From Streptosporangium sp. NPDC087985 (GTDB lineage: Bacteria; Actinomycetota; Actinomycetes; Streptosporangiales; Streptosporangiaceae), in assembly GCF_044741965.1 (NCBI RefSeq), contig NZ_JBIUTQ010000007.1, forward strand, positions 1-64,000: a stretch of 64,000 bases of DNA. The letters run 5' to 3'. The position numbers and the translations under genes were made by a program. This document shows, one piece after another, positions 1 through 64,000 of this stretch. A model generated the notes under the pieces. That model was not told where the DNA came from and searched no databases. It saw only the letters and a list, made by a program, of their open reading frames with translations. Numbering within the stretch: the stretch's first letter is position 1; each line of letters starts with the position of its first letter.

Positions 1-140
1 TCATCAAGGAGTACATCGAAAACCAGAAACGTCCGGGCTGAGCCGCTCGACGGCCTACCGGTCACCACACCGCTCGGGCCTTGGCGGCCCTCCCGTGCTG
101 TCGTTTCCTCCCGGGCGTGAACGCCCGGGGTTCCACGCCA
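1..140 (+). mobile_element. 3' end of an IS200/IS605-family element (TnpA C-terminus plus subterminal hairpins), cut by the window edge
   Basis: Frame 3..41 reads IKEYIENQKRPG-stop. This matches the C-terminal helix of Y1 HUH transposases (TnpA ...IRRYIENQ). Downstream 60-135 carries GC hairpins (cccgggcgtgaacgcccgggg) typical of IS200 right ends. Confidence 0.45.
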
Positions 141-155
141 GATCACGCTGAATGA

Positions 156-1691
156 TTGAATCCGACCATGTCATTCGATGTGTTGATCATGGGCGGCCGG
201 GTGCTGGACGGCACCGGTGCCCCGGCCTTCCGGGCGGACGTCGGGGTTACCGGAGACCGGATCGCCGCGGTGGGCCGGCTGGGCGGGGCGGAGGCCGCGA
301 CGGTGATCGACGCGGCCGGCCGGCACGTCCTGCCCGGCCTGATCGACTGCCACGCCCACGGGGACGCCCTGGTGTTCGACCGGGAGGTGCAGCTCGCCGC
401 GCTCCGCCAGGGCGTGACCACGTTCGTCCTCGGCCAGGACGGCCTGTCCTTCGCGCCCGCCTCCACCCCGGAGACCTTCGCCTACGCCACGCGCTACTTC
501 GCGGCCGTCAACGGGACCCACCCGTCGGCCGACGGGCCGCTCAGCGTGCGGGAACTGCTGGCCGGCTACGACCGGGCGACCGCGCTGAACACCGCCTACC
601 TGCTGCCGCACGGCACGATCCGCTACGACGTGATGGGCGCCGCCGAGCGGACCGCGTCCCCCGCGGAGCTGGCCCGCATGCTCGCCCACGTCGAGCGCGG
701 CCTTTCGGAGGGGGCGGTGGGGCTGTCGACCGGCCTGGAGTACGCCCCGGGGCGCTACGCGGACGCCGGGGAGATCGCCACGCTCTGCGCGCCGCTGGGC
801 GGCCTGCCGTACGTGACGCACATGCGCGGGTACGGCACGCTGGCGGAGACGGGCATGGCCGAGGTGACGGACATCGCCCGCCGGTCGGGCGTCGCCGTGC
901 ACGTCTCGCACTATCACGGCCCGGCGTCGACCCTGCTGCCACTCATGGATCAGGCCCGTCTCGAAGGGCTGGACATCACCTTCGACACCTACCCCTACCT
1001 GCGGGGCAGCACGATCCTGGCGATGGTGGCGCTGCCGTCGTGGATCCCCGCCGCCGACACCGGCCGGGCGCTGGAGCTTCTGGAGTCCGGGCCGGTCGCG
1101 TGGGATCCGGCGATCTGGCCGAGGATCACCCTGTCCCACGTGCCCGGCGCCGAGTGGGCCGAAGGGCTGTCGTTCCCGGCTGCCGCCGCCGAGGCGGGGG
1201 TTGAGCCGGGCGAGTTCTGCCGCCGCGTCCTGATCGACACCCGGCTGGAGGCCGGCTGCGTGATAGCCCGCCCTGACGAGGGCCCCGAGGGAGAGAAGTC
1301 GGTCCGTGCGATCCTGCGCCACCCGTGCCACACGGGCGGCTCCGACGGCATCTACGTGGGTGGGCACCCCCACCCCCGGGGCTACGGCGCGTTCGCCCGC
1401 ATGCTGGGCCACCACGTCCGCGAGACCGGCGACTGGACCCTGGAGCAGGCCGCCGTCCACCTCTCCTCCCACTCGGCCCGCCGTTTCGGTCTCGCGGGCC
1501 GGGGCCTGATCCGCCCCGGGCAGACAGCCGACGTCGTCGTCCTCGACCCCGCGGCGGTCTCCGACCGGGCCACCTACGCCGCCCCGCGCATTCTGGCCAC
1601 CGGTATCGACGACGTCCTCGTGTCCGGCGTCCCCGTCCTCGCCGGAGGCGAGCTCACCGGGGCCACCCCCGGCCGGGCACTGCGCCCCTGA
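156..1691 (+). CDS. N-acyl-D-amino-acid deacylase (D-aminoacylase), amidohydrolase superfamily
   Basis: 511-aa ORF. The N-terminal segment VLIMGGRVLDGTGAPAFRADVGVTGDRIAAVG and the metal-binding DCHAHGD motif are diagnostic of D-aminoacylases. Start 156 versus 168 is ambiguous. Confidence 0.85.
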   Translation: MNPTMSFDVLIMGGRVLDGTGAPAFRADVGVTGDRIAAVGRLGGAEAATVIDAAGRHVLPGLIDCHAHGDALVFDREVQLAALRQGVTTFVLGQDGLSFAPASTPETFAYATRYFAAVNGTHPSADGPLSVRELLAGYDRATALNTAYLLPHGTIRYDVMGAAERTASPAELARMLAHVERGLSEGAVGLSTGLEYAPGRYADAGEIATLCAPLGGLPYVTHMRGYGTLAETGMAEVTDIARRSGVAVHVSHYHGPASTLLPLMDQARLEGLDITFDTYPYLRGSTILAMVALPSWIPAADTGRALELLESGPVAWDPAIWPRITLSHVPGAEWAEGLSFPAAAAEAGVEPGEFCRRVLIDTRLEAGCVIARPDEGPEGEKSVRAILRHPCHTGGSDGIYVGGHPHPRGYGAFARMLGHHVRETGDWTLEQAAVHLSSHSARRFGLAGRGLIRPGQTADVVVLDPAAVSDRATYAAPRILATGIDDVLVSGVPVLAGGELTGATPGRALRP

Positions 1692-1728
1692 GGATAAGGT
1701 CCTCCAAGGCAACCGGAGGGGGCATCGG

Positions 1729-2838
1729 GTGAAGGGGATCGTGGACCCAGGCAGGGCCGTGGGGTCGTCGCTGTTCGGCGGGGCGTTCACCTTCCCCGTG
1801 ATGGTGGCGCACCGCGGCGCGCTGGAGCACAACATCGCGACGCTCGCGGCCTTCGCCAGGGACCACGGACTGATCCTGGTCCCGCACGCCAAGACGACCA
1901 TGTCGCCCGAGCTGGTCCGGGCCCAGCTCGACGCGGGCGCGTGGGGGCTGACGGCTGCCACTCCCAGCCAGGCGCTCACCCTGCGCGGGTTCGGCGTCTC
2001 CCGGATCGTCCTGGCCAACCAGGTCTTCGACCCGGCGGGACTCGACGCCCTCGCGGCCTGGCTCGATGAGGAGCCGTCGGCCGAGTTCCTGTGCTTCGTG
2101 GACTCGGTGGCAGGGGTGGAGACGCTGTCCAGGCACGCGGGGGGCAGACCGTTCCGGGTGCTGGCCGAGCTCGGGTACGAGGGCGGGCGGGGCGGCAGCC
2201 GTACGCTCGCGCAGCTTCTGGAGGTCGCCGCGGCGGCGCAGGCGGCGGACGGCGTGGAACTCGCGGGCGTCGCCGGGTACGAAGGGTCGCTGGGGTCGGC
2301 CCAGGAGGTGCGGGCCTACCTGCACCGGCTGCTGGAGGCCCTTGAGCACCTGCGGGTGCGCGACCCGATCCTGTCGGTGGGCGGCAGCCGGTGGTTCGAC
2401 GTGATCGGCCGGGAGCTCGCCGCCTGCCAGGCCAGGATCATGCTGCGCAGCGGCGCCTACGTCTCCCACGACGACGGCTACTACCGCGAGCGCACGCCGT
2501 ACACCCGGATCGAGGGTGAGCTGCGGGCCGCGCTGGAGATCTGGGCGCACGTGCTGAGTGTTCCCGAGCCGGGCCTGGCCGTCGTCGGGTTCGGCAAGCG
2601 GGACGCCCCCTTCGACGAGGGCCTGCCGGTGCCGCGCGGAGCCGTCGCGGACGCTACGGTGCTCAGGGTCCAGGACCAGCACGCGGTCCTGCGGCTCACC
2701 CCGGACTCGCCCGTCAAGCCGGGAGACCTGGTGTCGTTCGGCATCTCCCACCCGTGCACCGCTTTCGACAAGTGGCGGGTCATACCGGTGGTGGACGACG
2801 ATTATGTGGTCGTCGACCTGATAACGACCTGGTTCTAG
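1729..2838 (+). CDS. PLP-dependent alanine-racemase-N-domain family enzyme (DSD1 / D-serine deaminase / D-threonine aldolase-like)
   Basis: 369-aa ORF with GTG start after GGAGGGGG. The PHAKTTMSPEL motif (PLP lysine) is typical of the DSD1/YhfX fold-type III family. It is co-directional with the D-aminoacylase. Confidence 0.7.
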   Translation: MKGIVDPGRAVGSSLFGGAFTFPVMVAHRGALEHNIATLAAFARDHGLILVPHAKTTMSPELVRAQLDAGAWGLTAATPSQALTLRGFGVSRIVLANQVFDPAGLDALAAWLDEEPSAEFLCFVDSVAGVETLSRHAGGRPFRVLAELGYEGGRGGSRTLAQLLEVAAAAQAADGVELAGVAGYEGSLGSAQEVRAYLHRLLEALEHLRVRDPILSVGGSRWFDVIGRELAACQARIMLRSGAYVSHDDGYYRERTPYTRIEGELRAALEIWAHVLSVPEPGLAVVGFGKRDAPFDEGLPVPRGAVADATVLRVQDQHAVLRLTPDSPVKPGDLVSFGISHPCTAFDKWRVIPVVDDDYVVVDLITTWF

Positions 2839-2867
2839 GTTCTGGACATCTACCAAGGAGTGGCGAG

Positions 2868-3254
2868 ATGAGCGGCAAGCAGGAGCTGCTGACCGACGAG
2901 GGGGCGGCGCCGGTCGGCGCCTACTCGCAGGGCCTTGTGGTCGGCGACTTCGTCTACACCTCGGGTGCGGGTCCCCTGGACCCCTCGACCGGCGAGATCG
3001 TCGGGACCGACGTGGCCGAGCAGACCCACCAGGTGATGCGTAACCTGGGCGCGATCCTCGCCGTCCACGGCCTGGGCTTCGACGACGTGGTGAAGGCGAC
3101 CGTCCACCTGCGGCATCTCAAGCGTGACTTCGCCGCCTACAACGAGGCGTACAAGTCCTACTTCACCAAGCCGTACCCGGTCCGCACGACCGTCGGTTCG
3201 GACCTGATGGACATACTGGTCGAGATCGACTTCGTGGCCTACAAGCCGCGTTAG
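2868..3254 (+). CDS. RidA/YjgF family reactive-intermediate (enamine/imine) deaminase
   Basis: 128 aa with ATG 7 nt after AAGGAG. GAYSQGLVVGDFVYTSG...TTVGSDLMDILVEIDFVAYKP is the canonical RidA signature. Confidence 0.85.
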   Translation: MSGKQELLTDEGAAPVGAYSQGLVVGDFVYTSGAGPLDPSTGEIVGTDVAEQTHQVMRNLGAILAVHGLGFDDVVKATVHLRHLKRDFAAYNEAYKSYFTKPYPVRTTVGSDLMDILVEIDFVAYKPR

Positions 3255-3267
3255 ATTCTGACCGACT

Positions 3268-4497
3268 GTGTGGGAGGGCGGCGGTTTGGACAGCTCGCTA
3301 TACGTCCATGTCGAGGACGTGCGGGGGGAGGGCCTGGAGGCGGTCCTTGACCGGGTCGCCGGATACGGCGTGGCGGGCGTGACCGTGGCCGCGGCCTGCC
3401 AGAGCGCCCATGACGTCACCCCCCACGGCGGGTCCCGCGTGACGATCCGCAGGGACGGCGTGCACTTCGCGCCGCCCGAGGACCTGTTCGGCGGGCTCCG
3501 CCTGGTCCCGCCCGTCCAGGAGGGCGCCGGACAGGAGCCGCTGGCGGCCCTGCGCCTGGCCACCGCCGAGCGCGGCCTGCGGCTGCACGGCTGGGCCGTC
3601 TTCCTGCGGAACGCCACGCTCGGCCTGGCGAACCCCGACGTGACCGTGCGCAACTGTTTCGGTGACCGCGGCTCGCCCGCCGACCTGTGCCCCTCCCACC
3701 CGGACGTCCGCCTCTACTCCGTGGCGCTGGGCCGGGCGGTGGCCAGGCAGGGGGTTGACAGCGTGGTCGCCGAGGCGCTGCACTTCGCCACCTTCGGCAA
3801 CGGTCACCACCCCGAGCACGGATCCGTCCCGCTCGGGCCGATGGACGTCTTCCTGCTCGGCCTGTGCTTCTGCGACTTCTGCATGCGCCGCGCGTCCGAG
3901 TTGGGCGTCAGGGCCGAGGTGGCGCGTGAGGAGTGCACGAGGGTCGCGGGCGGCGTGCTCGACGGTGACCCGCCCGCACAGGGCGAGGTGACCCGGGCGG
4001 CACTGACCGCCTACGCCGGGCCCGAGGTGGTCGCCTACGCGCGAGCCCGCTCCGAGGCGGTGACCTCGCTGGTCTCGGAGGTGTCCGCGGCCGTAACCGC
4101 CGAGGGCTCCAAGCTGGTCTTCCTGGATGCGACCGGCGGGTTCAAGGGCCACGCCGACGGCCTGCCCTCGGCCGGGCTCGCCGCACACGACTCGTGGCAG
4201 CTCGGCGTGGACCTGGTCGCCCTCGGTGATCTGGTGCCCTCGCTCGGCGTGCTCGCCTACGCCCGCGACGCCGCCCGGGTCGCCGACGACGTGGGCGCCT
4301 ACCGCCGTTCGACCGGCAGGCACAGGGAGCTGCGGGTCGTGCTCCGGCCCGGCCTGCCCGACACCGACTCGGCCGACCGGCTCGCCGCCAAGGTCCGAGC
4401 CGTCCGGGCCGCGGGCGGTGACGCGGTCGACTTCCACGCCTACGGGCTCGTGCCGTACCCGATCCTCGACCGCATCCCCGGCGCGCTCTCCGGCTGA
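3268..4497 (+). CDS. hypothetical protein, last gene of the D-amino-acid operon
   Basis: 409-aa ORF with coding-like GC3 bias. No recognisable motif. Alternative TTG start at 3286 preceded by GGGAGGG. Confidence 0.5.
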   Translation: MWEGGGLDSSLYVHVEDVRGEGLEAVLDRVAGYGVAGVTVAAACQSAHDVTPHGGSRVTIRRDGVHFAPPEDLFGGLRLVPPVQEGAGQEPLAALRLATAERGLRLHGWAVFLRNATLGLANPDVTVRNCFGDRGSPADLCPSHPDVRLYSVALGRAVARQGVDSVVAEALHFATFGNGHHPEHGSVPLGPMDVFLLGLCFCDFCMRRASELGVRAEVAREECTRVAGGVLDGDPPAQGEVTRAALTAYAGPEVVAYARARSEAVTSLVSEVSAAVTAEGSKLVFLDATGGFKGHADGLPSAGLAAHDSWQLGVDLVALGDLVPSLGVLAYARDAARVADDVGAYRRSTGRHRELRVVLRPGLPDTDSADRLAAKVRAVRAAGGDAVDFHAYGLVPYPILDRIPGALSG

Positions 4498-4567
4498 CCC
4501 GGTGCGGGCATCTGGGTGTGATGAGGGATCCGGGGCCGCTGGCCCGGCTGGTGGGCGACCTGTGCGA

Positions 4568-5188
4568 TCAGGTCGACCGGCCGGTGAGGGCGGTGGCGAC
4601 ACCGAGCCCCAGGTAGACGATCCCGCTGAAGCGACGGAGTACCCCTGAGCGGCCGCGCAGCCGCCTGCCGAGCGCGCCCGCGCCCGCGGCGTAGATCAGG
4701 TCGGAGACCAGGCCGAGGAGCAGGAGGGTGCCTCCCAGGACGGCGATCTGCAGCGGTACCGACCCCGCCTCCGGATGCAGGAACTGCGGCAGGAACGCCA
4801 GGAAGAACAGGATCACCTTGGGGTTGAGCACGTTGACGACCATGCCTTCGAGGAAGATCGTGCGCAGCGGCTGCGGCGTGACCTCCCGGGCGGCCGGCTC
4901 CTGCCCGCCGGTCAGCGTCCGGACGCCCAGATAGACCAAGTAGACCACGCCGGCCCATTTGATCACGTTGAAGAGCGTGGCGGACCGGGCGATCACGTAG
5001 GAGAGCCCGGCCGCCGCCGCGGCGATGTGCACCAGGGTGCCGGTCTCCACGCCGAACGCACTCGCCACCCCGGCCGCCCGGCCCTGGGCGATGCCCCGGG
5101 TGGCGATGTAGAGGTGGTTCGGTCCGGGCACCAGGACCAGGGCCAGGGACGCCACCACGAAGATCAGGAATATGGATGTGGGGACCAT
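4568..5188 (-). CDS. LysE/RhtB family amino-acid exporter
   Basis: 206 aa. MVPTSIFLIFVVASLALVLVPGPN...FFLAFLPQF is a typical LysE-type translocator. The start at 5188 is internal to the longer shadow ORF 4568..5809. Confidence 0.8.
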   Translation of the reverse strand: MVPTSIFLIFVVASLALVLVPGPNHLYIATRGIAQGRAAGVASAFGVETGTLVHIAAAAAGLSYVIARSATLFNVIKWAGVVYLVYLGVRTLTGGQEPAAREVTPQPLRTIFLEGMVVNVLNPKVILFFLAFLPQFLHPEAGSVPLQIAVLGGTLLLLGLVSDLIYAAGAGALGRRLRGRSGVLRRFSGIVYLGLGVATALTGRST

Positions 5189-5294
5189 GGGGCCGACCCT
5201 AGGGCCGTTCCGGTCTCCGCTGTCAGGGCCATTCGCCGGCGCCGTCCGTGGACCATTCGGCCCGCTGTCGGTGTGACATGTCATACTCGCCGAC

Positions 5295-8045
5295 GTGAGG
5301 TGGCAGAAGGAGCAGAGCACGCTGATCGGGCGATTGGTGGAGCTTGACCGCCTGACCACCGTGCTCGACGCGGCCGCCGACGGGCTGGCCGGGGTGGCCC
5401 TCGTGGGCGGCGACGCGGGCATGGGCAAGACCCGGCTGGTGACGGAGCTGGGGGAGCGGGCCAGGGCCGCCGGCTTCGCCGTACTGGTCGGACAGTGCGC
5501 CGAGCTCGGCGACGCGCTGCCGTACCTGCCGCTGGCGGACGCCCTGCGCGGCGTGCGGGGAGAGCTGGGCGCGGCACTCGACGCCAGGCCTGTCCTCGGC
5601 AGGCTGCTGCCCGGCGGCGCCGACCTCGGGCCGGAGACCACCTCCGGCCTCACCCAGCAGCAGCTCTTCGGGTCGATGCTCGGGTTCCTGGCCGTGCAGC
5701 CCGTGCTCCTGGTCCTGGAGGACCTGCACTGGGCCGACCAGTCCACCCGCGACCTGCTGGTCTTCCTCAGCCGGATGCTGCAGACCGAGCGCGTCTGCCT
5801 GGTCGGCACCTACCGGACCGACGACCTTCACCGCCGCCACCCGCTGCGCCGGGTCCTCGCCGAGCTCAAGCGTCTCCCCTCGGTGACAGCCGTCGAGCTG
5901 AGCCCACTCGACCGCGGCGAGATGGCCGACTACCTGGCCGCCCTCGGCGGCGACGACGCTCAGATGATCAGCGAGGTCGTCGACCGCGCCGAAGGCAACC
6001 CGTTCTACGCCGAAGAGCTGCTGGAGGCCGCCAGCGAGGGATCCTCGATGACCGACAGCCTCGTCGGCCTGCTGCTCTCCCGCGTGGAGCTGCTCTCCGA
6101 TGCCGCCCAGAGGGTGCTCCGGGGCGCGGCCGTCGCGGGCCGCCGGGTCGACCACGACCTGCTCCGCGAGGCCTCCGGTCTGGCCGAGCTGGCCTTCGAG
6201 GAGGCCATGCGGGAGATCGTCTCCCGCGGACTGCTCCGCCCCAGCGGGGAGTACGGCTACGCCTTCCGGCACGCCCTGCTCCAGGAGGCCGTCTACACCG
6301 ACCTGCTGCCGGGCGAGCGGACCCGGATGCACTCCGCGTTCGCCCGGCTGCTCACCGCCCGCAAGGGTGCCGCCGCCGAGCTCGCCTACCACTACCTGGC
6401 CGGACACGACCTCGCCGAAGCCCTGTCGGCCTCGGCCGAGGCCGGACGGCGGGCCGAGCGCCTCGGTGCCCCCGCCGAGGCCCACCGCCACTTCGAGCAG
6501 GCGCTCGGCCTCTGGGACCGGGTCCCCGAGGCCGAGCGGCTCGCCGGGATGGACCATGTCCGGCTCGCGCTGCGCACCGCCGCCGCGGCGGCCGACATGG
6601 GCGACAACCACCGGGCCGTCGCCCAGCTCCGGGAGATCCCCCCGTCGGCCGAGGCGGCCGAACGGCTTGCCTACTACCTCTACGAATACGGCGACGGTGC
6701 GGGGGCGATCGTGGCCGCCGAGGCGGCAGTGGCCGCGGCCCCTCCAGGGACCCCCGTCCTCGCCAGAGCGCTGGCCACCCTCTCCCGCACGCTCAGCTGG
6801 GGGGCGCGGCACCCGGAGGCCAGACCGCTCGCCGACCGTGCGCTGGAGGTCGCCAGGGCCACAGGGGCGAGCGACGCGGAGAAGGGTGCGATGATCATGC
6901 TGGCCTCCTGTGCGGAGTTCGAGGGCGATCTCGCCCGGGCGGAGGAGCTGTTCGGCCCTGCCGCCGCCCGGGACTCCGACGACCTGGCCATGGACCTGCG
7001 CGCGATCTTCCACTACGCCCGGATCCAGTTCGAGCGCGGTTCCATGGCCGTCGCCGCCGTGACCGCCGACCGAGGCGTACGGCTGGCGACGGAGGCCGGG
7101 CTCTCCTGGAGCACCTACGGCACCGACCTGCGGTTCCTCCAGTTCATGATCCGCTACATGGCGGGGGAGTGGGCGCAGGCCCGGGAGACGGCCGCCGGGT
7201 TCGGCACGCGGGTCGGCAAGATTCCCGAGGCAGTCCTCTCCTCCTTCGCGCTGTTCGTCGAGGTCGCCATGGGGATGCCCGTGGTCGAGGAGCGGCTGAC
7301 CTGGCTCCGGCCGTTCTGGTCGGACTCCCTGGTCGCCTACATGTCCCGGGGGCTGGCCGCCGAACACGCCCTGTGGCGTCAGGAGCCCGGGCTCGCCCTG
7401 GAGCACGCGACCGCGGTCTTCGACGCCACGGACCCCGCCGACGTGGGCAACATCCGCGTCAGCGCGATCGCGCTGTGGGCACTGGCCGATCTGGGCCGGA
7501 CCGACGGCGCCGACGAGCTGCTCGCCCGCGCGCGGACGGCGGCCCGGCCGGGAATGGGATTCGAGGGGCAGGCCTGGCTGGCGCGGGCCGAGGCCGAGTG
7601 GCACCGCGTGCACGGCCGTGCCGACGTCGAGGCGTGGCGGGCGGTGGTCGAGGCGTTCGAGGTCGGATCCGTCTACGAGGTCGCGCGTTCGCGATGGCGG
7701 CTGGCCGAGGCGCTGCTCGCCTCGGGTGACCGTGTCTCGGCGCTGAAGGAGTGGCGGCGCGCCGTCGAGGACGCCGCGTCGCTGGGCGCCCGGCCACTGA
7801 GCGCCGCCCTGGCGGAGCTGGGTCGCCGGGCCCGGTTCACCTCGAACCAGACGGGACCGCTCACCGGCAGGGAGCAGGAGGTGCTCGCGCTGGTGGCCGA
7901 GGGCCTGCCCAACCGGGAGATCGGTGAGCGGCTGTTCATCGCGCAGAAGACGGTGAGCGTGCACGTCTCCAACATCCTGGGCAAGCTCGGCGTCTCCTCC
8001 CGCACCCAGGCCGCCGCCGTGGCCCGCAGGAAGGGCCTGCTCTAA
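5295..8045 (+). CDS. LAL-family (large ATP-binding LuxR) transcriptional regulator
   Basis: 916 aa. It has an N-terminal P-loop (GGDAGMGKTRL), a long helical/TPR-like middle, and a C-terminal LuxR HTH (LTGREQEVLALVAEGLPNREIGERLFIAQKTVSVHVSNILGKLGV). Confidence 0.85.
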   Translation: MRWQKEQSTLIGRLVELDRLTTVLDAAADGLAGVALVGGDAGMGKTRLVTELGERARAAGFAVLVGQCAELGDALPYLPLADALRGVRGELGAALDARPVLGRLLPGGADLGPETTSGLTQQQLFGSMLGFLAVQPVLLVLEDLHWADQSTRDLLVFLSRMLQTERVCLVGTYRTDDLHRRHPLRRVLAELKRLPSVTAVELSPLDRGEMADYLAALGGDDAQMISEVVDRAEGNPFYAEELLEAASEGSSMTDSLVGLLLSRVELLSDAAQRVLRGAAVAGRRVDHDLLREASGLAELAFEEAMREIVSRGLLRPSGEYGYAFRHALLQEAVYTDLLPGERTRMHSAFARLLTARKGAAAELAYHYLAGHDLAEALSASAEAGRRAERLGAPAEAHRHFEQALGLWDRVPEAERLAGMDHVRLALRTAAAAADMGDNHRAVAQLREIPPSAEAAERLAYYLYEYGDGAGAIVAAEAAVAAAPPGTPVLARALATLSRTLSWGARHPEARPLADRALEVARATGASDAEKGAMIMLASCAEFEGDLARAEELFGPAAARDSDDLAMDLRAIFHYARIQFERGSMAVAAVTADRGVRLATEAGLSWSTYGTDLRFLQFMIRYMAGEWAQARETAAGFGTRVGKIPEAVLSSFALFVEVAMGMPVVEERLTWLRPFWSDSLVAYMSRGLAAEHALWRQEPGLALEHATAVFDATDPADVGNIRVSAIALWALADLGRTDGADELLARARTAARPGMGFEGQAWLARAEAEWHRVHGRADVEAWRAVVEAFEVGSVYEVARSRWRLAEALLASGDRVSALKEWRRAVEDAASLGARPLSAALAELGRRARFTSNQTGPLTGREQEVLALVAEGLPNREIGERLFIAQKTVSVHVSNILGKLGVSSRTQAAAVARRKGLL

Positions 8046-8090
8046 ACGCTTGCCGCCGTCTCGCCAGGTGAGGCTCGCGTGACCGAGACC

Positions 8091-8165
8091 TGTGCGGACG
8101 GGACCCACGCGGACAGGGCCTGCGCGGACAGGGCCTGCGCGGACAGGGCCTGCGCGGACAGCGCC
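8091..8165. repeat. 15-bp tandem repeat (gcggacagggcctgc), about 4.5 copies
   Basis: Direct reading: units at 8109-8123, 8124-8138 and 8139-8153, plus degenerate flanking units. In frame it encodes ADRAC x3 in a 29-aa GTG-initiated micro-ORF (8079..8168). Confidence 0.7.
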
Positions 8166-8587
8166 TAGCCGTCGCGTGTGGCCAGGGCCAGATCGCGGAC
8201 GACCTGGATCAGCTCGGCCGGGTCGAACGGCTTGGTGAGGTAGGCGTCGACTCCGATGTCGAGTCCCCGGCGTTTGTCGTCGTCCTGTGCCCGCGCGGTG
8301 ATCAGGACGACCCTGATGTGGCGGGTCTCCTCGGAACCCCGCAGCCTGGTGGCGGTCATCCAGCCGTCCAGCCTGGGCATCATCACGTCGAGCGTGATCA
8401 CATCGGGCATCACGTCGAGCACTCGATCAAGGCAGTTCTGCCCGTCGTAGGCGGTCTCCACCTGGAACCCCTCCAGGGTCAGGTTGACCGCGATGAGCTG
8501 CCGGATGACCTCGTCGTCATCCACGACCAATACCTTGCCCGGAACATCGCCCACGGCCGTGAGGCTAATCCCTCCCAGCCGTGTCAC
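8165..8587 (-). CDS. single-domain response regulator (REC/CheY-like receiver only)
   Basis: 140 aa. VLVVDDDEVIRQLIAVNLTLEGFQV...ITLDVMMPRLDGW...DAYLTKPFDP carries the conserved Asp pocket and the K of the receiver domain. No output domain. Confidence 0.8.
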   Translation of the reverse strand: MTRLGGISLTAVGDVPGKVLVVDDDEVIRQLIAVNLTLEGFQVETAYDGQNCLDRVLDVMPDVITLDVMMPRLDGWMTATRLRGSEETRHIRVVLITARAQDDDKRRGLDIGVDAYLTKPFDPAELIQVVRDLALATRDG

Positions 8588-8773
8588 GCGCGTTTTTCGG
8601 CGGATGCGTACGGACGGCTATCCACCGGGGACAGGTTCCCGGCGGGCCGGCGGACCTCCGTTCCTGTGGACGGTCCGGTGTCTCTCCACAGAATTCAGTT
8701 CGGCTCCTTGGGGGGCATCCCGGCCCGCGCATTCTGAGGCCTCGATCGTTCATCGAGCCCAGGGAGGGCACGC

Positions 8774-9835
8774 ATGATCACGACAGTCCTCACCGCCACC
8801 GCCTTCGTGGCGGCCCTCGCGGGGAACAGCCCCCAGGCATCCGCGGTCGGCACCTGTCCGCAGGCCGTCGATGACTGGAAGCGTCCGCTGCCTGGCACGG
8901 AGGTGCCGGACGGAGTCCGGAGGTGGTTCGACGAGTTGCCCGAGGGCGTCGGCAGGTGGTTATGGGAAGCGATGCGTACCGCGCTCACCCCCGCCTGCGA
9001 GGCCGGCCGCCCGAGCTTGGAATCCCCGCCCCCGACCATCCGCGTCGACGCCGGGGACGACACCTCCGGCCCGTACACCTCCCCGGCGGCGCAGGTTGCC
9101 GACGGCTCCGGGCTTTCCGAGCCTCCCAGGTCCGGTGCCCCCGGCATCGCCGGCTTCTCCGGTCCTTCGGGGGACGTATCCCCTGATCTCCCCGATCCTT
9201 CCGCCCCTTCGAGGGATGCGTCCCCCGACGTCACCGGTCCTTCCGCTCCTCCCGGGGATACCTCCCCCGATCTCACCGGTCCTTCCGAGGATGTCTCCCC
9301 CGACACCGCCGGTTCTTCCGGGCCCGCGTCTTCCTCGCGTGCCCGCCGGCCCGCCGTCGTCTCCCTGGATAAGCCCGCGAAACGGGAGGCGTCCCGCCCC
9401 TCGCCCACGTCATCCCGGCCACCGCGCCGCCCGTCACCGGGGCAGACGGCGGTGGCGGCGGCGCTCCGCCACGTCGGCAGGCCGTACGTCTGGGGCGGCG
9501 GGTCGGGCGCGGGACCGACCGGCGGCGGTTTCGACTGCTCCGGCCTCGCCCTGCACGCCTGGTCCAAGGCGGGGACCGCGCTCACCCACTACACCGGCAG
9601 CCAGTTCAAGCAGGGCCGCCGCGTGCCGTTCTCCCAGCTCCGCCCGGGAGACCTGGTCTTCTTCGGGGGCGGCAGCGGAGACCCCACCCACGTGGGTGTC
9701 TACGTGAAGAACGGTGTCATGGTGCACGCCCCGAAGACCGGCGACGTCGTCAGGACGACGAACTTCGCCGACTCCCCCTACTACCGCTCGCGCTACCGGG
9801 GGGCCGTCCGCCCGGGCTCCGGGCCCCTCGCCTGA
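8774..9835 (+). CDS. secreted NlpC/P60 (C40) cell-wall peptidase with Pro/Ser-rich repetitive linker
   Basis: Signal peptide MITTVLTATAFVAALAG. The repetitive linker is SGPSGDVSPDLPDPSAPSRDASPDVTGPS. The C-terminal RPYVWGGGS...GFDCSGL...HVGVYV domain carries the catalytic Cys/His of NlpC/P60. Confidence 0.85.
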   Translation: MITTVLTATAFVAALAGNSPQASAVGTCPQAVDDWKRPLPGTEVPDGVRRWFDELPEGVGRWLWEAMRTALTPACEAGRPSLESPPPTIRVDAGDDTSGPYTSPAAQVADGSGLSEPPRSGAPGIAGFSGPSGDVSPDLPDPSAPSRDASPDVTGPSAPPGDTSPDLTGPSEDVSPDTAGSSGPASSSRARRPAVVSLDKPAKREASRPSPTSSRPPRRPSPGQTAVAAALRHVGRPYVWGGGSGAGPTGGGFDCSGLALHAWSKAGTALTHYTGSQFKQGRRVPFSQLRPGDLVFFGGGSGDPTHVGVYVKNGVMVHAPKTGDVVRTTNFADSPYYRSRYRGAVRPGSGPLA

Positions 9836-9917
9836 CAGAGCCGGTGCCCCTGAGATCGCCACTTCGCGCCACGAGTGTCGGTTCCCCTCCAGATGCTGGT
9901 AATCTAAACACTCGTTG

Positions 9918-9992
9918 GCCCCCTTAGCTCAGGGGATAGAGCACCGGCCTCCGGAGCCGGGAGCGCAAGTTCGAATCTTGCAGGGGGCACCA
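9918..9992 (+). tRNA. tRNA-Arg (anticodon CCG)
   Basis: Cloverleaf read directly. Acceptor GCCCCCT/AGGGGGC. D-arm GCTC-AGGGGATA-GAGC. Anticodon stem CCGGC/GCCGG with loop CTCCGGA (anticodon CCG). T-arm GCAAG-TTCGAAT-CTTGC. Discriminator A plus encoded CCA. Confidence 0.9.
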
Positions 9993-10016
9993 ACGTTTCA
10001 CCAGGGGAAACCCAGC

Positions 10017-10042
10017 GACGACCCGCGGCAACGCGGGTCGTT
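10017..10042 (+). terminator. GC-rich hairpin just downstream of tRNA-Arg
   Basis: gacgacccgcg-gcaa-cgcgggtcgtt, 24 nt after the tRNA 3' end. Confidence 0.35.
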
Positions 10043-10134
10043 CTGCGTTCCGGGGTGCCACCGGCGTGAAAGGCAGGCGCGGCCCGGAGCGGTCGCCGAG
10101 ACGTCGATCTGGCGAGCTCCCTGCCGGGCCGGGT

Positions 10135-10944
10135 TCACGGCTCCGCCGAGCGGCGAAGGGCGGTCCTGGTGGTGTCCTCGGGATAGGGCGACAGCCGTAC
10201 GGCGTCCTGGACGTGCATCCAGCCCGCTGCCACCTCCTCGCAGAGTCCGGCGAGGGCGGCGATCTCGGCGTGCTGGGCGATGACGAACGCGCGATCCACC
10301 GGATCCCCGTGGCCGGGCACGATGACGTCGCCGTCGCCGGTGAGCCCGAGCAGGCCGTCGACGGCCGTCGGCCATTCGAGCGGGTAGGCGTCGCCGTACG
10401 CGGGCGGCGCGCCGTTCTCCACCAGGTCGCCGGCGAACACCACACCGGCGTCCGGCACGTGGACCACGAGATCGTTGCTGGAATGACCGCGGCCGAAGTG
10501 GGCCATGACGACGCGCCGCCCGCCGACGGCCAGCTCCGCCCGGTCGGTCACGAGGTGGTCCGGCAGCACGATATCCGTCTTCTCGATGTCGTCGGCGATG
10601 CCGGGGCGCCCCTCCTCCCGGTACCGCCGCGCCCAGGTGTCCTTCGTCCCGGCCCCGCCCTCGATCAGGTCGGTCCGGCAGCCCTCCTGCGCCCAGACGG
10701 CACACTCCAGGAACGGCCGCGTGCCGAAGCTGTGGTCGAAGTGCGAGTGGGTGATCACCACCGTCCACGGATCCCGGGTGATCCGCCGCACCTCCGCGGC
10801 GAGCTCCGCCCCCTGCCGCTCGTCCCCTCGCGTGTCGACCACCAGGCAGCCGCCGTCACCCATGACCAGTCCCACCGACAGGTCCAGCTCCGCATACCGC
10901 CGGACCAGCACCCGATCGGCCACTTCCATCCATCGACCTTCCAT
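10135..10944 (-). CDS. MBL-fold metallo-hydrolase (glyoxalase-II/beta-lactamase-like)
   Basis: 269 aa. The VITHSHFDHSFG (HxHxDH) zinc motif is present, plus a downstream HGD. ATG at 10944 lies 8 nt after GGAGAA. The longer 488-aa ORF is an N-terminal artefact that overlaps the kinase gene. Confidence 0.8.
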   Translation of the reverse strand: MEGRWMEVADRVLVRRYAELDLSVGLVMGDGGCLVVDTRGDERQGAELAAEVRRITRDPWTVVITHSHFDHSFGTRPFLECAVWAQEGCRTDLIEGGAGTKDTWARRYREEGRPGIADDIEKTDIVLPDHLVTDRAELAVGGRRVVMAHFGRGHSSNDLVVHVPDAGVVFAGDLVENGAPPAYGDAYPLEWPTAVDGLLGLTGDGDVIVPGHGDPVDRAFVIAQHAEIAALAGLCEEVAAGWMHVQDAVRLSPYPEDTTRTALRRSAEP

Positions 10945-11024
10945 GCACCGTATTCTCCACTGGTTGCCGTGCCGTGATCGAGTACCGGCAGGCGTGGGCC
11001 GATGTGGTCGGACGCCGGCGCGGC

Positions 11025-11918
11025 TCAGGCGAGGACGCGGCCGACCATCCGGGCGTACATCCGGCCGGGGCTGGGCACCGATGGCGGGTTGAGGAAACCG
11101 GGGAGCATCGGAAGGTCCACGGCGAAGGACTGCAGGCGCTCGTAGAGAGCGTCGGCGTCGGTGGGACGCCGGTCGGGGTCCTTCTCCAGGAGGTCTTCGA
11201 CCAGCCGGTTCAGCTCCGCGGGGACACCGGGGACGGCGGGCGGCCGTTCCTTCACCTGGCGTTCGAACACGGCGTACTCGGTGGGCCCGGTGAAGAGCTG
11301 CCTGCCCGTCAGCATCTCGTGGATCACGCAGCCGAGGGCGTAGAGGTCGCTGCGGGGGCCGGCGAGGCCACTCTGGATCTGCTCGGGGGCCATGTAGGCA
11401 GGCGTACCGAGGAGCTGGCCGACCCGGGTGAACCGGGTCGAGTCCGCCTCGCGGAGCATGGCGAGGCCGAAGTCCAGGACCTTGACGCTGCCGTCGGGGC
11501 AGAGCATCAGGTTGGTCGGCTTGAGGTCGCGGTGGTAGATGGACAGCGCGTGGGCGGCTGACAGCACCGCACACGCTTGGGCGGCGATCGCGGCCGCCCA
11601 CGGGACCGGGAGCGGGCCGTGCTCGCTGACCAGGTCGGCCACGGTGACGCCCTCGATGAACTGCATCACCTGGAAGAGCCGCTGGTCGGAGGTGCCGAAG
11701 TCGTAAAGGACCGGCGCGCCGGGGTGCTCCAGCTTCGCCAGAATGCGCGCTTCGCGGAGGAAACGCCGGTTCAGTTCCTCGTCCGGGCCGCTGAGCAGGC
11801 GCAGGAACTTGACGGCCACCTTGCGGTCGAGGTGCTTGTCGTGGCCGGCGTAGACGGCACCCATGCCGCCCTGGGCGAGGGGGAGGTCATCGAGCACGTA
11901 CCGGTCGCCGATGACCAT
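11025..11918 (-). CDS. minimal Ser/Thr protein kinase (Hanks-type catalytic domain only)
   Basis: 297 aa. It has a Gly-rich loop LAQGGMGAVYAG, VAVK, the catalytic loop HRDLKPTNLML, DFG, and APE (AYMAPE). There is no TM, PASTA, FHA or other accessory domain. RBS GGGGAGGG is present. Confidence 0.85.
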   Translation of the reverse strand: MVIGDRYVLDDLPLAQGGMGAVYAGHDKHLDRKVAVKFLRLLSGPDEELNRRFLREARILAKLEHPGAPVLYDFGTSDQRLFQVMQFIEGVTVADLVSEHGPLPVPWAAAIAAQACAVLSAAHALSIYHRDLKPTNLMLCPDGSVKVLDFGLAMLREADSTRFTRVGQLLGTPAYMAPEQIQSGLAGPRSDLYALGCVIHEMLTGRQLFTGPTEYAVFERQVKERPPAVPGVPAELNRLVEDLLEKDPDRRPTDADALYERLQSFAVDLPMLPGFLNPPSVPSPGRMYARMVGRVLA

Positions 11919-11945
11919 CCGACCCTCCCCTGGACGTGGCGGGAA

Positions 11946-13844
11946 TCAAACCCTTTGGTCGCATGGCCGGAGGTGGCCGTCAACCAGTCCGTCAAAGCCT
12001 AGCCGGATCAGCGTTTCTCCCAGCGCCGTCGTCTCGCGTACCCGGTCCTCCAGTGCGAACAGCTCACGGAAGGCCGTGCCGTACCGCCGCTGGTCGGCGA
12101 GGGGCAGCATCGGCACCCGCGACCGCCGCACGTCGAGGCGGCTGGAGCCGGGGTGGATACGGGCCGCGTCGGCGGAGCGGAGAAAGCCGGCCAGGAAGTC
12201 GGGGTCGAGCCGTTGCGGGTCCACGCGGTAGAGCGTGAGCTGCGGGCCGAGCGCCGCTCCGCTCCGGGTGATCACCCGGACCACGCCCAGGGTGGTGGTC
12301 ACGACGTCCCCAGGTCTGATCATGACCAGTGCGGGGTCGAGGACGGTCCGTCCCGACGGGGGCGTGCCCAGGGCGATGTCGTCGGCGGTCAGGACCGGGA
12401 GCGGGCCTTCGCCGGCCGTCATCTTGGATGGGGCCTGCAGGATGGTGAGCAGGGCGGCCTTGGCCAGCTCGCCGACGGTGGTGGTCGGCAGGTCCTGCCG
12501 TTCGGTGAGCAGCTCAAGTGCCGGAGGGGCCTCCGGCAGCGTGGCCGAGGTGTCGCGGAAGCGGTCCAGCGCGTCGGTGAAGTCGCGCAGGAAGTCGGGG
12601 CCGCCCAGCTGCGGGCGGTGCCGGGCCGGGCTGAGGTCCACCTCGTCGTCGAGCAGGTCGATGATCCGGACGGTACGGCTGTCGCCGGACGGCTCGGCCT
12701 CCGGGTCGCACGTGTAGGCACGCCAGGCGGGTTCCACGGCCGACAGGTCCTCGCTCGCGTCCATTATCAGAATCCGGGAGGGAGGGCGCCTTCCGTCGGG
12801 GCGGCGCAGGATCCACAGATCGGGACCGCCCGGGCCCAGCGTCACCACGGCCCGTAGCGCCCCGGTGCGCAGCAGGTTGCCCCGGATACGCTTGCCGGGA
12901 CGGCGGCCGGCCGCCGCGGCCGGCATCAGGATCGTCACCAGGCCACCCGGCCTCACGTGGGCCAGACAGTGCTGTACCCAGGCAAGCTCGGGCTCCCCGC
13001 GGGGCGGCAGGCCGTACTCCCACCGGGGATCGCCGGTCAGCTCCTCGTAGCCCCATGCGCGCTCGTTGAACGGCGGGTCGCAGACCACGGCGTCGGCGAG
13101 CTCGCCGGCCAGGCCGTCCTCGCGCAGCGAGTCGCCCGCGACGACCCGCGCCCGGGTCCCGCGCAGCAACAACCGGACCGCGGTGAGCAGCGCGTTGGTC
13201 TCGTTGGTCTCCTGGCCGAGCGGGGTGCCGGCGTGCAGGAGGAGGGTGCCGACGCCGCAGGCCGGATCGAGGACGGTCCCCCCCTCCTGGCCGGCCAGGA
13301 GGGACATGAGCGCGGCCACGTCGTCCCTGGTCACCGAGAGCTGGCGGGAGTGAGCCTCCACGTAGCGCTCGCAGAGGAACTCGAAGGTGTCCAGCGGGCC
13401 ACGCTCGGCGGCCAGTTCGGCCACCAGCCTGACGAGCGCGAGGTCGTCCAGCCGCAGATCGGGGGAGCTGGGAAGGTCCGTCGTCGCGGCGGCCAGACCG
13501 GCGAGGGACCGGGTGCCGTGTTTCCGCCACGTCTCCGGTTCCCGGTGGAGGAACAGCAGGAACGCGCCGACCCTGCCCACCAGGTCACCCAGGCGCAGGT
13601 CGTCGACCGAGGTCCGCAGCCGCTGCCAGACCAGGTCGCCGAGGGAGACCTCGAACGACTTGCCGTGGCGGCGCAACCACGCGGCGATCTCGGGCAGGGA
13701 GAACAGCGGGCTGGAGGCCGTACCCCCCGTGGGCTGGGGAAAGTCATCGTGGCGGCGGCGCCAGTTGCTCACCGCGGCGCGGCCGACAGAGGCGAGCCGG
13801 GCGATGTCGCCCGCGTTCACCGTGATGTCCTGGCTCTCCTCCAT
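11946..13844 (-). CDS. single-chain HTH + N6-adenine DNA methyltransferase + HsdS-like target-recognition domain protein
   Basis: 632 aa. The N-terminus DIARLASVGRAAVSNWRRRHDDFPQP is a MerR/excisionase-type HTH. MTase motif I is DPACGVGTLLL and motif IV is VVCDPPFN (DPPF, amino-MTase). The C-terminal ~250 aa has the HsdS TRD pattern (TLYRVDPQRLDPDFLAGFL...GSSRLDVRRSRVPMLPLADQRRYGTAFRE). It stops 27 bp before the kinase start. Confidence 0.8.
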   Translation of the reverse strand: MEESQDITVNAGDIARLASVGRAAVSNWRRRHDDFPQPTGGTASSPLFSLPEIAAWLRRHGKSFEVSLGDLVWQRLRTSVDDLRLGDLVGRVGAFLLFLHREPETWRKHGTRSLAGLAAATTDLPSSPDLRLDDLALVRLVAELAAERGPLDTFEFLCERYVEAHSRQLSVTRDDVAALMSLLAGQEGGTVLDPACGVGTLLLHAGTPLGQETNETNALLTAVRLLLRGTRARVVAGDSLREDGLAGELADAVVCDPPFNERAWGYEELTGDPRWEYGLPPRGEPELAWVQHCLAHVRPGGLVTILMPAAAAGRRPGKRIRGNLLRTGALRAVVTLGPGGPDLWILRRPDGRRPPSRILIMDASEDLSAVEPAWRAYTCDPEAEPSGDSRTVRIIDLLDDEVDLSPARHRPQLGGPDFLRDFTDALDRFRDTSATLPEAPPALELLTERQDLPTTTVGELAKAALLTILQAPSKMTAGEGPLPVLTADDIALGTPPSGRTVLDPALVMIRPGDVVTTTLGVVRVITRSGAALGPQLTLYRVDPQRLDPDFLAGFLRSADAARIHPGSSRLDVRRSRVPMLPLADQRRYGTAFRELFALEDRVRETTALGETLIRLGFDGLVDGHLRPCDQRV

Positions 13845-13928
13845 ACTGGGCCACAGTAGTTGACTGTGCCTTAACGGTCTACAACATGTTTGCTTGTGAA
13901 GTGCTTCAACCAATGCTTTACTGCCTTC

Positions 13929-14726
13929 ATGGCACTGAACGAAGGATTGGCACTGCGCTACGCGGCCCGCTCCGACGTAGGCGTCCGCCGCGAGGCGAAC
14001 GAGGACTCGGGCTACGCGAGCGCGCGTCTGCTCGCCATAGCCGACGGCATGGGTGGTCACGCGGGTGGAGAGGTCGCCAGCTCGCTTGCCGCCACCGCCA
14101 TGGCGGCCCTGGACGACAGCCTTCCGGCCAGCGGTGTCGACCTGGTCGCCGCCCTGAAAGGCGCGGCGAGGGACGTCAACCACACGCTGCACGACATGAG
14201 TGAGCAGGACCCCGCGTTACGCGGGATGGGCACCACCCTGACCGCCATGCTGTGGGACGGCGCCGCCTTCGCCCTTGCCCACGTCGGCGACTCCCGCGCC
14301 TACATGCTGCGCGGCGGTGCCCTCTACCAGATCACCCATGACCACACTCTGGTCCAGTCGCTGGTGGACGAGGGCCGCATCACCCCGGAGCAGGCCGCCG
14401 AGCATCCGCGCCGGTCCATGGTGCTGCGGGTCCTTGAGGGCACCGGTGACGGTGAGCTGGACCTCTCCCTGCGCGAGGCCCAGCCGGACGACCGCTACCT
14501 TCTCTGCTCCGACGGCCTGACCGGGGTGGTCGGCCCGGAGACCCTGTTCAACACGCTGACCGAAATCGCCGACCCCGACGAGGCCGCCCGGTGGCTCATC
14601 GACCTGGCCAACCGGGGCGGCGGTCCCGACAACATCACCTGCATCGTGGCCGACTTCGGGGCCCACGCCGTCTCCGCTGAGCGGTTCCTCGTAGGCGCCG
14701 TGGTCGAGCGGAAACTGACCCCCTGA
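13929..14726 (+). CDS. PP2C-family Ser/Thr protein phosphatase
   Basis: RYAARSDVGVRREANED...LLAIADGMGGHAGGEVAS...DGLTG...GGPDNITCIVADF carries the PPM metal-binding aspartates. It is divergent from the MTase. An alternative ATG start at 13890 exists. Confidence 0.85.
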   Translation: MALNEGLALRYAARSDVGVRREANEDSGYASARLLAIADGMGGHAGGEVASSLAATAMAALDDSLPASGVDLVAALKGAARDVNHTLHDMSEQDPALRGMGTTLTAMLWDGAAFALAHVGDSRAYMLRGGALYQITHDHTLVQSLVDEGRITPEQAAEHPRRSMVLRVLEGTGDGELDLSLREAQPDDRYLLCSDGLTGVVGPETLFNTLTEIADPDEAARWLIDLANRGGGPDNITCIVADFGAHAVSAERFLVGAVVERKLTP

Positions 14727-14762
14727 GGCTGCCCCGCCCCGGAGAGCGGGAAGTGAGGGCGT

Positions 14763-15593
14763 TTACCAGGTCTTGCCAGTGATGCGCTCGTACGCCTCGA
14801 TGTAGCGGGCCCGGGTGACCTCCACGACCTCGGCGGGCACCTCCGGGGCGGGCTCCTTCTTGTCCCAGCCCGTGCCGGTCGCCCAGTCGCGGACATACTG
14901 CTTGTCGAACGAGAACTGCGCGTGACCGGGCTCCCACCGGTCGGCGGGCCAGAACCGCGAGGAGTCGGAGGTCAGCACCTCGTCGCCGAGCACGAGCGTG
15001 CCGTCGTCGGCCCAGCCCAGCTCGATCTTGGTGTCGGCGATGATGACGCCCCGCTCCGCGGCGAGCTCGGATCCCCGCCGGTAGATCTCCAGCGTGATCC
15101 GCCGCAGCTCCTCGGCGACCCCCACGCCTTCCAGGGAGACCACGTCGTCGAAGGCGATGGGCTCGTCGTGCTGCCCGAGCGGCGCCTTGGTGGACGGGGT
15201 GAAGATCGGCTCGGGGAGCCTGGAGCCGTCCACCAGGCCGGGGGGCAGCGGCACGCCCGAGACCGTCCCGTGCGCCTGGTACTCCTTCAGGCCCCCGCCG
15301 GTCAGGTAGCCGCGCGCGACGCATTCGACCTGCACCATCTTCAGCTTCCGGCACCGTACGGCGCGGCCCGCGAACTCGGCGGGCACGTCGGTGGCGGAGA
15401 TGACGTGGTTGGGGACGATGTCGGCGAGCTGCTCGAACCACCACAGGGAGAGCTGGGTGAGGATCTTCCCCTTGTCGGGGATGGGCGTGGGCAGGATCAC
15501 GTCGTAGACCGACACGCGGTCGGAGGCCACGAGGATGATGTCCCCGCGGTCCTCGTAGACGTCACGGACCTTCCCTGAATGAAGAAGCTTCAC
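14763..15593 (-). CDS. purC: phosphoribosylaminoimidazole-succinocarboxamide synthase (SAICAR synthetase)
   Basis: 276 aa. MKLLHSGKVRDVYE...IIADTKIELG...LTSDSSRFW is the canonical PurC signature. Confidence 0.9.
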   Translation of the reverse strand: MKLLHSGKVRDVYEDRGDIILVASDRVSVYDVILPTPIPDKGKILTQLSLWWFEQLADIVPNHVISATDVPAEFAGRAVRCRKLKMVQVECVARGYLTGGGLKEYQAHGTVSGVPLPPGLVDGSRLPEPIFTPSTKAPLGQHDEPIAFDDVVSLEGVGVAEELRRITLEIYRRGSELAAERGVIIADTKIELGWADDGTLVLGDEVLTSDSSRFWPADRWEPGHAQFSFDKQYVRDWATGTGWDKKEPAPEVPAEVVEVTRARYIEAYERITGKTW

Positions 15594-15736
15594 TGCGTTC
15601 CTTGCTCTCGCTCGACCCGGTCGCTGACCGACACCTGTTCACCGTATTCGACATCCGGCGACGACCTGGCAGCCGGGCCGCCCCTCACCGGGTCCGGGGC
15701 GGGGCGGGTTTCTCGGTCGGTGACCGGGGCGGTGGG

Positions 15737-17437
15737 TCACGGGCGCCTGCGGGCTCGCAGGATGGCGTCGTGGATGGTGACCTCACGGCCTTCGGGGTCG
15801 CCGGCGGGGCGCGGTCTGGTGTCGGTGACGAGGACGTCCCACTGGTCGGGGGCGAGGGAGTGCGCGACCTCCTCGGCGGTGAAGAACATGTCGGGTATCG
15901 GTGTGCGGGGCATCGTGGTCTCCAGGTCCGAGATGTGGTGGCCGACGATGAGCAGGGTGCCGCCGGGGGCCACCGTGGTGGCCAGCCGGGCGAACAGCGC
16001 TTGGCGCTGGATCCCCGGCAGGTGCATGAAATGGGCGGAGACCAGGTCGAAAGGGCCTCCATCGGGTGTCCAGGCGGTCAGGTCGGCGTGTACCCAGCTG
16101 ATCCGCCCGGCCACGTCGGCGCCGAGGGCGTCGGCCTGTTCGGCGCCGCGCCGCAGGGCGGTAGTGGAGAAATCCACCGCCGTGACCCGCCAGCCGCGTG
16201 AGGCGAGCCAGAGGGCGTCGGCCCCTTCGCCGCAACCGACGTCGAGCGCCGTGCCGGGGGGCAGGTCGGTGGTCTCGGCCACGAGCTGGGGATTGGGGCG
16301 ACCGCTCCAGATCGCGGTGCGGGAACGGTAGCGCTGCTCCCATGCCTGCTCGCTGAACATGCTCTCGGTCGGGGCGTCGCGGTCGGCGTGCTGGTGGGCA
16401 CCCGGTGGCGTCGCGGTGGCAGGGCCACGGTGGTGGTCGCCGGGCACCCGCTCGGCATGGCCGGAGAGGGGCTCGGGCCTGCGGCGGTGAGCGGCCACGG
16501 CGTGGCGGGTGTCCTCGGCGATGAGGTCGGTGTTGATGGCCGCGGCGGTGTTCAGTGCCGAGGCGGCGGCGACGATCACCTGGGCGCGCAGGTCCGCGAC
16601 GTTGCCGGCCACCCACACCCCGGCCACCGAGGTGGCCCCGGTGGGATCGGCGGGCACGTGGCTGCCGATGACGTGGTCGCCGACCAGCTGCGGGGTCGGC
16701 TCCAGCCCGAGGGAGGCGAGCACGTCGGCCCGGGCGGTGAAGCGCGGCGCGACCACCACGGCCTGGCAGGGGACGAGCCGCCCTGAACGCATCCGGATGC
16801 CGCTGAGCCGGTCGTCGGTCGTCTCCACGGCGGTGACCTCGCCCTCCACGAGCGTGACGCCCCGGGCGACGAGCTGCTCGTACTCCTCATCGGTGGGTTT
16901 GGAAGCGGTGTGCAGGAACAGGGTCACCCGCGCGCTCCACTGCCGGAACAGCAGGGCCTGGTGCGCGGCCAGCGGGCTGTCGGCCAGGATGCCGATCGCC
17001 TGGTCGCGTACCTCCCAGCCGTGGCAGTACGGGCAGTGCAGGACGTCGCGCCCCCACCGTTCGGCCAGTCCGGGGACGTCGGGCAGCTCGTCCACCAGAC
17101 CGGTGGTCACCAGCAGCCGCCGTGCCCGCACCGTTCGGCCGTCGGCGAGCAGCACGCGAAAGCCACCCTCCCCCTCGTCCAGGGGGTGGGCCGAGGTGAC
17201 GGTGCCGGTCACGATCTCACCGCCGTAGCCGGTCACCTCGGCGCGGCCGGCGGCCAGCAACTCGCCGGGGGGCGTGCCCTCGCGGCCCAGGTAGTTGTGC
17301 ACATGCCCGGCCGGGGCGTTGCGCGGGGCGCCGGCGTCGACCACCAGCACCGAGCGGCGCGCCCGGCTCAGTGCCAGGGCCCCGCTGAGCCCGGCCGCAC
17401 CACCACCGACGACCACCACGTCGTACTTCTCCTCCAC
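15737..17437 (-). CDS. in-frame fusion: FAD/NAD(P)-dependent oxidoreductase (thioredoxin-reductase-like) + class I SAM-dependent methyltransferase
   Basis: GTG start at 17437 lies 7 nt after AGGAGA. KYDVVVVGGGAAGLSGALALSR is a Rossmann FAD motif. A ~50-aa low-complexity linker follows. The MTase module MFSEQAWEQRYRSRTAIWSGRPNPQLV...LDVGCGEGADALWLA begins at an internal ATG (16360). No stop codon separates the two modules. Confidence 0.7.
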   Translation of the reverse strand: MEEKYDVVVVGGGAAGLSGALALSRARRSVLVVDAGAPRNAPAGHVHNYLGREGTPPGELLAAGRAEVTGYGGEIVTGTVTSAHPLDEGEGGFRVLLADGRTVRARRLLVTTGLVDELPDVPGLAERWGRDVLHCPYCHGWEVRDQAIGILADSPLAAHQALLFRQWSARVTLFLHTASKPTDEEYEQLVARGVTLVEGEVTAVETTDDRLSGIRMRSGRLVPCQAVVVAPRFTARADVLASLGLEPTPQLVGDHVIGSHVPADPTGATSVAGVWVAGNVADLRAQVIVAAASALNTAAAINTDLIAEDTRHAVAAHRRRPEPLSGHAERVPGDHHRGPATATPPGAHQHADRDAPTESMFSEQAWEQRYRSRTAIWSGRPNPQLVAETTDLPPGTALDVGCGEGADALWLASRGWRVTAVDFSTTALRRGAEQADALGADVAGRISWVHADLTAWTPDGGPFDLVSAHFMHLPGIQRQALFARLATTVAPGGTLLIVGHHISDLETTMPRTPIPDMFFTAEEVAHSLAPDQWDVLVTDTRPRPAGDPEGREVTIHDAILRARRRP

Positions 17438-17531
17438 CGCGTGCTCTCCTCTGCTCGTCGGTACGGCCGGAGTGGGGTCACGGCGGCCGTCTCGTCGCTG
17501 GACTATCCGCCCACGGCGGCAGATTTGACAA

Positions 17532-18167
17532 ATGGTGTTGCCAGGATGGCAAATAGGTGGGGTGAACGACGACGCTCCCGCCCTCGCCGGCGCTCTCGAC
17601 GATGTCATGGACGCCGTGGGCCCGCGCCTGAGAGTCCTGCGCCAGCAGCGCGGCGCGACCCTGGCGCAGCTCTCCGGGGCCACCGGGATCTCGGTCAGCA
17701 CCCTGTCCCGCCTGGAGTCCGGCCAGCGCAAGCCCACCCTGGAGCTTCTGCTCCTGCTGGCCCGAGTCCACCAGCTCCCCCTGGACGAGCTCGTCGGCGC
17801 GCCGGCGACCGGCGACCCGCGCGTCCACCAGCGCCCGATCATCCGCAACGGCACGACGTTCATCCCGCTGACCCGCCGGCCCGGCGGGCTCCAGGCCTAC
17901 AAGATGGTCATCCCGGCGCGCTGGCCCGCGTGCGGGCCGGAACAGCGGGTCCACGAGGGGTACGAGTGGATTTACGTCCTATCCGGGCGACTGAGCCTGT
18001 TGCTCGGCGAGAAAGAGATCGTCCTGACACACGGAGAGGTGGCGGAGTTCGACACCCACATCCCGCACGCGTTCAGCAACCCCTACCCGGAGCCCGCCGA
18101 AGTCCTCAGCCTGTTCGGACCCCAGGGCGAACGCCTGCACGTCCGCGCCCGCCCCTCCAACAGGTGA
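17532..18167 (+). CDS. XRE-family HTH regulator with C-terminal cupin domain
   Basis: LRVLRQQRGATLAQLSGATGISVSTLSRLESGQRKPTLELLLLLARV is an HTH_3 fold. The C-terminal YEWIYVLSGRLSLLLGEKEIVLTHGEVAEFDTHIPH is a cupin_2 fold. It is divergent from the oxidoreductase-MTase gene. Alternative starts at 17562 and 17607. Confidence 0.75.
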   Translation: MVLPGWQIGGVNDDAPALAGALDDVMDAVGPRLRVLRQQRGATLAQLSGATGISVSTLSRLESGQRKPTLELLLLLARVHQLPLDELVGAPATGDPRVHQRPIIRNGTTFIPLTRRPGGLQAYKMVIPARWPACGPEQRVHEGYEWIYVLSGRLSLLLGEKEIVLTHGEVAEFDTHIPHAFSNPYPEPAEVLSLFGPQGERLHVRARPSNR

Positions 18168-18234
18168 ACCGTCTCCCGCACCCGATGACCGCCACTCCTC
18201 CCCTTGGAGACTCCGCAGCCGGGCGAGGCCATGG

Positions 18235-21200
18235 TCACGGCTCGGGGGAGAGGCGGTCGGCGGCGTGTTCGATGGCGGTGCTCACCCGGTCGGCCAGCAG
18301 GCCGACCGCGCCGACCGCACGGGTCACCGGGTCGTCCTCGGCGCCGCCGAGTGCCTTCTCACGCAGGTAGGCCGCCTTCACCTCGGCCCACCGGGCGGCC
18401 TGCCCGGCCGTCATGGTCCCCCGCAGCTCGGCCAGCTTGAGCAGGTTCGCCTCGGCGCCGGAGGTGAGGGTCCGGGCCTCGCCGAGGTAGTGGTCGTCGA
18501 TCAGAGCCTCCAGTTCGGCGTCGTTCATGACCGGGACGATCCTGGCGGCGAGCTTGTTCATGTTCCGGTAGGACCCCTGGAGCTGGAACGGCGGTTCGGT
18601 CCTGGACGCGTCGGACTGGGCGGCCGAGGCGATGTAGGCCCGGTTGCCCGCCAGTACCACCTGCTGGACGCGGAGCAGCCCCCGCAGGACCGGGAGCATC
18701 TCGTCGAGCTCCGCGGCGGAGTACGGGTGGGAGAGCCGGTCGGCCCGGACGGTGGGGTCGCCCTGTGCCAGCCGTACCAGGAGACGGATGTCACCGCGGT
18801 CCCGCGTGGACAGCGGGGCGAGGAACGGGTTGGAGGTGAGCGCGTTGTCGATGTAGCTCAGCGCGAACAGCTCCTCCTTGCCGGACAGCACCTCGCCCAG
18901 GTTCCACACGTCGGCACGGTTGGCGAGCATGTCGGGGATGCGGAACCGCCTGCCGGACTCGGTGTACGGATTGCCCGCCATGCAGACCGCGAAGCGCTTG
19001 CCACGCAGGTCGTAGGTGCGGGTCTCGCCCTCCCAGACACCCTCCATCTGCCGCTGGCCGTCGCACAGCGAGATGAACTTCTGCAGTAGTTCGGGGGAGG
19101 TGTGCTGGATGTCGTCGAGGTAGAGCAGCACGTTGTTGCCCATCTCCAGGGCGAACGAGATCTTCTCGACCTCCTGGCGGGCCGTCGCGTCGGGCGCCCG
19201 CGCCGGGTCCACCGAGGTGACCAGATGCCCCAGGGCGGGGCCGTTGACCTTCACCAGCATCAGACCGAGCCGGCTGGCGACGTACTCCATGAGGGTGGTC
19301 TTGCCGTAGCCGGGCGGTGAGATGAGCAGCAGCATGCCCATCTGGTCGGTCCGCTTGGCGTCGCCGGCCGCGCCGATCTGCTTGGCCAGGTTGTCACCGA
19401 TGAGCGGGAGGTAGACCTCGTCGAGGAGCTCGTTGCGGACGAAGGCGCTCATCACCTTCGGCCGGTACTCCTCCAGGCGCAGCCGCGTCCGTTCCGCGGC
19501 GACCAGGTCGTTGCGCCGCCTCTGGTAGGCGCGGTAGGCGGGGACGAGGTGCTCGCGGAAGTGCCGGGTCCGGCTGAGGAACTCGTCCAGGCGCAGGTCG
19601 AGCCCGCGTCCGGAGATCCGCGGGTGCGTGCCGAGCAGGTCCTCGACCGTGGTGGTCAGGGGCACCGAGGAGTCGTGCCGGGTCACCTCGCACAGCAGTA
19701 CGGCCACCGCCTCCGGCAGCTCGGCCGGTGACTCGAACGCGCCGAGCCACGCCTCGGCCAGCCGGTGGCGCCCGGCCAGGTCGTCCTTGAGCGCCCGCAG
19801 ATCGTCGTCGAACTCCTGGCGTGCCGTCCCCAGCGCCCGGTCGAACCGTTCCAGCAGCGACCGTGCCCCCGCGCTCGTCACGAACCCGGACGGCTCGCCG
19901 GCCAGTTCCTCGAAGAGGTATTCCCCGGCGAGCGTGCAGACGTCCTCGCTGTCCCGCCCGTCCGGACGCCCCGCATCGCCGGGTGCCCGGGCTGCCCGGC
20001 CGTTCCCGGCGGGGGTGCCGTCCGCGGTGCCGCTGAGAGCGGCCATGAAGGTCGTGATGGCGGAGCCGAGCGCGCCGCGGATCTCATCCACCGCGTCGAC
20101 CCGGCCGAACAGGGCGCGTGCCCGTGCCAGCGAGACCACCCGGGTGGTCCACGCCCCGCGAGCGGCCTCGTCCACGCCGAAGGTCCAGAAGAGCTGGGCC
20201 GCCGCCCTCGCCGCGGGGGGATAGCGCAGCAGGCCGGCGCCCGCGTGCAGCCGCAGCAGGGCGTTGAGGATGGCGGCCGCGTCGTGGTCGTGCACGCCCC
20301 GCTCGTAACCCTCGTCGTAACGGGTCTGCGCCACCGGGCGGACGATCTCCAGCAGGCTGCCTCCGTCCGCCGCCGCGCGCAGCGCGTCGAGCGTGACGGC
20401 CGATCCGCCCACGCTCAGCGTGCCGGCCTCGGCGGCGGCCAGGATGGAGGCGGCCAGGTGCTCGCCCCGGTAGACCTCGGCCGTCTCGGAGACCAGCGAC
20501 TGGTTCCAGAACGGCTGGGTCTCGGCGAACGCCTCGTCGCGCACCGGCGAGCGGTAGTCGGTCCCGGTCACGGCGAACGCCAGCCGGTCTCCGTGCGGCA
20601 CCAGCGTGAGGTCGGCGGCCTGGGTGTTGACCGCGAACCGGTGCCGGCCCAGGCGGATCGTCTCGCCGCCGTCGGTGTACAGGTCGAGCCGGTCGCGCAG
20701 GGCGCGGCCCGCCTCCTGACGGGCGGACTTGATCCGGCCTTCGAGCTCCTCGGCCCGGACCTGGTCGCCCAGCGCGCGCAGCTCCCCGGTCACACCGTGC
20801 AGCTTGACGACCATCGGGTCGGAGCCGAAGTAGGTGTTGACCTCGTCGAGCGATCCGAGCCCGGCCGCACGGCGGCGCACGCTGGACAGGATCCGGGTGG
20901 CGGAGTCGGCCAGCCGGTCGGCCCTGCGGGCGCGCTCGTCCAGCAGCGCCTGCCGCCGCGCGGAGAACACCTCGTAGACGTCCTCCCGCTTGGCCGCCAG
21001 CTGGGCCAGGAAGTCGTCGAACTCGGCGAAGCGTGACTCCAGGCCTTCCATCTGGAGCATCAGCCGGCCGAGCTGCTCGTCGCAGCGTTCGGGGGTGTCG
21101 GCCATCGCCAGAGCCCCGGTGATCGACTGTCCCAGCAGTGCGAACTCGGCCGCGAACGCCGCCCGTCCCTCGCTCGCCAGCAGTTCCCCGCGCCGCGCGT

Positions 21201-23298
21201 CCAGTGTGGCGCGGGCCCGGTTGATCCCGCCGAGCACCTCGCCGACCCGCTCCAGGATCGCGGTCCGCGCGGTCGCGTCGGCGATGTCGAGCGTGCCGAC
21301 CACCTCGACCACGATCTCCAGGCCCTGCGTCTGCCCGGCCAGCCGCTCGCGGATCGGCTCGGCCTCGGCCACGGTCGTGATGGTCCCGGCGTCGGAGACC
21401 AGCCGTTCGACCTCCGCGTGGTAGCCGGCGAAGGCGTCCTCACCCCGCAGGAAGCCGGCCGCGCGCTGCGCGGTGGTGCCGAGCTCGGCGTCGAGCTCGG
21501 CGCGCAGCCCGTCGATCCGGCCGGTGTCCACGTAGCGCAGCTCACGCAGGGTCACCAGACGTCCCTGGGCCCGCCGCAGCTCGGCGAGATGGGTGATCCA
21601 TTCCTGCGCGGAGCGGGGGGCCTGCGCGTGTGCCAGCCGTACCAGGGAGGTGATCTCACCGGCGGCGGTCTCCAGCGCGGTCGCGGCCTGCTCGGTGAGC
21701 GACTGGACCTTCTCGAACTCCTCCAGCACCTGTTCGGCGGACGCCCGCACGTCGGCGAGCGGTCCTCGCAGCCCGTGCTCGCCCAGCCAGTGGTAGTGGT
21801 CGAAGGCCCGGGTGCAGGCCGAGATCAGCGCCTCGAAGACAGGGATCGACGGCGCCATCTCCTCGATCATCCGGGCCACCGAGAGGCAGTCGGAGATCCC
21901 GCGCACCAGTTCGGCGTTACCGATCCGCTCCAGCGGCCCGGTACCGGCGGGCTGGGCGGCGGCGTAGACGTCCGACGTGTACGGCGTCTGCCAGACCTGC
22001 ATCGGGTGGACCCGGGTGGGCTCGCCGGAGGTCGCCCTGAAGACGATCAGCGTGCCGTCGTCGAACAGCGAGTAGCCATGGCAGGAAAGAGGTGTGGACA
22101 CCTGTTTGCGGATCACGTTGTACGGCAGCAGCAGCGACCGGCCCTCGGCCCGGGCGTGGAAGACGTAGAGCACGTCCTCGCCGTTGGCCGAGCGGATGAC
22201 CCGCTCGAACTCCAGGCCGGAGACATCGGTGTCGAAGGTCTTGCTGACCCCGGTGGACAGGTAGTAGCCGCCGGGGAAGATGATCCCCTGGTCCTCGGGG
22301 AGGCGCTGGCAGGCCTGGCCGATGCCGTCGAGGCGGACCACGCCCTTGGTCCTGGTGTTGAAGACCAGGTGCCGCCATTCGGTCTCGTTGTAGGGCCGGA
22401 TACGCAGCAGGATCAGCGGGCCGATCCTGGCGTGGTACACATCGGCGTCGGCGAGGCTCTGCAGCGGTTCGGCGACCGGCTCGCGGTAGATGCCCTCGCC
22501 CGTCTCGGTGTTGTTCTCGATCTTGACGGTGAGGTCGCCGCCGACGGTCTCGACGAACACCTCGCCCTGGATCGAGATGTGCGGGTGGCGGCCGAGCACG
22601 TGGTCGTCGCGGGTCGTGGGGATCCACTCGAAGTCGTGCGAGGGCGGGAACGTGTGGTCACGCTCGCCCCGGTCGTCGATGTAGGTGAGTGTGCCGTCCA
22701 CCCCGACCTGCCAGCGCAGCACGCGGATGTCCTGCGGTCCCGTCTGGAAGACGGCCAGCATCTTGCCCTCGACCCGGCGGAGCTGGAGCAGCCGCGTCCC
22801 CCGGTAGTAGCGGTAGAGCTCGGCGAAGTCCCGCTCGAACTGCGGATGGCGGAACAGCGGCGCGGGGTCGAACCGGAAGGCGTCGCCGTCCAGACCACCC
22901 CCGGCACCCGCCGCTCCCCGCACGAAGGTGTGCATGGAGAAGACGTCCTCGACGGTCGTCTCGGGCTTCAACCCCATGAAAACGTTGTAGCCGAACAGGA
23001 TGAGCCCCTGACGGGGGTCGTGCCCGTCTCCCGTCCCCCCGCGTGGGCTCGCCGTCCCGCCGAGCGCCACGATGTCGCGGGGGACGCAGTTGTTCTCGGT
23101 GCGGATCCGCTCGGTACCGATCAGGCGGAGCTCGGCTCCGCCGAATACCTCGAGACGCTGGGTGTTGAGCGTCTCGGCCCGGCGGGCCAGCTCGCCCGCC
23201 CGCTCGGCGAGCCGGGCGCGGAGCACCTCGTAGGTGCCCGCGTCCAGCTCGGAGCGGTCACTGGGAGCATCGACGACCTCTGTCATGGGCGGCGTCAC
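18235..23298 (-). CDS. 1687-aa multidomain protein with C-terminal AAA_5 (MoxR/dynein-type) ATPase, co-operonic with flotillin
   Basis: One uninterrupted ORF. It has a beta-rich N-terminal ~450 aa and a long helical/coiled-coil middle. The C-terminus carries Walker A ISPPGYGKTTLM, Walker B VLLYLDDIQ and sensor-1 MAGNP. Its ATG overlaps the flotillin stop (ATGA, 23295-23298). Confidence 0.8.
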   Translation of the reverse strand: MTPPMTEVVDAPSDRSELDAGTYEVLRARLAERAGELARRAETLNTQRLEVFGGAELRLIGTERIRTENNCVPRDIVALGGTASPRGGTGDGHDPRQGLILFGYNVFMGLKPETTVEDVFSMHTFVRGAAGAGGGLDGDAFRFDPAPLFRHPQFERDFAELYRYYRGTRLLQLRRVEGKMLAVFQTGPQDIRVLRWQVGVDGTLTYIDDRGERDHTFPPSHDFEWIPTTRDDHVLGRHPHISIQGEVFVETVGGDLTVKIENNTETGEGIYREPVAEPLQSLADADVYHARIGPLILLRIRPYNETEWRHLVFNTRTKGVVRLDGIGQACQRLPEDQGIIFPGGYYLSTGVSKTFDTDVSGLEFERVIRSANGEDVLYVFHARAEGRSLLLPYNVIRKQVSTPLSCHGYSLFDDGTLIVFRATSGEPTRVHPMQVWQTPYTSDVYAAAQPAGTGPLERIGNAELVRGISDCLSVARMIEEMAPSIPVFEALISACTRAFDHYHWLGEHGLRGPLADVRASAEQVLEEFEKVQSLTEQAATALETAAGEITSLVRLAHAQAPRSAQEWITHLAELRRAQGRLVTLRELRYVDTGRIDGLRAELDAELGTTAQRAAGFLRGEDAFAGYHAEVERLVSDAGTITTVAEAEPIRERLAGQTQGLEIVVEVVGTLDIADATARTAILERVGEVLGGINRARATLDARRGELLASEGRAAFAAEFALLGQSITGALAMADTPERCDEQLGRLMLQMEGLESRFAEFDDFLAQLAAKREDVYEVFSARRQALLDERARRADRLADSATRILSSVRRRAAGLGSLDEVNTYFGSDPMVVKLHGVTGELRALGDQVRAEELEGRIKSARQEAGRALRDRLDLYTDGGETIRLGRHRFAVNTQAADLTLVPHGDRLAFAVTGTDYRSPVRDEAFAETQPFWNQSLVSETAEVYRGEHLAASILAAAEAGTLSVGGSAVTLDALRAAADGGSLLEIVRPVAQTRYDEGYERGVHDHDAAAILNALLRLHAGAGLLRYPPAARAAAQLFWTFGVDEAARGAWTTRVVSLARARALFGRVDAVDEIRGALGSAITTFMAALSGTADGTPAGNGRAARAPGDAGRPDGRDSEDVCTLAGEYLFEELAGEPSGFVTSAGARSLLERFDRALGTARQEFDDDLRALKDDLAGRHRLAEAWLGAFESPAELPEAVAVLLCEVTRHDSSVPLTTTVEDLLGTHPRISGRGLDLRLDEFLSRTRHFREHLVPAYRAYQRRRNDLVAAERTRLRLEEYRPKVMSAFVRNELLDEVYLPLIGDNLAKQIGAAGDAKRTDQMGMLLLISPPGYGKTTLMEYVASRLGLMLVKVNGPALGHLVTSVDPARAPDATARQEVEKISFALEMGNNVLLYLDDIQHTSPELLQKFISLCDGQRQMEGVWEGETRTYDLRGKRFAVCMAGNPYTESGRRFRIPDMLANRADVWNLGEVLSGKEELFALSYIDNALTSNPFLAPLSTRDRGDIRLLVRLAQGDPTVRADRLSHPYSAAELDEMLPVLRGLLRVQQVVLAGNRAYIASAAQSDASRTEPPFQLQGSYRNMNKLAARIVPVMNDAELEALIDDHYLGEARTLTSGAEANLLKLAELRGTMTAGQAARWAEVKAAYLREKALGGAEDDPVTRAVGAVGLLADRVSTAIEHAADRLSPEP

Positions 23299-25337
23299 TG
23301 CTTGCCGGAGTCGAGGGCGGCCGAGGTTTCGGCGGAGCCGGGCTCCCGCGTGGCGCCCAGCAGGTCACGTAGCCTGTCCGCGTCGGCTCCGCCCGAGTTG
23401 ATCAGTTTGACCAGCAGCGCGGAGAGGGAGAGGTTGCGCACGTCGGCGGTGTCGAGCGAGCCGAGCACCCTGGTCAGGTCGGCGGGCAGGCTCTGTGAGC
23501 CGTCCAGGTACGGCCCGGCCAGCGTCTGGGCGACGTCGGAGTGCTGCACGAAGCCGTCCACGATCTTGCCCATGCTGATCGAGCCCACCAGCCGGTCGAG
23601 GAAGACGCTGTCGCCGCCGACGATGTCGATGTTGGCCTTGGACAGGCCCGCGGACAGCACCTCGGCCTGCGCCTCGGCGACCTTGAGCTGGACGTTCACC
23701 CCGGCCAGGCGGATCTCCTTCTCCGCCTCCAGCCGCAGGCGGTACTCCTCGTGACCGCGGCTCGCGTCGTCCAGCGCGGCCATCGCCGCCGCCTTCTCGG
23801 TCAGGCCCTCGGCCTCGGCCTTGAGCCTCTCCCGCACCCCCATGGCAGAGGCCAGAGCCTTGGCCTGGTCGCCCTCGGCGGCGGCCAGCGCCTTCTCCCG
23901 CTCGATCAGGGCCTCGGCGCGGCCGATCTTCTCGATCGCTTCGGCGTCCCGCTCGCGCACCTGCACCTCGGCCAGGCCGGTCGCCGCCGTCTCGGCCTGG
24001 ACACCTTCGGCCAGACGGATCTTGGCGCGGGCGTCGAGCTCGGCGGCCTGCTGCCGCGACTCGGCCAGCACCAGTGTCTCGCGCGCCTGGTGCCGGGACG
24101 CCGCCTCGGACGCCTCGGCCGCCTTGATGTCCTTGACCAGGCTCTCCTGTGCCTCGGCCTCGGCCTGGATGATCAGGGCCTGGCGGGTCCGCTCGGCCTC
24201 CTCGACCACCCGCAGGCGCTTGATGCTCTCCTCCTCCTCGGCGACCGTCTTCTCCACCGCGATCCGCTCACGGATCACCTCGGCGATGGAGCGCTTCTCG
24301 CCTTCGAGCTCCTTGTCCTTGGAGATGCGGGACAGCTCGGTCTCGCGCTCGCGGGAGATGACCTCCAGCATGCGGTCCTTCTCGATCCGCTCGGACTCGA
24401 TGGCGATGACCCGCTCGCGGTTCTTCGCCGCCACGGCGATCTCGCGGGCCCGGTTCTCCTGCTGGATGCCGAGCTGCTCGTCGGTGTGCAGGCCGGCGGC
24501 CTGCGCCTTGAGCCGCTCCTCGGCCTGCACCTTGGCGATCTCCGCCTCCTCGCGGGCGCGCATGGTCTCGACCTCGCGCCGCTGCTTGATCTCCGCGTCG
24601 GCCTGGCGGCGCTCCAGTTCCAGGATGGCCTCCCGCGCGTCCACGTTCTGGCGGGTGATCTCCTTCTCCTCGTGCCGCTGGAACTCGTTGGTCCGCACGT
24701 GCTCGATGGCGGTCAGCTCGGTGATCTTCCTGATGCCCTGCGCGTCGAGGATGTTGTCCTTGTCGAGAGAGAGCAGCGAGGTCTGCTCCAGGTAGTCGAT
24801 GGCCGCGTCCTCAAGGCTGTAGCCGTTCAGGTCGGTGCCGATGACCTGGATGATCTGGTCGCGGAACTGGTCGCGCTGGGTGTAGAGGTCCACGAAGTCG
24901 AGCTGCTTGCCGACCGTCTTGAGCGCCTCGGAGAACTTGGCGTTGAACAGCTCCTGCAGCGTCTCCTTGTCGCTGGCCCGCGCGGTGCCGATGGCCTGGG
25001 CGACCTTGACCACGTCCTCGACGGTCTTGTTGACCCGGACGAAGAAGGTGATCCGGATGTCGGCCCGGATGTTGTCCCGGCAGATCAGGCCCTCGCGGCC
25101 GGTCCGTGCGATCTCGATGGTCTTCACCGAGATGTCCATGATCTCCGCCCGGTGGAACACGGGCAGCACGATCGCCCCGGTGAAGGTGACGTCCACCTTG
25201 TTGACCTTGGAGATGATCAGTGCCTTACCCTGCTCGACCTTGTTGAACAGGCGGCTGATCATGATAAGTAAACTGACGACGACGAGAAGGATGACGGCGA
25301 GAAGAATGCCCAGCCCGGTGGAGATGACGTCGTTCAT
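23295..25337 (-). CDS. flotillin-family SPFH/band-7 protein (FloT/YqiK-like)
   Basis: 680 aa. It has an N-terminal TM helix (GLGILLAVILLVVVSLLIMI), an SPFH domain, and a very long Glu/Ala/Arg-rich coiled coil (EAEIAKVQAEERLKAQAA...). Confidence 0.9.
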   Translation of the reverse strand: MNDVISTGLGILLAVILLVVVSLLIMISRLFNKVEQGKALIISKVNKVDVTFTGAIVLPVFHRAEIMDISVKTIEIARTGREGLICRDNIRADIRITFFVRVNKTVEDVVKVAQAIGTARASDKETLQELFNAKFSEALKTVGKQLDFVDLYTQRDQFRDQIIQVIGTDLNGYSLEDAAIDYLEQTSLLSLDKDNILDAQGIRKITELTAIEHVRTNEFQRHEEKEITRQNVDAREAILELERRQADAEIKQRREVETMRAREEAEIAKVQAEERLKAQAAGLHTDEQLGIQQENRAREIAVAAKNRERVIAIESERIEKDRMLEVISRERETELSRISKDKELEGEKRSIAEVIRERIAVEKTVAEEEESIKRLRVVEEAERTRQALIIQAEAEAQESLVKDIKAAEASEAASRHQARETLVLAESRQQAAELDARAKIRLAEGVQAETAATGLAEVQVRERDAEAIEKIGRAEALIEREKALAAAEGDQAKALASAMGVRERLKAEAEGLTEKAAAMAALDDASRGHEEYRLRLEAEKEIRLAGVNVQLKVAEAQAEVLSAGLSKANIDIVGGDSVFLDRLVGSISMGKIVDGFVQHSDVAQTLAGPYLDGSQSLPADLTRVLGSLDTADVRNLSLSALLVKLINSGGADADRLRDLLGATREPGSAETSAALDSGKQ

Positions 25338-25349
25338 GTGGTCCTTCGG

Positions 25350-25943
25350 TTAAATAGGGCGGTGGGGGTCGAGTTCCGCGTCGTACGGCATCACCCAGAA
25401 GAACTCACCCGCGGAGTCATAGGCGAATATCAGGGCGGTGCTGCCGGCGTCGAAGACGTCGTCGCCGGTCTGACGGACCTGAACGAGAGCGGAGGAGCCG
25501 TCCGCGGCGGTGACCTCGGCCTGGCCGAAGCTCCTGTCGACCCGGCCCGTACGGATGACGCACGTCCGGCCCACGAAGTCGGCGCGGGAGGGGAGTTGTT
25601 CCTTCCGGGTGACACGGCGCAGGGGCAGCAGGATCAGGCGGGTGCCGGCCCAGGCGCAGACGAGCGCCGCCACCAGCACGCCGGTCAACGCGAGAGTGCC
25701 GCTGAACAACACCCCGCCGGTCAGGCTGGTGAACCACGCGATGACCACCATCAGCGACACGGCCACGGAGATCGGCACTCCGCCCAGCCCGAGGCCGCTG
25801 AGGAACCCCGCCGTATCGTCGACCTCGCCGTCGAGCCCGAGGCCGCTGACCATGGCGAACAGCCAGTAACCGACGACCACCACAAGGAGGAATGTGAAAA
25901 GGGCGGTCGGGAAAGCTAATACCGCATCGACGAACTGGCCCAT
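25350..25943 (-). CDS. NfeD/YqiJ-like membrane protein (flotillin partner)
   Basis: 197 aa. It has 3-4 TM helices followed by a C-terminal beta/OB-like soluble part. It lies 12 bp upstream of the flotillin gene, as in yqiJ-yqiK and yuaF-floT pairs. Confidence 0.75.
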   Translation of the reverse strand: MGQFVDAVLAFPTALFTFLLVVVVGYWLFAMVSGLGLDGEVDDTAGFLSGLGLGGVPISVAVSLMVVIAWFTSLTGGVLFSGTLALTGVLVAALVCAWAGTRLILLPLRRVTRKEQLPSRADFVGRTCVIRTGRVDRSFGQAEVTAADGSSALVQVRQTGDDVFDAGSTALIFAYDSAGEFFWVMPYDAELDPHRPI

Positions 25944-26133
25944 TGGCTATGAGATCCCCTGTTGGTGCGCACAGTGGCGCTTCCCCGAGCGCATGTTCCT
26001 GACTATACAAATCTAAAGATCAACCAAAGGGGATGGTTCCCGAAACCCGAAGAATATCGAGAAAGTTATCGAACGTACGGGAAGGCCGAGGAGGCGGAGC
26101 GGAGCTCCGGGTCCTCGGCCGTGGGGGAGAGGA

Positions 26134-26226
26134 TCAGGCGGCTCGGGTGACCATGTAGGCCAGGCCGACGAGGATCACGACGGGGATGAGCCACACGATC
26201 GCCTCGATGGCGAATTCCTTGTACAT
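26134..26226 (-). CDS. candidate 30-aa single-TM micro-protein
   Basis: MYKEFAIEAIVWLIPVVILVGLAYMVTRAA. The ATG lies 8 nt after GGAAGGG. The hydrophobic core is flanked by charged ends. It has no homology anchor, so it is tentative. Confidence 0.3.
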   Translation of the reverse strand: MYKEFAIEAIVWLIPVVILVGLAYMVTRAA

Positions 26227-26415
26227 GCGGGGCGCCCTTCCGGAGCGATGTCGCCGAGAAGTACGGAGAATCCGACGATAGCGGTTGACCCGCGCCACGA
26301 CCAGGATCCGCACCAACCGCCCGCCGGGAAGGAGGGCCCGCCCCCTGCCGGCGGACCACCGTCCATACGGCTCCGGGACGTCGGACGGTGCCGCGCCGGG
26401 GACCTCCGGACGCGC

Positions 26416-27177
26416 CTACGAGGGGACGGCCGAGCCGACGACCACGGGAGTGTCCGTACCGGGACCCTCGACGACGTCAGCCACCACGCAGGTGATGTTG
26501 TCGGGGCCACCCGCCTCGCAGGCAAGCTCGATGAGCCGCCGGGTAACCGCGTCGAGGTCGTCGACGTCGGCGAGCACCTGACGGAGCTGGCCGGCCTCGA
26601 CCACCCCGGACAGCCCGTCGGAGCAGAGCAGGTAGCGGTCGCCGACCTCGGCGTCGCGCAGGGAGAGATCGGGGTCGATGGTGTCGCTGCCGTCCAGGAC
26701 CTGGAGCAGTATCGACCTGTGCGGATGCCGGGCGGCCTCCTCGGCGGTGATCCGGCCGTCGTCCATCAGCGTCTGGACCAGGGTATGGTCGTAGGTGATC
26801 TGGTAGAGGTCACCGTTGCGGAGCAGGTAGGCACGTGAGTCACCGATGTGGGCGAGGGCGACCCGGGGGCCGTCCCAGAGCATCAGGGTCAGAGTGGTGC
26901 CCATGCCGGTGAGGCTCGGATCCTCCTCGACCAGCTCACGCAGGCGCTGGTTGGCCTTGCGGACCCCGGCCTCGGCAGAGGCGACCAGATCCTCGGAGTC
27001 CTCATGGTCCAGGGCGGCGACCGTGGCGATCGCCGCCGAGCTGGCGACCTCCCCGCCGACATGGCCGCCCATCCCGTCGGCGACGGCAAGCAGCCGGGCG
27101 CCGGCGTAGGCCGCGTCCTCATTGCCCTGGCGGACCCGGCCGACATCGGAGCCTGCCGCATAGCGGAGCGTGATCAT
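26416..27177 (-). CDS. PP2C-family Ser/Thr protein phosphatase (paralog of 13929..14726)
   Basis: MITLRYAAGSDVGRVRQGNED...LLAVADGMGGHVGGEVAS...GGPDNITCVVADV is near-colinear with the first PP2C. The start at 27177 is internal to the longer shadow ORF. Confidence 0.85.
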   Translation of the reverse strand: MITLRYAAGSDVGRVRQGNEDAAYAGARLLAVADGMGGHVGGEVASSAAIATVAALDHEDSEDLVASAEAGVRKANQRLRELVEEDPSLTGMGTTLTLMLWDGPRVALAHIGDSRAYLLRNGDLYQITYDHTLVQTLMDDGRITAEEAARHPHRSILLQVLDGSDTIDPDLSLRDAEVGDRYLLCSDGLSGVVEAGQLRQVLADVDDLDAVTRRLIELACEAGGPDNITCVVADVVEGPGTDTPVVVGSAVPS

Positions 27178-27406
27178 CTTCAAACCACTGGAACGTCGAG
27201 TTGCACGAGTGAGTCGCTTTCCGGCAGTTGGGACGGGCTTAGGGCGAACCGAGTTGTTCCACGATCCACTGAACACCATGGTGACGCAAGCGGCCCAGGG
27301 AAGTGTTGCCACATCTGTTGACAGGCGTGGCGGCGCGTAAGCTGTTTCGGCGCCCCGGAGATTGCCGGGGGGCTCCCCACCTCACGCACGGCTAGGAGAC
27401 CAGGAA

Positions 27407-28990
27407 ATGACCGCGATCCTCCAGGAGGCGGCACGGCGCCGCACGTTCGCGGTGATCAGCCACCCCGACGCCGGTAAGTCGACCATGACTGAGGCGCTGG
27501 CGCTGCACGCCTCCGCGATCAGCGAGGCCGGCGCGGTGCACGGCAAGGCCGGCCGCCGCGGTGTGACCTCCGACTGGATGGACATCGAGAAGGCCCGTGG
27601 CATCTCCATCACCTCCGCCGCCCTTCGGTTCGAATACCGAGGGCACATGTTCAACCTGGTCGACACCCCCGGTCACGCCGACTTCTCGGAGGACACCTAC
27701 CGGGTGCTGGCCGCAGTCGACTGCGCGGTCATGCTACTCGACGCGGCAAAGGGCATGGAGCCGCAGACCCTGAAGCTGTTCGAGGTCTGCCGGCACCGGC
27801 GGATCCCGGTCATCACGTTCGTCAACAAGTGGGACCGGCCTGGCCGCGAGGCGCTGGAGCTGCTGGACGAGATCCAGGAGAAGACCGGCCTGCGGCCCAC
27901 TCCGATCACCTGGCCCATCGGCATCGGCGGCTTCTTCCACGGCGTGGTGGACCGGATCGCCGACCGTGCGGTCCGCTACACCCGCACCCCCGGCGGGGCC
28001 ACCAAGGCCATCGAGACGGACCTCCTCCCCGAGCAGGCGCTCGCCGAGCTGGGAGAGGACTGGGAGCGGGCCAGGGACGAGGTCGACCTGCTCTCGGCGA
28101 TCGGCTCCGACCACGACCAGAAGGCGTTCGAGGCGCACGAGTCCACCCCGGTGCTGTTCGGCGCCGCCCTGAACAACTTCGGCGTCGGCCGCCTGCTGGA
28201 CGCCATGGTCGACATCGCGCCCCCGCCGGCGCCCCGTCCCGATGTCAAGGACGACCCGCGCCCGATGGATAAGCCGTTCTCCGGCCTGGTCTTCAAGGTG
28301 CAGGCCAACATGGACCCCTCGCACCGTGACCGGATCGCCTTCGTCCGGGTCTGCTCGGGCCGGTTCGAACGGGGCATGGTGCTGACCCACGCGGCGACCG
28401 GGCGTCCTTTCGCCACCAAGTACGCCCAGTCGGTCTTCGGCCAGGAACGCGCCACGATCGAGGAGGCCTTCCCCGGAGACGTGGTCGGCCTGGTGAACGC
28501 CACGGCCCTGCGCCCCGGCGACACCCTCTACGACGGCCCCGGGGTCGAGTTTCCGAGGATCCCGAGCTTCGCACCTGAGCACTTCTGGACGGCCCGCTGC
28601 CGCGACTCCAGCCGGGCCAAGCAGTTCCGCAAGGGCATCGACCAGATGGAGGCCGAGGGCGTCGTCCAGGTCCTCCGCTCCGACATCCGAGGCGACCAGT
28701 CGCCGGTGCTCGCGGCGGTCGGCCCGATGCAGTTCGACGTGGTCAAGCACCGGCTGGCCGGCGAGTTCAACACCGAGATCGCGATGGACCGGCTCGACTT
28801 CAGCCTGGCCCGGATCACCGATGCCGAGTCCGCGCCGATCCTGGCCCGCCAGCGCGGGGTGGAGGTCTTCACCCGCGCGCTCGACGGGGAGCTGCTGGCG
28901 CTGTTCACCGACGAGTGGCGGATGCGCGGCGTGCTGCGCGACCACCCTGACCTGATGCTCAAGGCACTGCTCGCCGATACCCGCGGCTGA
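27407..28990 (+). CDS. prfC: peptide chain release factor 3 (translational GTPase)
   Basis: RRTFAVISHPDAGKSTMTEALAL (G1), DTPGH (G3), NKWD (G4). RBS GGAGACCAGGA precedes the ATG at 27407. Confidence 0.9.
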   Translation: MTAILQEAARRRTFAVISHPDAGKSTMTEALALHASAISEAGAVHGKAGRRGVTSDWMDIEKARGISITSAALRFEYRGHMFNLVDTPGHADFSEDTYRVLAAVDCAVMLLDAAKGMEPQTLKLFEVCRHRRIPVITFVNKWDRPGREALELLDEIQEKTGLRPTPITWPIGIGGFFHGVVDRIADRAVRYTRTPGGATKAIETDLLPEQALAELGEDWERARDEVDLLSAIGSDHDQKAFEAHESTPVLFGAALNNFGVGRLLDAMVDIAPPPAPRPDVKDDPRPMDKPFSGLVFKVQANMDPSHRDRIAFVRVCSGRFERGMVLTHAATGRPFATKYAQSVFGQERATIEEAFPGDVVGLVNATALRPGDTLYDGPGVEFPRIPSFAPEHFWTARCRDSSRAKQFRKGIDQMEAEGVVQVLRSDIRGDQSPVLAAVGPMQFDVVKHRLAGEFNTEIAMDRLDFSLARITDAESAPILARQRGVEVFTRALDGELLALFTDEWRMRGVLRDHPDLMLKALLADTRG

Positions 28991-29052
28991 TCGTCTGATA
29001 CGGCCTGCGCGGGGCTGCCCAGCGCAGGCCGTACATGGTGAGATATGTCCCT

Positions 29053-30033
29053 ATGAGTATGATCAAATGGGGAATTCTCGCGACCGGTGGGATCGCCGCC
29101 ACGTTCACCGAAGACCTGAAGCTCCTGCCGGACGCCGAAGTGGTCGCGGTCGGATCCAGGTCCGTCGAGTCCGCCCGGACGTTCGCCGACCGGCACGGCA
29201 TCCCCCGCGCCCACGGGAGCTGGGCCGAGCTGGCCGCCGATCCCGGCGTGGACATCATCTACGTCGCCAACACGCAGAACGCCCACTACGACGCCGTGCT
29301 GGCCTGCCTGACCGCGGGCAAGGCCGTACTGTGCGAGAAGGCCTTCACGCTCAACCGGATCCAGGCCGCCAAGCTGGTGGACGTCGCGCGGGAGCGCGGG
29401 CTGTTCCTCATGGAGGCCATGTGGACCCGCTGCATCCCGGCCGTCCGAAAGATCGTGGAGCTGGTCGAGGGGGGAGCGATCGGCCCGGTCACCACCGTCC
29501 ACGCCGACTTCGGGATCTCCGCCGACGTCGGTCCCGAGCACCGGCTCCGCGACCCCGCGCTGGGCGGCGGCGCCCTGCTCGACCTGGGCGTCTACCCTGT
29601 CTCCTTCGCCCACCTCATGCTCGGCGACCCCGCCAAGGTGCAGTCCTGGGCCCGGCTGACCCCCGAGGGCGTGGACGAGAACACCGGCATGCTGTTCGGC
29701 TACGACAGCGGCGCGGTCGCCATGCTCTCCTGCGGCATCACCACCAGCGGCCCGGTCACCGCCTGGATCTCCGGCCCGCTCGGCCGGATCGAGCTGCCGG
29801 GCCCGTTCTTCCGGCCCGACACCTTCACCCTGCACCGCACGGACGCCGAGCCGGAGACCTTCCACGTCCCCTACGAGGGGGCCGGCATGCTGCACGAGGC
29901 CGCCGAGGCCATGCGCTGTCTGTGCGAGGGCCTGCTGGAGAGCCCGCTCGTGCCCTGGCAGGCGACTCTTGACGTGATGGGTCTGCTGGACGAGGTCCGT
30001 GCGCAGGTGGGGGTGCGCTTCCCCGGCGAGTGA
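29053..30033 (+). CDS. Gfo/Idh/MocA-family NAD(P)-dependent oxidoreductase
   Basis: MSMIKWGILATGGIAATF...EKAFTLN is the family signature. The start is ambiguous among 29035, 29053 and 29059. Confidence 0.8.
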   Translation: MSMIKWGILATGGIAATFTEDLKLLPDAEVVAVGSRSVESARTFADRHGIPRAHGSWAELAADPGVDIIYVANTQNAHYDAVLACLTAGKAVLCEKAFTLNRIQAAKLVDVARERGLFLMEAMWTRCIPAVRKIVELVEGGAIGPVTTVHADFGISADVGPEHRLRDPALGGGALLDLGVYPVSFAHLMLGDPAKVQSWARLTPEGVDENTGMLFGYDSGAVAMLSCGITTSGPVTAWISGPLGRIELPGPFFRPDTFTLHRTDAEPETFHVPYEGAGMLHEAAEAMRCLCEGLLESPLVPWQATLDVMGLLDEVRAQVGVRFPGE

Positions 30034-30035
30034 GT

Positions 30036-30385
30036 CTGTGTGGTGCGGGGTTTTCGCCGTGCGCGCTGCGGTGGGTGTGCTGGTTTGCCGGTGTTCGCGC
30101 TGCGGTGGGCGGGTGTTCCGGCCGGCCGTCTCAGTTGCGGCCCGGTGTTTCAGGCCTCCGGCCTGGCGGGCGCGACGGTCGCGGTCCTTTGATACGCCGG
30201 CCGGAACACCCACCCACCTCCGCGCCACGCCTGCCTCGCCGTACGGCCCGCACGCCGTAGCCGCTCGCTTCCGGGCCGCCCAGCGGGCTCACTGACGCTG
30301 AAGCAATCCGTTCGAGGCCGTTCAGGTTGATCGCCGTAGCTGAAGCCTCACCGACGAAAGGAGCGCATGGCGGGGCGCCTTATTA
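30036..30385. repeat. copy 1 of a ~350-bp dispersed repeat with internal palindromic sub-repeats (MITE/REP-like)
   Basis: About 95% identical to the reverse complement of 52635..53035. It contains sub-units cgcgctgcggtgggYgggtgttccggccgg in direct and inverted orientation. Confidence 0.8.
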
Positions 30386-30464
30386 TCACTACTTTTCGTT
30401 ATGACGTTGTTGCAGTGCGTTGCGAACGGCCGTGGACGCGGCCCGACAGGCACCGGAGGTGCCC

Positions 30465-30932
30465 ATGCGACGTATCAGAACCAGAGTAGGCATTCCTGCG
30501 GCGGCGGCACTGCTCGCCCTTCTTACCGTGGCCCCACCCGCCGTGGGAGAGCAGGCCGGCGGGGCGACCTCGCGTGCCGCGGCCGAGGACGCCTACTTCG
30601 AGTTCGCCGCCCCGCCGAACTCCAAGGAGTTCGTCATCAAACTCACCGACCCCGTCATGATCCGGAATGCCAGGGACATCCTGAGCGGTAAGGAGACGAA
30701 CGCGGTCCATGTCATGGGGAGAATCGTCAAGCGCCCCGCCCCGTACAACCCCGGCTGGAGCTTCTCCTACGACCCGGCGACGATCTCGTTCTTCGCCTTC
30801 GCCATCGAGGTGTGCGACGCGTCGACGATGTACGTCGAGGACCACCTCGACGAGGCGGGTGGCGCGTTCCTGCCCGGCAACTTCTGGTGCCCCTGGTCCT
30901 CGCGACTGACGCGGGAGATCCCGGCGCCGTGA
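30465..30932 (+). CDS. secreted hypothetical protein
   Basis: The ATG follows GGAGGTG. Signal peptide [28 protein letters not shown]. 155 aa with no recognisable family. Confidence 0.55.
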
Positions 30933-31216
30933 GGCACCGCGCGGCGGACCGGCCTCGCGCACGCGAGGCCGGTCGCGGCCGGTGGAGCGGACCAGACTAC
31001 GGGCCGACGGCGCTCTCCTGGTCTTGTGCATGAAGGTTCCGCGTCCGCCACGGTGGTGCCAGATTCTCTGGCCCTCACATCACGACCACCACCCCGCCGG
31101 CACGTGCCTTTCCGGCCATTGCAGGGCCGAGAAGGGCCGAGGGGTAGGGCTGGGCGGGACTGACGGCAGGTGACAGCCTTGTCGGGGGGATGCCTGTCGG
31201 CCGGTGGTCGTCGTGG

Positions 31217-31705
31217 TCAGTTACGTGGGGTTGGGGTGTGGGGGAGGTGGAACCAGACGGCGTTGCCGGCATGGTCGTGTTGGTGGGTGCCCCAGGCGGT
31301 GGCGAGGAGGTCGACCAGGAGCAGGCCGCGTCCGCCGTCGCTGTCGAGGTCGCCGGCGCGGATGAAGGGCAGGCTGGTGGCCGAGCCGTCGTCGATGACC
31401 TCGATGTGGACGGTGGTGGCGTCGGTGCCGATACAGATCATGACTGAGCCGTTGGGGGTCCGGCCGGAGTCGGAATGGAGGACGGCGTTGGTCATGACCT
31501 CGCTGAGGAGGAGCGCTACGTCGTCGAGGGTGAGGTCGCTGGTTCTGCCTGTCAGGAGGTCGCGGGTCCACTGGCGGGCGGTGGCGACGGCGGTGGGGGC
31601 GGCGGAAAACTCGGCGTGGCCGAGCAGGTGCAGGGTGGCCCAGTGGGTGGAGATGGCCTGGTGACGTTCATAACGGCAAACGGCCGTCTGTCCTGGGGTC
31701 TTCAT
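31217..31705 (-). CDS. HATPase_c (RsbW/anti-sigma-kinase-like) ATP-binding protein partner of the XRE-DUF397 module
   Basis: 162 aa. LSEVMTNAVLHS...GGRGLLLVDLLATAWG has the N-box and G-box of GHKL ATPases. It is divergent from the XRE gene. Confidence 0.65.
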   Translation of the reverse strand: MKTPGQTAVCRYERHQAISTHWATLHLLGHAEFSAAPTAVATARQWTRDLLTGRTSDLTLDDVALLLSEVMTNAVLHSDSGRTPNGSVMICIGTDATTVHIEVIDDGSATSLPFIRAGDLDSDGGRGLLLVDLLATAWGTHQHDHAGNAVWFHLPHTPTPRN

Positions 31706-32242
31706 GCGATCGCTGCCGAGACGATGACGTCGGCGACGTTGTCGGCTTCGGCGCAGATGCATTGGCCGGGGCGCCAGAGCCGCGCCCACCAGGGCCTCCA
31801 GACGAAGACCCAGCCACGGGCGTGGCGGGCGGCGGTGATGCGGATACGCCGGTCGCCTGCGGACAGAACCTCCAGAACCGGTGGTCCGCTGGTGGGCAGC
31901 ACCAGTGAGGTGCCGACGCCGAGGACTCTGAGGTCCCAGCCCAGCCGTACCAGATAAATGAACTGCTCTTGTGGCGGGTTGCGCACGTCCATAGCTCGGC
32001 TCCCGAGTTTGCTGGCATACGACGGGTGGTCCCACGGGGTGAACGTCAGCCGCGCGGCTTTTCGAGGTCACAGGCATGTGACTCTTGGTTTCCAACTGTT
32101 CACACGTGGTGTACCGACATGATGGGCGCAACCCGGGCTGTCCGGCAATACGAATGTCAATATTGCCAATATGACGATGGGAGCTTGCCCAACCTCGCAG
32201 GGTGACGGCAGACTTGCGATCTCGACTCAGGGGAGAGCCAGC

Positions 32243-33103
32243 GTGGGCGCCGAGCAACCAGCTACCATCCGAACTCGAAGGCTGGCGACCGAACTGCGCC
32301 GCCTACGGGAAATCGCCGGCCTGACGGGCGATCAAGCGGCCAGGTCACTGGGGTGGAACCCTTCCAAACTCAGCCGTTATGAGACAGCCACAAGGCGGGT
32401 GCAGCCGAAGGATCTCCAGGCACTTCTCGACCTCTACGCACTCCCCGAAGACAGACGGCAGGACCTCGTGGACCTGGCGAAGAACGCCCGGTTCAAAGGG
32501 TGGTGGGACGCTTACGGCGACACGTTTCCCACTGAACTCGCCACTTACATCGCCTTGGAAGCTGAAGCTGCGGCGATCCGGGGGTTCTCAGCTCAGATCG
32601 TTCCGGGAATGCTCCAAACGGACGAGTACGCGCGGTCCGTCATCCGCTCCGGTCTGATGGATCTTGCACCCCGAGGTGAGACCGAGCGTCGGGTGGAAGC
32701 ACGCAAGACCCGGCAAAGGCTCCTCAGGAGGGAGGTCGGCCCTCTCGATTACTCGGTCATCATGAGCGAGGCGGCCTTGCGGAACAGGATCGGCTCTTCG
32801 GAGGACATGCGCGCTCAGTGCCGCCATCTGATGGACCTGGCCCAGCTCCCCAACGTGACCGTCCAGATCATCCCCTTCACTTCCGGCGCTCACCCCGCGA
32901 TGGCGGGAACCTTCTCCATCCTCAGTTTCCCTGCCCGCTACGACGAGGACGTGGTCTACATCGAGACCATGACCAGTAACCTCTGGGTAGAGGACGAAAA
33001 TGACGTACACCGCTATACACTCGTATTAGATCATCTTCGCACGATTGCCTACGGGATCGATGAATCCCTCTCTTTCCTGGCGACGATGGCCGACCAGCTT
33101 TGA
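32243..33103 (+). CDS. XRE-family HTH regulator with DUF5753 (Scr1-type)
   Basis: The GTG start follows GGGGAGAG. RRLATELRRLREIAGLTGDQAARSLGWNPSKLSRYE is the HTH. The DUF5753-like C-terminus is typical of the Streptomyces XRE/DUF397 pairs. Confidence 0.8.
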   Translation: MGAEQPATIRTRRLATELRRLREIAGLTGDQAARSLGWNPSKLSRYETATRRVQPKDLQALLDLYALPEDRRQDLVDLAKNARFKGWWDAYGDTFPTELATYIALEAEAAAIRGFSAQIVPGMLQTDEYARSVIRSGLMDLAPRGETERRVEARKTRQRLLRREVGPLDYSVIMSEAALRNRIGSSEDMRAQCRHLMDLAQLPNVTVQIIPFTSGAHPAMAGTFSILSFPARYDEDVVYIETMTSNLWVEDENDVHRYTLVLDHLRTIAYGIDESLSFLATMADQL

Positions 33104-33132
33104 TCATCGATCTGTTGGAAGGGAGCCGCGGG

Positions 33133-33366
33133 ATGCCCTCCGAGCAAGCCGTGTGGCGGACCAGCAGCTTGAGCGCCAACGGTGCTGACTGTGTACAGGT
33201 CGCCGTGGTCGATGGTTCCAGCACCTCAGATCGCGAGGCAGGTACCAGCCTGTTTCTGGTCCGCGACTCCAAGAACCCCGACGGCCCCCGGCTCCGATTC
33301 AGCCCTGACGGGTGGGCGGTCTTCGTCGACGGCATCAAAGCCGGCGATTTCGACAGCCTTGGATAA
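33133..33366 (+). CDS. DUF397 protein (Scr2-type)
   Basis: WRTSSLSANGADCVQVA...DSKNPDGPRLRF...WAVFVDGIKAGDFD. The ATG lies 7 nt after GGAAGGGAG. It sits immediately after the XRE gene. Confidence 0.75.
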   Translation: MPSEQAVWRTSSLSANGADCVQVAVVDGSSTSDREAGTSLFLVRDSKNPDGPRLRFSPDGWAVFVDGIKAGDFDSLG

Positions 33367-33984
33367 TCGCCTTACCTGGCGGATGGCGGTAGGGGGCGAG
33401 GTTGCGCTCCCAGCGGCGACGGCCCTCTGTTCGGCTTATCTGAGCTCCCGGCAGGACACCGGAGGCCTCAGAGTCTGACAGAGATGGCTGGGAGCGCTCG
33501 CCGAGCAGCTCGAACAGCACTACGGCAGCGCCTACACCCTGATCGCCTATCTCAAGGGCACTGGCGGGAAGCTGATCCGCCGACTGGTCCGCAACGGTGC
33601 GTTGCTTTCGATGGTCGACCAGGTCCACTGGAAACTGCTCGCTGATCTGCTGGGAATCTCCGACAACGCCGCCGCCTCTAGGGGCCCAGGACGACTCCAC
33701 CCCTCGTGAGCTGGGGGTGGCTTCCCAATGCCGTCACGGCCTTGGCCTTGTCCTTCATGACGCCGTCCTCGGCACGAGGAACGATGGCTCGGCATGGCTC
33801 GCGACGCACTCGGCCGCGACCGTCGCCCTCGGCCTGTACCTGCGAAGAGGGCGGCGGTCGATCCTGCTACATGAGCAGGCCGGTGAGATCCGTTTGATCA
33901 TGCATAGGCCGCTGTCCCGGCCGGGCCTCCATGATGCAGACAGAGTCTGGTCACGTACGGAGAGAGCGACAGGGCGGACCTGTC

Positions 33985-34021
33985 GGTGCTTCCACGTGAG
34001 ATCACCTCACGTGGAAGCACC
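33985..34021. other. perfect 16-bp-stem palindrome (ggtgcttccacgtgag-atcac-ctcacgtggaagcacc) spanning the PepSY gene stop
   Basis: Read directly. It is probably the terminator/3' stabiliser of the minus-strand PepSY gene. Confidence 0.6.
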
Positions 34022-35425
34022 GGCGGACCCCCTGGACGGCCTTCCCCTGAGTAGTCCGAGCAGCACGTCGACGACGAGGAATGCGGCCAGGGAGATCCCG
34101 AGGAGCGGCAGGAACAGCCCGACCGCCACGGCCACCGCAGCCAGAGCCGGAAGCACGGCCCGAGGGACCTGCCGCCACGTGCCGCGGGGATAGGGACGGC
34201 CGAAGCGTTTCTGGGTGGGACGGCGCTGCCACCACATGCGGTAGCCGTACACGATGAGGAAGACGAGCCCGATCGCCAGCGCGCCCACGACGATCTGGTT
34301 GGCCAAGCCGAACAGCAGGCCCATGTGGCCGTCGATACCCCAGCGGGTGAGCTTGGCGGCCAGCGGGAAGTCGGCGAAACGCAGTTCGTCGGTGACCTGG
34401 CCGGTGGCCGGGTCGACGGCGACCTGGTCCAGCCGCTGCGGCCACTCCTTGTCGATCTCCTTGACCACGTAGGCGTCGGCGGGCTTGCTCGGCCAGACGA
34501 TTTCCAGCGGCCCGGACAGCCCCTTGCCCGCCGCGGCCTGGACGATCTGGTCCACTGAGGCGTCTTCAGCGGATTCGGAGGGCATGTGCCCCGCGTGGTC
34601 CGCGTGATCGCCGGTGGCGGCGGAGACCGAGGGCGTCGTCCAGCCGAGCGCCGCGCGCAGCTCGTCGACGTTCTCGCCCGCGTACTTCGACCAGGTCAGC
34701 CCGGTGGCGGACAGGAAGAGCAACCCTGCGGCCACCCACAGGCCCACTGATCCGTGCCAGGACAGTGTGCGCCGCCGCCCGGTGAGCGTGCGGTCCGGTG
34801 CGATGATCGCGCGCAGCCGGCGTACGGGGCGGCGGCGGCCCAGCCACAGCAGGACGCCGCCCAGCGCCACCACCCACAGCCAGCTGGCGGCGAGCTCACT
34901 GTAGATGCGTCCTGGTTCACCAAGGAGCAGGGTGCGGTGCAGGTTGGAGATCCAGGTGCGCAGCGGCAGCGCACCGGAGCTGCCGTAACTCTCTTCTGCG
35001 CCGCGGATCTGTCCGGTGTGGGGGTCGACGAAGACGGCCAGCCGGAGCCCTTCCTCCAGTTCGGGCACGTTGAGCAGGACCTGTGTGGTCCTGCCGGGCT
35101 CGGCCGGCGTACGGACGGCGCTGATGGTTCCTTCGGGGTGGGCGGCCCGGGCGGCGGTGATCTGCTGGGACAGCGGCAGTGTGGTCGCCCCGACCGGCGC
35201 GGTCAGCTCGTGAGCATAGACCAGTCTCTCCAGCTGGAAGGAGGTCGCGTACAGCAGTCCGGTGGTCGCGGCCACCAGCAGGAACGGCGCGATGAGGATT
35301 CCGGCGTAGAAGTGCAGGCGCAGCACCAGCGGGCGGATCGCCGCCCAGCCGGACCGCCTGGACGAGGCGGACGCATCGGGATCGGGAGAGACTCGGGCGG
35401 GCTGGGTCTCAAGGTCGGATGTCAT
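34007..35425 (-). CDS. PepSY-associated TM-helix membrane protein
   Basis: 472 aa. It has multiple TM helices (HFYAGILIAPFLLVAATTGLLY, WLWVVALGGVLLWLG, GLVFLIVYGYRMWWQRR) and a His-rich periplasmic segment. RBS GGAGAA is present. Confidence 0.8.
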   Translation of the reverse strand: MTSDLETQPARVSPDPDASASSRRSGWAAIRPLVLRLHFYAGILIAPFLLVAATTGLLYATSFQLERLVYAHELTAPVGATTLPLSQQITAARAAHPEGTISAVRTPAEPGRTTQVLLNVPELEEGLRLAVFVDPHTGQIRGAEESYGSSGALPLRTWISNLHRTLLLGEPGRIYSELAASWLWVVALGGVLLWLGRRRPVRRLRAIIAPDRTLTGRRRTLSWHGSVGLWVAAGLLFLSATGLTWSKYAGENVDELRAALGWTTPSVSAATGDHADHAGHMPSESAEDASVDQIVQAAAGKGLSGPLEIVWPSKPADAYVVKEIDKEWPQRLDQVAVDPATGQVTDELRFADFPLAAKLTRWGIDGHMGLLFGLANQIVVGALAIGLVFLIVYGYRMWWQRRPTQKRFGRPYPRGTWRQVPRAVLPALAAVAVAVGLFLPLLGISLAAFLVVDVLLGLLRGRPSRGSAGAST

Positions 35426-35503
35426 CGGGATGTTTCTCCGTTTTACAGGGATGTGCAAGCCGACAGGCACACATCACCAAGGCAGGGGCAAACGAGCCGG
35501 AAG

Positions 35504-36042
35504 TCACGGTTGGGTCCGATCCCAGGCGATGGACAGGGAGTCGACGCCGTAGACAATCGAGATCTTCCGGAAGGCGATCTCCTCGGCCGGTACGGCCAGG
35601 CGCAGGGTGGGGAAGTGGCGCAGCAGCGCGGGGGAGGCGATGCGCATCTCCATCTGGGCTAGCGGCGCGCCGACGCACCGGTGGATGCCGTGCCCGAAGG
35701 CGAGATGGGAGACCACCTCGCGGCCGGGGCGGCGCTGTCGATGCCTGGGCCGAGCGCGGGGTCGCGGTTGGCTCCGGTCAGCGAGCACAGCACCATCGGT
35801 CTTTGCGTTCGCGGGTGACCAGCTCCGTTAGGTAGGCCATCAAGTCGTTGACCGCCTGGAGTGAGACCTCGGGGCCCGCGGAGAGGTCGAACCGGTCGGT
35901 GCTCAGGCGCAGGAAGTCGGCGCGGTCGGCGTAGGGCACGCCCAGCAGCTCGCAGACCACCAGCGAGGGGATGGGGAGCGCGAAGGACTACATCAGGTCG
36001 GCCGGGGAGCCTGATCTCTCGGGGGAATTCTGTTTCTGACAT
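35504..36042 (-). pseudogene. cytochrome P450 3' remnant (frameshifted, N-terminal ~60% missing)
   Basis: Three frames carry successive P450 C-terminal motifs: ELLGVPYADRADFLRL, ANRDPALGPGIDS (ANRDP...FPDP-like), and the heme loop FGHGIHRCVGAPLAQME. Lower-GC non-coding DNA lies upstream (36043-36369). Confidence 0.7.
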
Positions 36043-36369
36043 CGATCAGATCCTCATCGTCATGCAGTCGGGCGCCGTGGCGCTGGTGGGGGCGTCGGAC
36101 CCGCGAAGAGCCGGACACCCTCCTCTTTCAGGGCTTTACGGTGCACAAACTCACGACATCAGTAGTCGTATCAGGACTAGAGGTAGTTCCAGATCTGCAT
36201 CAATGGTTGTAGATCGCACCCGGCAGCCCCTCAGGGGAGAGAATCGAGCGATGGGAGCGCAACGGTCTTCGCTGCCTCCACGGCCGGACATCCGCGTCCG
36301 ACGCTCTGGTTCCAGCGAAGGGTTGACGGAAGCCGGGTGCGATATCGCGGTGAAAGGGCTTGAACTCTG

Positions 36370-37578
36370 TCAGGCGAGGAGAGTCTCTCCGATCCATCCG
36401 CCGGCGGAGCAGCCCGGCGGGATGGCGAACACGGCCGAGCCGATCGGGGTCGTCCACTCGTTCAGCAGGTCGCCCTCGGCCAGTCTCTTCTGGACGGGAA
36501 TGAACTGCCGGGTGATGTCGGCCTGGTAGGAGGCGAACAGCAGTCCGGAGTCGGCGTGTCCTTCGGGGGTGAGTCCTTCGTCGTAGTTGTAGACCCGGCG
36601 CAGGATCCGCATGCCCGGGTCTGCGACGTGGGCCCGGCGGATGTGGGCGTATTCGGAGATGACCGGGAAGCCGAGCGCGTTCAGCCTGTCGAAGTCCGGC
36701 TCGTCGTGCTCCTGCTGCCCGGTCAGCGGGGCGCCGGTGTCCAGGCGGCGGCCAACCGTGAACTCCTTGGCCACCCGGTCGGCGGCGTCCCACGTCTCCA
36801 GCCCCATGCGGATGCGCCGCAGCACCAGGGTGGTGCCGCCGCGCAGCCACTGCGGGCCGTCGTTGACCCAGATGGCCCGGTCGAAGTCGGGCGTGCCCGG
36901 TTGAGGGTTGACGGTCCCGTCGAGCTGGCCCATGAGGTTGCGCTGGGTCATGCCGGGAGCCATGGTGTGCGCGCTGCGGCGGAATCCCCGCTGGGTCCAG
37001 CGCACCCGGGCGAAGGAGCGGGCGTCCTTGACCGTCATACGCAGGGCGTGGGCGAGGGTGACGGCGTCGTCGGCGCAGATCTGCAGCAGCAGGTCCGCAC
37101 CGGTCCACCGCTTCTCCAGCTTGTCGATCACGAACCCCGGAAGGGGCGCTATCGACTCCGGCCGCTGGTCCTCCACTCCGGCTGCCCTGAAAAGGCCGGG
37201 GCCGAAGCCGAAGGTGACGGTCAGCCGGGAGGGGAGCGTGGCCAGCTCCGGTTCGGTGTCGGCCAGGGCGGCCCGGCCCTCGGTCAGGCGGCGGGCGTCG
37301 TCGGTGAGCAGGCGCATCATGCGTACGGCGGCTTCGCGGCCGGTGTCCGGTAGCAGGTCCAGGCCGACGAACACGGCGTGAGCCTGCGGGATCGTGGCGA
37401 TCCCGGCCTGGTGGACGCCGTGGAAGGGCTCGGTGGCCGAGCCGTCGGGGAGCGGGGGAGCGGTTTCGGACGTGGTCGTGGATATGGCCTGCTGGGGGGC
37501 ATATGCCACGAGGGCACCGGCCGCTGCGGCGGCGCCCCCCGTGAGCAAGCCCCGCCGTGTCAGTCGGGGTTGCCGCAT
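36370..37578 (-). CDS. Tat-secreted DyP-type peroxidase (EfeB/deferrochelatase-like)
   Basis: Twin-arginine leader MRQPRLTRRGLLTGGAAAAAGA. The Dyp signature is present (FGFGPGLF, RxxxGF...D). Its ATG overlaps the PCuAC stop (TGATG). Confidence 0.85.
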   Translation of the reverse strand: MRQPRLTRRGLLTGGAAAAAGALVAYAPQQAISTTTSETAPPLPDGSATEPFHGVHQAGIATIPQAHAVFVGLDLLPDTGREAAVRMMRLLTDDARRLTEGRAALADTEPELATLPSRLTVTFGFGPGLFRAAGVEDQRPESIAPLPGFVIDKLEKRWTGADLLLQICADDAVTLAHALRMTVKDARSFARVRWTQRGFRRSAHTMAPGMTQRNLMGQLDGTVNPQPGTPDFDRAIWVNDGPQWLRGGTTLVLRRIRMGLETWDAADRVAKEFTVGRRLDTGAPLTGQQEHDEPDFDRLNALGFPVISEYAHIRRAHVADPGMRILRRVYNYDEGLTPEGHADSGLLFASYQADITRQFIPVQKRLAEGDLLNEWTTPIGSAVFAIPPGCSAGGWIGETLLA

Positions 37579-38138
37579 CAGCCGTGGTCCTTGTCTCCGT
37601 GCATGTCGTGCTGGTAGTCCTCGTTGCCGCCGGCGAAGTCCTTGCCGACCGCGGTGAACGTCAGGGTCTGGCCGCCCTTGAGGGTGAGGGTGAAGGGGAT
37701 CTGCGCGCCCGGCTTCACCTCTTCGGTGACGCCCATCAGCATGATGTGGTCACCGCCTGGCTGGAGCTGGTGCGTGCCCCGCGCGGGGACCACGAACCCG
37801 CCCTCCTTGGGCCGCATGACCATCTTTCCGCCGGAGTCGGCCACCCCGTGCAGCTCGATCTTCGGTGACAGCGGTGAGGAGCCGGAGACGACGGTCACAT
37901 CGGCGTCGGTGTTGTTGACCAGGGTGCCGAAGGCGGCGCTCATCCCCTTCTTGACGGTCTTCACCCACGGGTCGGTGATCGCGAGGGGCGGGACGGTGAC
38001 GGAGGGAGTGGCCGCGACGGCGGGTGCCATGGAGCTCGCGACAGCGACCGGTGCCGTGGTGGTCTGGGAGCCGCACCCGCTGAGCGCCGTCACCGCGGCG
38101 ATCAGGATTCCGGCAGGGGCGATACGACGAGGAGACAC
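37578..38138 (-). CDS. copper chaperone PCu(A)C-family lipoprotein
   Basis: Lipobox LSGCGS after the GTG start (GAAAGG RBS). The H(M)...M...HxM motifs are present (PKIELHGV, GKMVMRP, GDHIMLMGV). Confidence 0.75.
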   Translation of the reverse strand: MSPRRIAPAGILIAAVTALSGCGSQTTTAPVAVASSMAPAVAATPSVTVPPLAITDPWVKTVKKGMSAAFGTLVNNTDADVTVVSGSSPLSPKIELHGVADSGGKMVMRPKEGGFVVPARGTHQLQPGGDHIMLMGVTEEVKPGAQIPFTLTLKGGQTLTFTAVGKDFAGGNEDYQHDMHGDKDHG

Positions 38139-38324
38139 GTTGATGCCTTTCTTCTGGCTGTGCCTGCAGGCCGCGGCCGAATGCCGCCTCGATGTGGCCA
38201 TGCCGGACAGACAGCCGGGATTGTCACGCTGATTCGGTCCACCGAGCAGCCGGATGGCGGCATCGGCGCAGGCCCGCGCATGCGGGCTCGGGAACGAAGT
38301 AATGCCTCCGAGTGACCTGGGCGG

Positions 38325-38906
38325 TCAGCTGGAGGTGGCGGTGACAAGCCGGGGAGGACCACGCCTGCTCACGGTGTGGCGCAGCACGGCAGAGCGGAGA
38401 ACTTCCGGCTCGATCGTGCTTGGCGTGAAAAACGAGGTGTATGCCGGAGCCGCGTGCACGATGAGCACACGGCACAGTCGTGCGTCGAGCCGCCGCAGCA
38501 GCGCCCACAGCACGGCCTCACCGCGCGCCAGCCACAGTGAGGTCAGTCCCACGGCCCAGCCGTGCATGACCAGCATGCCCAGACCCGGCATCAGCCCGGA
38601 GTGGACGTGCCCGATGACCTCGGCGGGGGACGCGGCGTGCGCGAGGGAGAACAGCACGTGCTGGCCGGCTTGCAGGCCGGCCAGCAACGGCAGGATCACC
38701 GCCAGCGTGCGTTCGCGCTTCGACAGGACAAAGGCCGCGACGAATGCGATCGCCAGAGCACCGGCCGTGCTCGGTGCGGAGACCGAGCCTCCGGCGAAGA
38801 CATGCGCCAACATGCTCAAGCCCAAGCAGACCACGGTGAAGGCGGTGGCGCGGGCGAGACGGAAGGGCATGGTCGCGGGCATAGCGCAGTAATTATCCCA
38901 TGTCAT
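38325..38906 (-). CDS. His/Met-rich polytopic membrane protein, paralog 1 of 3
   Basis: 193 aa. The conserved core GLMPGLGMLVMHGWAVGLTSLWLARGEAVLWALL and the C-terminal ...LRHTVSRRGPP are shared with 49626..50189 and 50617..51183. The ATGA overlap with the acyl-CoA dehydrogenase stop gives the start at 38906; 38882 or 38870 is also possible. Confidence 0.6.
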   Translation of the reverse strand: MTWDNYCAMPATMPFRLARATAFTVVCLGLSMLAHVFAGGSVSAPSTAGALAIAFVAAFVLSKRERTLAVILPLLAGLQAGQHVLFSLAHAASPAEVIGHVHSGLMPGLGMLVMHGWAVGLTSLWLARGEAVLWALLRRLDARLCRVLIVHAAPAYTSFFTPSTIEPEVLRSAVLRHTVSRRGPPRLVTATSS

Positions 38907-40117
38907 AGCAATGGTGCGTAATGGAGGACCCGCCGGGCCACCGCCGTGACGTGCAGCTCGTCGGGACCGTCGAGCAGGCGGGCCATCCGTCCGGTGCGAA
39001 ACAGCGCGGGCAGCGGTGTGTCGGGCCCCAGCCCGGCCGCGCCGTGGACCTGGATGGCCGCGTCGGTGACCTGCTGCAGCATCCGGGCGGCGGCCACCTT
39101 CGCCAGGCCGGTCTCCACGCGGGCGTCCAGCCCGGCGTCCACGAGGGAGACGGCCTCGAACACCAGCGGGCGCGTAGTCCTGATCGCCAGCAGCGCGTCG
39201 AAGACGAGCCGCTGGACGAGCTGGAGATCAGCCAGCCGTCCTGAGGCCGCCGGCCGTGAACGCGCCCGCTCACGCATGAGGGTGAAGGCCCGCTCGGCCT
39301 GACCGAGCCAGCGCAGGCAGCGCAGCAGCCGGCCGAGCCGTACCCGCTCGCCGATCACGCGCAGACCCCGGCCGGGCTCGCCGAGCAGGTGGTCGGGCGG
39401 GACCGTGACCCCGTCCAGGGCGATCTCCCACTGCCCGCCCGCACCCAGAACCGGCAGCTCGCGGACCACCCGGAAGCCGGGAGAGGAGGTGGGGACGAGC
39501 AGCAGGGACAGGCCGGTCGTGGAAGGCGGCGCGCCGCAGGTGCGGGCAAGCACGACCGCCAGGTCCGCGTCGCCCGCACCGGTGACGAACCATTTGCGGC
39601 CGTGGATCGTCCAGGAGCCGTCAGCCTCCCTGCTCGCCCGCGTGGCGGTGAGAGCGGGATCGGAGCCGGGCGTGTCCGGCTCGGTCATTGCGTTGCACAT
39701 GGTCATCCGCCCGTCGGCGATCTGAGGCAGGTACAGCTCCCGCACGGTAGGTGTGGCGTGCCCGACCAGGGTCTTCACATCCAGCAGTGCTGGGGAGCCC
39801 AGCACGCCCGGACCGTGATCGCTGGCTCCCTCCGCCTCCGCCACGTGCGCATATTCCGCCAGAGACAGGCCCGCGCCACCCAGCTCGGCCGGGAGTGGCA
39901 GTCCCCACAGCCCCTCGGACCGTGCTTCGCGCCTGAGCCGTTCGAGGAGCGCCCGCGCGCTCACGCCACCCGAATCCAGCTCGGCTTCATGGGGCATCAC
40001 GTGCTCGCGGACGAACTCGGTCACGCGGTCGCGCAGCTCGAGCGCCTGAGGCGGACAGGCGGGAGCGCCCCAACTGAGGCGCTCGGCATCGGTCATGACG
40101 GCGGCTTGCTGTGACAT
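38903..40117 (-). CDS. acyl-CoA dehydrogenase family protein
   Basis: 404 aa. CNAMTEPDTPGSDPALTATRA...GRKWFVTGA and the C-terminal QVHGAAG match the ACAD fold. RBS GGAG 6 nt upstream. Confidence 0.8.
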   Translation of the reverse strand: MSQQAAVMTDAERLSWGAPACPPQALELRDRVTEFVREHVMPHEAELDSGGVSARALLERLRREARSEGLWGLPLPAELGGAGLSLAEYAHVAEAEGASDHGPGVLGSPALLDVKTLVGHATPTVRELYLPQIADGRMTMCNAMTEPDTPGSDPALTATRASREADGSWTIHGRKWFVTGAGDADLAVVLARTCGAPPSTTGLSLLLVPTSSPGFRVVRELPVLGAGGQWEIALDGVTVPPDHLLGEPGRGLRVIGERVRLGRLLRCLRWLGQAERAFTLMRERARSRPAASGRLADLQLVQRLVFDALLAIRTTRPLVFEAVSLVDAGLDARVETGLAKVAAARMLQQVTDAAIQVHGAAGLGPDTPLPALFRTGRMARLLDGPDELHVTAVARRVLHYAPLL

Positions 40118-40254
40118 TCCAACTCCAGACATGTCGGGAACTGAGCGAAAAATCCATCCGACTCCCTGCTGTGGAACAGGTCGGGTGAACGCTCGCCCGA
40201 GTTCCCACCCGCGTCAGGCAAGACTCGCGGCCACCGCCGCGGAAAAGGAGAGCC

Positions 40255-42030
40255 ATGGCACACCCCGCCACCGCCCGAGCGGCACATCCGCTCGCCGGCA
40301 TCGGTCTGCGGACGGCCGGGCCACCCGCCCTCACCACCACCGTCGCCCACCACCTCACCCTCCTGGGGGCCGCCGACCTCGGATCCGCGGCCTCGGACGG
40401 CCCCGGCACCGTGTCACTCACCGGCGCGGGCGGGCGCCCGCTCACTGCCGAGATCGCCTGGGCGGCAGCCGCCCCGATCGACGAGGTGACCGACGAGGCC
40501 ACCGCGCAGGCCGCGACCGGCGTGGCCCACGTCCATGGCCGCCGCACCGGTGAGCCATGCGGTCTGGCTGTCGACTACCTGACCACGGCGTGCGCCGTGC
40601 TGACCGTTCAAGGTCTCCTGGCCGGACTGATCGGCCGTGCCCGGGGATCGGCCGTCGAGACCGTACGGACCGGCGTGGACTTGGCCGGACTGCTCTCGGT
40701 CGGTCAGTACCTGGCCGCCGCCAACGCCGAGGACGACGAAGCGGTGCCGCTCGCCCCGGGAGGCCCGCCGTTCACCACGGCCGACGGCGTGTGTTTCGAG
40801 GTCGAGACGCTGGACCCGGTTGTGTGGGTGACGTTCTGGCAGGCGCTCGGCGTGGCCAAACGCCTGGCCGGTTCCGCGTGGCGGTCCTTCCAGTTCCGCT
40901 ACGCCACCGCCTGCTCCCCGCTGCCTGAGGAGCTGCACGCACGGGTTCACGCGGTCGACTGGCAGAGCGTACGGCGGGCCGCGAAGGAGTCGGGGGCGTC
41001 GCTCTGCGCGCTCCGATCTCTCCAAGACCGGTTGGCCGAATCCCGTGCGCAGGCACCATGGCAGCTGTCACCGGGGCTGCCGGCCTCGCCCCTGTCCCCG
41101 TCGGCCGAGGTCGGCCGCCCGCTGGCCGGTCTCACGATTCTGGAGGCCGGACGGCGGATCCAGGCGCCGCTGGCCGCCTACGTCCTGGGCCTGCTCGGCG
41201 CGGACGTGGTGCGGATCGAGCCACCCGGCGGGGACCCGCTGCGCGGCATGCCGCCCACGTGCGGTGACCTGTCGGCCCGCTGGCTGGCGCTCAACCGGGG
41301 CAAGCGCGCCGTGGAGATCGACATCAAGTCGGCCGCAGGCCGGGCGGAGCTGCGCGACCTGGTCGAGGGCGCGGACGTCTTCGTGCACAACTGGGCCCCG
41401 GGCACCGCCGAGCGCCTCGGCCTGGACGACGGCGACCTGTCAGCGGTCAACCCCGGCCTGGTCTACGCCTACACCAGCGGCTGGGCCGGGCGGCTGGCCG
41501 ACGTCCCGATGGCCACCGACTTCATGGTGCAGGCCCGCACCGGCGTGGGCGAGGCCGTGCGGCCCGCCGGTGAACCACCCGCCCCGTCGCTGATGACCCT
41601 GCTCGACGTCCTCGGCGCCCTGCTGGGCGCCGAGGCGGTGCTCGCCGGGCTCCTGCTGCGCGAACGTGCGGGACACGGCGTGCGGGTGGACTCCTCGCTG
41701 CTGGGCGCGGCCGAGATGCTCACCGAACCCGGTCTGCGGCGGGTCGCCTCCGGAGCCGCCCCCCGCAGACCGGCCGGATTCCGCAGTCCCCTGCCCACGG
41801 CGGACGGCTGGGTGGCCGTCGCAGACGACTGCGCCGGGCAGGCGGACGCCGCCTCCCTCACCGGACTGGCCACACCCGAGGCTGTCGCGTCCCTTCGCCG
41901 CCGGGGGCTGCGAGCCACCGCCGTAACGACCGCACTCGACAGGCTTCCCGCCGATCCACGTTTCGCATCCGCTCTCACCCGTGACGAGCACGGGGCCGTT
42001 GTCGTACCCGTTCCCTGGAGGTTCGCATGA
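40255..42030 (+). CDS. CoA-transferase family III (CaiB/BaiF) protein with ~280-aa N-terminal extension
   Basis: The C-terminal half LAGLTILEAGRRIQAPLAAYVLGLLGADVVRIEPPGGDPLR...NRGKRAVEIDIKSAAGR is the CaiB/BaiF signature. The N-terminal half is unrecognised. Confidence 0.75.
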   Translation: MAHPATARAAHPLAGIGLRTAGPPALTTTVAHHLTLLGAADLGSAASDGPGTVSLTGAGGRPLTAEIAWAAAAPIDEVTDEATAQAATGVAHVHGRRTGEPCGLAVDYLTTACAVLTVQGLLAGLIGRARGSAVETVRTGVDLAGLLSVGQYLAAANAEDDEAVPLAPGGPPFTTADGVCFEVETLDPVVWVTFWQALGVAKRLAGSAWRSFQFRYATACSPLPEELHARVHAVDWQSVRRAAKESGASLCALRSLQDRLAESRAQAPWQLSPGLPASPLSPSAEVGRPLAGLTILEAGRRIQAPLAAYVLGLLGADVVRIEPPGGDPLRGMPPTCGDLSARWLALNRGKRAVEIDIKSAAGRAELRDLVEGADVFVHNWAPGTAERLGLDDGDLSAVNPGLVYAYTSGWAGRLADVPMATDFMVQARTGVGEAVRPAGEPPAPSLMTLLDVLGALLGAEAVLAGLLLRERAGHGVRVDSSLLGAAEMLTEPGLRRVASGAAPRRPAGFRSPLPTADGWVAVADDCAGQADAASLTGLATPEAVASLRRRGLRATAVTTALDRLPADPRFASALTRDEHGAVVVPVPWRFA

Positions 42031-43655
42031 CCCTGCACTTGGACGACCTGGTGCCTGCCACGCTGAGACGCGAATGGGCCGCCGACGGCACCTGTCCGGA
42101 CCTCGGCCTGTACGCGCTGTTCCGCGCTCATCGCCTCGCGGCCCCGGACCGGGTCGCGGTGATCGACGTGGCGGGCGAGCTCACCTATGCCGAGCTGGAC
42201 CGCCTGGCACGCAACGCAGCGGCCGGGCTGCGGAAGCTCGGCGTCTGTGAGGGCGACGTCGTCGGCGTCCAGCTGTCCAACGGCCGGGACGCGGTCGTCG
42301 CCGACCTGGCGCTGGCCGCGCTCGGAGCCGTGGCCCTGCCCTTTCCCGTGGGGCGCGGCGTCGCCGAGGCCGTCTCCCTGCTCGGCCGTTCCGGTGCGCG
42401 GGCCGTCATCGCGGCCGTCGACCACCGGGGGACGGCGCACGCGAGTGAGCTGGTGGCCGCCGCAGAGCAGCTGCCCGGCCTGCGGGCCGTCGTCGCCGCC
42501 GGTCCGCAGGAACCCCCGGTGGGCAGCGTGGCGTGGAGCGAGGTGCTCTCCGCCGACGGCCGCGCCTTCGTCCCGGCCCGGCCCGATCCGGACGGCGCGG
42601 CCCGCATCCTGGTCTCCTCCGGCTCGGAGTCCGAACCCAAGATGGTCGCCTACTCCCACAACGCGCTCGCCGGCGGCCGGGGCAACTTCATGGCCACGCT
42701 GATCGCCGACGCGAACCCGCCCCGCTGCCTGTTCCTGGTCCCGCTGGCCTCGGCTTTCGGCAGCAACGGCACCGCCGTCACCCTTGCCAGGCACGGCGGC
42801 TCCCTGGTGCTCCTCGATCACTTCTCTCCCCGGGCCGCCCTCACCGCGATCCGCGACCACCGGCCCACCCACGTGCTGGCCGTACCGACCATGATCCGCA
42901 TGATGCTCGACCAGCCGGACACCGGACCGAACCCACCCATGACCGCGCTGGTGCTGGGCGGTGCCGAGCTGAACGCGGCCACGGCCGCCGAAGCGGGCCA
43001 GGTGTTCGACTGCGCGGTCGTTAACCTGTACGGCTCGGCCGACGGGGTGAACTGCCACAGCGGATTCCGTCCGACTGCGGCGAGCGATCCCGGTCCCGGG
43101 GTCGTGGTGGGCCTGCCGGACCCCCGGGTGGCGGAGATCCGCATCGTCCCCACCTCGGACGAGGAGGAATTCGGCGAGATCATCGCACGCGGCCCGATGA
43201 CCCCGATGTGCTACGTCGGCGCGCCAGAGCTGAATCAGCGCTACCGCACGGCAGACGGCTGGGTCCGCACCGGAGACCTGGGGGTGATCGACGCCGACGG
43301 GCGGCTGCGCCTGATGGGCAGACTCAAGCAGGTCGTCATCCGTGGCGGCACCAACATCAGCCTGGCCGAGGTGGAGCACGCACTGGCGACCCACCCCGAG
43401 GTGCGCGAGGTGGTGTGCCTGGGCGTGCCCGACCAGGTGATGGGAGAGCGGCTGGCGGCCTGCGTGGTGCCACGCCCCGGCCATACCCCTGACATCGCCG
43501 GCCTCGCCTCCCACCTGCTCCGGCAAGGGCTGGAGCGGGGCAAGCATCCCGAGCACCTGCTGCTGGTGGAGGAGCTGCCGCTGACCCCGGCGGGCAAGCC
43601 CGACCGGGATGCGCTACGCGATCTCCTGCTGGGGGGGCAACCCGGATCGGTGTGA
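42027..43655 (+). CDS. AMP-dependent synthetase/ligase (acyl-CoA synthetase-like adenylate-forming enzyme)
   Basis: ILVSSGSESEPKMVAYSH is the AMP-binding motif. WVRTGDLGVIDADGRLRLMGRLKQVVIRGGTNI is the hinge/A8 region. ATGA overlap with the CoA-transferase stop. Confidence 0.85.
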   Translation: MTLHLDDLVPATLRREWAADGTCPDLGLYALFRAHRLAAPDRVAVIDVAGELTYAELDRLARNAAAGLRKLGVCEGDVVGVQLSNGRDAVVADLALAALGAVALPFPVGRGVAEAVSLLGRSGARAVIAAVDHRGTAHASELVAAAEQLPGLRAVVAAGPQEPPVGSVAWSEVLSADGRAFVPARPDPDGAARILVSSGSESEPKMVAYSHNALAGGRGNFMATLIADANPPRCLFLVPLASAFGSNGTAVTLARHGGSLVLLDHFSPRAALTAIRDHRPTHVLAVPTMIRMMLDQPDTGPNPPMTALVLGGAELNAATAAEAGQVFDCAVVNLYGSADGVNCHSGFRPTAASDPGPGVVVGLPDPRVAEIRIVPTSDEEEFGEIIARGPMTPMCYVGAPELNQRYRTADGWVRTGDLGVIDADGRLRLMGRLKQVVIRGGTNISLAEVEHALATHPEVREVVCLGVPDQVMGERLAACVVPRPGHTPDIAGLASHLLRQGLERGKHPEHLLLVEELPLTPAGKPDRDALRDLLLGGQPGSV

Positions 43656-43694
43656 TTTTTCCCGGGCCGGAGGCGACTCCGGCCCGGGAAAAAT
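43656..43694. terminator. bidirectional rho-independent terminator between convergent ligase and sigma-factor genes
   Basis: tttttcccgggccggag-gcgac-tccggcccgggaaaaa is a perfect hairpin with T-run/A-run on either side. Confidence 0.7.
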
Positions 43695-43700
43695 CTTCGG

Positions 43701-44291
43701 TCAGGCAGCCCTGTCCGCGGCTTCCAGTGAGGAGATCAGCTGGCTGCGTGCTCGCGCCACGCGGGAACGCACCGTGCCGATCGGGCATCCGATCATCGCG
43801 GCGGCCTCGGCGTACGGCATGCCCACGAGCTGGGTGAGCACGAAGGCCTCACGCCGTTCGCGCGGCACCTTGGCCAGCAGGTCGGCCAAGGCCACGCCGT
43901 CCTCGCATCCCGGCAGCCCGCGGGGCTGACATCGCTCGGCGGCGGCCTGCCAGTCGGCGAGATCGGCGACGATCGGGCGAGAGGCCGCCGAGCGGAACCG
44001 GTCGACGACGACCCGCCGGGCGATGGACAGCAGCCAGGTGCGGGCCGATGACCGGCCGGCGAACCTGGGCAGGCTCCCCAGAACGCGCAGGAACGTCTCC
44101 TGGGTGAGGTCCTCCGCCGAGTGGCTCCCGGCCAGGTAGGCGATGAATCGGCGTACGTCGGTGTACACCGCACGGGTGAAGGCCTCGACGTCCGCGGGCG
44201 CTCCTGCGCGCGCGGCCAGGGCGAGCACTGTCAGATGATCGTCTGAGCGTTCGGTGGTGGCGTCATGGTGGGGGGCGCGGTGGTCGCGCAT
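43701..44291 (-). CDS. ECF-subfamily RNA polymerase sigma-70 factor (no adjacent anti-sigma gene)
   Basis: Region 2 is ETFLRVLGSLPRFAGRSSARTWLLSIARRVVVDRFR. Region 4 is EAFVLTQLVGMPYAEAAAMIGCPIGTVRSRVARAR. The start at 44291 is internal to a longer shadow ORF. Confidence 0.8.
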   Translation of the reverse strand: MRDHRAPHHDATTERSDDHLTVLALAARAGAPADVEAFTRAVYTDVRRFIAYLAGSHSAEDLTQETFLRVLGSLPRFAGRSSARTWLLSIARRVVVDRFRSAASRPIVADLADWQAAAERCQPRGLPGCEDGVALADLLAKVPRERREAFVLTQLVGMPYAEAAAMIGCPIGTVRSRVARARSQLISSLEAADRAA

Positions 44292-44568
44292 GACAGAACT
44301 CACGATGGTCGTTCCTTGCATCGCAGGGCAGAACGGATACACGGTTCGGGGGGTGCGTGGCCCCTGTTGGACTGGTTGAGGAGGCAGGGGCACGGGAGGG
44401 CAGGCGTCGGGAAAGGCGGCCCACGGGGCCGGAGCGTGTAGGGCGGCGCAATGGCCCCAGTGACGGGTCGCATCACCCAGCCCACTCCGATGGGAACCCC
44501 GGCGGGCCCATGAGCGACTGTCTGATGCGCGGTTGTCGTGTGGACCCCGCCGGCAGAAGGAGATGGCG

Positions 44569-45759
44569 ATGCGGCTGGAACGACCGGTAGGTCCTGCGAG
44601 CGATCGGGTCCGGGAGCGATGGGTCACCGTCCTGCTCACCACGGCCATGGGCGTGTCGATGCTTCAGCTCTTCCTGATCGGTGCGCTCGGTCCCCGCCTG
44701 GTCGGGGAGGCGGGCATCTCCCGCACCGCGATCGGCCTGACCACGACCGCCGGATTCGGCGTCGCCGCGCTCCTGTCGCTCACCGCCGGCCGCTGGGTGG
44801 ATCGGCTGGGGGCCCGCCGTTGCCTGGTCGCACTGCTGCTGCTGGCCGCGGTGGCACTGGCACTGATCGGCTCCGCCTCGGGCACGCTGATGCTGCTGGT
44901 GGCGGTGGCGCTGGGTGGCCTCCCGCAGGCCCTGGCCAACCCCGCCACCAACAAGGTCATCCTGGCCACGGTCGAACCGGGCAGGCGAGGTGCGGTCACC
45001 GGCTGGAAGCAGTCCGGAGTGCAGCTCGGCGCTTTCGCGGCGGGACTGCCGCTGGCGGCGCTCGCCGCATGGACGGGATGGCGCGGCGCGGTATGGACAG
45101 CCGCCGTGATCGCCGCCCTCATCGCGTGCTGGGCCATCCGCGTGCTGCCATCCGACTCCACCGCCGCCGCGGCCACGCCACCCGCGGACATGCCGCGCGC
45201 CCGCGTCGGCCGGTTGGCGCTGTTCTCCTTCCTGCTCGGCTGCGGGATCGCCGCGGTGAACACCTACCTTGCGCTGTTCGGTGCCGAGCGGCTGGGACTG
45301 GGACCGGTCGTGGCGGCATGGTTGGTCGCGGTCCTGGGTCTCACCGGAGTCGCGGGCCGGGTCGGCTGGTCGCGGCGGGCGGGCCGCCTCGACCGGGCCG
45401 AAGTGCTTCTCGTCCCTCTCGCGGCGGGAGCCTGCGGAGCGGTCCTGCTGCTCGGAGCAGCCTCGTGGGTTCCCTTCCTGGTCTGGGTGGGCGCGGCGGC
45501 CGTCGGAGCCTTCGCCGTCGCGGGTAATGCGGTCACCATGGTCTCGGTGATCAAGCGCGCCGACCCCCGCAGCGCCGGCCGGGACTCCGCGCTCGTCTCG
45601 GCGGGATTCTTCGCCGGTTTCGCCGCCGGGCCGCCGCTGTTCGGGATCCTCGTCGAGATCGGGGGATACGGACCGGGCTGGGGGCTGGTGGCCGCCGAGT
45701 TCGCCGCTGCGGCCGCCGTCGCGGCGCCGCTCCGATTCCGGGCCGGGGCACTCCGATGA
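44569..45759 (+). CDS. MFS transporter
   Basis: 396 aa with 12 predicted TM helices and a GRWVDRLGARR-type loop. The ATG lies 6 nt after AAGGAG. Confidence 0.8.
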   Translation: MRLERPVGPASDRVRERWVTVLLTTAMGVSMLQLFLIGALGPRLVGEAGISRTAIGLTTTAGFGVAALLSLTAGRWVDRLGARRCLVALLLLAAVALALIGSASGTLMLLVAVALGGLPQALANPATNKVILATVEPGRRGAVTGWKQSGVQLGAFAAGLPLAALAAWTGWRGAVWTAAVIAALIACWAIRVLPSDSTAAAATPPADMPRARVGRLALFSFLLGCGIAAVNTYLALFGAERLGLGPVVAAWLVAVLGLTGVAGRVGWSRRAGRLDRAEVLLVPLAAGACGAVLLLGAASWVPFLVWVGAAAVGAFAVAGNAVTMVSVIKRADPRSAGRDSALVSAGFFAGFAAGPPLFGILVEIGGYGPGWGLVAAEFAAAAAVAAPLRFRAGALR

Positions 45760-46781
45760 GCTGGGCGGAGAAGGCGCTGCTTGAGGTTCTGGAGCGGTCC
45801 GGCACGGTCGAGGCGGATGCGGGAGGGCGATGGCCGCTGTATGCGGACCCCGTCTCCGGCGGCTGGACGACCACCGCCCGCGGATCATGGACCGGTGGTT
45901 TCTGGACGGGACTTCTGTGGCTGCGAGCGATCATGAGCGGTGATCCGGCCGACCGGGCCACCGCGATCAGCCGCACCGCATCGCTCGATCCGTGGATCTG
46001 GGCCGACACCGGAGCCCGAGGCCTCATCTTCTGGTACGGCACCGCGTTCGGCGTGGCAGAGGGGGACGCCCTGGCGGCGACGCTGCGAGAGCGCGCGGCC
46101 GGTGCCTGCCTGGACGCCTATGTCCCCGAGCTCGGGCTGGTGCCCTGGGGCGGCGCGTTCGGCGGTCCTCGGGAGCTGGCGCGCGTCGACGGCCTGCCCG
46201 GCCTCATGCAGCTCCTCCGTCTGGCGGGTCCTGACGGAGCCGTGGCCGCCCGGACCCAGCTGGACCTGCAGTTCGCTCTGACGGCAGGTGAGCGCCAGCT
46301 CCGCCCGGCCTGGCAAGCCCTGCCGGACGGCACCTGGGAACCCCACCTCGCCCTGCCGCCAGGCTGGAGCCGCACGGCGGCCTGGCTGTCGCTGGCGGTC
46401 GCCGACACCGGCGACGGCGATCGGCGGCGGGCACTGCTCGCACATCCCCAGGTGGCGGCCCGGTTCGCTGCACGCTCGCCCGCCGTCCCCTGCGCACGCC
46501 CCGGCGGGCCACCGGACACCTCGGCCGCTGCGATCGAGGCAGTCGCCGCTCTCAAACTGGCCGCGCGGGCCGATCAGCATGAAGCCGCCCGGCTGCGGGA
46601 CCGGGCCGCCGCCGTGCTCCGCGAGCTGGTCTCGGCACACCTGCGTGACGGCCGCCTGCTGGACGGCTGCTATGACCTGGACCACGGCATGGCCACCTGC
46701 CATGAGCTGGTGTGGGGCGACTTTTTCCTGGCTGTTGGCCTCGCGGTGCTCACCGGGGCGATCGATCCTTTCGCCTGCTGA
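45756..46781 (+). CDS. glycoside hydrolase family 88/105-like (unsaturated glucuronyl/rhamnogalacturonyl hydrolase-like) protein
   Basis: GGWTTTARGSWTGGFWTGLLWL matches the GH88/GH105 N-terminal signature. ATGA overlap with the MFS gene. Family assignment is tentative. Confidence 0.55.
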   Translation: MSWAEKALLEVLERSGTVEADAGGRWPLYADPVSGGWTTTARGSWTGGFWTGLLWLRAIMSGDPADRATAISRTASLDPWIWADTGARGLIFWYGTAFGVAEGDALAATLRERAAGACLDAYVPELGLVPWGGAFGGPRELARVDGLPGLMQLLRLAGPDGAVAARTQLDLQFALTAGERQLRPAWQALPDGTWEPHLALPPGWSRTAAWLSLAVADTGDGDRRRALLAHPQVAARFAARSPAVPCARPGGPPDTSAAAIEAVAALKLAARADQHEAARLRDRAAAVLRELVSAHLRDGRLLDGCYDLDHGMATCHELVWGDFFLAVGLAVLTGAIDPFAC

Positions 46782-47196
46782 ACGCTGTGGCCAGGGTGTG
46801 AGCGACGGCCTCGCCCAGACGGTCTGGCAAGCGCGGACAGTGCCAGGCGACGTGGTCGTCAGGCCGGATCAGGACGGCGCCGTCGGCCGCGATGCCGTAG
46901 ACGGCGGCGATGTCCGCGTCGCCCACGTGCACCAGCAGGGGCACACCTGCCGGCGCCGCCTCTTGCCAGGCCGCTCCGTCCGGTCCGGTCAGCAGGGTGA
47001 AGCCGGTGCCCACGAGGTCGAGCGTGGAGACCTCGCGTCTGTCATGGCGTGTCCTACTGAGCGCCCGGTCCTTGGGAAAGGCCGAGGCGGCGGAGTGCCG
47101 CTCGACCAGCAGAGAGGGCACGCCGAAGCGCGACAGCGCGATGGACGCGCACAGGCCGACCGGTCCGCCGCCGACGATGAGCACGGGGATGTCCAC
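46750..47196 (-). pseudogene. internally deleted FAD-dependent monooxygenase (148 aa instead of ~400)
   Basis: The N-terminal FAD motif MDIPVLIVGGGPVGLCASIALSRFGVPSLLVER is joined after ~50 aa to the extreme C-terminal motif ...GAVLIRPDDHVAWH. Confidence 0.55.
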
Positions 47197-47251
47197 GTGT
47201 CTTCCTCCTGAGGAGGGTGGGGCGGCCAGGATGGCCGCCCCACGAGACCGG

Positions 47252-48040
47252 TCAGCCGAGAGCGGCGGTGATGGCGTCGGCGTTGGCCTTGTACATGGCG
47301 ATCAGGTCCAGCCCCTGGTCGGGGAAGTTGTCGATGACCACGCGCTTGGCCTCGACATTGGCGAGGGCGTCCCCGCCGGGCATGGCCGAGTTGTCCAGCA
47401 CCAGCCGGGGCTTCTTGGCGGCCAGCTCGGAGATCTGACCGGCGGTGGGCGGCTGCGGGCCGTACACCCCGGCGGGCTGGACTCCGGTCAGGTCGGCGGC
47501 CCAGGCGACGAACGCCTGCGCGACGATCACCGGTGCGATGCCCTCGGCGGCGCCGGTGACCTTCTCCTTCATCGCGGCGTACTCGGTGTCGAAGGTCGCG
47601 GTCCACGCCTTGGCCGCTTCCGCGGTGCCGAACTCCCCGCCCAGCCGCGCAACCTCGGCTCTGACCTTGTCGGGAGTGTTGTCCAGGGACACCTCGATCA
47701 GCTTGGCCTTGGATCCGGCGGCCTCCTTGAGCTTGCCGGCGAAGCCCTCGAAGGCGGCGTACAGCACCACATCGGCCTGGGCGACCTTGACCAGGTCGGA
47801 GGGCTTGGGATCGTAGTCGGGGGCGTGGTGCACGCCGGGCGGCACGATCACCGTGATATCGGTCGCGCCCGCGGCCTTGGCGAATCCCGCCTCCCAGGTG
47901 GAGGCTGCGACAACCTTCAGCCCCTTCGCCGTCGGTGAGGGTGCCGCGGAGGTGCTTTCCCCGGTGCCTCCGCAGGCGGCCATGGCCACGGTGGTGATGA
48001 CGGCCACGGCCGTGAGACGGAGCCGGCGCATTGTAATCAT
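47252..48040 (-). CDS. metal (Zn/Mn/Fe) ABC transporter substrate-binding lipoprotein, TroA/ZnuA family
   Basis: Lipobox AMAACGG. The LKVVAASTW...VVLYAAFEGF architecture is typical of cluster A-I SBPs. Confidence 0.8.
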   Translation of the reverse strand: MITMRRLRLTAVAVITTVAMAACGGTGESTSAAPSPTAKGLKVVAASTWEAGFAKAAGATDITVIVPPGVHHAPDYDPKPSDLVKVAQADVVLYAAFEGFAGKLKEAAGSKAKLIEVSLDNTPDKVRAEVARLGGEFGTAEAAKAWTATFDTEYAAMKEKVTGAAEGIAPVIVAQAFVAWAADLTGVQPAGVYGPQPPTAGQISELAAKKPRLVLDNSAMPGGDALANVEAKRVVIDNFPDQGLDLIAMYKANADAITAALG

Positions 48041-48852
48041 TTCGCGAGAACTCTTTCTGGGATCGAATGGAGCAGAACAGTGCAGACCCCGCCGACCAGC
48101 ACCAGCACCGGACCGGGGGGGAAGTCGAAGAGCAGGGCGAGGAAGAAGCCGCCGATGTTGAAGGCCAGCCCGAAGACGACCGACCAGCCGACCATCGCCG
48201 GCAGTGACCGGCCGACCCGGCGGGCGGCCAGGGCGGGCAGCAGGGTGAGCGCGTCGACCAGCAGCGCCCCGGTCAACCGGATGGCCGAGGCGATCGCCAC
48301 CGCGATCACCACCAGCAGGATCAGGGTGAGCCGCTCCACCGCGACCCCGGAGCAGACGGCCAGCTCCCGGTCGTGCAGGAGCAGGGCCAGGTCTTTGCGG
48401 CGCAGGCCGTACAGGACCGGGACGATCACCGCCAGCGCGGCGAGCGCGACCACGTCGCCGGGGCGGGTGGCCAGGATCGACCCCCACAACAGCTCGAACG
48501 CCCCGTTGGCGTTCACCCCGGAGATCGACAGCACCAGCAGCGCCGCCGCGATGGCCAGCGTCATCAACAAGCCCATCGCACCCGACAGCCCCGCGCTGCT
48601 ACGGGCCAGTGGGGTGAGCGCGCCGCCGGTCACAGCGCACAGCACCAGCGCGCACAGCAGCGGGTCCAACCCGGTCAGCAGGCCGATCGCGATGCCCAGC
48701 AGCGCGACGTGCATCATCGCGAACCGGACCGGCATGATGTCCAACCCCACGATGAACACCCCGACGATCGGCAGCGTCACCGAGCCGAGCAGCAGCGCCA
48801 GCAGGGCCAGCCGGACCGAGGGGATCTCCAGCAGTGTCCAGACCGAGTTCAC
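48037..48852 (-). CDS. metal ABC transporter permease (ZnuB/MntB-like)
   Basis: 271-aa polytopic ABC-3 family permease. ATGA overlap with the SBP gene. Confidence 0.85.
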   Translation of the reverse strand: MNSVWTLLEIPSVRLALLALLLGSVTLPIVGVFIVGLDIMPVRFAMMHVALLGIAIGLLTGLDPLLCALVLCAVTGGALTPLARSSAGLSGAMGLLMTLAIAAALLVLSISGVNANGAFELLWGSILATRPGDVVALAALAVIVPVLYGLRRKDLALLLHDRELAVCSGVAVERLTLILLVVIAVAIASAIRLTGALLVDALTLLPALAARRVGRSLPAMVGWSVVFGLAFNIGGFFLALLFDFPPGPVLVLVGGVCTVLLHSIPERVLAK

Positions 48853-49535
48853 CGGACCTCCCGCAACCGCCCGGCGGCCATCTCGGCCACCCGCCCGCAG
48901 GCCTGGGCGACCGCCCGGTCATGGGTGACCACCACCACGCTCACCGGCAGGCCGGCCAGCACCGCCGCCACCTGCTCCTGACCGGCGAAGTCCAGCGCCG
49001 CGGTCGGCTCGTCGGCCAGGACCAGCCCTGCTCCGGCCGCGACCTGCCCCAGCGCCCGCGCCAGGTAGGCCCGCTGCAGCTGGCCCCCCGACAGGGCGGC
49101 GAGCGGGCGTTGCAGCAGTTCGGCCACCCCCAGCTCCTCGGCTGCGGCCAGGGCCTGTTCGAGGTGGCGGCTACTGGCCAGCAGCTCGCGTACCAGCAGC
49201 GGGAAGCGTCCGGCCGCCTGCCGTTGCGGGATCCAGGCGACTTCGGTGCGGCGGCGGGTCCAGTCGGACGGCCCGCGCGCCTGCCGGCCCGCGACCTCGA
49301 TCAGCCCGCTTGTCCGGCGGTGCAGGCCAAGGACCGCGCGCAGCAGCGTGCTCTTGCCGGAGCCGTTGGTGCCGGTGATCGCCAGGTGTTCACCGGGGGC
49401 GAGCGTCAGGTCAACTCCGTCCACCGCGAGGAGCCGGCCGTGCCGACAACTCACCGCCGACAGGCGCAGGCCGGCGGCGTTCACCGGGGAATCTGTGTTC
49501 ACCAGGGGATCAGGGAGGGGAATGGGCATGGGCAT
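48849..49535 (-). CDS. metal ABC transporter ATP-binding protein (ZnuC-like)
   Basis: Walker A GTNGSGKST, signature LSGGQLQR, Walker B LVLADEPTAALD. ATGA overlap with the permease. Confidence 0.85.
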   Translation of the reverse strand: MPMPIPLPDPLVNTDSPVNAAGLRLSAVSCRHGRLLAVDGVDLTLAPGEHLAITGTNGSGKSTLLRAVLGLHRRTSGLIEVAGRQARGPSDWTRRRTEVAWIPQRQAAGRFPLLVRELLASSRHLEQALAAAEELGVAELLQRPLAALSGGQLQRAYLARALGQVAAGAGLVLADEPTAALDFAGQEQVAAVLAGLPVSVVVVTHDRAVAQACGRVAEMAAGRLREVR

Positions 49536-49625
49536 ACTCCGGCCGGGGGTGAGGGTACGGCGACAGCCGGGCGGAGCCGATCCACCCGGAAAAGCGGTAA
49601 GGGAAGGCCGGCCGGTCCTGAGGGA

Positions 49626-50189
49626 TCAGCCGGAGACGGGCGACGGCACAGGCGGCCCACGCCGGCTCACCGCGTGGCGGAGCAACGCAGGCCGGAGGAT
49701 CTCCGCAGCGAGGCAATCCGCGCGCCCTGCTCCGGGCAGCGTGTGCACCACTCCGGAATAGTTCACCAGCAGGCGGCACAGACGGACGGCAAGGCGGCCC
49801 AGCACCGCCCACAGGGCGGCCTCACCTCGCGCCAGCCACAGCGCGGTCAATGCCGCGGCCCAGCCGTGCATCACCAGCATGCCCAGGCCGGGCACCAGCC
49901 CGGAGCGACCATGGCCGCCCATCTCGGCCAGCGGCGCAAGGCTGGGTGCCGCCGACAGCAGCAGGTGCAAGGCCACCTGCACTCCTGTCAGCAGCGGCAG
50001 GATCACGCCCGTGCCACGTTCACGGCCGGTCGCGGGCAACGCCACGACGAAGGCCACCACCAAACCGCATGCGGCCGTCCGAACGCTGACCACGCCACCG
50101 GCGAAGAGGTGGGCGACGACGCCCAGCACGAGGCACGCTACGGCGAAGACAGCGGCCCGAGCGACGCGGAGAGGTAAGCCGAGGAGCAT
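49626..50189 (-). CDS. His/Met-rich polytopic membrane protein, paralog 2 of 3
   Basis: GLVPGLGMLVMHGWAAALTALWLARGEAALWAVL...LLRHAVSRRGPP. It sits directly upstream of the metal ABC operon. Confidence 0.6.
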   Translation of the reverse strand: MLLGLPLRVARAAVFAVACLVLGVVAHLFAGGVVSVRTAACGLVVAFVVALPATGRERGTGVILPLLTGVQVALHLLLSAAPSLAPLAEMGGHGRSGLVPGLGMLVMHGWAAALTALWLARGEAALWAVLGRLAVRLCRLLVNYSGVVHTLPGAGRADCLAAEILRPALLRHAVSRRGPPVPSPVSG

Positions 50190-50199
50190 AACAGGAAGA

Positions 50200-50493
50200 T
50201 CATTCCGTGGTGCCGGGGCGGCTCCGGCGTGAACTCCGGAACCAGACAGTCACACCGATCATCACCAGCGCGACGAGCCCGCCCCAGATCCACCCCGGAA
50301 CACCCTGAGAGGTGCCCTGGCTGTCGGCCGCCGACACCGGGGCCGCTGCCACCGGAGCGGGCGAGACCGCCGCCGGGCGAGGCGACGAGGAGACCAGCGC
50401 GGCGGGCGCGGCGGGCGCGGTGAGCATGAGGAACAACCCGCAACTAAGTGTCGCCAGAACCGTTCTGCGGATGAAGCGTGGCAGATATGCCAT
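50200..50493 (-). CDS. small secreted Ala/Pro-rich protein with C-terminal TM anchor
   Basis: 97 aa. Signal MAYLPRFIRRTVLATLSCGLFLMLTAPAAPA, then a PA-rich segment, then the C-terminal GWIWGGLVALVMIGVTVWF + RSSRRSR. GGAG RBS. Confidence 0.45.
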   Translation of the reverse strand: MAYLPRFIRRTVLATLSCGLFLMLTAPAAPAALVSSSPRPAAVSPAPVAAAPVSAADSQGTSQGVPGWIWGGLVALVMIGVTVWFRSSRRSRPGTTE

Positions 50494-50616
50494 CACAGGC
50501 TCCAGAAAAGACTCCCGGGCCGTGTTTCTGGCGCGGCCGGGTAAGGAAGGACGCTTCCGTGCGAAAGGAGAGCGTCTGGTCACGGGGCACGCCGGCCACC
50601 GGACCCTCCAGGTCCC

Positions 50617-51183
50617 TCAGCCGACGCGTTCCAGCGCGGGCGGGCCACGCCTGCGGAGCGCCGGGGAGATCTCCCAGCCGCCGTACGGCCGGACATCGCG
50701 AGCCGCTACGGCCTGCCAGATGGGTCGCGGTGTTTCGGCGGCGGTGATGACGAACAGCCGGATCACCGGCATCCGCATGCCGTACAGGCGGATCATGAGC
50801 CAGAGCGCGCTCTCGCCGCGATGCAGCCACCACCCCGTCAGCAACGCCACCACAAGATGGACAACCATCATGCCCAGACCGAGATGGCCGTGATCGGCGG
50901 AGAGCCCCATGTGCGGTGTCGGCGCGGCACGGGTGAACAGTTCATGTAGCAGAATCTGCGTTCCGGCGGTCGCGGGAAGCACGACTTCCAGGCCGCGCTC
51001 ACGTCCGTTGAGCGCGTAGGCCAGGCAGAAGGCGACCACCGCACCGAGAAGTCCCAGATGCGGGGGGACCAGCCCACCGCCGGCCAGGGCGTGGCCACCA
51101 GCGGAGACCACGAGGCACAACGTCGCGAAGACGAGTGCTCGCAGCACGCGGAGCGCCGACGCCACTGGGGTCATAAGGGACAT
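50617..51183 (-). CDS. His/Met-rich polytopic membrane protein, paralog 3 of 3
   Basis: HGHLGLGMMVVHLVVALLTGWWLHRGESALWLMI...ALRRRGPP has the same architecture as the other two paralogs. Confidence 0.6.
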   Translation of the reverse strand: MSLMTPVASALRVLRALVFATLCLVVSAGGHALAGGGLVPPHLGLLGAVVAFCLAYALNGRERGLEVVLPATAGTQILLHELFTRAAPTPHMGLSADHGHLGLGMMVVHLVVALLTGWWLHRGESALWLMIRLYGMRMPVIRLFVITAAETPRPIWQAVAARDVRPYGGWEISPALRRRGPPALERVG

Positions 51184-51301
51184 CCTTGCAGTCGGCCCGC
51201 TCGGGGAGAAGACCGATATCTCGAATCCTTCACCGCTACCGGAATGCGGGCTAGTGCTCCGGGCTTCAGCCCGGAGGTGAAGGCCCGCGCGTGAGTGCCC
51301 G

Positions 51302-51619
51302 CTAGGGCGCGAGCGTGCTCTGGACCGGGCGGTTTTGCTGCTCGATGTACTGGCGCACGATCGACAACGGTGCGCCGCCGACGCTCCCGGCGAAGTAGGA
51401 GCCCGACCACAGCTTGTTGCCCCGGTAGTAGTGGGCGGCCAGCTCGGGGAACTCTTGTCGCATCCGCCGGGACGCCACGCCCTTCAGCGAGTTGACCAGC
51501 TTGGACAGGGCGACCTTGGGCGGGAAGTCGACCAGCAGGTGGACGTGGTTGACTCCGCCGTTGAACTCGGCCAGCTCGGTCTCGAAGTCGGCGCACACGT
51601 CCCTCATGATTTCTTCCAT
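51302..51619 (-). pseudogene. IS200/IS605 TnpA (Y1 HUH transposase) remnant lacking the N-terminal ~45 aa
   Basis: IMRDVCADFETELAEFNGGVNHVHLLVDFPPKVALSKLVNSLKGVASRRMRQEFPEL...LWSGSYFAGSVGGAPLSIVRQYIEQQ carries the HuH motif and the C-terminal Tyr helix. Confidence 0.7.
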
Positions 51620-52201
51620 TTGGAGAAGAAGTCGGCCCGCCGGCGTGCGGCCCGGCCGAAGAAGACCCGCCCCTCGGGGCGGGAGCAGCGCACCTACGAC
51701 CAGATCGCCCGGCTGCGCGCGAAAGCCAAGCGCCGAGCCGTCGACTGGCAGCACCAGACCACCACCGAACTCGCCGACACGTTCGCTGTGATCAAGGTGG
51801 AGAAACTCGCCATCCTCAACATGGTCACATCCGTCAAGGGCACGATCGAGGCCCCGGGCAGGAACGTCGCCCAAAAGGCGGGCCTGAACCGGTCGATCAG
51901 CGGCGAGGCGTGGGGCCGGACCGTCACCCTGCTCGAATACAAGACCACCGACCGGGGCGGACAGGTCATCAAGGTCCCCGCCCCAGGCATCTCACAGACC
52001 TGCCACCGATGCGACCACCGCGATGCGGCCAGCCGCAACGGAACCGTGTTCGCCCGCGTCAACCCCGCGTGTGGGTGGGTCGGCCACGCCGACACCAACG
52101 CCGCGATAAACATCAACAACGCCGACGGATCAGCGGTGTCAGGACGTGGAGACCTCGGGGTTACCCGGTCGGTGAAGCGTCAACCCCCGCGCGCCGCTTA
52201 A
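51620..52201 (+). pseudogene. IS605-family TnpB (OrfB) remnant lacking the N-terminal half
   Basis: ...AQKAGLNRSISGEAWGRTVTLLEYKTTDRGGQVIKVPAPGISQTCHRCDHRD...CGWVGHADTNAAININ has the RuvC-III + zinc-finger motifs of TnpB. No start codon. It is followed (52205-52290) by the hairpin ccccggcc-ctcag-gccgggg typical of the IS right end. Confidence 0.7.
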
Positions 52202-52634
52202 CCGCGACGCGACGGGAGAATCCCCGGCCCTCAGGCCGGGGAGGGGGTCAACGGATCCCTCTGTCCCTCAATGAACGCTCGCAACTCCGAGGAGTTAAGC
52301 AGGCTGCCTACCCCTACCGTTTCACCGCAGAGGAGTCCCGGATTCTTCCTCGCAACGCGGACCGTGCTGGTCAGCAGCCGCCATCTGACCTGGGTACGGC
52401 CCTTCCCCCCCGTCTTCGGGGACTCGACGGCTGCGAGGCTGACCAGATGCTGAGCGGTGACGGGGAACCTGATGACGGCCGAGTTCGCCAGCCCGTGGGG
52501 CCGGCAGTGGGCTGCTCGGTTGCTCCACAGCGCGGATCGGCAGCACTTGACGACAGCGATCGGACACGCCGACCCCCACCCGAGGATGGACGGTAGCGAC
52601 CCGCCCAGGCCGCCCCTCACCCTTGAGACGCCCG

Positions 52635-53035
52635 TGCTTCCTACGGCGCCCGACCCTGCGCTCCTTTCAGAGGTGAGGCTTCAGCTACGGCGATCAACCT
52701 GAACGGCCTCGAACGCATTGCTTCAGCGTCAGTGAGCCCGCTGGGCGGTCCGGAAGCGAGCGGCTACGGTCTGCGGGCCGTACGGCGAGGCAGGCGTGGC
52801 GCGGAGGTGGGTGGGTGTTCCGGCCGGCGTATCAAAGGACCGCGACCGTCGCGCCCGCCAGGCCGGAGGCCTGAAACACCGGAGCGCAACCGAGACGGCC
52901 GGCCGGAACACCCGCCCACCGCAGCGCGAACACCGGCAAGCCAGAACACCCACCGCACGGACCAGAGGCCAAGCCGGAACACCCACCCACCGCAGCGCGC
53001 ACCAGGAACAGCCCCGAAAACGACTCAGACGCGGC
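52635..53035. repeat. copy 2 (inverted) of the ~350-bp dispersed repeat
   Basis: Reverse complement of 30036..30385, with an extra internal sub-unit (ccggaacacccacccaccgcagcgcgc). Confidence 0.8.
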
Positions 53036-53044
53036 CCGGGTCTC

Positions 53045-54268
53045 TCAGGGAGCGGAGGTGAAGACCAGAGAGGCGTTGTGGCCGCCGAATCCGAACGAGT
53101 TGGTCAGCGCCGTCGTCAGCCGGCCGCGCCGCGGCCGGCCGGTGACGATGTCGAGTTTGACCTCCGGGTCGAGGTCGTCCAGGTTGCGGGTGGCGGGGAT
53201 GACCCCGTCGCGGATCGCGAGGATCGTGGAGATCGCCCCCATTGCCCCGGCTGCGCCGCACAGGTGGCCGGTCATTGACTTGGTCGCGGTGACTGCCGGA
53301 TGTGTCCCGATCGCCGCGGTGATCGAGCGGGCCTCGGTCAGGTCCCCTGCCGGGGTGGAGGTGGCGTGGGCGTGCACGTGCTCGACATCGAGCGCGTCCA
53401 GGCCGGCGGAGGCCAGTGCCAGCCGCAGGGCGCGCACCTGTCCGTCCGTGTGGCCCCCGGTGATGTGATGGGCGTCGGACGTGATGCCCGCACCGGCCAG
53501 CGTCGCATGGACGCGGGCTCCACGGGCCGCGGCGAACCCGGCACGCTCCAGGACGACCAGAGCGGCTCCCTCGCCGAGGACGAACCCGTCCCGTGCCGTA
53601 TCGAAGGGCCGGGACGCCTCCTGGGGTGCGTCGTTGCGGGTGGAGAGCGCTCTGGCCTGGGCGAACCCGGCGAGGGTGAGCGGATGGACGCATGCCTCGG
53701 CGCCGCCCGCGATGACGACGTCGGCCCGGCCGAGACGGATGAGGTCCAGGCCCATCGCGATCGCCTCGGCTCCCGAGGCGCAGGCGCTCACCGGAGTGTG
53801 CGCGCCGCCGCGGGCGCCGAACTCGATGCTGACCACGGCGGCGGGCCCGTTGGGCATCAGCATGGGAACGGTGTACGGCGAGACCTTCCGCGCCCCGGAT
53901 GTCTCCAGGATGTCATTTTGGGTCAGGGTGCTCAGCACGCCGCCGACGCCGGTGCCGATGACCACCGCCAGACGCTCGGGTTCCGTCTCCGGGGCTCCGG
54001 CGTCGGCCCACGCCTCGTGTGCGGCGATCAAGGCGATCTGCTGGCAGCGGTCCAGCCGTCTGGCCTTCACCCGACCAAGCACCTCGGCGGGCTCCACCTG
54101 TAGCCGGCCCGCGATCCGCACCGGCAGGTCGGCCGCCCACTCTTCCTCGATGGGGCCGATCCCGGACCGCCCGGCCAGCAGGGCGGCCCATGTGGAGGCC
54201 ACATCACCGCCCAACGGTGTCGTGGCGCCCAACCCTGTGACTACCGCATCAGCTCTACCGACCGCCAT
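53045..54268 (-). CDS. fabF: beta-ketoacyl-[ACP] synthase II
   Basis: Active-site Cys PVSACASG, HATST and KSMTGHLCGAAG motifs, and the C-terminal NSFGFGGHNASLVF. Confidence 0.85.
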   Translation of the reverse strand: MAVGRADAVVTGLGATTPLGGDVASTWAALLAGRSGIGPIEEEWAADLPVRIAGRLQVEPAEVLGRVKARRLDRCQQIALIAAHEAWADAGAPETEPERLAVVIGTGVGGVLSTLTQNDILETSGARKVSPYTVPMLMPNGPAAVVSIEFGARGGAHTPVSACASGAEAIAMGLDLIRLGRADVVIAGGAEACVHPLTLAGFAQARALSTRNDAPQEASRPFDTARDGFVLGEGAALVVLERAGFAAARGARVHATLAGAGITSDAHHITGGHTDGQVRALRLALASAGLDALDVEHVHAHATSTPAGDLTEARSITAAIGTHPAVTATKSMTGHLCGAAGAMGAISTILAIRDGVIPATRNLDDLDPEVKLDIVTGRPRRGRLTTALTNSFGFGGHNASLVFTSAP

Positions 54269-54439
54269 CAGATGCCCCTTTTCTCCGTTATGGAACGCTT
54301 CTCCCCGGGAAGCCGTGGCAAGGTGCTCCGGCTCTGATCCACGTTGTCAGGACAGTGGTCGGCCTGGCAGGTGCGGTGGCCGACAAAGACGGCGGGGCAA
54401 AGTTTGTCGGATCTCCATGATCTTGAATCCAGGCCAAGC

Positions 54440-54545
54440 ATCAGGTGCCGGCCGGCTGGAACATCCACCCACCGCAGCGCGCACGGCGAAAGCCGCGCAC
54501 CCGGGAAACACCCAAGCAAGAGGGACGGAGCTCAGACGCGGGCCC
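54440..54545. repeat. partial third copy of the dispersed repeat (terminal ~100 bp)
   Basis: ccggccggctggaacatccacccaccgcagcgcgcacggcgaaagccgcgcaccc matches the end of copies 1 and 2, in the same orientation as copy 2. Confidence 0.6.
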
Positions 54546-55137
54546 AGTCGTGACGCTCCAGGAAGGCGCGGCCACCGGTGGCGTACTCGGCGAAGGCCTC
54601 CTGGACCGTCCCGAGGTCGGGGACGTGCGTGCGGAACATCAGGTTCTGGGCGCTGTCCTTGTACTCCAGCTCGTAGCCTGTGATCTCCGGAGACACCTGG
54701 ACGAAGTGCTCACCGAAGACGACCAGCGCGGTGAACGGGTTCTGCGGTGACAGCGTGGCCAGCGCATCGGCGACGAGCCGCAGATCCGGATCGACCACGA
54801 TCATCCCGTCGCCCGTGTGCATCTGCATGCCGGAGTAGACGCCCAGGGGTGCCAGGTTGTGCACCAGCCCCCGCTGCGGGTCGTAGCAGACCAGGTCGTA
54901 CTCGCGGGCCAGGGCGAAGACCTCGCCCGACACCTCGTCGGCCCGCTCCGGCTCCACGGCGACCAGCGCGTACGCCGGAAAGAGCTGCGCGATCCCGGGC
55001 AGCCGCCCGGCGAACGCCGCCACTCCGGGATACGGCTCGGCAGCGGGCTCGCCGCGGCGGAGCGCCTGGAAGACGTTCTCCGCCTGCCCCTTGGTGATCG
55101 GTTCGGACTCGTGCCAGACGGCCAGTTCTACGCTCAC
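54532..55137 (-). CDS. hypothetical protein
   Basis: 201-aa ORF with coding-like composition. GTG start. No recognisable motif. Confidence 0.45.
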   Translation of the reverse strand: MSVELAVWHESEPITKGQAENVFQALRRGEPAAEPYPGVAAFAGRLPGIAQLFPAYALVAVEPERADEVSGEVFALAREYDLVCYDPQRGLVHNLAPLGVYSGMQMHTGDGMIVVDPDLRLVADALATLSPQNPFTALVVFGEHFVQVSPEITGYELEYKDSAQNLMFRTHVPDLGTVQEAFAEYATGGRAFLERHDWARV

Positions 55138-55359
55138 GGTTCCATCGTCCTACAGGCGGGTCCGCAGGCCGAACGGTTGCCATCCGGGAGCGGTGTCAGG
55201 CTTGGGGCCTCTCTGCGGAGCGGACCCGGGACGGCTCAACGGTGCGGAACGGACAGCGGCCGGCGTCGACGAGGTCTCCCCTCGTCAGGAACTTCTTGAA
55301 TCCGCCTATCTCTTGCGCCCTCCGCTCGTGAGAACATCCGGCTTACCCTCGCAGCCGGG

Positions 55360-55560
55360 TCAGACGTCGAAATCCCCGTTCTTCACGGCCTTGACGAAGG
55401 TGTTCCACTCCTCGTGGGTGAACGACAGAACGGGACCGGTACCACCGTCTTTGCTGTCCCGTACACCGACCCAGCCGTCCTGAGAAGCGATCTCAACGCA
55501 CTGGCCGTTGTTGCACTTGGACCGCCAGATTGCTCCATGGAACTCCGAGCCGCTGTCCAT
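55360..55560 (-). CDS. DUF397 protein
   Basis: WRSKCNNGQCVEIASQDGWVGVRDSKDGGTGPVLSFTHEEWNTFVKAVKNGDFD. Confidence 0.7.
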   Translation of the reverse strand: MDSGSEFHGAIWRSKCNNGQCVEIASQDGWVGVRDSKDGGTGPVLSFTHEEWNTFVKAVKNGDFDV

Positions 55561-55731
55561 GCGTTTCCTCCCGGAAAGATTGACAACTCTTCTATGGAAG
55601 AACGTCGCGCCGTGAGAATTATAGTATATTTTTACGTCACCGACTTGTGGTCGTTTGCTGTGGTTGCCGGGGGGCGAGTGTCTGATGTGTCATCGGATAT
55701 GAATTCTGTGGCCACCCGTCGCAAGAGAAAC

Positions 55732-55759
55732 GGCGTCGGCGGGATCTTCCGCCGACGCC
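55732..55759. terminator. hairpin ggcgtcggcgg-gatcttc-cgccgacgcc downstream of the second DUF397 gene, within an AT-rich spacer
   Basis: Read directly. It lies 40 nt past the minus-strand stop at 55800. Confidence 0.45.
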
Positions 55760-55799
55760 GCCCCCATGGTCTCGTGCCTCCTGTATGGGAAGCCAGCTT

Positions 55800-56012
55800 C
55801 TACAGGTCGAACTTTCCGTCCTTGATGCTGTATATGAAAGATCGGAATTCCGCTACGGTAAATTCAAGGATCGGCCCACTCTGATCCTTGCTGTCACGCA
55901 TGCCCACGTCTCCATTGGGAAGTCTGGTGATTTCCACGCAGGAGCCGTTGTTACACCGGCTTGAGACCTGCCATTCCAGAGTGGAAGGCTCGGCGAGTTT
56001 GGAAGACGTCAT
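55800..56012 (-). CDS. DUF397 protein (second tandem copy)
   Basis: WQVSSRCNNGSCVEITRLPNGDVGMRDSKDQSGPILEFTVAEFRSFIYSIKDGKFD. The ATG lies 5 nt after GGAGAG. Confidence 0.7.
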   Translation of the reverse strand: MTSSKLAEPSTLEWQVSSRCNNGSCVEITRLPNGDVGMRDSKDQSGPILEFTVAEFRSFIYSIKDGKFDL

Positions 56013-56070
56013 CGTCTCTCCATGAAAATTCGTTGGGATTGGTATGTTGTGTGATGACGGAGCGCGCCGG

Positions 56071-56928
56071 TCAGGCAGCGAATCTGTCGTATGCCCTCGC
56101 GATGTGTGCACCTGATTCTTGTGGGCTCAGGGCCACTGCGCGAAGATGGTTGAGCGTTTCTCTGAAACGTTCAATTTCTCTGGCTTTCTCCAGGTAGAAG
56201 CTACCCATGAGGGTGTCCAGGTACACCGTGTCCCCGATCGTGGGATCGGAAAACTCCAATAAAACGAAAGCGCTGTCGAACCCCATGTGGGCGCCGATGA
56301 CGAAGGGGATCACCTGAATGGTCACGTGGGGGAGTTCGGAGGCTTTCTTGAGGTGCTCCAACTGTTTCCTCATGACATCGGCCCCGCCCACATGGCGATG
56401 CAGCACGGATTCGTCGAGAAGAACCCAGTATTTAGGCGGGAGGGGGCCGTGCAGGCGTTCCTGGCGTCTCAGCCGGTAGGTGACCCGCTCTTCCAGCACG
56501 TCCGGATCTATCCTGGGCAGGTATCCCCTGATGACCGCGCGAGCATAGTCCTCGGTCTGGAGGAGTCCCGGGACGGTTGTCGTCTCGTATTCGGAGATCG
56601 ACGTGGCATCGATCTCCAGACCGAGAAACGGGCGGAAATCGACGTCTTCCGTCTCCTGCCACCACACCTGTTGTTTGGCCTCTCGGGCCAAGGACATCAG
56701 GGCGTCGATCTGCGCCTGGTCGGTCATCCCGTAGAAGAGGCAGAGGTCGCGCACGTCCCGGGGGAGCGCGCCGCGCTGGGCGGTCTCGATCCGACTGATC
56801 TTCGCCGGCGAACACTCGAGCTGTTCGGCGGCCTCCCTGATGCTCTTCCCGGCCTGTTCACGGAGCTCGCGCAGACGGCTGGCGAGTTGTCGGCGGCGCA
56901 GAGTGGGGTTGTTACCGGCCATCGGCAC
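56071..56928 (-). CDS. XRE-family HTH regulator with DUF5753 (Scr1-type), second module
   Basis: LASRLRELREQAGKSIREAAEQLECSPAKISRIE is the HTH. The C-terminus is homologous to 32243..33103. Confidence 0.8.
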   Translation of the reverse strand: MPMAGNNPTLRRRQLASRLRELREQAGKSIREAAEQLECSPAKISRIETAQRGALPRDVRDLCLFYGMTDQAQIDALMSLAREAKQQVWWQETEDVDFRPFLGLEIDATSISEYETTTVPGLLQTEDYARAVIRGYLPRIDPDVLEERVTYRLRRQERLHGPLPPKYWVLLDESVLHRHVGGADVMRKQLEHLKKASELPHVTIQVIPFVIGAHMGFDSAFVLLEFSDPTIGDTVYLDTLMGSFYLEKAREIERFRETLNHLRAVALSPQESGAHIARAYDRFAA

Positions 56929-57156
56929 TCACCTCTTTTTCCCCGATGGTGCAGGCGGCTGCCGCCTCCTCCAGGAGGTCTTCCCAGGTCGCAGCGATGG
57001 TAACAGTCAAACGGCATTCTCGTCTGGCAATCTCACAAGGTAACCGCCAAGGGTATATTCATATGGCAATTGCCAATGGCAGTCGTCGATGGCGCAGACT
57101 CGGGTAAAGGGAAAGCACGGCCCCGTAGGGGCGAACCTTCAAGGGGGTGATGGTCC

Positions 57157-57462
57157 TTGAAGCACAACATCGAGATACGTGACGATCGCTGGATCGGCGT
57201 AGGAAGCCTACTGATCATTTGCCTGCGGGCGCTGGACGCCCGGATTTTCGCGGAACTGGACGCGTTCATGTGGGTGCAGGAATGGGAGACCGATCGCGGC
57301 CGGCTGTTCCGGCGCACCTACCGTGATCCCAGGTTCGGCACCCTGCTGGAATGCGGCCTGTGCCACGGCGAGGACACGACCGGCAGGCGGGAGCCGTGCT
57401 CGCTCTGCGACGGCACCGGGCGGATCGACTGGCTCAGGTCGGAAGTGCACGATGAGCCGTAA
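57157..57462 (+). CDS. small hypothetical protein with C-terminal DnaJ-type CxxCxGxG zinc-finger pair
   Basis: 101 aa ending CGLCHGEDTTG...CSLCDGTG. Confidence 0.4.
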   Translation: MKHNIEIRDDRWIGVGSLLIICLRALDARIFAELDAFMWVQEWETDRGRLFRRTYRDPRFGTLLECGLCHGEDTTGRREPCSLCDGTGRIDWLRSEVHDEP

Positions 57463-57639
57463 GCCGGGCGCGCGGCGATCTTCCCGCCGGCGGCGTATGT
57501 CCGTGGTTGTTGATGTCATCCGTGTCGCGTCGGCACCGGGACCGATCGAGGAGTCAATGTCATCAGATGGGACCAGTTCACAGTGACAGGTGGGGGAACG
57601 TGCGCATGAGAAGGAGAACACAGGGCATGTTTCCACATC

Positions 57640-57893
57640 GCTGAAGGGCGGTGCGATGATCGAGGTCTGGCCGGGTTATCCCTCACCTCTCAACGACGAC
57701 CCGTTCCCGTTGCTGTTCAACGCCCACCACGACGTCATCAAATTCACGGTTCCGAAGGACGAAGGACTACGGCGACATGTGGCTGACGGAGGTCGATACG
57801 GCGATGCCGATCACAGTGAACACCCGGATCTGCCGGGCAGGGGAGGACGTACCGGTGGCCGGCAGGTCAGTGAGGGTGGTGCGGCGTGTCTGA
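57640..57893 (+). pseudogene. 3' remnant of treX/glgX (glycogen debranching enzyme), frameshifted, N-terminal ~600 aa absent
   Basis: DDPFPLLFNAHHDVIKFTVPKDEG, then after a +1 shift, YGDMWLTEVDTAMPITVNTRICRAGEDVPVAGRSVRVVRRV-stop. This resembles the conserved GlgX C-terminus (LLxNAHHEP..FTLP ... ARSxxVL). Its stop overlaps the treY GTG start. Confidence 0.55.
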
Positions 57894-60069
57894 GCCGTTC
57901 ACGGTGCCGACCTCGACCTACCGGATCCAGCTGACCCCCGACTTCGGGTTCGCCGAGGTGGCCGCGCTCGCTCCCTACCTGCGGGATCTGGGGGTCAGCC
58001 ACGTCTATCTGTCGCCCATCCTGCAGGCCTTCCCCGAGTCACGGCACGGCTACGACGTGACCGACCACTCCCGGATCCGGGCGGAGTTCGGCGGGATCGA
58101 GGGTCTGCGGACGCTGGCGGCGACGCTGGCCGCGCACGGGCTGGGAACGGTCGTGGACATCGTGCCCAACCACATGACGATCCCGGTGCCCGAGTCGGGC
58201 AACGCGCCGCTCTGGTCGGTGCTCAAGGACGGGCAGGCGTCGCCGTACGCGCCGTGGTTCGACATCGACTGGGCCGGCGGCAAGGTGAACATGCCGGTGA
58301 TCGGCGATGCCACCGAGCCGGTGGTGGACGGCGACGTGCTGCGCTACCACGACCACGAGTTCCCCTTCCCCGACACCCACTACCGGCTGGTCGACTGGCG
58401 CCAGGGACCCGGCTACCGGCGTTTCTTCGACGTGTCCTCGCTGATCGGGCTGCGCGTGGAGGAGCCGGAGGTCTTCGGCGCCACCCACGAGGTCATCCTG
58501 AAGCTGGTCGCCGAGGGGGCCGTCCACGGCCTGCGGGTGGATCATCCCGACGGGCTGGCCGAGCCCCGCGGTTACCTGTCCCGGCTCCGTGAGGCCTCGG
58601 GTGTGTGGACCGTGGCGGAGAAGATCCTGATCGGCTCGGAGCGGCTGCCCGCGGACTGGGACTGCGACGGCACCACCGGCTACGACGTGCTCAACCGGAT
58701 CACCAGACTGTTCGTGGATCCCGAGGGGAGCGGACGGCTGGTGGAGCTGTTCGTCACCCACACCGGCATGCCGCACGACTACGCCACCGTGGTCCGGCGG
58801 TCCAAGCGGGAGGTCATCGACCTGTTCTTCACCGCAGAGGTCGACCGGCTGCACGCCGTTGTCGGCTCCGACCGCGAGACCCTGGTGGAACTGCTCGTCG
58901 CGATGCCGGTCTACCGGGCGTACGCGGTGCCGGGAGAGCAGGTGCCCGAGGTCGCGGCCTCGATCGTCGAGACGGCCGGGCAGGTCGCCGCCACCCGGCT
59001 GCCCGAGGGTGCCCCGGTCGCGGAGGTCGTCGGCAGGGTGCTGCGCGGTCCGGCCGACGCGGTCATCCGCTTCCAGCAGATCTGCGGACCGGTGATGGCC
59101 AAGGGGGTGGAGGACACCGCGCTCTACCGGTGGTACCCGCTGGCGTGCCTGAACGAGGTGGGCGGGGAACCGGACCACTTCGCCGGGACCGTCGGCGAGT
59201 TCCACATGTTCGCTCAGGAGATGTCACCGACCACGATGACGACGCTGTCCACGCACGACACCAAACGCTCCGAGGACGTGCGCGCCCGGCTGGCCGTGCT
59301 GTCGGAGCTGCCCGGGGAGTGGGCGGCGGCGGTCGGGGAGTGGGCGGCGAAGGTCTCCTTCGACCCGGCGCTGGACTACCTGGCCTGGCAGAACCTGATG
59401 GCCGCGTGGCCGATCAGCCAGGACAGGTTCTTCGACTACCTGTTCAAGGCGGCCCGCGAGGCCAAGACCTCGATCTCCTGGGCCGCTCCCGACCCCGACT
59501 ACGAGGCGGGCCTCCGCAGCTTCGTCACCCGGGCGATCGCCGAGTGCGGCGCCTCGATCGCGGAGTTCGCCGCCGGGATCGAGCCGTACGCCCGGTCCAA
59601 CTCGCTGGGCCAGAAGCTCGTCCAGCTCATGCTGCCGGGTGTGCCTGACCTCTACTGGGGCAACGAGATCACTGACTTCTCCCTGGTGGACCCGGACAAC
59701 CGCCGCCCGGTGGACTTCCCGCTCCGCCGCCAGATGCTCGCCGGGGAGGGTGGGACGCCCTGGGACGAGGCCAAGCTGCTGGTCACCACCCGGGCGCTGA
59801 ACCTGCGGCGGCGGCTGGATCCGGCTGCGCCGTACGTCCCGCTGGACGGCGGTGAGCACGTGGTCGCCTTCGCACGCGGGGAGCGGGCGGTGGCGGTGGC
59901 CACCCGGCTGCCGGTAGGCCTGGCGCGGCGCGGCGGCTGGGGAGACGAGACGGTCATGCTGCCGCATGGCACGTGGCGCGACCTGCTGACCGGTGCCGAG
60001 CACACCGGCCGTATCCCGCTGGCCCACCTGCTGTCGGCCTACCCTGTCGCGCTTCTGGAAGGGGAGTAG
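57886..60069 (+). CDS. treY: malto-oligosyltrehalose synthase
   Basis: 727 aa. YRIQLTPDFGFAEVAALAPYLRDLGVSHVYLSPI...GLRVDHPDGL are the GH13 TreY signatures. Confidence 0.9.
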   Translation: MSEPFTVPTSTYRIQLTPDFGFAEVAALAPYLRDLGVSHVYLSPILQAFPESRHGYDVTDHSRIRAEFGGIEGLRTLAATLAAHGLGTVVDIVPNHMTIPVPESGNAPLWSVLKDGQASPYAPWFDIDWAGGKVNMPVIGDATEPVVDGDVLRYHDHEFPFPDTHYRLVDWRQGPGYRRFFDVSSLIGLRVEEPEVFGATHEVILKLVAEGAVHGLRVDHPDGLAEPRGYLSRLREASGVWTVAEKILIGSERLPADWDCDGTTGYDVLNRITRLFVDPEGSGRLVELFVTHTGMPHDYATVVRRSKREVIDLFFTAEVDRLHAVVGSDRETLVELLVAMPVYRAYAVPGEQVPEVAASIVETAGQVAATRLPEGAPVAEVVGRVLRGPADAVIRFQQICGPVMAKGVEDTALYRWYPLACLNEVGGEPDHFAGTVGEFHMFAQEMSPTTMTTLSTHDTKRSEDVRARLAVLSELPGEWAAAVGEWAAKVSFDPALDYLAWQNLMAAWPISQDRFFDYLFKAAREAKTSISWAAPDPDYEAGLRSFVTRAIAECGASIAEFAAGIEPYARSNSLGQKLVQLMLPGVPDLYWGNEITDFSLVDPDNRRPVDFPLRRQMLAGEGGTPWDEAKLLVTTRALNLRRRLDPAAPYVPLDGGEHVVAFARGERAVAVATRLPVGLARRGGWGDETVMLPHGTWRDLLTGAEHTGRIPLAHLLSAYPVALLEGE

Positions 60070-60072
60070 CCC

Positions 60073-61812
60073 GTGTTCGAAGTCTGGGCGCCGCAGGCGA
60101 CCGCGGTCGACGTGGAGATCGGCGAGATCCGCTATCCGATGGACGCCAGGGTGGGCGGCTGGTGGTCGGTGGAGGTGCCGGGGGCCGGTCACGGGACCGA
60201 CTACCGGTTCCGGCTGGACGGCGGCGAACCGCTGCCGGATCCCCGGACCCGGTGGCAGCCCGAGGGGATCTTCGGGCCGAGCCGGGTCTACGAGCACGAC
60301 CGGTACGTGTGGGGTGACGAGCTGTGGCGCGGGCGCGGCCTGCCCGGGGCGGTGATCTACGAGCTGCACGTCGGCGCCTTCACTCCCTCAGGGACCTTCG
60401 AGGCGGCGATCGAGAAGCTGGAGCACCTCACCACGCTCGGTGTCGACTTCGTCGAGGTCATGCCGGTGCCGCCGGTGCCGGGAGAGCGTAACTGGGGCTA
60501 CGACGGGGTCGATCTGTGGGCCGTCACCGACAACTACGGCGGTCCCGACGGGTTCAAACGCTTTGTGGACGCCTGCCACCGGCAGGGCCTCGGTGTGATC
60601 CTGGACGTCGTCTACAACCATCTCGGCCCGTCCGGGAACTTTCTGGCCCCGTTCGGCCCCTATTTCCACCCCAGTGCCTCCTCCTTCTGGGGCCAGGCGG
60701 TCAACCTGGACGGTCCCGGCTCCGACGAGGTGCGCCGCTACTTCGTCGGCAACGCGCTGCAGTGGCTGCGCGACTACCATGTCGACGGCCTGCGGCTGGA
60801 CGCCGTGCACGCGCTGCACGACAGGCGGGCCGTGCACCTGCTGGAGGAGATGGCCGTCGAGGTGGAGGCGCTGTCGGCGGCCGTGGGCAGGCCCCTGACG
60901 CTCATCGCCGAGTCCGATCTCAACGACCCCCGGCTGGTGACCCCGCGCGAGGCCGGTGGATACGGCCTGGCCGCGGCCTGGAACGACGACGTCCACCATG
61001 CCCTGCACGTGGCGGTGACCGGGGAACGGCACGGCTACTACGACGACTTCGCCGGGGCCCTGCCCAAGGTCCTCACCTCGGCCTACTTCCACGACGGCAG
61101 CTTCTCGACCTTCAGGGGGCGCTCGCACGGCCGCCCGGCCCGCCACGTGCCCGGCTACCGCTCCGTCTGCTCCGCGCAGAACCACGACCAGATCGGCAAC
61201 CGGGCCGAGGGCGACCGGATGGCGCCGGAGGCGCTGCGACTGGCCGCCGGGCTGCTGCTGACCTCGCCGTTCACCCCGATGCTGTTCATGGGCGAGGAGT
61301 GGGGTGCGCGCACGCCGTTCCTGTTCTTCACCGACCACGTCGAGCCGCGGCTCCGTGACGGCGAGGCGGACCGGCGGCGGCGGGAGTTCGTCGGCTTCGG
61401 TTACGACGACTGGGCCGACAAGGCGCCGGACCCGGGGGAGGAGCTGACGTTCCTGCGCTCCAAGCTCGACTGGAGCGAGCTCGACGACGCCGCCCACCGG
61501 GCCCATCTCGACTGGTATCGGGCTCTGATCGCGCTGCGCCGCGCGCATCCGGACCTGTCGGACCCGAGGCTGGAGCGGGTCCGGGTCGAGCATGGTGAGA
61601 CCTGGCTGGTCGTCCACCGGGGAGCGTTCCGGGTCGCCGCGAATCTCGGCGCGGTCCCGCTCACGGTACGGCTGGCGCCCGGCCAGGTCCTGCTCGCCTC
61701 CGACCCGGGCGTCCGCTTCGGTGATGACCCCGTCCCCTCGGGTTTCGGTGAGGGTCTGATCCTGCCCGCCCGCTCCCTGGCGGTGATCCGGCCAGGCGGG
61801 CACGGGCTCTGA
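60073..61812 (+). CDS. treZ: malto-oligosyltrehalose trehalohydrolase
   Basis: 579 aa. FEVWAP...YRFRLDGG is the N-terminal E-set. The catalytic region GLRLDAVHAL...AESDLNDP carries the TreZ signatures. Confidence 0.9.
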   Translation: MFEVWAPQATAVDVEIGEIRYPMDARVGGWWSVEVPGAGHGTDYRFRLDGGEPLPDPRTRWQPEGIFGPSRVYEHDRYVWGDELWRGRGLPGAVIYELHVGAFTPSGTFEAAIEKLEHLTTLGVDFVEVMPVPPVPGERNWGYDGVDLWAVTDNYGGPDGFKRFVDACHRQGLGVILDVVYNHLGPSGNFLAPFGPYFHPSASSFWGQAVNLDGPGSDEVRRYFVGNALQWLRDYHVDGLRLDAVHALHDRRAVHLLEEMAVEVEALSAAVGRPLTLIAESDLNDPRLVTPREAGGYGLAAAWNDDVHHALHVAVTGERHGYYDDFAGALPKVLTSAYFHDGSFSTFRGRSHGRPARHVPGYRSVCSAQNHDQIGNRAEGDRMAPEALRLAAGLLLTSPFTPMLFMGEEWGARTPFLFFTDHVEPRLRDGEADRRRREFVGFGYDDWADKAPDPGEELTFLRSKLDWSELDDAAHRAHLDWYRALIALRRAHPDLSDPRLERVRVEHGETWLVVHRGAFRVAANLGAVPLTVRLAPGQVLLASDPGVRFGDDPVPSGFGEGLILPARSLAVIRPGGHGL

Positions 61813-61841
61813 CCGTCGTGCCGGTTCGGAGCGCCGGCGGC

Positions 61842-62819
61842 TCACACGGGGACGTGGTTCCGGAGACGGAGCCCATCAGGACAGGGCCGGAGATATGTCT
61901 GGTCCCGGATGTACCCCGCGGCCTCGCCCCGGGCGTGATGCCGGAGCAGGGTCACCGGCACACTGAGCGCCACCAGGCCGGCCTGGTAGGAGGCGATGAC
62001 CTCCGCCAGGTCGGTCCGGTGGACCGGGTCGAGCCGGCCGCTCATCATGCCCACGCAGTGCTGGAGCACGTTGACGTGACGGCCGATGCTCGTCTTCCCG
62101 GCGAGGGCCGTACTGAAGACGTACGTGTACTCGGCGGCCAGTTCCGCCCGGTCGAGCGTGCCCGCGCGGGCCACGATCCGCCCGGCCTCGCGGTAGGCGG
62201 CGGGATCGTGGGAGAGCAGCTGCATCTTGTGGCGGGAGTGGAAGGCGACCAGGTCACGCGGGTGCCAGTCGCCCCCCAGCAGAGCCCGCAGCCGGGCGTG
62301 CGCGAAGATCCGCTCCACGAAGTTCTCGCGGAGCAGCGGGTCGTTCAGCCGTCCCTCGTCCTCCACCGGCAGGAGCGGATGGGCGTCGATGATCCGGGCC
62401 GCGAACACCCCCCGGTTTTTGCGGTCGACGGCCACGTCCCCGGCGTAGAGGGGGACGCCGTGCACGCCGCAGCTGGGACTTCTGGCCTTGAAGACGTAGC
62501 CGTCCACGTCGAGGGTGCGTGCCCGTTCGCCGGCCAGCATCGCAATCCTGCCGGTGAGATCCGCCCGGGTCCCGCTGGTGACCAGGCGCGGGCCCCCGGG
62601 CGAGCGCTCGAGCCGGAGGCTCTCACGCGGAGTGCCGAGGCCGATCTCCATCTCCGGGCAGATCGGCACCCAGTCGACGTAGAGGTCCAGCTCGTTGCTG
62701 ATGAACCTGTCGCGGCTGTGGCCGCCGTTGAAACGCACCATCTGGCCCGTGAGGCAGCTGGACACCGCGACCCGGGGTCTGACCTGGCCGTCCGTGTCAT
62801 CGTCCATGTGGTGATTCAT
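61842..62819 (-). CDS. DUF523 + DUF1722 (YbgA-like) protein
   Basis: VAVSSCLTGQMVRFNGGH...SPSCGV matches DUF523. The C-terminal helical DUF1722-like part follows. Several in-frame ATGs lie in a 24-nt tandem duplication at the 5' end, so the start is ambiguous (62807, 62819 or 62843). Confidence 0.7.
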   Translation of the reverse strand: MNHHMDDDTDGQVRPRVAVSSCLTGQMVRFNGGHSRDRFISNELDLYVDWVPICPEMEIGLGTPRESLRLERSPGGPRLVTSGTRADLTGRIAMLAGERARTLDVDGYVFKARSPSCGVHGVPLYAGDVAVDRKNRGVFAARIIDAHPLLPVEDEGRLNDPLLRENFVERIFAHARLRALLGGDWHPRDLVAFHSRHKMQLLSHDPAAYREAGRIVARAGTLDRAELAAEYTYVFSTALAGKTSIGRHVNVLQHCVGMMSGRLDPVHRTDLAEVIASYQAGLVALSVPVTLLRHHARGEAAGYIRDQTYLRPCPDGLRLRNHVPV

Positions 62820-62997
62820 GCCACGGACGCTCTCGTTCATGCCATGGACGCCCTCATTCAAGCCGCGATCGGAGTGAGGAGGTCCGACAGGCGGCGCAGG
62901 TCGGCCACGTCGTAGTGGCGCTATCTGTCCGAGCTGGACGCTGTGCCGCCGACGGTGCCGGGCGGAACGATTCGTCCTCTCCGCGCGTCGCAAAGGT

Positions 62998-63939
62998 GTG
63001 ACCTCCTTCGACAGCATCGACGATGACCTGCACGCCGCCCAAGATCGGGTGCGACGGCTGGAACAGCTGACCAGGCAGCGGCAGACGGTGACCGTACAGC
63101 TCGACGAGGTCGGGCAGCTCATCAGTGACCTGGAGCACCGGCTCGTCAAGGAGGAGCGTGACGTCTCCCGGTTGGAGAGCGGGGGCTTCACGGCGTTCCT
63201 GTCCGGACTCGCCGGGTCCAAGGAAGAACGGCTTGTCAAGGAGCGGGCTGAGGCGCAGGCCGTGCGGCAGCGTCTGGACGGGCAGCGGACCCGTCTCGAA
63301 TGGCTCCGGGCCGACCAGGCGGCCGTGGAGCGCGGCCTGGCCGAGATCGGTCCGGCCCATGAGGAGTTCGCCGGGCTGCTCGCACGGAAGGAACGTCTGC
63401 TTATCGAGTCGGCAGACTCCAGGGGACGCGAGCTCACCGAGATCGGCCGCCGGCTGGCCGACATCCACGCCGACCTCCGCGAACACGAGGAGGCCCACCA
63501 GGCCGGGATCGCCGCCGTCCACGCGGTCGGTCAGGTCCTGCACTGCCTCGGCAACGCCCGCGGCGCCTCCACCTGGGACATGCTGGGCGGTGGCATTTTC
63601 GCGGACATGGTGGAGCACGGGCACCTGCGCAACGCGGACGAGGCCGCCTGGTATGCCCAGCGCGCGCTGGACGCCTTCTCCCGGGAGCTCGCCGATGTCG
63701 GGGTGCGCGTCGCCCCGCAGCTGCCCCAGGTGGACACCCGCTGGTTCGTCGACGCGTTCTTCGACAACATCATCGTCGACGCGATCAAGCACCGGCGGAT
63801 CGCCCGTACCGGGCAGGCCGTCGCCGAGGTGGCCCAGTGGGCGAACGACATGGTGAACGAGCTGGCCGTCCGCCGTGGCGATCTGGTGCGCCGTCGCGAC
63901 TCCCTCGTCGCCCGCCGCGAGGAGGTGCTCACCGGCTGA
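62998..63939 (+). CDS. hypothetical coiled-coil protein
   Basis: 313 aa with heptad-rich segments (VRRLEQLTRQRQTVTVQLDEVGQLISDLEHRLVKEERDVSRLE). GTG start with poor RBS, so the start is uncertain. Confidence 0.55.
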   Translation: MTSFDSIDDDLHAAQDRVRRLEQLTRQRQTVTVQLDEVGQLISDLEHRLVKEERDVSRLESGGFTAFLSGLAGSKEERLVKERAEAQAVRQRLDGQRTRLEWLRADQAAVERGLAEIGPAHEEFAGLLARKERLLIESADSRGRELTEIGRRLADIHADLREHEEAHQAGIAAVHAVGQVLHCLGNARGASTWDMLGGGIFADMVEHGHLRNADEAAWYAQRALDAFSRELADVGVRVAPQLPQVDTRWFVDAFFDNIIVDAIKHRRIARTGQAVAEVAQWANDMVNELAVRRGDLVRRRDSLVARREEVLTG

Positions 63940-64000
63940 GAAGGAGATCCGTCCGGTGGGCTGACGGGACCGGCCAACGGTGGCAAGCTCGGGGCTGAAG

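Follow-up and report, generated by a model that had tools for sequence, protein, structure and literature searches.

DISARM consists of the helicase DrmA, the DUF1998/MZB protein DrmB, the PLD nuclease DrmC and, in class 1, an N6-adenine methyltransferase (MTase), which in drmABC operons is presumably a self-marking enzyme. A second system of actinomycetes, Pgl/BREX type 2 (PglW, PglX, PglY, PglZ), brings a Hanks kinase together with an adenine MTase. Among orphan gamma-MTases, CamA offers an example with a role in development; autoregulation by MTases with an N-terminal helix-turn-helix (HTH) domain, and control of restriction-modification (R-M) by C proteins, are known from M.SsoII, M.EcoRII and C.PvuII. 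MADS is an eight-gene operon, mad1-8, of which MAD6, MAD7 and MAD8 are mandatory (bioRxiv 10.1101/2023.03.30.534895).

In this study, we analyzed a 64-kb stretch of DNA from Streptosporangium sp. NPDC087985, hereafter the window, in which the gene of a PP2C-type phosphatase is transcribed divergently from those of an adenine MTase and a Ser/Thr kinase (Table 1). The real unit at this locus is a three-gene module, made up of the PP2C gene on one side and, on the other, a gene for an HTH-adenine-MTase-TRD protein followed by that of a minimal Hanks kinase. A preliminary description of the same DNA had grouped these genes with a metallo-β-lactamase-fold (MBL) hydrolase gene as a cluster of four. 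Its gene positions and domain assignments all held in ORF, Pfam, NCBIfam and fold searches, as did the gaps of 27 bp between MTase and kinase and 80 bp between kinase and hydrolase, and the origin of the divergent PP2C gene in a shared intergenic region. The four-gene framing, by contrast, was wrong, as discussed below. A literature search found no description of the trio.

Table 1. Features of the locus, with positions in the window
Feature	Position	Strand	Remarks
tRNA-Arg(CCG)	9918-9992	+	
MBL hydrolase	10135-10944	-	269 aa, HxHxDH; Pfam Lactamase_B 5e-18
Minimal Hanks-type Ser/Thr kinase	11025-11918	-	297 aa; Pfam Pkinase 2e-46
HTH-N6_MTase-TRD gene	11946-13844	-	632 aa; Pfam N6_Mtase 1e-22
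MTase residues ~498-618, single HsdS-like TRD + C-terminal helices	11991-12353	-	
MTase residues 152-337, gamma-class amino-methyltransferase core	12834-13391	-	motif I DPACGVG, motif IV DPPF
MTase residues 1-62, MerR/excisionase-type winged HTH	13659-13844	-	AF2 pLDDT 86
Divergent promoter region, PP2C/MTase	13845-13928	no strand	84 bp
Operator-like element TTGAAGCACTTCACAAG	13893-13909	no strand	degenerate TGTGAA-N5-TTCACA inverted repeat
PP2C-type Ser/Thr phosphatase	13929-14726	+	265 aa; Pfam PP2C_2 9e-13, PP2C 2e-11
purC	14763-15593	-	SAICAR_synt 2e-70

The gene-neighbourhood check that the preliminary description had called for linked the MTase, the kinase and the PP2C strongly. In a set of 80 species loci that covers at least 10 genera of Streptosporangiaceae, the PP2C gene was found in 80, the MTase gene in 80 and the kinase gene in 79, and these are the sole genes common to the set, while the flanks change from genus to genus. 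The trio is also present in two Pseudonocardiaceae, Allokutzneria and Sciscionella, and in 5 metagenomic loci. In an NJ tree, the MTases of the trio group as a single clade. Among metagenomic members of the family with enough flanking sequence, a kinase lies next to the MTase in 34 of 51, and the PP2C and MTase genes stand without a kinase in one locus (L051) and in 5 metagenome loci.

The MTase matches an N-6 DNA methylase recorded for Streptosporangium sp. NPDC087985 at 100% identity, and its full-length AF2 model has a pLDDT of 79. The MerR/excisionase-like HTH proposed for its N-terminus was confirmed at the level of the fold by AF2 and Foldseek, with TM values of ~0.6 to CarA/CarH, BmrR, MtaN, BldC and the DNA-binding domains of small terminases. 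Profile searches likewise placed the core among the gamma-class amino-MTases, that is, as a DNA-type enzyme. In the PDB it matches PacII M by sequence (4e-20), and Foldseek returned PacII M, HsdM, BpuSI, CamA and M.BseCI. The C-terminal 195 aa, searched as a profile, matched the HsdS chains 5ybb_D and 3okg_A at E = 5e-8, with both of their TRDs covered, so the fused HsdS-like TRD of the preliminary description is real; PADLOC adds a match to Specificity_I (2e-3). The absence of a cognate nuclease was also borne out. With its SAM and DPPF motifs, a TRD of its own, no nuclease and a taxon-wide distribution, the protein is best read as a candidate orphan adenine MTase with predicted activity, and not as part of a classical restriction system.

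The kinase and the phosphatase are both reduced to their catalytic domains. The kinase carries no sensor, transmembrane or TPR domain, and its translation retains the Gly-loop and the VAVK, HRDLKPTN, DFG and APE motifs; lying 27 bp downstream, it is probably co-transcribed with the MTase. A search for a Ser/Thr alignment column separating kinase-linked from kinase-less MTases found none. The catalytic motifs of the PP2C are likewise intact in the translation. Judging from conservation of the ATG at 13929 in every genus, this codon, rather than the TTG at 13890, is most likely the PP2C start, which sets the divergent intergenic region at 84 bp.

This short region is itself highly conserved. An alignment of 71 distinct sequences revealed a near-invariant core, CAGTAAA[TG]CA[TC]TGGTTGA..ACTTCACAAGCA, and the PP2C and MTase genes lie a constant 84 bp apart in three genera and ~58 bp apart in Nonomuraea. 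Hexamers resembling -10 and -35 elements can be seen by inspection near both ATGs, and given this proximity the transcripts are probably leaderless or nearly so. Since the region holds no strict sigma-70 consensus match and the hexamers fall below the scan threshold, the promoters are ones that we infer; Rfam gave no match in the region. The operator-like element TTGAAGCACTTCACAAG is unique within the window; at the corresponding position, Sciscionella (with arms of 11 bp), Allokutzneria and metagenomic trios have palindromes that are perfect or nearly so. Repeats of the TGTGAA-N5-TTCACA type were matched with at most one mismatch 19 times in 175 loci, as against 0-2 times in shuffled sequences. 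All the repeat matches listed lie in promoter regions adjoining MTase genes, and they include one beside an MTase paralogue without kinase and PP2C (L089) and one in the promoter of an adjacent ATPase gene (L084). The palindrome was not found in the Streptomyces core locus described below.

The preliminary description had suspected a link to defence, and this link is real, as paralogous MTase-kinase pairs sit within defence islands, DISARM among them. For the DISARM operons, PADLOC scored DrmA at 970, DrmB at 232 and DrmC at 320 bits, and the pair directly follows drmA-drmB-drmC in Kribbella, Marinactinospora and 7-8 metagenomic loci. Other MTase paralogues have Type I R-M, Wadjet-like or DrmD genes beside them. 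In BLASTP, the MTases that follow drmABC in loci L085 and L086 share 41-48% identity with that of the window over ~99% of its length, and the window and drmABC-linked MTases share the same best PADLOC model, PDLC03037. The trio kinase, in turn, is 60, 56 and 50% identical to the kinases beside MTase paralogues in Kribbella, Marinactinospora and Acrocarpospora, respectively, values that point to co-evolution of the MTase-kinase pair; its identity to the Spirillospora kinase is 35%. Homologues of DrmA-D, UvrD and TPR proteins were absent from the 64-kb window and, in the 80 trio loci, from within 10 kb of the MTase (tblastn queries: Kribbella DrmA, DrmB and DrmC, Spirillospora DrmD, and UvrD).

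A sister clade of the pair, with 41% identity to the window's MTase and 47% to its kinase, is fixed in Streptomyces in a genus-wide chromosomal core locus that reads mfd ... N6_MTase (~700 aa, HPPF) - 243-aa membrane protein - kinase-TPR ... mazG - eno. From gene-order counting, Sco3104 is a putative member of this MTase family and PkaE (SCO3102) the putative kinase of the Streptomyces module.

Our preferred reading, to which we assign a probability of about 0.5, is that the trio is an offshoot of DISARM-type systems and encodes an orphan adenine MTase that has been domesticated, regulates itself and is switched by reversible Ser/Thr phosphorylation. Its ancestor would be an actinobacterial MTase-kinase pair that in other lineages forms the modification or regulatory part of DISARM-type and other defence islands. 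The window lineage would descend from it as a unit devoid of the helicase and nuclease partners and of the TPR tail of the kinase, having recruited a PP2C and become fixed in the core chromosome of the Streptosporangiaceae. The single-chain MTase would methylate adenine in one fixed motif by way of its own HsdS-like TRD, and its HTH would bind an operator of the TGTGAA-N5-TTCACA type, autoregulating both transcription units; the putative target within the 84-bp intergenic DNA is TTCACAAG. The kinase, which has no sensor and would be translated from the MTase mRNA, may phosphorylate the MTase and/or a few other targets, and the PP2C would reverse this, so that signals could switch DNA methylation, or DNA binding by the MTase, reversibly between states. 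Such a system would serve epigenetic or regulatory ends, not restriction. Against this reading stand the loci that keep PP2C and MTase without a kinase, the absence of a Ser/Thr column marking kinase-linked MTases, and the replaced motif IV residue of some relatives and the S. coelicolor methylome, both described below.

A broader proposal, which we advance tentatively, is that a mycelial, sporulating actinomycete family, in parallel with the Streptomyces clade, has domesticated a DISARM-type MTase-kinase pair into a core epigenetic switch, in which a eukaryote-like kinase and the PP2C would reversibly gate a sequence-specific, self-repressing adenine MTase. If so, cell signalling would be coupled to genome-wide DNA methylation, for example in development or stress, and Ser/Thr kinases would turn out to be unrecognised regulatory subunits of a DISARM subtype.

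The same genes could alternatively form a stand-alone anti-phage or abortive-infection trio, in which the MTase marks self DNA, senses unmodified foreign DNA and then switches on the kinase, the kinase halts infection by phosphorylating proteins of the host or the phage in the manner of Stk2 and PD-T4-6, and the PP2C acts as antidote and reset. Triads of a kinase, a PP2C and a third gene are known as defence systems (TerY-P), and close paralogues of the pair truly belong to DISARM and other defence islands. In PADLOC, moreover, the window kinase scores 317 bits against the PD-T4-6 model PDLC04042 and 221 bits (1e-65) against mad6, and the MTase weakly matches mad2 (8e-19) and, through its HTH, mad1 (5e-4). 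However, the PD-T4-6 models match Hanks kinases generally, the window kinase having hit 35 kinase families with no curated threshold, and in NCBIfam the scores for MAD2 (27 vs 720), MAD6 (134 vs 460) and BREX_PglW (49 bits vs 990) lie far under their cut-offs. The distribution of the trio also argues against this reading. The trio is family-wide with one locus per species, and its identities drop with taxonomic distance, as is expected from vertical descent. It is flanked by ordinary metabolic genes, no effector of the nuclease or helicase type was found nearby, and the GC content of the cluster (0.69-0.74) is that of the remainder of the window. Within the trio clade, conservation of the TRD equals that of the catalytic core, and the TRD is not hypervariable. 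Viral contigs yielded no full-length homologue, and plasmid records, besides one mislabelled Nonomuraea chromosome, held only more distant paralogues, 25-41% identical and without a kinase. That the TRD is conserved, that the trio occurs throughout the family and that its composition is native all speak against a typical mobile defence island, and such broad conservation makes a defence role less likely; we regard this alternative as improbable.

It is also conceivable, though in our judgement unlikely, that kinase and PP2C are a general cytoplasmic signalling pair with targets in division or development, and that the MTase-like protein is a DNA-binding regulator or kinase scaffold whose methylation activity is secondary or lost. 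In the 80 loci the kinase is the most conserved of the three proteins (75-95% identity, against 57-90% for the MTase and 59-94% for the PP2C), and the HTH is the best-conserved MTase domain between clades (53-74%). The aspartate of motif IV is replaceable in relatives (H, E, T or A). The motif reads EPPF in Allokutzneria and is degenerate in Kribbella (DPTV), and the Streptomyces sister clade has HPPF throughout (120 of 120 proteins); such replacements suggest that methyl transfer may not be the conserved activity everywhere. [quoted passage not shown] The Streptomyces kinase PkaE influences both sporulation and the production of antibiotics, and it phosphorylates FtsZ (PMC9823044). On the other hand, motifs I and IV are canonical in the clade of the window, with DPPF in 116 of 120 proteins and HPPF in the other 4, and the constraint on the whole catalytic core and the TRD would be hard to explain for a pure scaffold.

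The tRNA-associated island of four genes, with the MBL hydrolase as a nuclease or phosphodiesterase effector, is highly improbable. The MBL gene does follow the kinase at 80 bp on the same strand with its HxHxDH motif intact. However, it lies near the trio in Streptosporangium alone (29 of 31 loci) and in no other genus among the 80 species loci. Even within Streptosporangium, anything between 73 and 7556 bp separates it from the kinase, and genes of two-component systems, transporters and oxidoreductases are inserted in the gap. PADLOC gave the hydrolase zero matches, and in NCBIfam it comes closest to hydrolases of the SoxH-like and B1-lactamase-like kinds rather than to nucleases. The adjacent tRNA is a feature of this genome only. 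It is missing from 9 other Streptosporangiaceae loci with the same type of neighbourhood, the closest relative (90% identity) among them, and none was present at the equivalent position in the 14 loci scanned. Adjacency to purC is confined to one genus, and the left flank (1-10 kb) is missing from all 80 loci. A tRNA-integrated genomic island would have a conserved tRNA boundary, an integrase and atypical composition; here the boundary is not conserved, the annotated ORFs of the locus include no integrase and the GC content is native. The MBL hydrolase, the tRNA-Arg and purC are thus incidental, unrelated neighbours. Chance adjacency of the trio genes themselves, for which nothing speaks beyond the abundance of kinases and PP2Cs in actinomycetes, can be practically dismissed, as 79-80 of the 80 species keep gene order, orientation and intergenic sequence amid changing flanks, and the MTase-kinase pairing recurs in distant clades.

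Among known systems, Pgl/BREX type 2, which the preliminary description had named as the only well-known pairing of a Ser/Thr kinase with an adenine MTase, is more distant than the DISARM-embedded paralogues. The window proteins are 3-4 times smaller, the MTase combines an HTH, an HsdM-like core and an HsdS-like TRD, and neither PADLOC nor NCBIfam found matches to PglX, PglY or PglZ among the four window proteins. MADS is similar in that mad1 encodes an HTH protein, mad2 an N6 MTase and mad6 a kinase; the trio differs in having no adjacent equivalents of mad3, mad4, mad5, mad7 and mad8. With Stk1/Stp1 (PknB/PstP-type) it shares the pairing of a Hanks kinase with a PP2C. However, the trio kinase scores 260 bits against a Stk1-type cut-off of 450 and has no PASTA or transmembrane domains, the PP2C scores 216 bits for Stp1/IreP, below the cut-off of 230, and the pair flanks a DNA MTase outside a cell-wall/division operon.

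The MTase core resembles HsdM, PacII M and the EcoR124/EcoKI M subunits of Type I R-M, and its C-terminal TRD is of the HsdS type. In contrast to Type I systems, it has a single fused TRD and not a separate two-TRD HsdS, and the locus contains no HsdR/ResIII gene. Its full-length fold aligns with the Type IIG enzyme BpuSI, CamA and M.BseCI. The BpuSI alignment spans the MTase and TRD parts alone, and where Type IIG/IIL enzymes have a PD-(D/E)XK nuclease the window MTase has a 60-aa wHTH. From the single-chain gamma MTases it is set apart by this extra MerR-type HTH and by its coupling to a kinase and a phosphatase. As in control of the M.SsoII/C.PvuII type, an HTH is tied to the MTase and a palindrome lies in the enzyme's own promoter, a logic that here would also extend to the divergent phosphatase gene through the putative operator; the HTH, unlike theirs, is of the MerR/excisionase type. 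The Streptomyces core locus differs in its HPPF motif, in the retained TPR tail of its kinase and in having a membrane protein in the place of the PP2C. The closest parallel is DISARM. The nearest relatives of the MTase (41-48%) and the kinase (56-60%) outside the trio are encoded after drmABC, and the window MTase is homologous to those of DISARM operons while DrmA and DrmB are not among its neighbours; a kinase as a component of DISARM was not found in our literature search. Unlike DISARM, the trio lacks DrmA-D and the TPR tail of the kinase, adds a PP2C, and is family-wide rather than patchy in its occurrence.

Comparison across genomes reduces the cluster to three genes. A one-genome-per-species scan returned 392 relatives, of which the best 80 loci (31 Streptosporangium, 19 Nonomuraea, 15 Sphaerisporangium, 9 Planomonospora/Planobispora, and several single-species genera) were analysed with 10-kb flanks. 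Among these best 80 of 392, a PP2C phosphatase gene is adjacent and divergent to the methyltransferase (MTase) gene in 80/80 loci and a Hanks-type kinase gene lies directly downstream of it in 79/80. An ORF-by-ORF comparison identified PP2C, MTase, and kinase as the only genes common to all 80 loci, with the kinase being the most conserved (75-95% identity; MTase 57-90%, PP2C 59-94%). Genes flanking this trio are conserved within genus only. The MBL-fold hydrolase gene is found near it solely in Streptosporangium (29 of 31 loci), 73 to 7556 bp from the kinase gene, with two-component systems, transporters, and oxidoreductases in between, and adjacency of purC is confined to the same genus. No tRNA occupies the equivalent position in nine other Streptosporangiaceae loci with the shared neighbourhood type, a 90%-identical relative included, and the left flank of the window (LuxR-type regulator, response regulator, NlpC/P60 protein) has no counterpart in the 80 loci, including those of the 31 Streptosporangium species. 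As positions 1-10000 are unmatched in relatives, synteny breaks right after the MBL gene in this genome. Because three genes are shared while the MBL gene, purC, the tRNA, and the left flank are variable or missing, the module is the trio, and its family-wide occurrence in Streptosporangiaceae is well supported in the sample of the best 80 of 392 matches. The preliminary description of a tRNA-adjacent four-gene island therefore has to be abandoned, as the MBL gene and purC are genus-limited and the tRNA is missing in the relatives scanned. The MBL hydrolase is ruled out as an effector by the neighbourhood data and by its lack of a defence-model match, and tRNA-Arg is ruled out as an island boundary by the relatives that have no tRNA and by a left flank unique to the window genome.

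Several features of the surroundings deserve mention in their own right. Beyond purC, the window contains an operon-like run with a DUF3686 'DNA repair ATPase' gene, none of whose three products was matched by PADLOC, followed by a second PP2C gene whose product is 57% identical to the trio PP2C. In Planomonospora/Planobispora, the DUF3686 gene is convergent with the trio PP2C gene, their 3' ends being ~20-180 bp apart (~940 bp in L011); the two are separated by purC and other genes in Streptosporangium. The oxidoreductase-methyltransferase fusion gene and the adjoining XRE-cupin regulator gene lie close to the trio in just 3 of the 31 Streptosporangium loci. In six related loci (L051, L101, L103, L115, L161, and L163), the MTase is retained along with the divergent PP2C and the conserved operator, and no kinase was found within 2-8 kb downstream; in L101, the gene downstream of the MTase encodes an HTH_31 + DUF5753 regulator.

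Features of the window and of related loci
Feature	Position	Strand	Description
LuxR-type regulator	5295-8045		916 aa; left flank
Response regulator	8165-8587		left flank
NlpC/P60 protein	8774-9835		left flank, before tRNA-Arg
tRNA-Arg(CCG)	9918-9992	+	
MBL-fold hydrolase	10135-10944	-	269 aa; Pfam Lactamase_B 5e-18; conserved protein start is the ATG at 10944
Mechanical ORF, MBL gene into kinase gene	10135-11601	-	488 aa; high-GC artefact
Hanks-type kinase	11025-11918	-	297 aa; Pfam Pkinase 2e-46
Methyltransferase	11946-13844	-	632 aa; Pfam N6_Mtase 1e-22
PP2C-MTase intergenic region	13845-13928		84 bp; operator-like sequence TTCACAAG
TTGAAGCACTTCACAAG in intergenic core	13893-13909		unique within the window
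PP2C phosphatase	13929-14726	+	265 aa; Pfam PP2C_2 9e-13
purC	14763-15593	-	Pfam SAICAR_synt 2e-70
Oxidoreductase-methyltransferase fusion	15737-17263	-	pyridine-nucleotide-disulphide oxidoreductase fused to class I SAM methyltransferase (TehB/TPMT-like)
XRE-HTH + cupin regulator	17532-18167	+	adjoins fusion gene
DUF3686 operon-like run	18235-25946	-	1687-aa DUF3686 + DUF7902 + AAA protein; 684-aa SPFH/Band_7 protein; 198-aa family-less protein
Second PP2C	26416-27381	-	after DUF3686 run
L084 (Acrocarpospora) palindrome	12242-12258		perfect TGTGAATGTCATTCACA
L085 (Kribbella) DISARM variant	1-11580		
L086 (Marinactinospora) DISARM variant	1-13872		
L090-L093, L108, L110, L150			further DISARM-variant loci
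L175 (Streptomyces pratensis) locus	5842-13433		MTase ~700 aa, 243-aa proline-rich membrane protein, 518-aa kinase-TPR; L129 and similar loci alike

The trio encodes an intact DNA-type amino-MTase with its own HsdS-like target-recognition domain (TRD) and a DNA-binding helix-turn-helix (HTH), together with a sensor-less kinase and a PP2C that are likewise intact. A Streptosporangium sp. NPDC087985 protein matches the MTase with 100% identity. The MTase contains DPACGVG and DPPF; the kinase translation contains the Gly-loop, VAVK, HRDLKPTN, DFG, and APE, and that of PP2C contains NEDS, DGMGGH, DGL, and DN. The GC content of the cluster (0.69-0.74) is the same as that of the remaining window. 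Both the 27-bp and 80-bp gaps noted earlier on either side of the kinase gene and the three-part MTase architecture proposed from the sequence were borne out, as the HTH fold, the MTase core, and the HsdS-type C-terminal TRD were all recovered. The AlphaFold2 model of the MTase (pLDDT 79) matches PacII M, HsdM subunits, and Type IIG BpuSI, as well as the single-chain MTases CamA and M.BseCI, and a profile of the C-terminal 195 residues finds the Type I HsdS chains 5ybb_D and 3okg_A (E = 5e-8), aligning with both TRDs. As a Pfam search gave no family match for the N-terminal 77 aa, this fold was settled through AlphaFold2 and Foldseek: the first 66 residues, modelled alone (pLDDT 86), adopt a MerR/excisionase-type winged-helix fold resembling CarA/CarH, BmrR, MtaN, BldC, and small-terminase DNA-binding domains, with TM ~0.6 and weak E-values. 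The PADLOC mad1 model also matches this domain weakly.

The three genes share a conserved control region. The PP2C and MTase genes are separated by exactly 84 bp in the genera Streptosporangium, Planomonospora, and Planobispora and by ~58 bp in Nonomuraea. The core of this spacer, CAGTAAA[TG]CA[TC]TGGTTGA..ACTTCACAAGCA, hardly varies between genera, even those with proteins just ~60% identical. Hexamers resembling -35 and -10 elements, read by eye, lie 6-9 nt from each ATG, so the putative divergent promoters would give leaderless or very short-leader mRNAs; we infer this placement, because scans of 9.8-14.9 kb for strict sigma-70 consensus and for terminators gave no matches. An Rfam scan of the region returned the tRNA only. 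At the position of the operator-like sequence, the trios of Sciscionella and Allokutzneria and one metagenomic trio carry clean inverted repeats (CCACTTGTGAA-TCGTG-TTCACAAGTGG, TGTGAA-GTCAG-TTCACA, and CTTGTGAAC-TGA-GTTCACAAG, respectively). Because the palindrome has degenerated in the window, an inverted-repeat search of the intergenic region there (seed 6) found no pairs, and the element was established by comparison across loci. With at most one mismatch, TGTGAA-N5-TTCACA occurs 19 times in 175 loci versus 0-2 times in shuffled sequence, and the matches listed all lie in promoter regions adjoining MTase genes, among them those of a Sinosporangium MTase paralogue lacking both kinase and PP2C and of the ATPase gene beside the Acrocarpospora MTase-kinase operon. 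The DISARM-type and Streptomyces-type loci among the 175 gave no match to the repeat, so that autoregulation through this exact site would be confined to the trio clade and its closest relatives. The repeat-bearing loci have a single protein in common, the MTase, and the HTH is better conserved than its other domains (53-74% identity between clades); the simplest explanation is therefore that the MTase itself would bind the putative operator. A CRP-like factor is a conceivable occupant instead, as the half-sites resemble TGTGA/TCACA. In Acrocarpospora, the perfect palindrome precedes by ~100 bp the SMC/LmuB/mad3-like ATPase gene that adjoins the Type I R-M and MTase-kinase cluster, which suggests that the same operator may control a neighbouring defence gene.

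To survey the MTase family more widely, 1.84 billion cluster representatives were searched, which gave 443 matches with E <= 1e-30, many of them full-length with 40-55% identity. The neighbourhoods looked up include the same trio, defence islands, and solitary MTases.

Relatives of the window MTase and their gene neighbourhoods
Source	MTase identity	Neighbourhood
Allokutzneria	58%	same PP2C/MTase/kinase trio; kinase 81% identical
Sciscionella	53% (48% by BLASTP)	same PP2C/MTase/kinase trio
Kribbella	50% (48% by BLASTP)	drmA-like helicase / MZB / PLD / MTase / kinase-TPR / UvrD
Marinactinospora	44% (41% by BLASTP)	drmA-like helicase / MZB / PLD / MTase / kinase-TPR / UvrD
Acrocarpospora	55% (53% by BLASTP)	Type I R-M + YgjP + MTase + kinase-TPR + SMC-like ATPase
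Spirillospora	51% (45% by BLASTP)	Wadjet-like genes + UvrD-like + MTase + kinase + DrmD-like SNF2 + MmeI-like protein
Metagenome contig	46%	MTase-kinase adjoining purF-purM
Sinosporangium; Streptomyces and Dietzia plasmids	25-51%	solitary MTases

Compared with the kinase catalytic domains of Kribbella, Marinactinospora, Acrocarpospora, and Spirillospora, the window kinase shows 60%, 56%, 50%, and 35% identity, respectively, and these identities between neighbours of MTase paralogues indicate co-evolution of the MTase-kinase pair. A TPR tail of ~210 aa extends the defence-type kinases and is missing from the trio kinase. Among 51 metagenomic members with enough flanking sequence, 34 have an adjacent kinase, 7 are DISARM-type, and 10 have a divergent PP2C (5 with and 5 without a kinase). 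A rough neighbour-joining tree of the paralogues, computed without support values, groups all PP2C-linked MTases in one clade. A phage origin was rejected, as viral contigs contained HTH-like fragments only. PADLOC scored the Kribbella locus at 970, 232, and 320 bits for DrmA, DrmB, and DrmC, and the order drmA-drmB-drmC-(HTH-MTase)-(kinase-TPR)-UvrD helicase recurs in Marinactinospora and soil metagenomes as a DISARM variant; motif IV of the Kribbella MTase is degenerate (DPTV). The trio is kin to defence-island MTase-kinase pairs. It has no effector nuclease or helicase, and neither DrmA-D, UvrD, nor a TPR tail was found in the window or at any trio locus. The trio appears unlikely to act on its own in defence or abortive infection with the kinase as its effector.

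A parallel arrangement exists in Streptomyces. About 12 metagenomic loci and S. pratensis share the order mfd ... GmrSD_C, DUF4352, MTase, membrane protein, kinase-TPR, SurA_N, MazG, P450, two Rpf genes, and eno. The top 120 homologues of this MTase are nearly all labelled Streptomyces, the others being Kitasatospora or unlabelled, and its MTase and kinase are 41% and 47% identical to those of the window. Motif IV reads HPPF in 120/120 Streptomyces-type proteins versus DPPF in 116/120 of the trio clade. This locus would represent a parallel fixation of the same MTase family and is probably SCO3104-SCO3102: taking eno to be SCO3096, gene counting assigns SCO3104 to the MTase and SCO3102 to the kinase. 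The latter is presumably PkaE, an identity for which no confirmation was found in the literature examined. For S. coelicolor, Sco3104 is listed among three candidate amino-MTases, and the SMRT methylome of that strain shows no 6mA and only partial 4mC at two motifs (PMC6765204). These facts are leads on the Streptomyces locus, not evidence about the window.

In our preferred reading, to which we assign a probability of roughly 0.5, the MTase would methylate one fixed motif, as its TRD is conserved, not hypervariable; its HTH would autoregulate the divergent promoters; and the kinase and PP2C would set the phosphorylation state of the MTase, of a small number of other targets, or of both, whereby methylation or DNA binding would respond to a cellular signal. 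These functional claims are drawn from sequence, structure prediction, and comparative genomics. Two results count against this reading: no Ser/Thr columns of the MTase are conserved solely in kinase-linked proteins (58 vs 16 sequences), and the kinase is missing from some lineages that have both PP2C and MTase. A kinase-centred signalling pair, with the MTase-like protein serving mainly as a DNA-binding partner, would accommodate two observations, namely that the motif IV residue can be replaced in relatives and that constraint is strongest on the kinase gene; we regard it as improbable.

If the preferred reading of a phospho-regulated MTase holds, the trio would be a rare instance of bacterial DNA methylation under reversible Ser/Thr phosphorylation, and a clear case of a defence part, the DISARM-type MTase-kinase pair, turned into a conserved housekeeping regulator. 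The idea lends itself to direct testing, because the module comprises just three small genes plus a control region of 84 bp. The host genera include antibiotic producers that are hard to engineer (Nonomuraea, Microbispora, and Planobispora), and knowing their conserved methylation system could aid genetic manipulation. The DISARM variant with kinase and UvrD helicase and the genus-wide Streptomyces locus merit attention from the phage-defence and Streptomyces-development fields. A literature search of incomplete coverage, hence not conclusive, found no paper on the MTase-kinase-PP2C module, a kinase-bearing DISARM, or methylomes of these genera.

With respect to known systems, membership of BREX-2/Pgl is ruled out (PglW 49 against a cut-off of 990), as is that of MADS (MAD2 27 against 720, MAD6 134 against 460, five of eight genes missing), Type I R-M (no HsdR), and Type IIG (no nuclease domain). 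The trio kinase scores 317 bits against the PD-T4-6 models of PADLOC, a value that is not discriminating because 35 kinase models match. The closest relatives of the trio are DISARM-associated, and the trio itself is excluded from DISARM, having no DrmA or DrmB. In its predicted activity, it would work most like an orphan gamma-class adenine MTase of CamA-like architecture combined with an Stk/Stp-type switch.

Follow-up and report, generated by a model that had tools for sequence, protein, structure and literature searches.

The 64,000-nucleotide window of Streptosporangium sp. NPDC087985 DNA analysed here carries a trio of genes in which the gene for a giant AAA+ protein is truly and obligately linked with a flotillin operon. 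Nothing sets this trio apart from others of its kind, and Pfam, NCBI and one comparative-genomics paper already list the system to which it belongs; the giant's role is a prediction drawn from genes and structure models. We put at roughly one in two the probability that the trio is a self-contained membrane-maintenance module in which the giant would act as an ATP-driven remodeller of the flotillin scaffold, as part of the envelope-stress network. Bacterial flotillins are widely studied as membrane-microdomain organisers; to our knowledge their standard picture includes no energy-consuming partner, and we know of no ATPase that controls PspA/ESCRT-III-like polymers in bacteria. Because the trio is present in at least 585 species-level genomes, the giant has more than 6,600 relatives (protein search) and its ATPase core is among the most conserved parts, the giant is a directly testable candidate ATPase.

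The trio proposed in a first-pass annotation of this DNA exists, as three co-directional minus-strand ORFs at 25943..25350 (197 aa), 25337..23295 (680 aa) and 23298..18235 (a maximal ORF of 1687 aa). Their GC3 values, in gene order, are 0.87, 0.96 and 0.94 in a window of 71% GC, which indicates that these are real genes and not chance ORFs. The locus is laid out as follows:

25944..26415, minus strand: upstream intergenic region of 472 nt, the presumed operon promoter region
25350..25943, minus strand: gene 1, a 197-aa small inner-membrane protein, YqiJ/YuaF-like (NfeD2-type)
25338..25349, minus strand: 12-nt spacer between the TAA stop of gene 1 and the flotillin ATG, with a GAAGGA Shine-Dalgarno-like motif, read directly from the sequence
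23295..25337, minus strand: gene 2, a 680-aa flotillin of the SPFH2 / YqiK-FloT type
23286..23298, minus strand: flotillin-giant junction, with the flotillin TGA at 23297-23295, a GTG at 23298-23296 and an ATG at 23286-23284
18235..23286, minus strand: gene 3, a soluble giant AAA+ protein of probably 1683 aa (DUF3686 + DUF7902 + AAA/AAA_5)

The giant had been read as a 1687-aa protein whose ATG overlaps the flotillin stop as ATGA. The overlapping codon is in fact the GTG, in the form GTGA, and is probably unused: close homologues of the giant and the NCBI model all begin MTE..., which corresponds to the ATG at 23286. The giant is thus likely to be 1683 aa long and to start after an 8-nt spacer behind the flotillin TGA, and no Shine-Dalgarno motif was found in this spacer. 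Nor does tight coupling argue for a stoichiometric complex, as had been suggested, since close spacing indicates co-expression only and the flotillin-giant gap is 40–260 nt in Streptomyces and other lineages. The upstream region holds a 30-aa hydrophobic ORF (26226..26134) that is kept only in Streptosporangium (locus L001). A promoter scan of 17.9–27.5 kb, this region included, returned no sigma-70-like site, a terminator scan of the same interval returned a single terminator-like match, under shuffle expectation, and tRNA and Rfam scans gave no match near the trio. Neighbouring genes in the window are housekeeping ones (purC, prfC and metabolic genes). The two PP2C paralogues described as bracketing the region are present and 60% identical to each other, and this bracket is specific to Streptosporangium.

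The gene 1 product has three N-terminal TM segments, judged from hydrophobic segments, and a C-terminal beta-rich domain. It matches a Hymenobacter 'DUF1449 family protein' at 1e-8 (phmmer), and the profile of its homologues aligns with E. coli YqiJ over 120 collinear columns (hhalign E=1.1e-4, at a probability of only 56%) and finds YuaF (2k14) as its top PDB match, a weak one at E=0.2. In a single-sequence Pfam search the protein gave no significant NfeD or YqiJ match; its homologues gave faint ones only (NfeD at E=0.008 in Deinococcus, YqiJ_N at E=0.15 in Proteus), and a PDB sequence search with the protein found no match. The NfeD/YqiJ-like label first attached to this gene is drawn from profiles and not from single-sequence Pfam matches; the profile signals, weak as they are, point to the expected family. 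We call the protein YqiJ/YuaF-like, and an NfeD-like OB fold in its C-terminal domain is putative.

That the second gene encodes a flotillin is borne out by a Pfam Band_7 score of 25.5 bits against a cut-off of 23.6 and by similarity to E. coli YqiK (BLASTP 1e-38, 29% identity across 466 aa); a PDB sequence search with it gave no match. A single TM segment (aa 1-35) forms the anchor, followed by the SPFH domain (aa 33-176), an E/A/R-rich coiled-coil at about aa 220-560 and a C-terminal IxIVGG...GKxVDG motif that is common to partner flotillins and YqiK. Since the anchor is N-terminal and basic residues come next, the bulk of the flotillin would lie on the cytoplasmic side.

The giant is 100% identical to an NCBI protein of Streptosporangium sp. 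NPDC087985, carries the NCBI product name 'DNA repair ATPase' and matches Pfam DUF3686 (1e-214), DUF7902 (1e-29), AAA (9e-6) and AAA_5 (3e-5). No TM segment was seen on reading its sequence, which suggests a soluble protein, and a PDB sequence search returned P-loop matches only. AF2 models of monomer fragments, with pLDDT of 83.8 for the propeller and arms and 87.9 for the AAA+ module, agree with the layout first read from the sequence (beta-rich N-terminus, helical middle, C-terminal AAA_5) and predict that the beta-rich region is a propeller. In residue numbers that run to 1687, those of the maximal ORF, the parts are:

aa 21-52: N-terminal long helix, ahead of the propeller
aa 58-437 (21988..23127, minus strand): beta-propeller of about seven blades (AF2, block pLDDT mostly 85–96)
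aa 455-1290 (19429..21936, minus strand): antiparallel helical arms and more (AF2 models)
about aa 1300-1600 (18499..19401, minus strand): MoxR/dynein-clade AAA+ module (second AF2 model)
aa 1601-1687 (18238..18498, minus strand): C-terminal helical extension (AF2 model)

Foldseek matches the propeller to WD40-type propellers in the PDB (Sec12, EED, the clathrin terminal domain and Vps18) at E of about 1e-5 to 1e-4. The stretch from aa 455 to 1290 comprises the arms (455-871, with DUF7902 at 621-704), followed by a small beta domain (880-918) and then a helical domain (944-1290). Nowhere is the giant less conserved: identity to distant homologues averages 27–35% here, compared with 70% for the ATPase core. 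That core has the fold nearest to MoxR, dynein and midasin, with the pre-sensor-1 beta-hairpin (1417-1430) of the MoxR/AAA_5 clade, and structurally it is matched best by CbbQ and NorQ, both MoxR proteins. Its motifs are Walker A SPPGYGKTT (1327-1335), Walker B LYLDDIQH (1392-1399) and sensor 1 MAGNP (1440-1444), with conserved R1461 and R1578. The GYGKTT (aa 1330), DDIQ (1395) and MAGNP (1440) noticed earlier are all present and intact, and alignment shows them to be near-invariant across the giant's family. No VWA domain was found in the three trio proteins, and no conserved fourth gene that might supply one.

We compared 89 loci in all: 80 from a genome scan, mostly actinomycetes, and 9 more distant ones (two from Proteus and one each from Vibrio, pQBR103, Hymenobacter, Deinococcus, Neptuniibacter, Pseudoalteromonas and the BD1-7 clade). 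Wherever upstream sequence was available, a flotillin gene lies directly upstream of the giant on the same strand (86/86 loci; 77/77 genome-scan loci with flank and 9/9 distant loci), across Actinomycetota, Myxococcota, Deinococcota, Bacteroidota and Gammaproteobacteria. With a flotillin gene ahead of the giant in all of these loci and the ATPase motifs intact, neither a distribution mostly away from flotillin genes nor degenerate motifs, which the first-pass annotation had named as grounds for abandoning the pairing, was seen. A homologue of gene 1 is recognisable by sequence at the same position in about 65 of the 80 loci, and a size-matched ORF occupies it in all distant loci. The trio genes are the sole genes conserved across loci, and the identities of giant and flotillin to the window proteins co-vary (r=0.86). 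Identity is 57–90% across actinomycete orders and roughly tracks taxonomy, as though the genes were passed on vertically and subject to strong purifying selection; the trio also occurs on megaplasmids in several phyla.

The trio follows a CesT/Tir(DUF2170)-PspA pair in Pseudoalteromonas and Hymenobacter and a PspA-yjf-type cluster in pQBR103. PspA was otherwise scarce, found by jackhmmer within about 8 kb in 3/89 loci and in 0/80 genome-scan loci, and tblastn found none in the window, so for this organism any link to PspA would be indirect. Extra genes at some loci are PLD with TelA, TelA, LemA and an ECF sigma factor. The last was considered as a general upstream neighbour and is clear only in Micromonospora (L010). 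LexA adjoins the Hymenobacter locus, a single case. Three further candidates were discarded. What resembled a fusion of flotillin and giant in Glycomyces (L057), and a 'second giant' in Streptomyces (L073), proved to be shadow ORFs, out of frame and of the kind common in high-GC DNA. A 389-aa plus-strand ORF upstream in Streptomyces is a low-complexity shadow; the real gene there lies on the opposite strand and encodes a PucR-type regulator, divergently oriented.

It had been thought that no such giant partner belongs to any described system. The same gene order and architecture are, however, given by Ravi et al. 2024 (mSystems 9:e00847-23, PMC11237479), who describe an operon of YqiJ/YuaF, then band-7/flotillin, then a giant listed in Table S3 as 'Betapropeller+Coiled-coil+AAA-ATPase'. 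The operon, of which Dokdonia donghaensis ANH61663.1 is an example, is found behind a CesT/Tir-PspA pair or in a more widely distributed 'abbreviated' three-gene form; the paper is comparative genomics and gives no structure, AAA+ clade assignment or experiment. The window trio is the abbreviated form of this PspA-associated flotillin operon, and it is the lack of a CesT/Tir-PspA pair at the locus that places it there. It has the 3-TM YqiJ/YuaF-type protein encoded directly upstream (by TM count, the phmmer match at 1e-8 and profile signals), a flotillin with Band_7, YqiK homology, a TM anchor, an E/A-rich middle and the C-terminal motif, and a giant that AF2 models as propeller, helical arms and AAA+ fold. 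Elsewhere in the literature, no publication was found under DUF3686, DUF7902, PF12458 or flotillin with DNA repair ATPase, and the search gave no experimental report on any member of the giant family. The giant goes unmentioned in Hinderhofer 2009, Popp 2022, Kaur 2020 and the P. aeruginosa SPFH paper, and appears in Ravi et al. 2024 alone.

How, then, might the trio work? Together, the 3-TM YqiJ/YuaF-like protein and the flotillin would form an SPFH scaffold at the membrane's cytoplasmic face, with the soluble giant as its dedicated ATPase. A ring is the probable arrangement of the MoxR/dynein-clade AAA+ modules, from which the long helical arms would project the N-terminal propellers so that these could bind the flotillin assembly or proteins held there. 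On membrane stress or damage, ATP hydrolysis may then drive the scaffold to be assembled, remodelled or dismantled, or clients to be extracted, and the module may work beside PspA/IM30 encoded elsewhere in the genome. A physical interaction of flotillin and giant is inferred from linkage only. We favour this scaffold-remodelling role because of the linkage in 86/86 loci, the conservation of the trio alone and the co-variation at r=0.86; because of the PspA contexts and the membrane or lipid extras (PLD, TelA, LemA, and also an ECF sigma factor) at some loci; because the flotillin is a true YqiK homologue with its C-terminal motif kept; and because the giant combines a propeller with a MoxR-clade ATPase of near-invariant motifs and 70% core identity, and has no TM segment. 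Precedent also argues for it, as AAA+ machines are established partners of SPFH assemblies (HflK/C-FtsH, prohibitin-m-AAA) and MoxR, midasin and dynein ATPases are mechanical remodellers of protein complexes. Against it we count the scarcity of PspA near the trio, that canonical MoxR ATPases work with a VWA/MIDAS partner, of which there is none at the trio, and that Walker B reads DD and not DE. The PLD and TelA neighbours in some proteobacteria, counted on the same side, could equally fit a conflict system.

The giant could instead be a MoxR-type assembly chaperone that matures or inserts one membrane complex or cofactor, with the flotillin as platform only. Its closest structural matches, CbbQ and NorQ, are maturases that serve Rubisco and NO reductase, respectively, and a report on S. 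aureus describes unfolded membrane clients as being stabilised by FloA-NfeD (PMC11222466; cited in PMC13086221). We nevertheless think this unlikely, as a VWA partner is missing, none of the 89 loci has a conserved client gene beside the trio and the flanks differ wholly between lineages.

An anti-phage or conflict system, in which the AAA+/propeller protein would sense infection and membrane disruption via the flotillin module (or via PLD at loci that have it) would be the abortive effector, we judge improbable. In its size and its propeller the NTPase resembles STAND-like sensors, the trio rides on megaplasmids in several phyla, and its Vibrio and Neptuniibacter neighbours include PLD (HKD), TelA, a ClpX-like gene and a Dam methyltransferase. 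PADLOC (PADLOC-DB v2), however, gave the giant only weak IetA P-loop matches (E about 2e-3), which we regard as noise, and no match for the flotillin or the small protein; no copy was found in 50,697 phage records or IMG/VR, the actinomycete identities of 57–90% look vertical, the window neighbours (purC, prfC, metabolic genes) are housekeeping, and the core trio has no effector domain. The early hint of an anti-phage function is without support.

Equally improbable in our view is a coat- or motor-like membrane shaper, whose propeller and helices, in the manner of protocoatomer or dynamin, would bend or vesiculate the membrane with a flotillin dome. Foldseek aligned the giant across more than 1,100 columns with nucleoporins and with the heavy chains of clathrin and dynein, and flotillin forms domes on membranes (PMC13000311), but the TM-scores are about 0.1, which leaves the propeller match as the one to rely on; the helices are arranged as long hairpins resembling coiled coils and do not make up an alpha-solenoid, and no lipid-binding element was identified.

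Very improbable is a DNA repair ATPase, a name taken solely from the product name at NCBI and the description of DUF3686 in Pfam, beside weak P-loop similarity to RuvB and RFC (19–23 bits against cut-offs of 280–300; PDB E about 1e-3): no DNA-binding, nuclease or SMC-type domain was detected in Pfam and fold searches, PDB sequence matches cover the P-loop only while the fold is a propeller with a MoxR-type core, the obligate partners are two membrane proteins, and contexts hold PspA, not repair genes (LexA being the single case noted above). The name, which many of these proteins carry, is without support and should be treated as a misannotation.

Compared with known systems, the trio shares with E. 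coli yqiJK and B. subtilis yuaFG (floT), the SPFH2/NfeD2 pairs of Hinderhofer et al. 2009, the order of a gene for a small multi-TM protein, here putatively NfeD-like, ahead of an N-terminally anchored flotillin. It differs in its third gene, sibD/ibsD coming after yqiK, and in a flotillin about 130 aa longer than YqiK (680 vs 553 aa). The full PspA operon of Ravi et al. has the same giant architecture, and the window lacks its CesT/Tir-PspA pair and PLD gene; Ravi-type operons in Hymenobacter, Pseudoalteromonas and pQBR103 carry homologues of the window giant. Whereas canonical MoxR proteins (CbbQ, NorQ, RavA) span about 270–500 aa and have a VWA/MIDAS partner, in the giant the N-terminal propeller and helical arms take up about 1,300 aa, Walker B reads DD and a VWA partner is absent. 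Midasin/Rea1 and dynein, also AAA_5, have six AAA modules per chain against one in the giant, whose distal domain is a beta-propeller in place of a MIDAS or microtubule-binding domain. HflK/C-FtsH and prohibitin-m-AAA likewise pair an SPFH cage with an AAA+ machine at the membrane, but the giant has no protease domain or TM segment and belongs to another AAA+ clade than FtsH/m-AAA, and the trio's SPFH domain is predicted to face the cytoplasm and not the periplasm. In Vps4-ESCRT-III and PspF-PspA, as in the role proposed here, an AAA+ ATPase is associated with a polymer that reshapes the membrane from below, and in some genomes the trio adjoins PspA, of the ESCRT-III superfamily; the giant is no homologue of Vps4, having no MIT domain and belonging to another clade, and has no PspF-type HTH. 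We suggest, tentatively and with less confidence than the remodelling role itself, that the giant might be the missing ATP-driven remodeller of bacterial under-membrane scaffolds, a MoxR-clade ring that, by means of its coiled-coil arms and propellers, would grip and disassemble or reshape flotillin domes and, at loci that also encode PspA, the ESCRT-III-like PspA polymers. If so, it would match Vps4 in function without being its homologue, and Vps4-like ATPases appear to be absent from bacteria according to a 2025 review (PMC7619361).

The three genes form a co-directional set on the minus strand of the window (GC ~71%), as the first-pass annotation had proposed, and occupy the following open reading frames (ORFs):

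25943 to 25350, minus strand: gene 1, small protein, 197 aa
25337 to 23295, minus strand: gene 2, flotillin, 680 aa
23298 to 18235, minus strand: gene 3, giant AAA+ protein (hereafter the giant), maximal ORF 1687 aa

Third-position GC of these ORFs is 0.87–0.96, the level that genuine coding sequence should show in this genome, and the 12-nt gap separating gene 1 from gene 2 contains GAAGGA. The flotillin stop is TGA at 23297–23295, and the codon overlapping it is GTG (GTGA) rather than the ATG (ATGA) initially read there. Because every close homologue of the giant begins MTE..., matching the ATG at 23286, translation likely starts at that codon, after an 8-nt spacer and with no Shine-Dalgarno motif. 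The length of 1687 aa first assigned is that of the maximal ORF only; the NCBI protein of Streptosporangium sp. NPDC087985, to which the giant is 100% identical, has 1683 aa and is named 'DNA repair ATPase'.

The giant belongs to a large family, with >6,600 relatives in a 5.8-billion-protein set, 902 representatives of its N-terminal 720 aa at 50% clustering, and near-full-length relatives of ~1500–2040 aa among the 150 representatives listed. When one genome was scanned for each species, at least 585 carried the giant; 80 loci were fetched from these, including Myxococcus and metagenome-assembled genomes labelled Deltaproteobacteria, Clostridia and proteobacterium. A flotillin homologue (52–85% identical) lies immediately upstream on the same strand in all 77 loci with upstream sequence, most of which also carry a recognisable small-protein homologue. 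The identical three-gene order recurs in nine more distant loci (two from Proteus mirabilis, and one each from Vibrio, the Pseudomonas plasmid pQBR103, a Hymenobacter plasmid, a Deinococcus plasmid, Neptuniibacter, Pseudoalteromonas and the BD1-7 clade), bringing the linkage to 86/86; in none of these 86 does the giant stand away from a flotillin gene, in keeping with the pairing first proposed. Identity to the window proteins co-varies between giant and flotillin (r = 0.86, n = 81), and an all-against-reference ORF comparison of the loci revealed no fourth conserved gene. Together, these comparisons strongly support a functional flotillin–ATPase unit. The spacing between the two genes ranges from a 4-nt overlap to ~260 nt, and translational coupling is therefore common, not universal; it says nothing about the stoichiometric complex that the first-pass annotation had drawn from it. 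The giant also occurs in many clinical P. mirabilis assemblies (its 90% cluster, P0351, has 357 member sequences), and its neighbours in the P. mirabilis loci are LemA, which is transcribed divergently, and a 392-aa gene.

By sequence, gene 2 is a genuine flotillin: its Pfam Band_7 match exceeds the cut-off, it aligns with Escherichia coli YqiK (BLASTP 1e-38, 29% identity over 466 aa), and it has a single N-terminal transmembrane (TM) segment followed by basic residues and an E/A/R-rich middle. Its C-terminal IxIVGG...GKxVDG motif is common to YqiK and all partner flotillins. Gene 1, which has three TM segments and no Pfam match by single-sequence search, can be called YqiJ/YuaF-like with moderate confidence. 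It is homologous (1e-8) to a Hymenobacter protein labelled 'DUF1449 family' by NCBI, and its 14-sequence profile is collinear with E. coli YqiJ (hhalign E = 1.1e-4, probability 56%) and has Bacillus subtilis YuaF as its best PDB match (E = 0.2).

The giant matches Pfam DUF3686 (1e-214), DUF7902 (1e-29) and, weakly, AAA/AAA_5, and no TM segment was found in it. AlphaFold2 models built from a 53-sequence alignment in two fragments, aa 1–1200 (pLDDT 83.8) and aa 1001–1687 (pLDDT 87.9), give a confident predicted structure that agrees with the beta-rich N-terminus, helical middle and C-terminal AAA_5 domain described at first:

aa 21–52: N-terminal helix
aa 58–437: beta-propeller, roughly seven-bladed
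aa 455–871: long helical hairpins
aa 880–918: small beta domain
aa 944–1290: helical domain
~aa 1300–1600: AAA+ module with pre-sensor-1 beta-hairpin
after the AAA+ module: C-terminal helical tail

The ATPase belongs to the MoxR/dynein clade. Its motifs are intact, as first read: Walker A SPPGYGKTT, Walker B LYLDDIQH, MAGNP, R1461 and R1578 show little or no variation in alignments down to 30% overall identity. Mean identity is 70% in the ATPase core versus 27–35% in the helical arms, and this conservation clearly points to selection to stay active.

Around the trio, the window holds two PP2C genes, an HTH-cupin gene, FAD/methyltransferase genes, purC and prfC, neighbours common only to another Streptosporangium among the loci compared. 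The PP2C paralogs noted earlier are 60% identical, the second (26416–27312) lying upstream of the flotillin operon and the first clustering with a Ser/Thr kinase (297 aa) and a 748-aa N6 DNA methylase-domain protein at 11025–14726, where the long-ORF calls of methylase and PP2C overlap by ~300 nt and one start is therefore over-extended. Between the YqiJ/YuaF-like gene and the PP2C upstream of it, a gap of 472 nt contains a 30-aa hydrophobic ORF, MYKEFAIEAIVWLIPVVILVGLAYMVTRAA (26134–26226, minus strand), with a 93% identical copy in the equivalent place in the other Streptosporangium (L001 4707–4796) and none in other genera among the loci compared; it may encode a small membrane peptide or be no more than conserved leader sequence. 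A 916-aa LuxR-family AAA_16 regulator (5295–8045, plus strand) and a PepSY-TM, Dyp-type peroxidase and PCu(A)C copper chaperone cluster (34007–38201, minus strand) belong to the ordinary chromosomal gene content and have no relation to the trio.

Elsewhere, the trio follows DUF2170 (YjfI, CesT/Tir-like), then PspA, in Pseudoalteromonas, and 'chaperone Tir', then PspA/IM30, in Hymenobacter. On pQBR103, a well-studied Pseudomonas fluorescens megaplasmid and a convenient genetic system for functional tests, it comes last in a cluster with genes for PspA, rhomboid, DUF2491, DUF350, DUF1190 and glutathionylspermidine synthase (NC_009444.1, 85–98 kb); an MvaT/MvaU-family gene comes after it. PspA lies within ~8 kb of the trio in only 3/89 loci, none of them among the 80 from the genome scan, which are mostly actinomycetes. 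TelA, a ClpX-like AAA+ gene and a Dam-type methyltransferase are just downstream in Vibrio (L083 12502–15754). One Micromonospora locus (L010 3819–4942) is alone among the loci in having an ECF sigma factor, along with a 205-aa ORF, directly upstream on the same strand. Most Streptomyces loci have, next to the trio and usually divergent from it, a gene for a PucR-type regulator (GGDEF_2 + HTH_30, ~431 aa; L038 3753–5048, minus strand, and likewise in ~25–29 others), a candidate lineage-specific regulator.

Gene content, architecture, obligate flotillin linkage, an intact MoxR-clade ATPase and occasional embedding in PspA operons form the basis for a mechanism to which, as a whole, we give a probability of about 0.5. 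Flotillin and the YqiJ/YuaF-like protein would make a cytoplasm-facing SPFH scaffold, the AAA+ module would drive oligomerisation of the giant, and its propellers, carried on helical arms, may grip the scaffold or its clients; during membrane stress, ATP hydrolysis by the giant would remodel the assembly. That the giant is instead a MoxR-style maturase of some client seems unlikely. A conflict or defence system, an anti-phage role having been hinted at earlier, is improbable: PADLOC returned only P-loop noise for the trio proteins, and searches of 50,697 phage records and of IMG/VR found no copy. We consider a coat- or motor-like membrane shaper equally improbable. A DNA repair ATPase, as the protein is named, is very improbable, the name having no basis beyond a Pfam description and P-loop matches to RuvB and RFC that score far under family cut-offs.

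The trio is already catalogued, in Pfam (DUF3686/DUF7902), NCBI naming and Ravi et al. 2024 (PMC11237479; preprint 2020), who describe an operon group joining a CesT/Tir-PspA pair with three further genes, for a YqiJ/YuaF protein, a band-7/flotillin and a beta-propeller/coiled-coil AAA+ protein, and more widely distributed abbreviated operons. The window locus is an ordinary member, the abbreviated rather than the full form, and because of this the first-pass statement that no such giant partner had been described was incorrect. In Neptuniibacter (L088 11911–13697), the stop codon of the giant lies in a 4-nt overlap with a PLD (HKD) gene, which is followed by TelA; the PLD gene matches a variant noted by Ravi et al. 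What we add is the linkage count, the structural model, the clade assignment and evidence that 'DNA repair' is an unfounded label. The literature searched held no experimental study of any family member, and according to a 2025 review (PMC7619361) bacterial PspA systems appear to have no Vps4-like ATPase; the trio, widespread and well conserved, could provide the ATPase that is missing from the flotillin/PspA biology of bacteria.

Follow-up and report, generated by a model that had tools for sequence, protein, structure and literature searches.

A mosaic intergenic repeat family of Streptosporangium whose head-outward pairs flank variable chromosomal segments

The two long inverted repeats that bracket a 22-kb segment in Streptosporangium sp. 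NPDC087985 belong to a family of mosaic intergenic repeats, here called E, that is specific to Streptosporangium. The kind of element is already known; the family itself, apparently undescribed, and the arrangement of its copies around paired "slots" appear to be new. We consider it probable that pairs of E copies with their heads outward frame recombination-prone slots and that the copies interact by recombination or gene conversion, without a transposase of their own.

Inverted repeats of the window and the family they belong to

In the window (the whole 64-kb stretch of DNA analyzed), a repeat search returned a single inverted pair, with 316-nt arms at 30067-30382 (+) and 52642-52957 (-) that are 95% complementary (16 of 316 positions mismatched, a separate alignment concurring) and have 22,259 nt between them. 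With a profile of 48 family members, exactly two full copies were found, at 30088-30394 (+) and 52638-52935 (-), together with an additional head unit (52973-53010) and a truncated copy (54449-54488). A first-pass annotation, made from the sequence alone, had described ~350-bp inverted repeats of ~95% identity at 30036-30385 and 52635-53035, with a partial third copy at 54440-54545. Repeat search, alignment, and profile all confirm the pair, its limits are correct to ~10 nt, and the third copy coincides with the truncated profile match. The internal direct and inverted sub-repeats that it noted are also present: CGCGCTGCGGTGGGYGGGTGTTCCGGCCGG occurs at six sites on both strands with at most 3 mismatches (30096, 30197, 52798, 52899, 52970, and 54452), compared to 0 expected by chance (100 shuffles). 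Two of these sites in every full copy pair as the arms of a hairpin (stem, ~30 bp; loop, 71 nt). The 72- to 76-aa ORFs within the repeats, already suspected to be spurious, are indeed so: 1- to 2-nt indels inside them separate family members in the alignment. The features of the region are as follows.

29035-30033, +, GFO/IDH/MocA oxidoreductase gene (GFO), conserved flank; stop codon 3 nt before the copy 1 head
30036-30394, +, copy 1 (site A), 3' of GFO; found by repeat search, alignment, and profile
30036-30095, 30096-30125, 30126-30196, and 30197-30226, head units, left arm, loop, and right arm of copy 1
30227-30394, +, copy 1 tail, terminating in GAAAGGAGCGCATGGCGGGGCGCC
30395-52530, cargo between the tails, ~22.1 kb, missing from S. 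album
30.4-38.9 kb, left part of the cargo: BP74_N, HATPase_c_2, XRE-DUF5753 plus DUF397, PepSY_TM, P450 fragment, Dyp, PCuAC
38924-51216, cargo gene block: ACAD, CoA-transferase III, AMP-binding, ECF sigma, MFS, ZnuA (degraded), ABC-3, ABC_tran, two unknown ORFs
51302-52201, decayed IS200/IS605 at the right edge of the cargo: tnpA (Y1_Tnp, -) at ~51302-51625, C-terminal half of tnpB (+) at ~51608-52201
52531-52637, spacer at the copy 2 tail, common to S. album
52638-53035, -, copy 2 (site B), 3' of the KAS gene; found by repeat search, alignment, and profile
52638-52797, 52798-52827, and 52899-52928, tail, right arm, and left arm of copy 2
53045-54268, -, beta-ketoacyl synthase (KAS) gene; stop codon ~10 nt from the copy 2 head
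54440-54545, -, truncated third copy (site C), 3' of ORF201; just the head and left arm (54452-54481) left
54532-55137, -, ORF201, conserved flank without a Pfam match; followed by the site C copy in at least 10 genomes

The conserved unit of E is ~300 nt long and the whole unit 300 to 450 nt, with a head and a tail of tandem construction on either side of the hairpin. The head consists of one to several G/T-rich units of ~35 to 100 nt, each opening with a repeat of the hairpin's left arm; the copy 2 head has one left-arm-like unit (52970-52999) beyond the number in copy 1. The hairpin measures ~130 nt (arms of ~30 bp, loop of ~70 nt), and the tail holds 1 to 2.5 units with the invariant motifs CCGTAG, GCTGAAGC, CGCCGTAGC, and GGAGMGCAGGGCCGGGCGCCGTAG. 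CCGTAG, nearly invariant, occurs two or three times per tail and does not abut the main hairpin. In the 48-copy alignment, conservation consists of short sequence blocks with variable-length spacers between them. The head strand contains 0 to 7% A and has a G-C skew of +0.2 to +0.4 across ~220 nt. No terminal inverted repeats were found in E; its inverted repeat, the hairpin, lies inside the element, and the start of the head is unrelated to the end of the tail.

Loci were collected with an exact 22-mer from the hairpin arm; per-genome copy numbers are lower bounds, and the invariance of the arm is in part an ascertainment bias of this collection. The 22-mer matched 56 genome loci, all in Streptosporangium save one chance match in Micromonospora. 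E is extragenic and present in >20 Streptosporangium genomes, reaching at least 10 to 12 copies per genome (exact arm) in S. nondiastaticum, S. pseudovulgare, and sp. NPDC048047. Viral sequences gave no matches and metagenomes gave one, E was not found in phage and plasmid collections, and ~100 kb of sequence unselected for the repeat contained no copies. The earlier description of the repeats as structured and MITE/REP-like thus holds for E as a structured noncoding family. The alternative that the first-pass annotation set against its own reading, a ubiquitous REP without ties to rearrangement, agrees with E in that E is multicopy and genus-wide, but E is not dense (0 copies in ~100 kb) and is clearly associated with variable regions.

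Positions, pairing, and the DNA between the tails

E copies hold orthologous intergenic positions genus-wide, with 7 loci occupied 3' of GFO and 10 loci 3' of ORF201. Of 44 copies, 32 (73%; P = 0.004) have a co-oriented gene whose 3' end faces the head. Copy 1 and the truncated third copy of the window occupy such genus-wide positions. The site B copy, present in the window and at the same position in S. album, is absent from sp. NBC_01639 and S. pseudovulgare, where the neighboring genes differ too. Among 52 full copies there are eight independent two-copy loci, and in all eight the copies are inverted, with heads outward and tails inward. A partner lies within 3 kb on the tail side of 8/29 copies, versus 0/32 on the head side (Fisher P = 0.0015). 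A metagenome contig (L065) supplies a ninth pair, and a 4.4-kb contig (L056) carries an inverted pair at its two ends. Many head-out pairs could arise simply from a preference for the 3' ends of convergent genes.

Comparison with S. album, the closest relative found (flanks ~92% identical to the window), supports the earlier proposal that the repeats bracket an accessory segment: between the flanks, S. album has 1,265 bp in place of ~22.2 kb. On the left, S. album homology ends at 30349, within the copy 1 tail and ~45 nt ahead of the cargo. On the right, the spacer common to S. album places the cargo junction ~110 bp inside the tail end; this junction may be the end of the IS200/IS605 remnant, in which case at least part of the cargo would derive from ordinary events. 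At site C, the window has 87 nt (54411-54498) in place of 610 nt in S. album, which keeps a full copy. The same cargo between the same flanks was seen in no other genome found, and no homologue of the BP74 gene above 65% identity was found outside the source strain. The 12-kb block at 38924-51216, however, is syntenic at 90 to 92% in an S. roseum-like genome and at 83% in sp. NBC_01469, in both cases in other neighborhoods with no E within 10 kb; the cargo therefore needs no E frame to move. The presence of pseudogenes in the segment, as first annotated, is borne out by a P450 C terminus, an FAD monooxygenase with an internal deletion, a ZnuA gene whose in-frame match is confined to the N-terminal third, and the IS200/IS605 remnant. 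Both genes of this remnant are truncated and lack their N termini, losses that a single deletion over divergent starts would give.

At two independent loci the E pair is kept while the DNA between the tails ranges from ~120 bp to 22 kb by clade. Locus 1, between GFO and ORF201, holds 22 kb between tails in the window, a 305-aa MurJ-family gene in S. album, and an amidohydrolase in sp. G11; the amidohydrolase family also adjoins the site A copy in sp. NPDC023963 and S. oxazolinicum. In S. nondiastaticum the same locus contains GNAT, NmrA, DUF6204, TetR, KAS, YceI, and MarR genes, and S. pseudovulgare has the frame and a KAS gene in common with it, so that the KAS gene is itself cargo between sites A and C in other clades. 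Locus 2, flanked by a sigma-70 gene, exists in two near-empty versions (120 bp and 313 bp) and, in other clades, in versions filled with 3 to 5 kb of cargo (GNAT, MarR, and GH9; LuxR response regulator, HisKA_3, and DUF6010; P450, TetR, and abhydrolase). No transposase or recombinase was found in the cargos examined except ordinary IS200/IS605 remnants. E pairs and cargo turnover are linked by correlation at two loci, read from genome comparison.

Exchange between copies and competing explanations

Nonpartner copies in the same genome have a median identity of 0.88, compared to an average of 0.74 for copies from different genomes, and copies cluster by clade rather than by site. Copies of E are thus more alike within a genome or clade than they are like positional orthologues of other clades, which is concerted evolution. 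Four of seven partner pairs are at least 95% identical, exceeding the nonpartner 90th percentile (0.92). Identity of copy 1 to the S. album copies is 82% at site A but 91% at site B, and its identity to copy 2 is 95%; it carries B-type diagnostic blocks throughout at the A-site position. Copy 2, by comparison, and its positional counterpart in S. album are 94% identical, and the site A and site B copies of S. album are of different subtypes (78% identical). Copy 1 appears to have been overwritten by recombination or gene conversion, since it departs from its positional orthologue and matches copy 2; the two arms are 95% identical because the site A copy bears the site B subtype. The copies diverge by 5%, and any conversion is therefore not recent.

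Several features of the pairs would also suit a nonautonomous unit with E copies as long terminal repeats, moved whole with its cargo by a transposase encoded elsewhere: every pair is inverted with tails inward, partners are often more alike than other same-genome copies, copies 1 and 2 have a subtype in common, the cargo is diverse and strain specific, and an inverted pair lies at the ends of contig L056. We nevertheless regard such a unit as quite unlikely. The same chromosomal pair positions recur in many species with differing cargo, which is unexpected of a unit that moves whole, no cargo was seen to recur at a second framed site, and in S. album the ends differ in subtype. On the outside, the heads end in tandem arrays with no sharp boundary and no recognizable target duplication; around the window's three copies and the matching S. 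album copies none was found, but the variable head array might hide a short one. Neither a transposase attributable to E nor an E-related autonomous IS was found in the sequence examined, the cargos containing only ordinary IS200/IS605 transposases. The earlier suggestion that the repeats are TIRs of a decayed composite element fails on the same ground of position, with site A and C copies genus-wide and the site B copy common to S. album. It is unlikely, too, that E is a passive REP/BIME-like or terminator-like repeat 3' of convergent genes, uninvolved in the variation of ordinary island hotspots. The 3'-end preference of the heads, the stable orthologous occupancy, the movement of the cargo block between E-free contexts, and a right junction roughly at the IS remnant instead of the tail all fit a bystander; it would not, however, explain partners on the tail side only, empty back-to-back pairs at a locus with 3 to 5 kb of different cargo in other clades, or the conversion of copy 1 to its partner's subtype, which points to recombination between copies.

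RecA-dependent homologous recombination acts on inverted repeats of such length and identity, and the 316-bp arms at 95% identity are an adequate substrate, with the subtype conversion implying past recombination between copies 1 and 2. That flipping of the 22-kb segment is the main consequence, with both orientations in the population, is nonetheless very improbable: no other genome was found with this cargo between these flanks, leaving its orientation unpolarized, and no promoter-like or invertase-like feature, nor anything else, points to a regulated switch. We give equally little credence to E as a repeated structured noncoding RNA gene or cis-regulatory RNA. In its favor are strong folding (-187 kcal/mol; z = -2.8), one covarying hairpin pair (T-A in 28, C-G in 16, and C.A in 4 of the 48 copies), a second double change, to G-C, in one locus (L038), and stem mismatches that are mainly C.A on the head strand and hence G.U on the opposite strand. 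Compensatory change, however, affects only 2 of 48 predicted pairs, the alignment gave no supported structure for the tail, and conservation is confined to the short blocks. No promoter or terminator consensus was found in the E copies of the window. Rfam 15 gave no match to E, the sole gathering-score match of the window being a tRNA-Arg and the best subthreshold match in copy 1 having an E value of 1.9, so E is not a curated family there. Nor is E an intrinsic (Rho-independent) terminator, as neither full copy contains such a site and CTCCGCGCC follows the hairpin without a direct U-tract; a single terminator-like match (53038-53026) spans the outer edge of the copy 2 head at chance level (0.5 in shuffles).

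Relation to known repeats and a proposed role for E pairs

E resembles known extragenic repeats in part. Like the BIMEs and REP clusters of Enterobacteria and Pseudomonas, it is noncoding, multicopy, lineage specific, mostly located just 3' of genes, and a mosaic of a palindromic unit and motifs in variable unit number, including a GTAG-containing motif (CCGTAG in the E tail). REP palindromes have been described as ending on one side in a conserved tetranucleotide, GTAG or CGTC (PMC3733652). In E the GTAG lies off the main hairpin, no RAYT was found in the sequence examined, and widely spaced head-out inverted pairs surround genes. Copy numbers are in the tens seen, compared to hundreds for REP/BIME, and with ~30-bp arms, a structured loop of ~70 nt (71 nt in the window), and a ~300-nt unit, E is far larger than the 20- to 40-bp total of REP, BIME, or REPIN palindromes. 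Y1_Tnp was seen only twice in the sequence examined, each time with tnpB, and both genes are thus ordinary IS200/IS605. REPINs, the RAYT-mobilized REP doublets, likewise have two inverted ~30-nt copies forming a hairpin and similar copies within a genome, but E has long head and tail modules attached, no evident RAYT, and positions kept from species to species, a sign that transposition is not frequent. An IS200/IS605-derived PATE was rejected, as the profile matches only the ends of contig L056 and the IS-end hairpin (~320-350) is unrelated.

In MITE-flanked composites (439-bp MITEs of Acinetobacter class 1 integrons; TIMEs; IMUs), as in E pairs, two noncoding repeats of several hundred base pairs bracket strain-variable cargo. 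Those MITEs have terminal inverted repeats, target duplications, and an origin in known transposons, whereas E has an internal hairpin, unrelated ends, no detected duplication, and pairs at fixed chromosomal sites. With orthologous sites holding differing cargo, and with neither a transposase attributable to E nor a duplication found beside the flanking copies, the pairs do not fit a composite transposon. The pdif modules of Acinetobacter plasmids resemble E pairs in that inversely oriented site copies bound diverse recombinase-less cargo, but pdif sites, plasmid-borne XerC/D targets, span 28 bp, and E is ~300 nt, chromosomal, and devoid of a recognizable Xer site. Correia elements (Neisseria) and enterobacterial ERIC/IRU sequences are, like E, lineage-restricted foldable intergenic repeats of 100 to 150 bp or more; their cotranscription with neighboring genes and association with rearrangement points are further likenesses. 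Terminal inverted repeats and TA duplications characterize Correia elements, and E shares sequence with neither family. To our knowledge, the paired "slot" arrangement has been described for neither.

We therefore return to E pairs as frames of recombination-prone slots. E would not be mobilized by a transposase of its own; homologous recombination and gene conversion would act between its copies, and DNA might enter the slot by homologous exchange anchored in E copies or by a break in the middle of the large palindrome that E(+) and E(-) make up, with fragments captured during end joining. The latter route would account for the many gene fragments, the absent recombinase genes, and the absent target duplications. 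The 316-bp inverted homology could also flip the 22-kb segment, as the first-pass annotation had proposed. From their position right after stop codons, the hairpin and strand-asymmetric head may serve as a transcription stop or insulator.

Copies of the repeat and their anatomy

A repeat search of the window found only one long inverted repeat, with arms at 30067-30382 and 52642-52957. The 316-nt arms are 95% complementary (16 mismatches) and separated by 22,259 nt, so the inverted repeats described in the first-pass annotation are real. The internal sub-repeats that it described were also confirmed: the motif CGCGCTGCGGTGGGYGGGTGTTCCGGCCGG occurs six times over both strands of the window and never in shuffled sequences. 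In each full copy, two CGCGCTGCGGTGGGYGGGTGTTCCGGCCGG sites pair as the arms of a hairpin whose stem is ~30 bp long and whose loop is 71 nt. The pair belongs to a family of ~300-nt mosaic intergenic repeats, here called E, that consist of head units, a hairpin, and a tail. A profile built from 48 relatives placed the E sequences listed below and matched nothing further in the 64-kb window. All three copies begin ~3 to 50 nt from the stop codon of a gene on the same strand.

E sequences in the window and the genes that precede them
29035-30033: GFO/IDH/MocA oxidoreductase gene, preceding the copy at site A
30088-30394, + strand: full E copy 1 (site A)
52638-52935, - strand: full E copy 2 (site B)
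52973-53010: additional head unit
53045-54268: KAS gene, preceding the copy at site B
54449-54488: truncated E copy (site C)
54532-55137: ORF201, preceding the copy at site C

In the site C copy nothing is left past the left arm, and 87 nt stand in for the 610 nt present in S. album, the nearest relative found (KAS protein 96% identical, flanking DNA ~92%). The sequence GGGCC(C)GCGTCTGAG lies at 54535-54550, in the 3' end of ORF201, and again at 53020-53040, shortly after the stop codon of KAS, at the start of the copy 2 head; S. album has this repeat too. The site B copy may have been duplicated from site C, taking a few flanking bases along, of which GGGCC(C)GCGTCTGAG would be the trace.

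The anatomy of E was read from an alignment of 48 copies. The head comprises at least one G/T-rich unit, each starting with a sequence resembling the left arm, and the number of units varies. The hairpin loop carries the invariant blocks GGCCTYCGGCC and CGGGCG. In the tail, CCGTAG, GCTGAAGC, and CGCCGTAGC are invariant or nearly so, the terminus is GGAGMGCAGGGCCGGGCGCCGTAG, and some copies have 1 to 2.5 tandem units of ~125 nt each. The remaining conservation consists of sequence blocks with variable spacers between them. Since the loci had been fetched by arm sequence, the invariance of the arms is partly an artifact; that of the loop and tail blocks is informative because those blocks played no part in fetching. 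The head, left arm, and loop (~220 nt) are strand asymmetric, with 0 to 7% A and a G-C skew of +0.2 to +0.4. Insertions and deletions of 1 to 2 nt are frequent among E copies, which rules out the short open reading frames (ORFs) within the repeats as genes, in agreement with the first-pass view that they are spurious. Scans of E for promoter and terminator consensus sequences gave nothing above shuffled controls, and no canonical terminator was found.

Distribution, pairing, and sequence exchange

We fetched E loci from a collection of species-representative genomes, which does not include the window's own genome, using the exact arm 22-mer GGTGGGYGGGTGTTCCGGCCGG. This 22-mer identified 56 loci, all but one in Streptosporangium; the exception, a single match in Micromonospora, was rejected as a chance 22-mer. 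At least 10 to 12 loci each were present in S. nondiastaticum, S. pseudovulgare, and sp. NPDC048047. The 22-mer matched once in metagenomes and not at all in viral contigs, blastn of the E unit against phage and plasmid collections gave no match, and Rfam searches at gathering and permissive thresholds returned nothing relevant. The literature searched contained no description of the family. E is thus a genus-wide family and not a private repeat of the window locus. It is not dense: no copies were found in ~105 kb of sequence fetched for other reasons or in the rest of the window. E also breaks short-read assemblies of Streptosporangium genomes and may mislead synteny analysis. Several public draft contigs stop inside an E copy (e.g., L005, L044, L048, L052, and L056), and one 4.4-kb contig has an inverted E pair at its bounds.

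In 32 of the 44 copies that could be scored, the head of E points to the 3' end of a co-oriented gene (P = 0.004), and neighbors on the tail side are mixed (20 versus 15). Only from this position and the strand asymmetry of the head, E may be a putative transcription stop or insulator. E occupies orthologous positions in different species: seven other loci have a copy after the GFO gene, and ten have one after ORF201. The fetched loci contain 52 full copies, and eight of these loci have two copies, all eight inverted with heads outward. Of the 29 copies for which the sequence reaches 3 kb or more beyond the tail, 8 have a partner within 3 kb on that side, compared to 0 of 32 on the head side (Fisher P = 0.0015), and the lone metagenome match proved to be a ninth tails-inward inverted pair. 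In six pairs, the genes between partners were ordinary and mutually unrelated (MerR/TipA; ABC-F and GNAT; an amidohydrolase; an aminotransferase; or GDPD, an FAD monooxygenase, and TetR), and no recombinase or transposase was found among them.

S. album has one subtype at sites A and C (the copies are 87% identical) and another at site B, whose copy is 78 to 80% identical to the other two. Copy 2 of the window is orthologous to S. album B (94% identical). Copy 1, although at site A, carries B-type diagnostic blocks along its whole length; it matches S. album A at 82% identity, S. album B at 91%, and copy 2 at 95%. Because copy 1 is closer to the B type than to S. album A, B-type sequence replaced that of the site A copy once the two lineages had separated, either through gene conversion by the partner copy or in a recombination event that would have replaced the cargo (the DNA between the tails) as well. 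More broadly, E copies group by clade, not by site (S. nondiastaticum A versus C, 0.87; S. nondiastaticum A versus sp. G11 A, 0.69; sp. G11 A versus C, 0.98). Non-partner copies in the same genome have a median identity of 0.88, compared to a mean of 0.74 between genomes, and 4/7 partner pairs reach at least 0.95. These identities show concerted evolution of the family, whose copies therefore exchange sequence with one another.

Conserved E pairs frame slots of variable content at two loci

At two loci, a conserved E pair frames a slot that holds no genes in some species and 1 to 20 unrelated genes in others. Locus 1, the locus of the window, lies between RF3-GFO and ORF201, with an E copy after each and its head toward the gene; this frame is conserved and its content differs. 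Locus 2 lies at the flank of a sigma-70 family gene, where the metagenome contig L065 and the locus L023 carry the pair back to back, its tails only 120 bp or 313 bp apart.

Slot content at the two loci
Locus 1, sp. G11: one amidohydrolase between the E copies
Locus 1, sp. NPDC023963 and S. oxazolinicum: amidohydrolase of the same family as in sp. G11, adjoining the site A copy
Locus 1, S. nondiastaticum: GNAT, NmrA, DUF6204, TetR, KAS, YceI, MarR
Locus 1, S. pseudovulgare: frame and KAS gene in common with S. nondiastaticum
Locus 1, sp. NBC_01639: NmrA, TetR, 110-aa ORF without a Pfam match, KAS
Locus 1, S. album: 305-aa MurJ-family gene between sites A and B; KAS followed by a third E copy (site B)
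Locus 1, window: ~22.2 kb between sites A and B
Locus 2, sp. NPDC023615: GNAT, MarR, GH9 cellulase; right-hand E copy missing
Locus 2, S. longisporum: LuxR response regulator, HisKA_3 kinase, DUF6010
Locus 2, S. pseudovulgare and S. nondiastaticum: P450, TetR, abhydrolase

Homology between the window and S. album ends at 30349, within the tail of copy 1, and restarts at ~52530, ~110 bp to the cargo side of the copy 2 tail; the S. album counterpart of the ~22.2 kb is 1,265 bp. The left part of the window cargo (30.4-38.9 kb) has 67% G+C, and no homologue of its BP74 gene exceeds 65% identity outside the source strain. The right block (38924-51216) is syntenic with an S. roseum-like genome at 90 to 92% and with sp. 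NBC_01469 at 83%, in different neighborhoods with no E within 10 kb in either genome.

Cargo features of the window
30.4-38.9 kb: BP74_N, HATPase_c_2, XRE-DUF5753 and DUF397, PepSY_TM, 94-aa P450 C-terminal fragment, Dyp, PCuAC
46750-47196: FAD monooxygenase with an internal deletion
ZnuA gene: in-frame Pfam match limited to the N-terminal third
51302-52201: decayed IS200/IS605 element with divergent tnpA and tnpB, both without N termini

The P450, FAD monooxygenase, ZnuA, and IS200/IS605 fragments, together with the absence of the segment from S. album, support its earlier description as pseudogene rich and accessory. Its mosaic makeup also shows that several events assembled it.

Several further observations concern the cargo and its surroundings. 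IS200/IS605 elements lie within a few hundred bp of an E tail in two unrelated loci, the window (51302-52201) and L056 (250-2000); the latter is complete with an in-frame stop in tnpA, and its orientation relative to E differs. The Y1_Tnp match near copy 2 is this truncated tnpA with its tnpB fragment, and the only other Y1 match is the complete IS605-like element of L056, also with tnpB; as both are paired with tnpB, neither is a REP-associated transposase, and the loci covered yielded no RAYT. A 170-nt direct repeat (38464-38633 and 49768-49937; 79% identity) lies in two ORFs without a Pfam match, 38325-38906 (193 aa), placed precisely at the left boundary of the conserved 12-kb block, and 49626-50189 (187 aa), inside it. 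Two XRE(DUF5753) modules with 61 to 64% G+C versus 70% are present, one inside the cargo and followed by a DUF397 ORF (32171-33366) and one just beyond ORF201, outside the frame (56071-57462). KAS homologues 85 to 88% identical occur in S. roseum, sp. CA-135522, and S. lutulentum in three unrelated, E-free neighborhoods; KAS is therefore itself accessory and moves between locations in the genus, and these paralogous contexts were uninformative about locus 1. Elsewhere in the window, inverted stretches at 13953-14658 and 26472-27168 (73 to 79% similar, ~12 kb apart) look like diverged paralogous genes, the ORF at 26416-27312 has an S. album orthologue annotated as PP2C, and a tRNA-Arg (CCG) at 9918-9992 is the sole Rfam or ARAGORN match.

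Explanations for the framed slots and their significance

We infer that E is not a transposon equipped with its own enzyme; instead, its copies would act as portable homology, and a head-out pair would frame a recombination-prone slot. The first-pass annotation had proposed a decayed composite element, with the inverted pair as the ends of a mobile E-cargo-E unit. This proposal is quite improbable: E positions are fixed and orthologous, the two end subtypes differ in S. album, and no transposase or duplications were found. It is unlikely, though worth serious consideration, that E is a bystander with no part in cargo turnover. A passive repeat fits three observations: heads that favor gene 3' ends, an IS remnant where the cargo ends on the right, and a cargo block at home elsewhere without E. 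Partners on the tail side only, the existence of empty pairs, and the subtype conversion of a copy speak against it.

The 316-bp homology may permit inversion of the 22 kb. A switch with such flipping as its main role is highly improbable; synteny does not polarize the orientation of the cargo, as BP74 has no close orthologue elsewhere and the 12-kb block sits in unrelated contexts. We give equally little credence to E as a noncoding RNA gene, given the small amount of covariation. RNAalifold on the 48 copies found only two compensatory pairs, both in the stem (one position is T-A in 28 copies, C-G in 16, and C.A in 4; a second has a double change to G-C in one copy), and gave no support for structure in the tail.

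Under the recombination-prone slot that we favor, cargo could turn over by two routes. Homologous exchange anchored in E copies would produce chimeric copies, of which copy 1 is one. Alternatively, a break at the center of the large E(+)/E(-) palindrome might be followed by end-joining that captures DNA, a route consistent with cargo always lying between tails, uneven tail lengths, many gene fragments, and the lack of recombinase and duplications. This second route draws on general knowledge: long palindromes are fragile, and Ku/LigD end-joining repairs breaks in actinomycetes. A stronger version, which we consider rather unlikely, is that head-out pairs are a dedicated gene-capture platform of the Streptosporangium chromosome, in which the palindrome or a putative motif-binding protein steers breakage or recombination between the tails, so that unrelated genes and fragments of genes would be gained, exchanged, and lost there without an element-encoded recombinase. 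Such a platform would resemble an integron-like or pdif-like cassette slot in function but work on another principle.

In its workings, E is nearest to BIMEs or REP clusters and REPINs, being likewise mosaic, palindromic, extragenic, and lineage specific, and its pairing recalls MITE-flanked composites and pdif modules. The defining tests of BIME/REP, REPIN, MITE-composite, and pdif each either exclude E or leave its assignment undecided. Plastic accessory regions are a known trait of actinomycete chromosomes, and to our knowledge it is poorly defined which features of the sequence direct new genes to particular places in them. E is a recognizable, genus-wide mark of such variable accessory sites. 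If E pairs cause the turnover of slot content, a simple search for them would predict insertion hotspots, and they would offer a tractable way to study how recombination drives gene gain in a genus rich in natural products; if E is not causal, it is still a previously unrecorded repeat family with clear concerted evolution.
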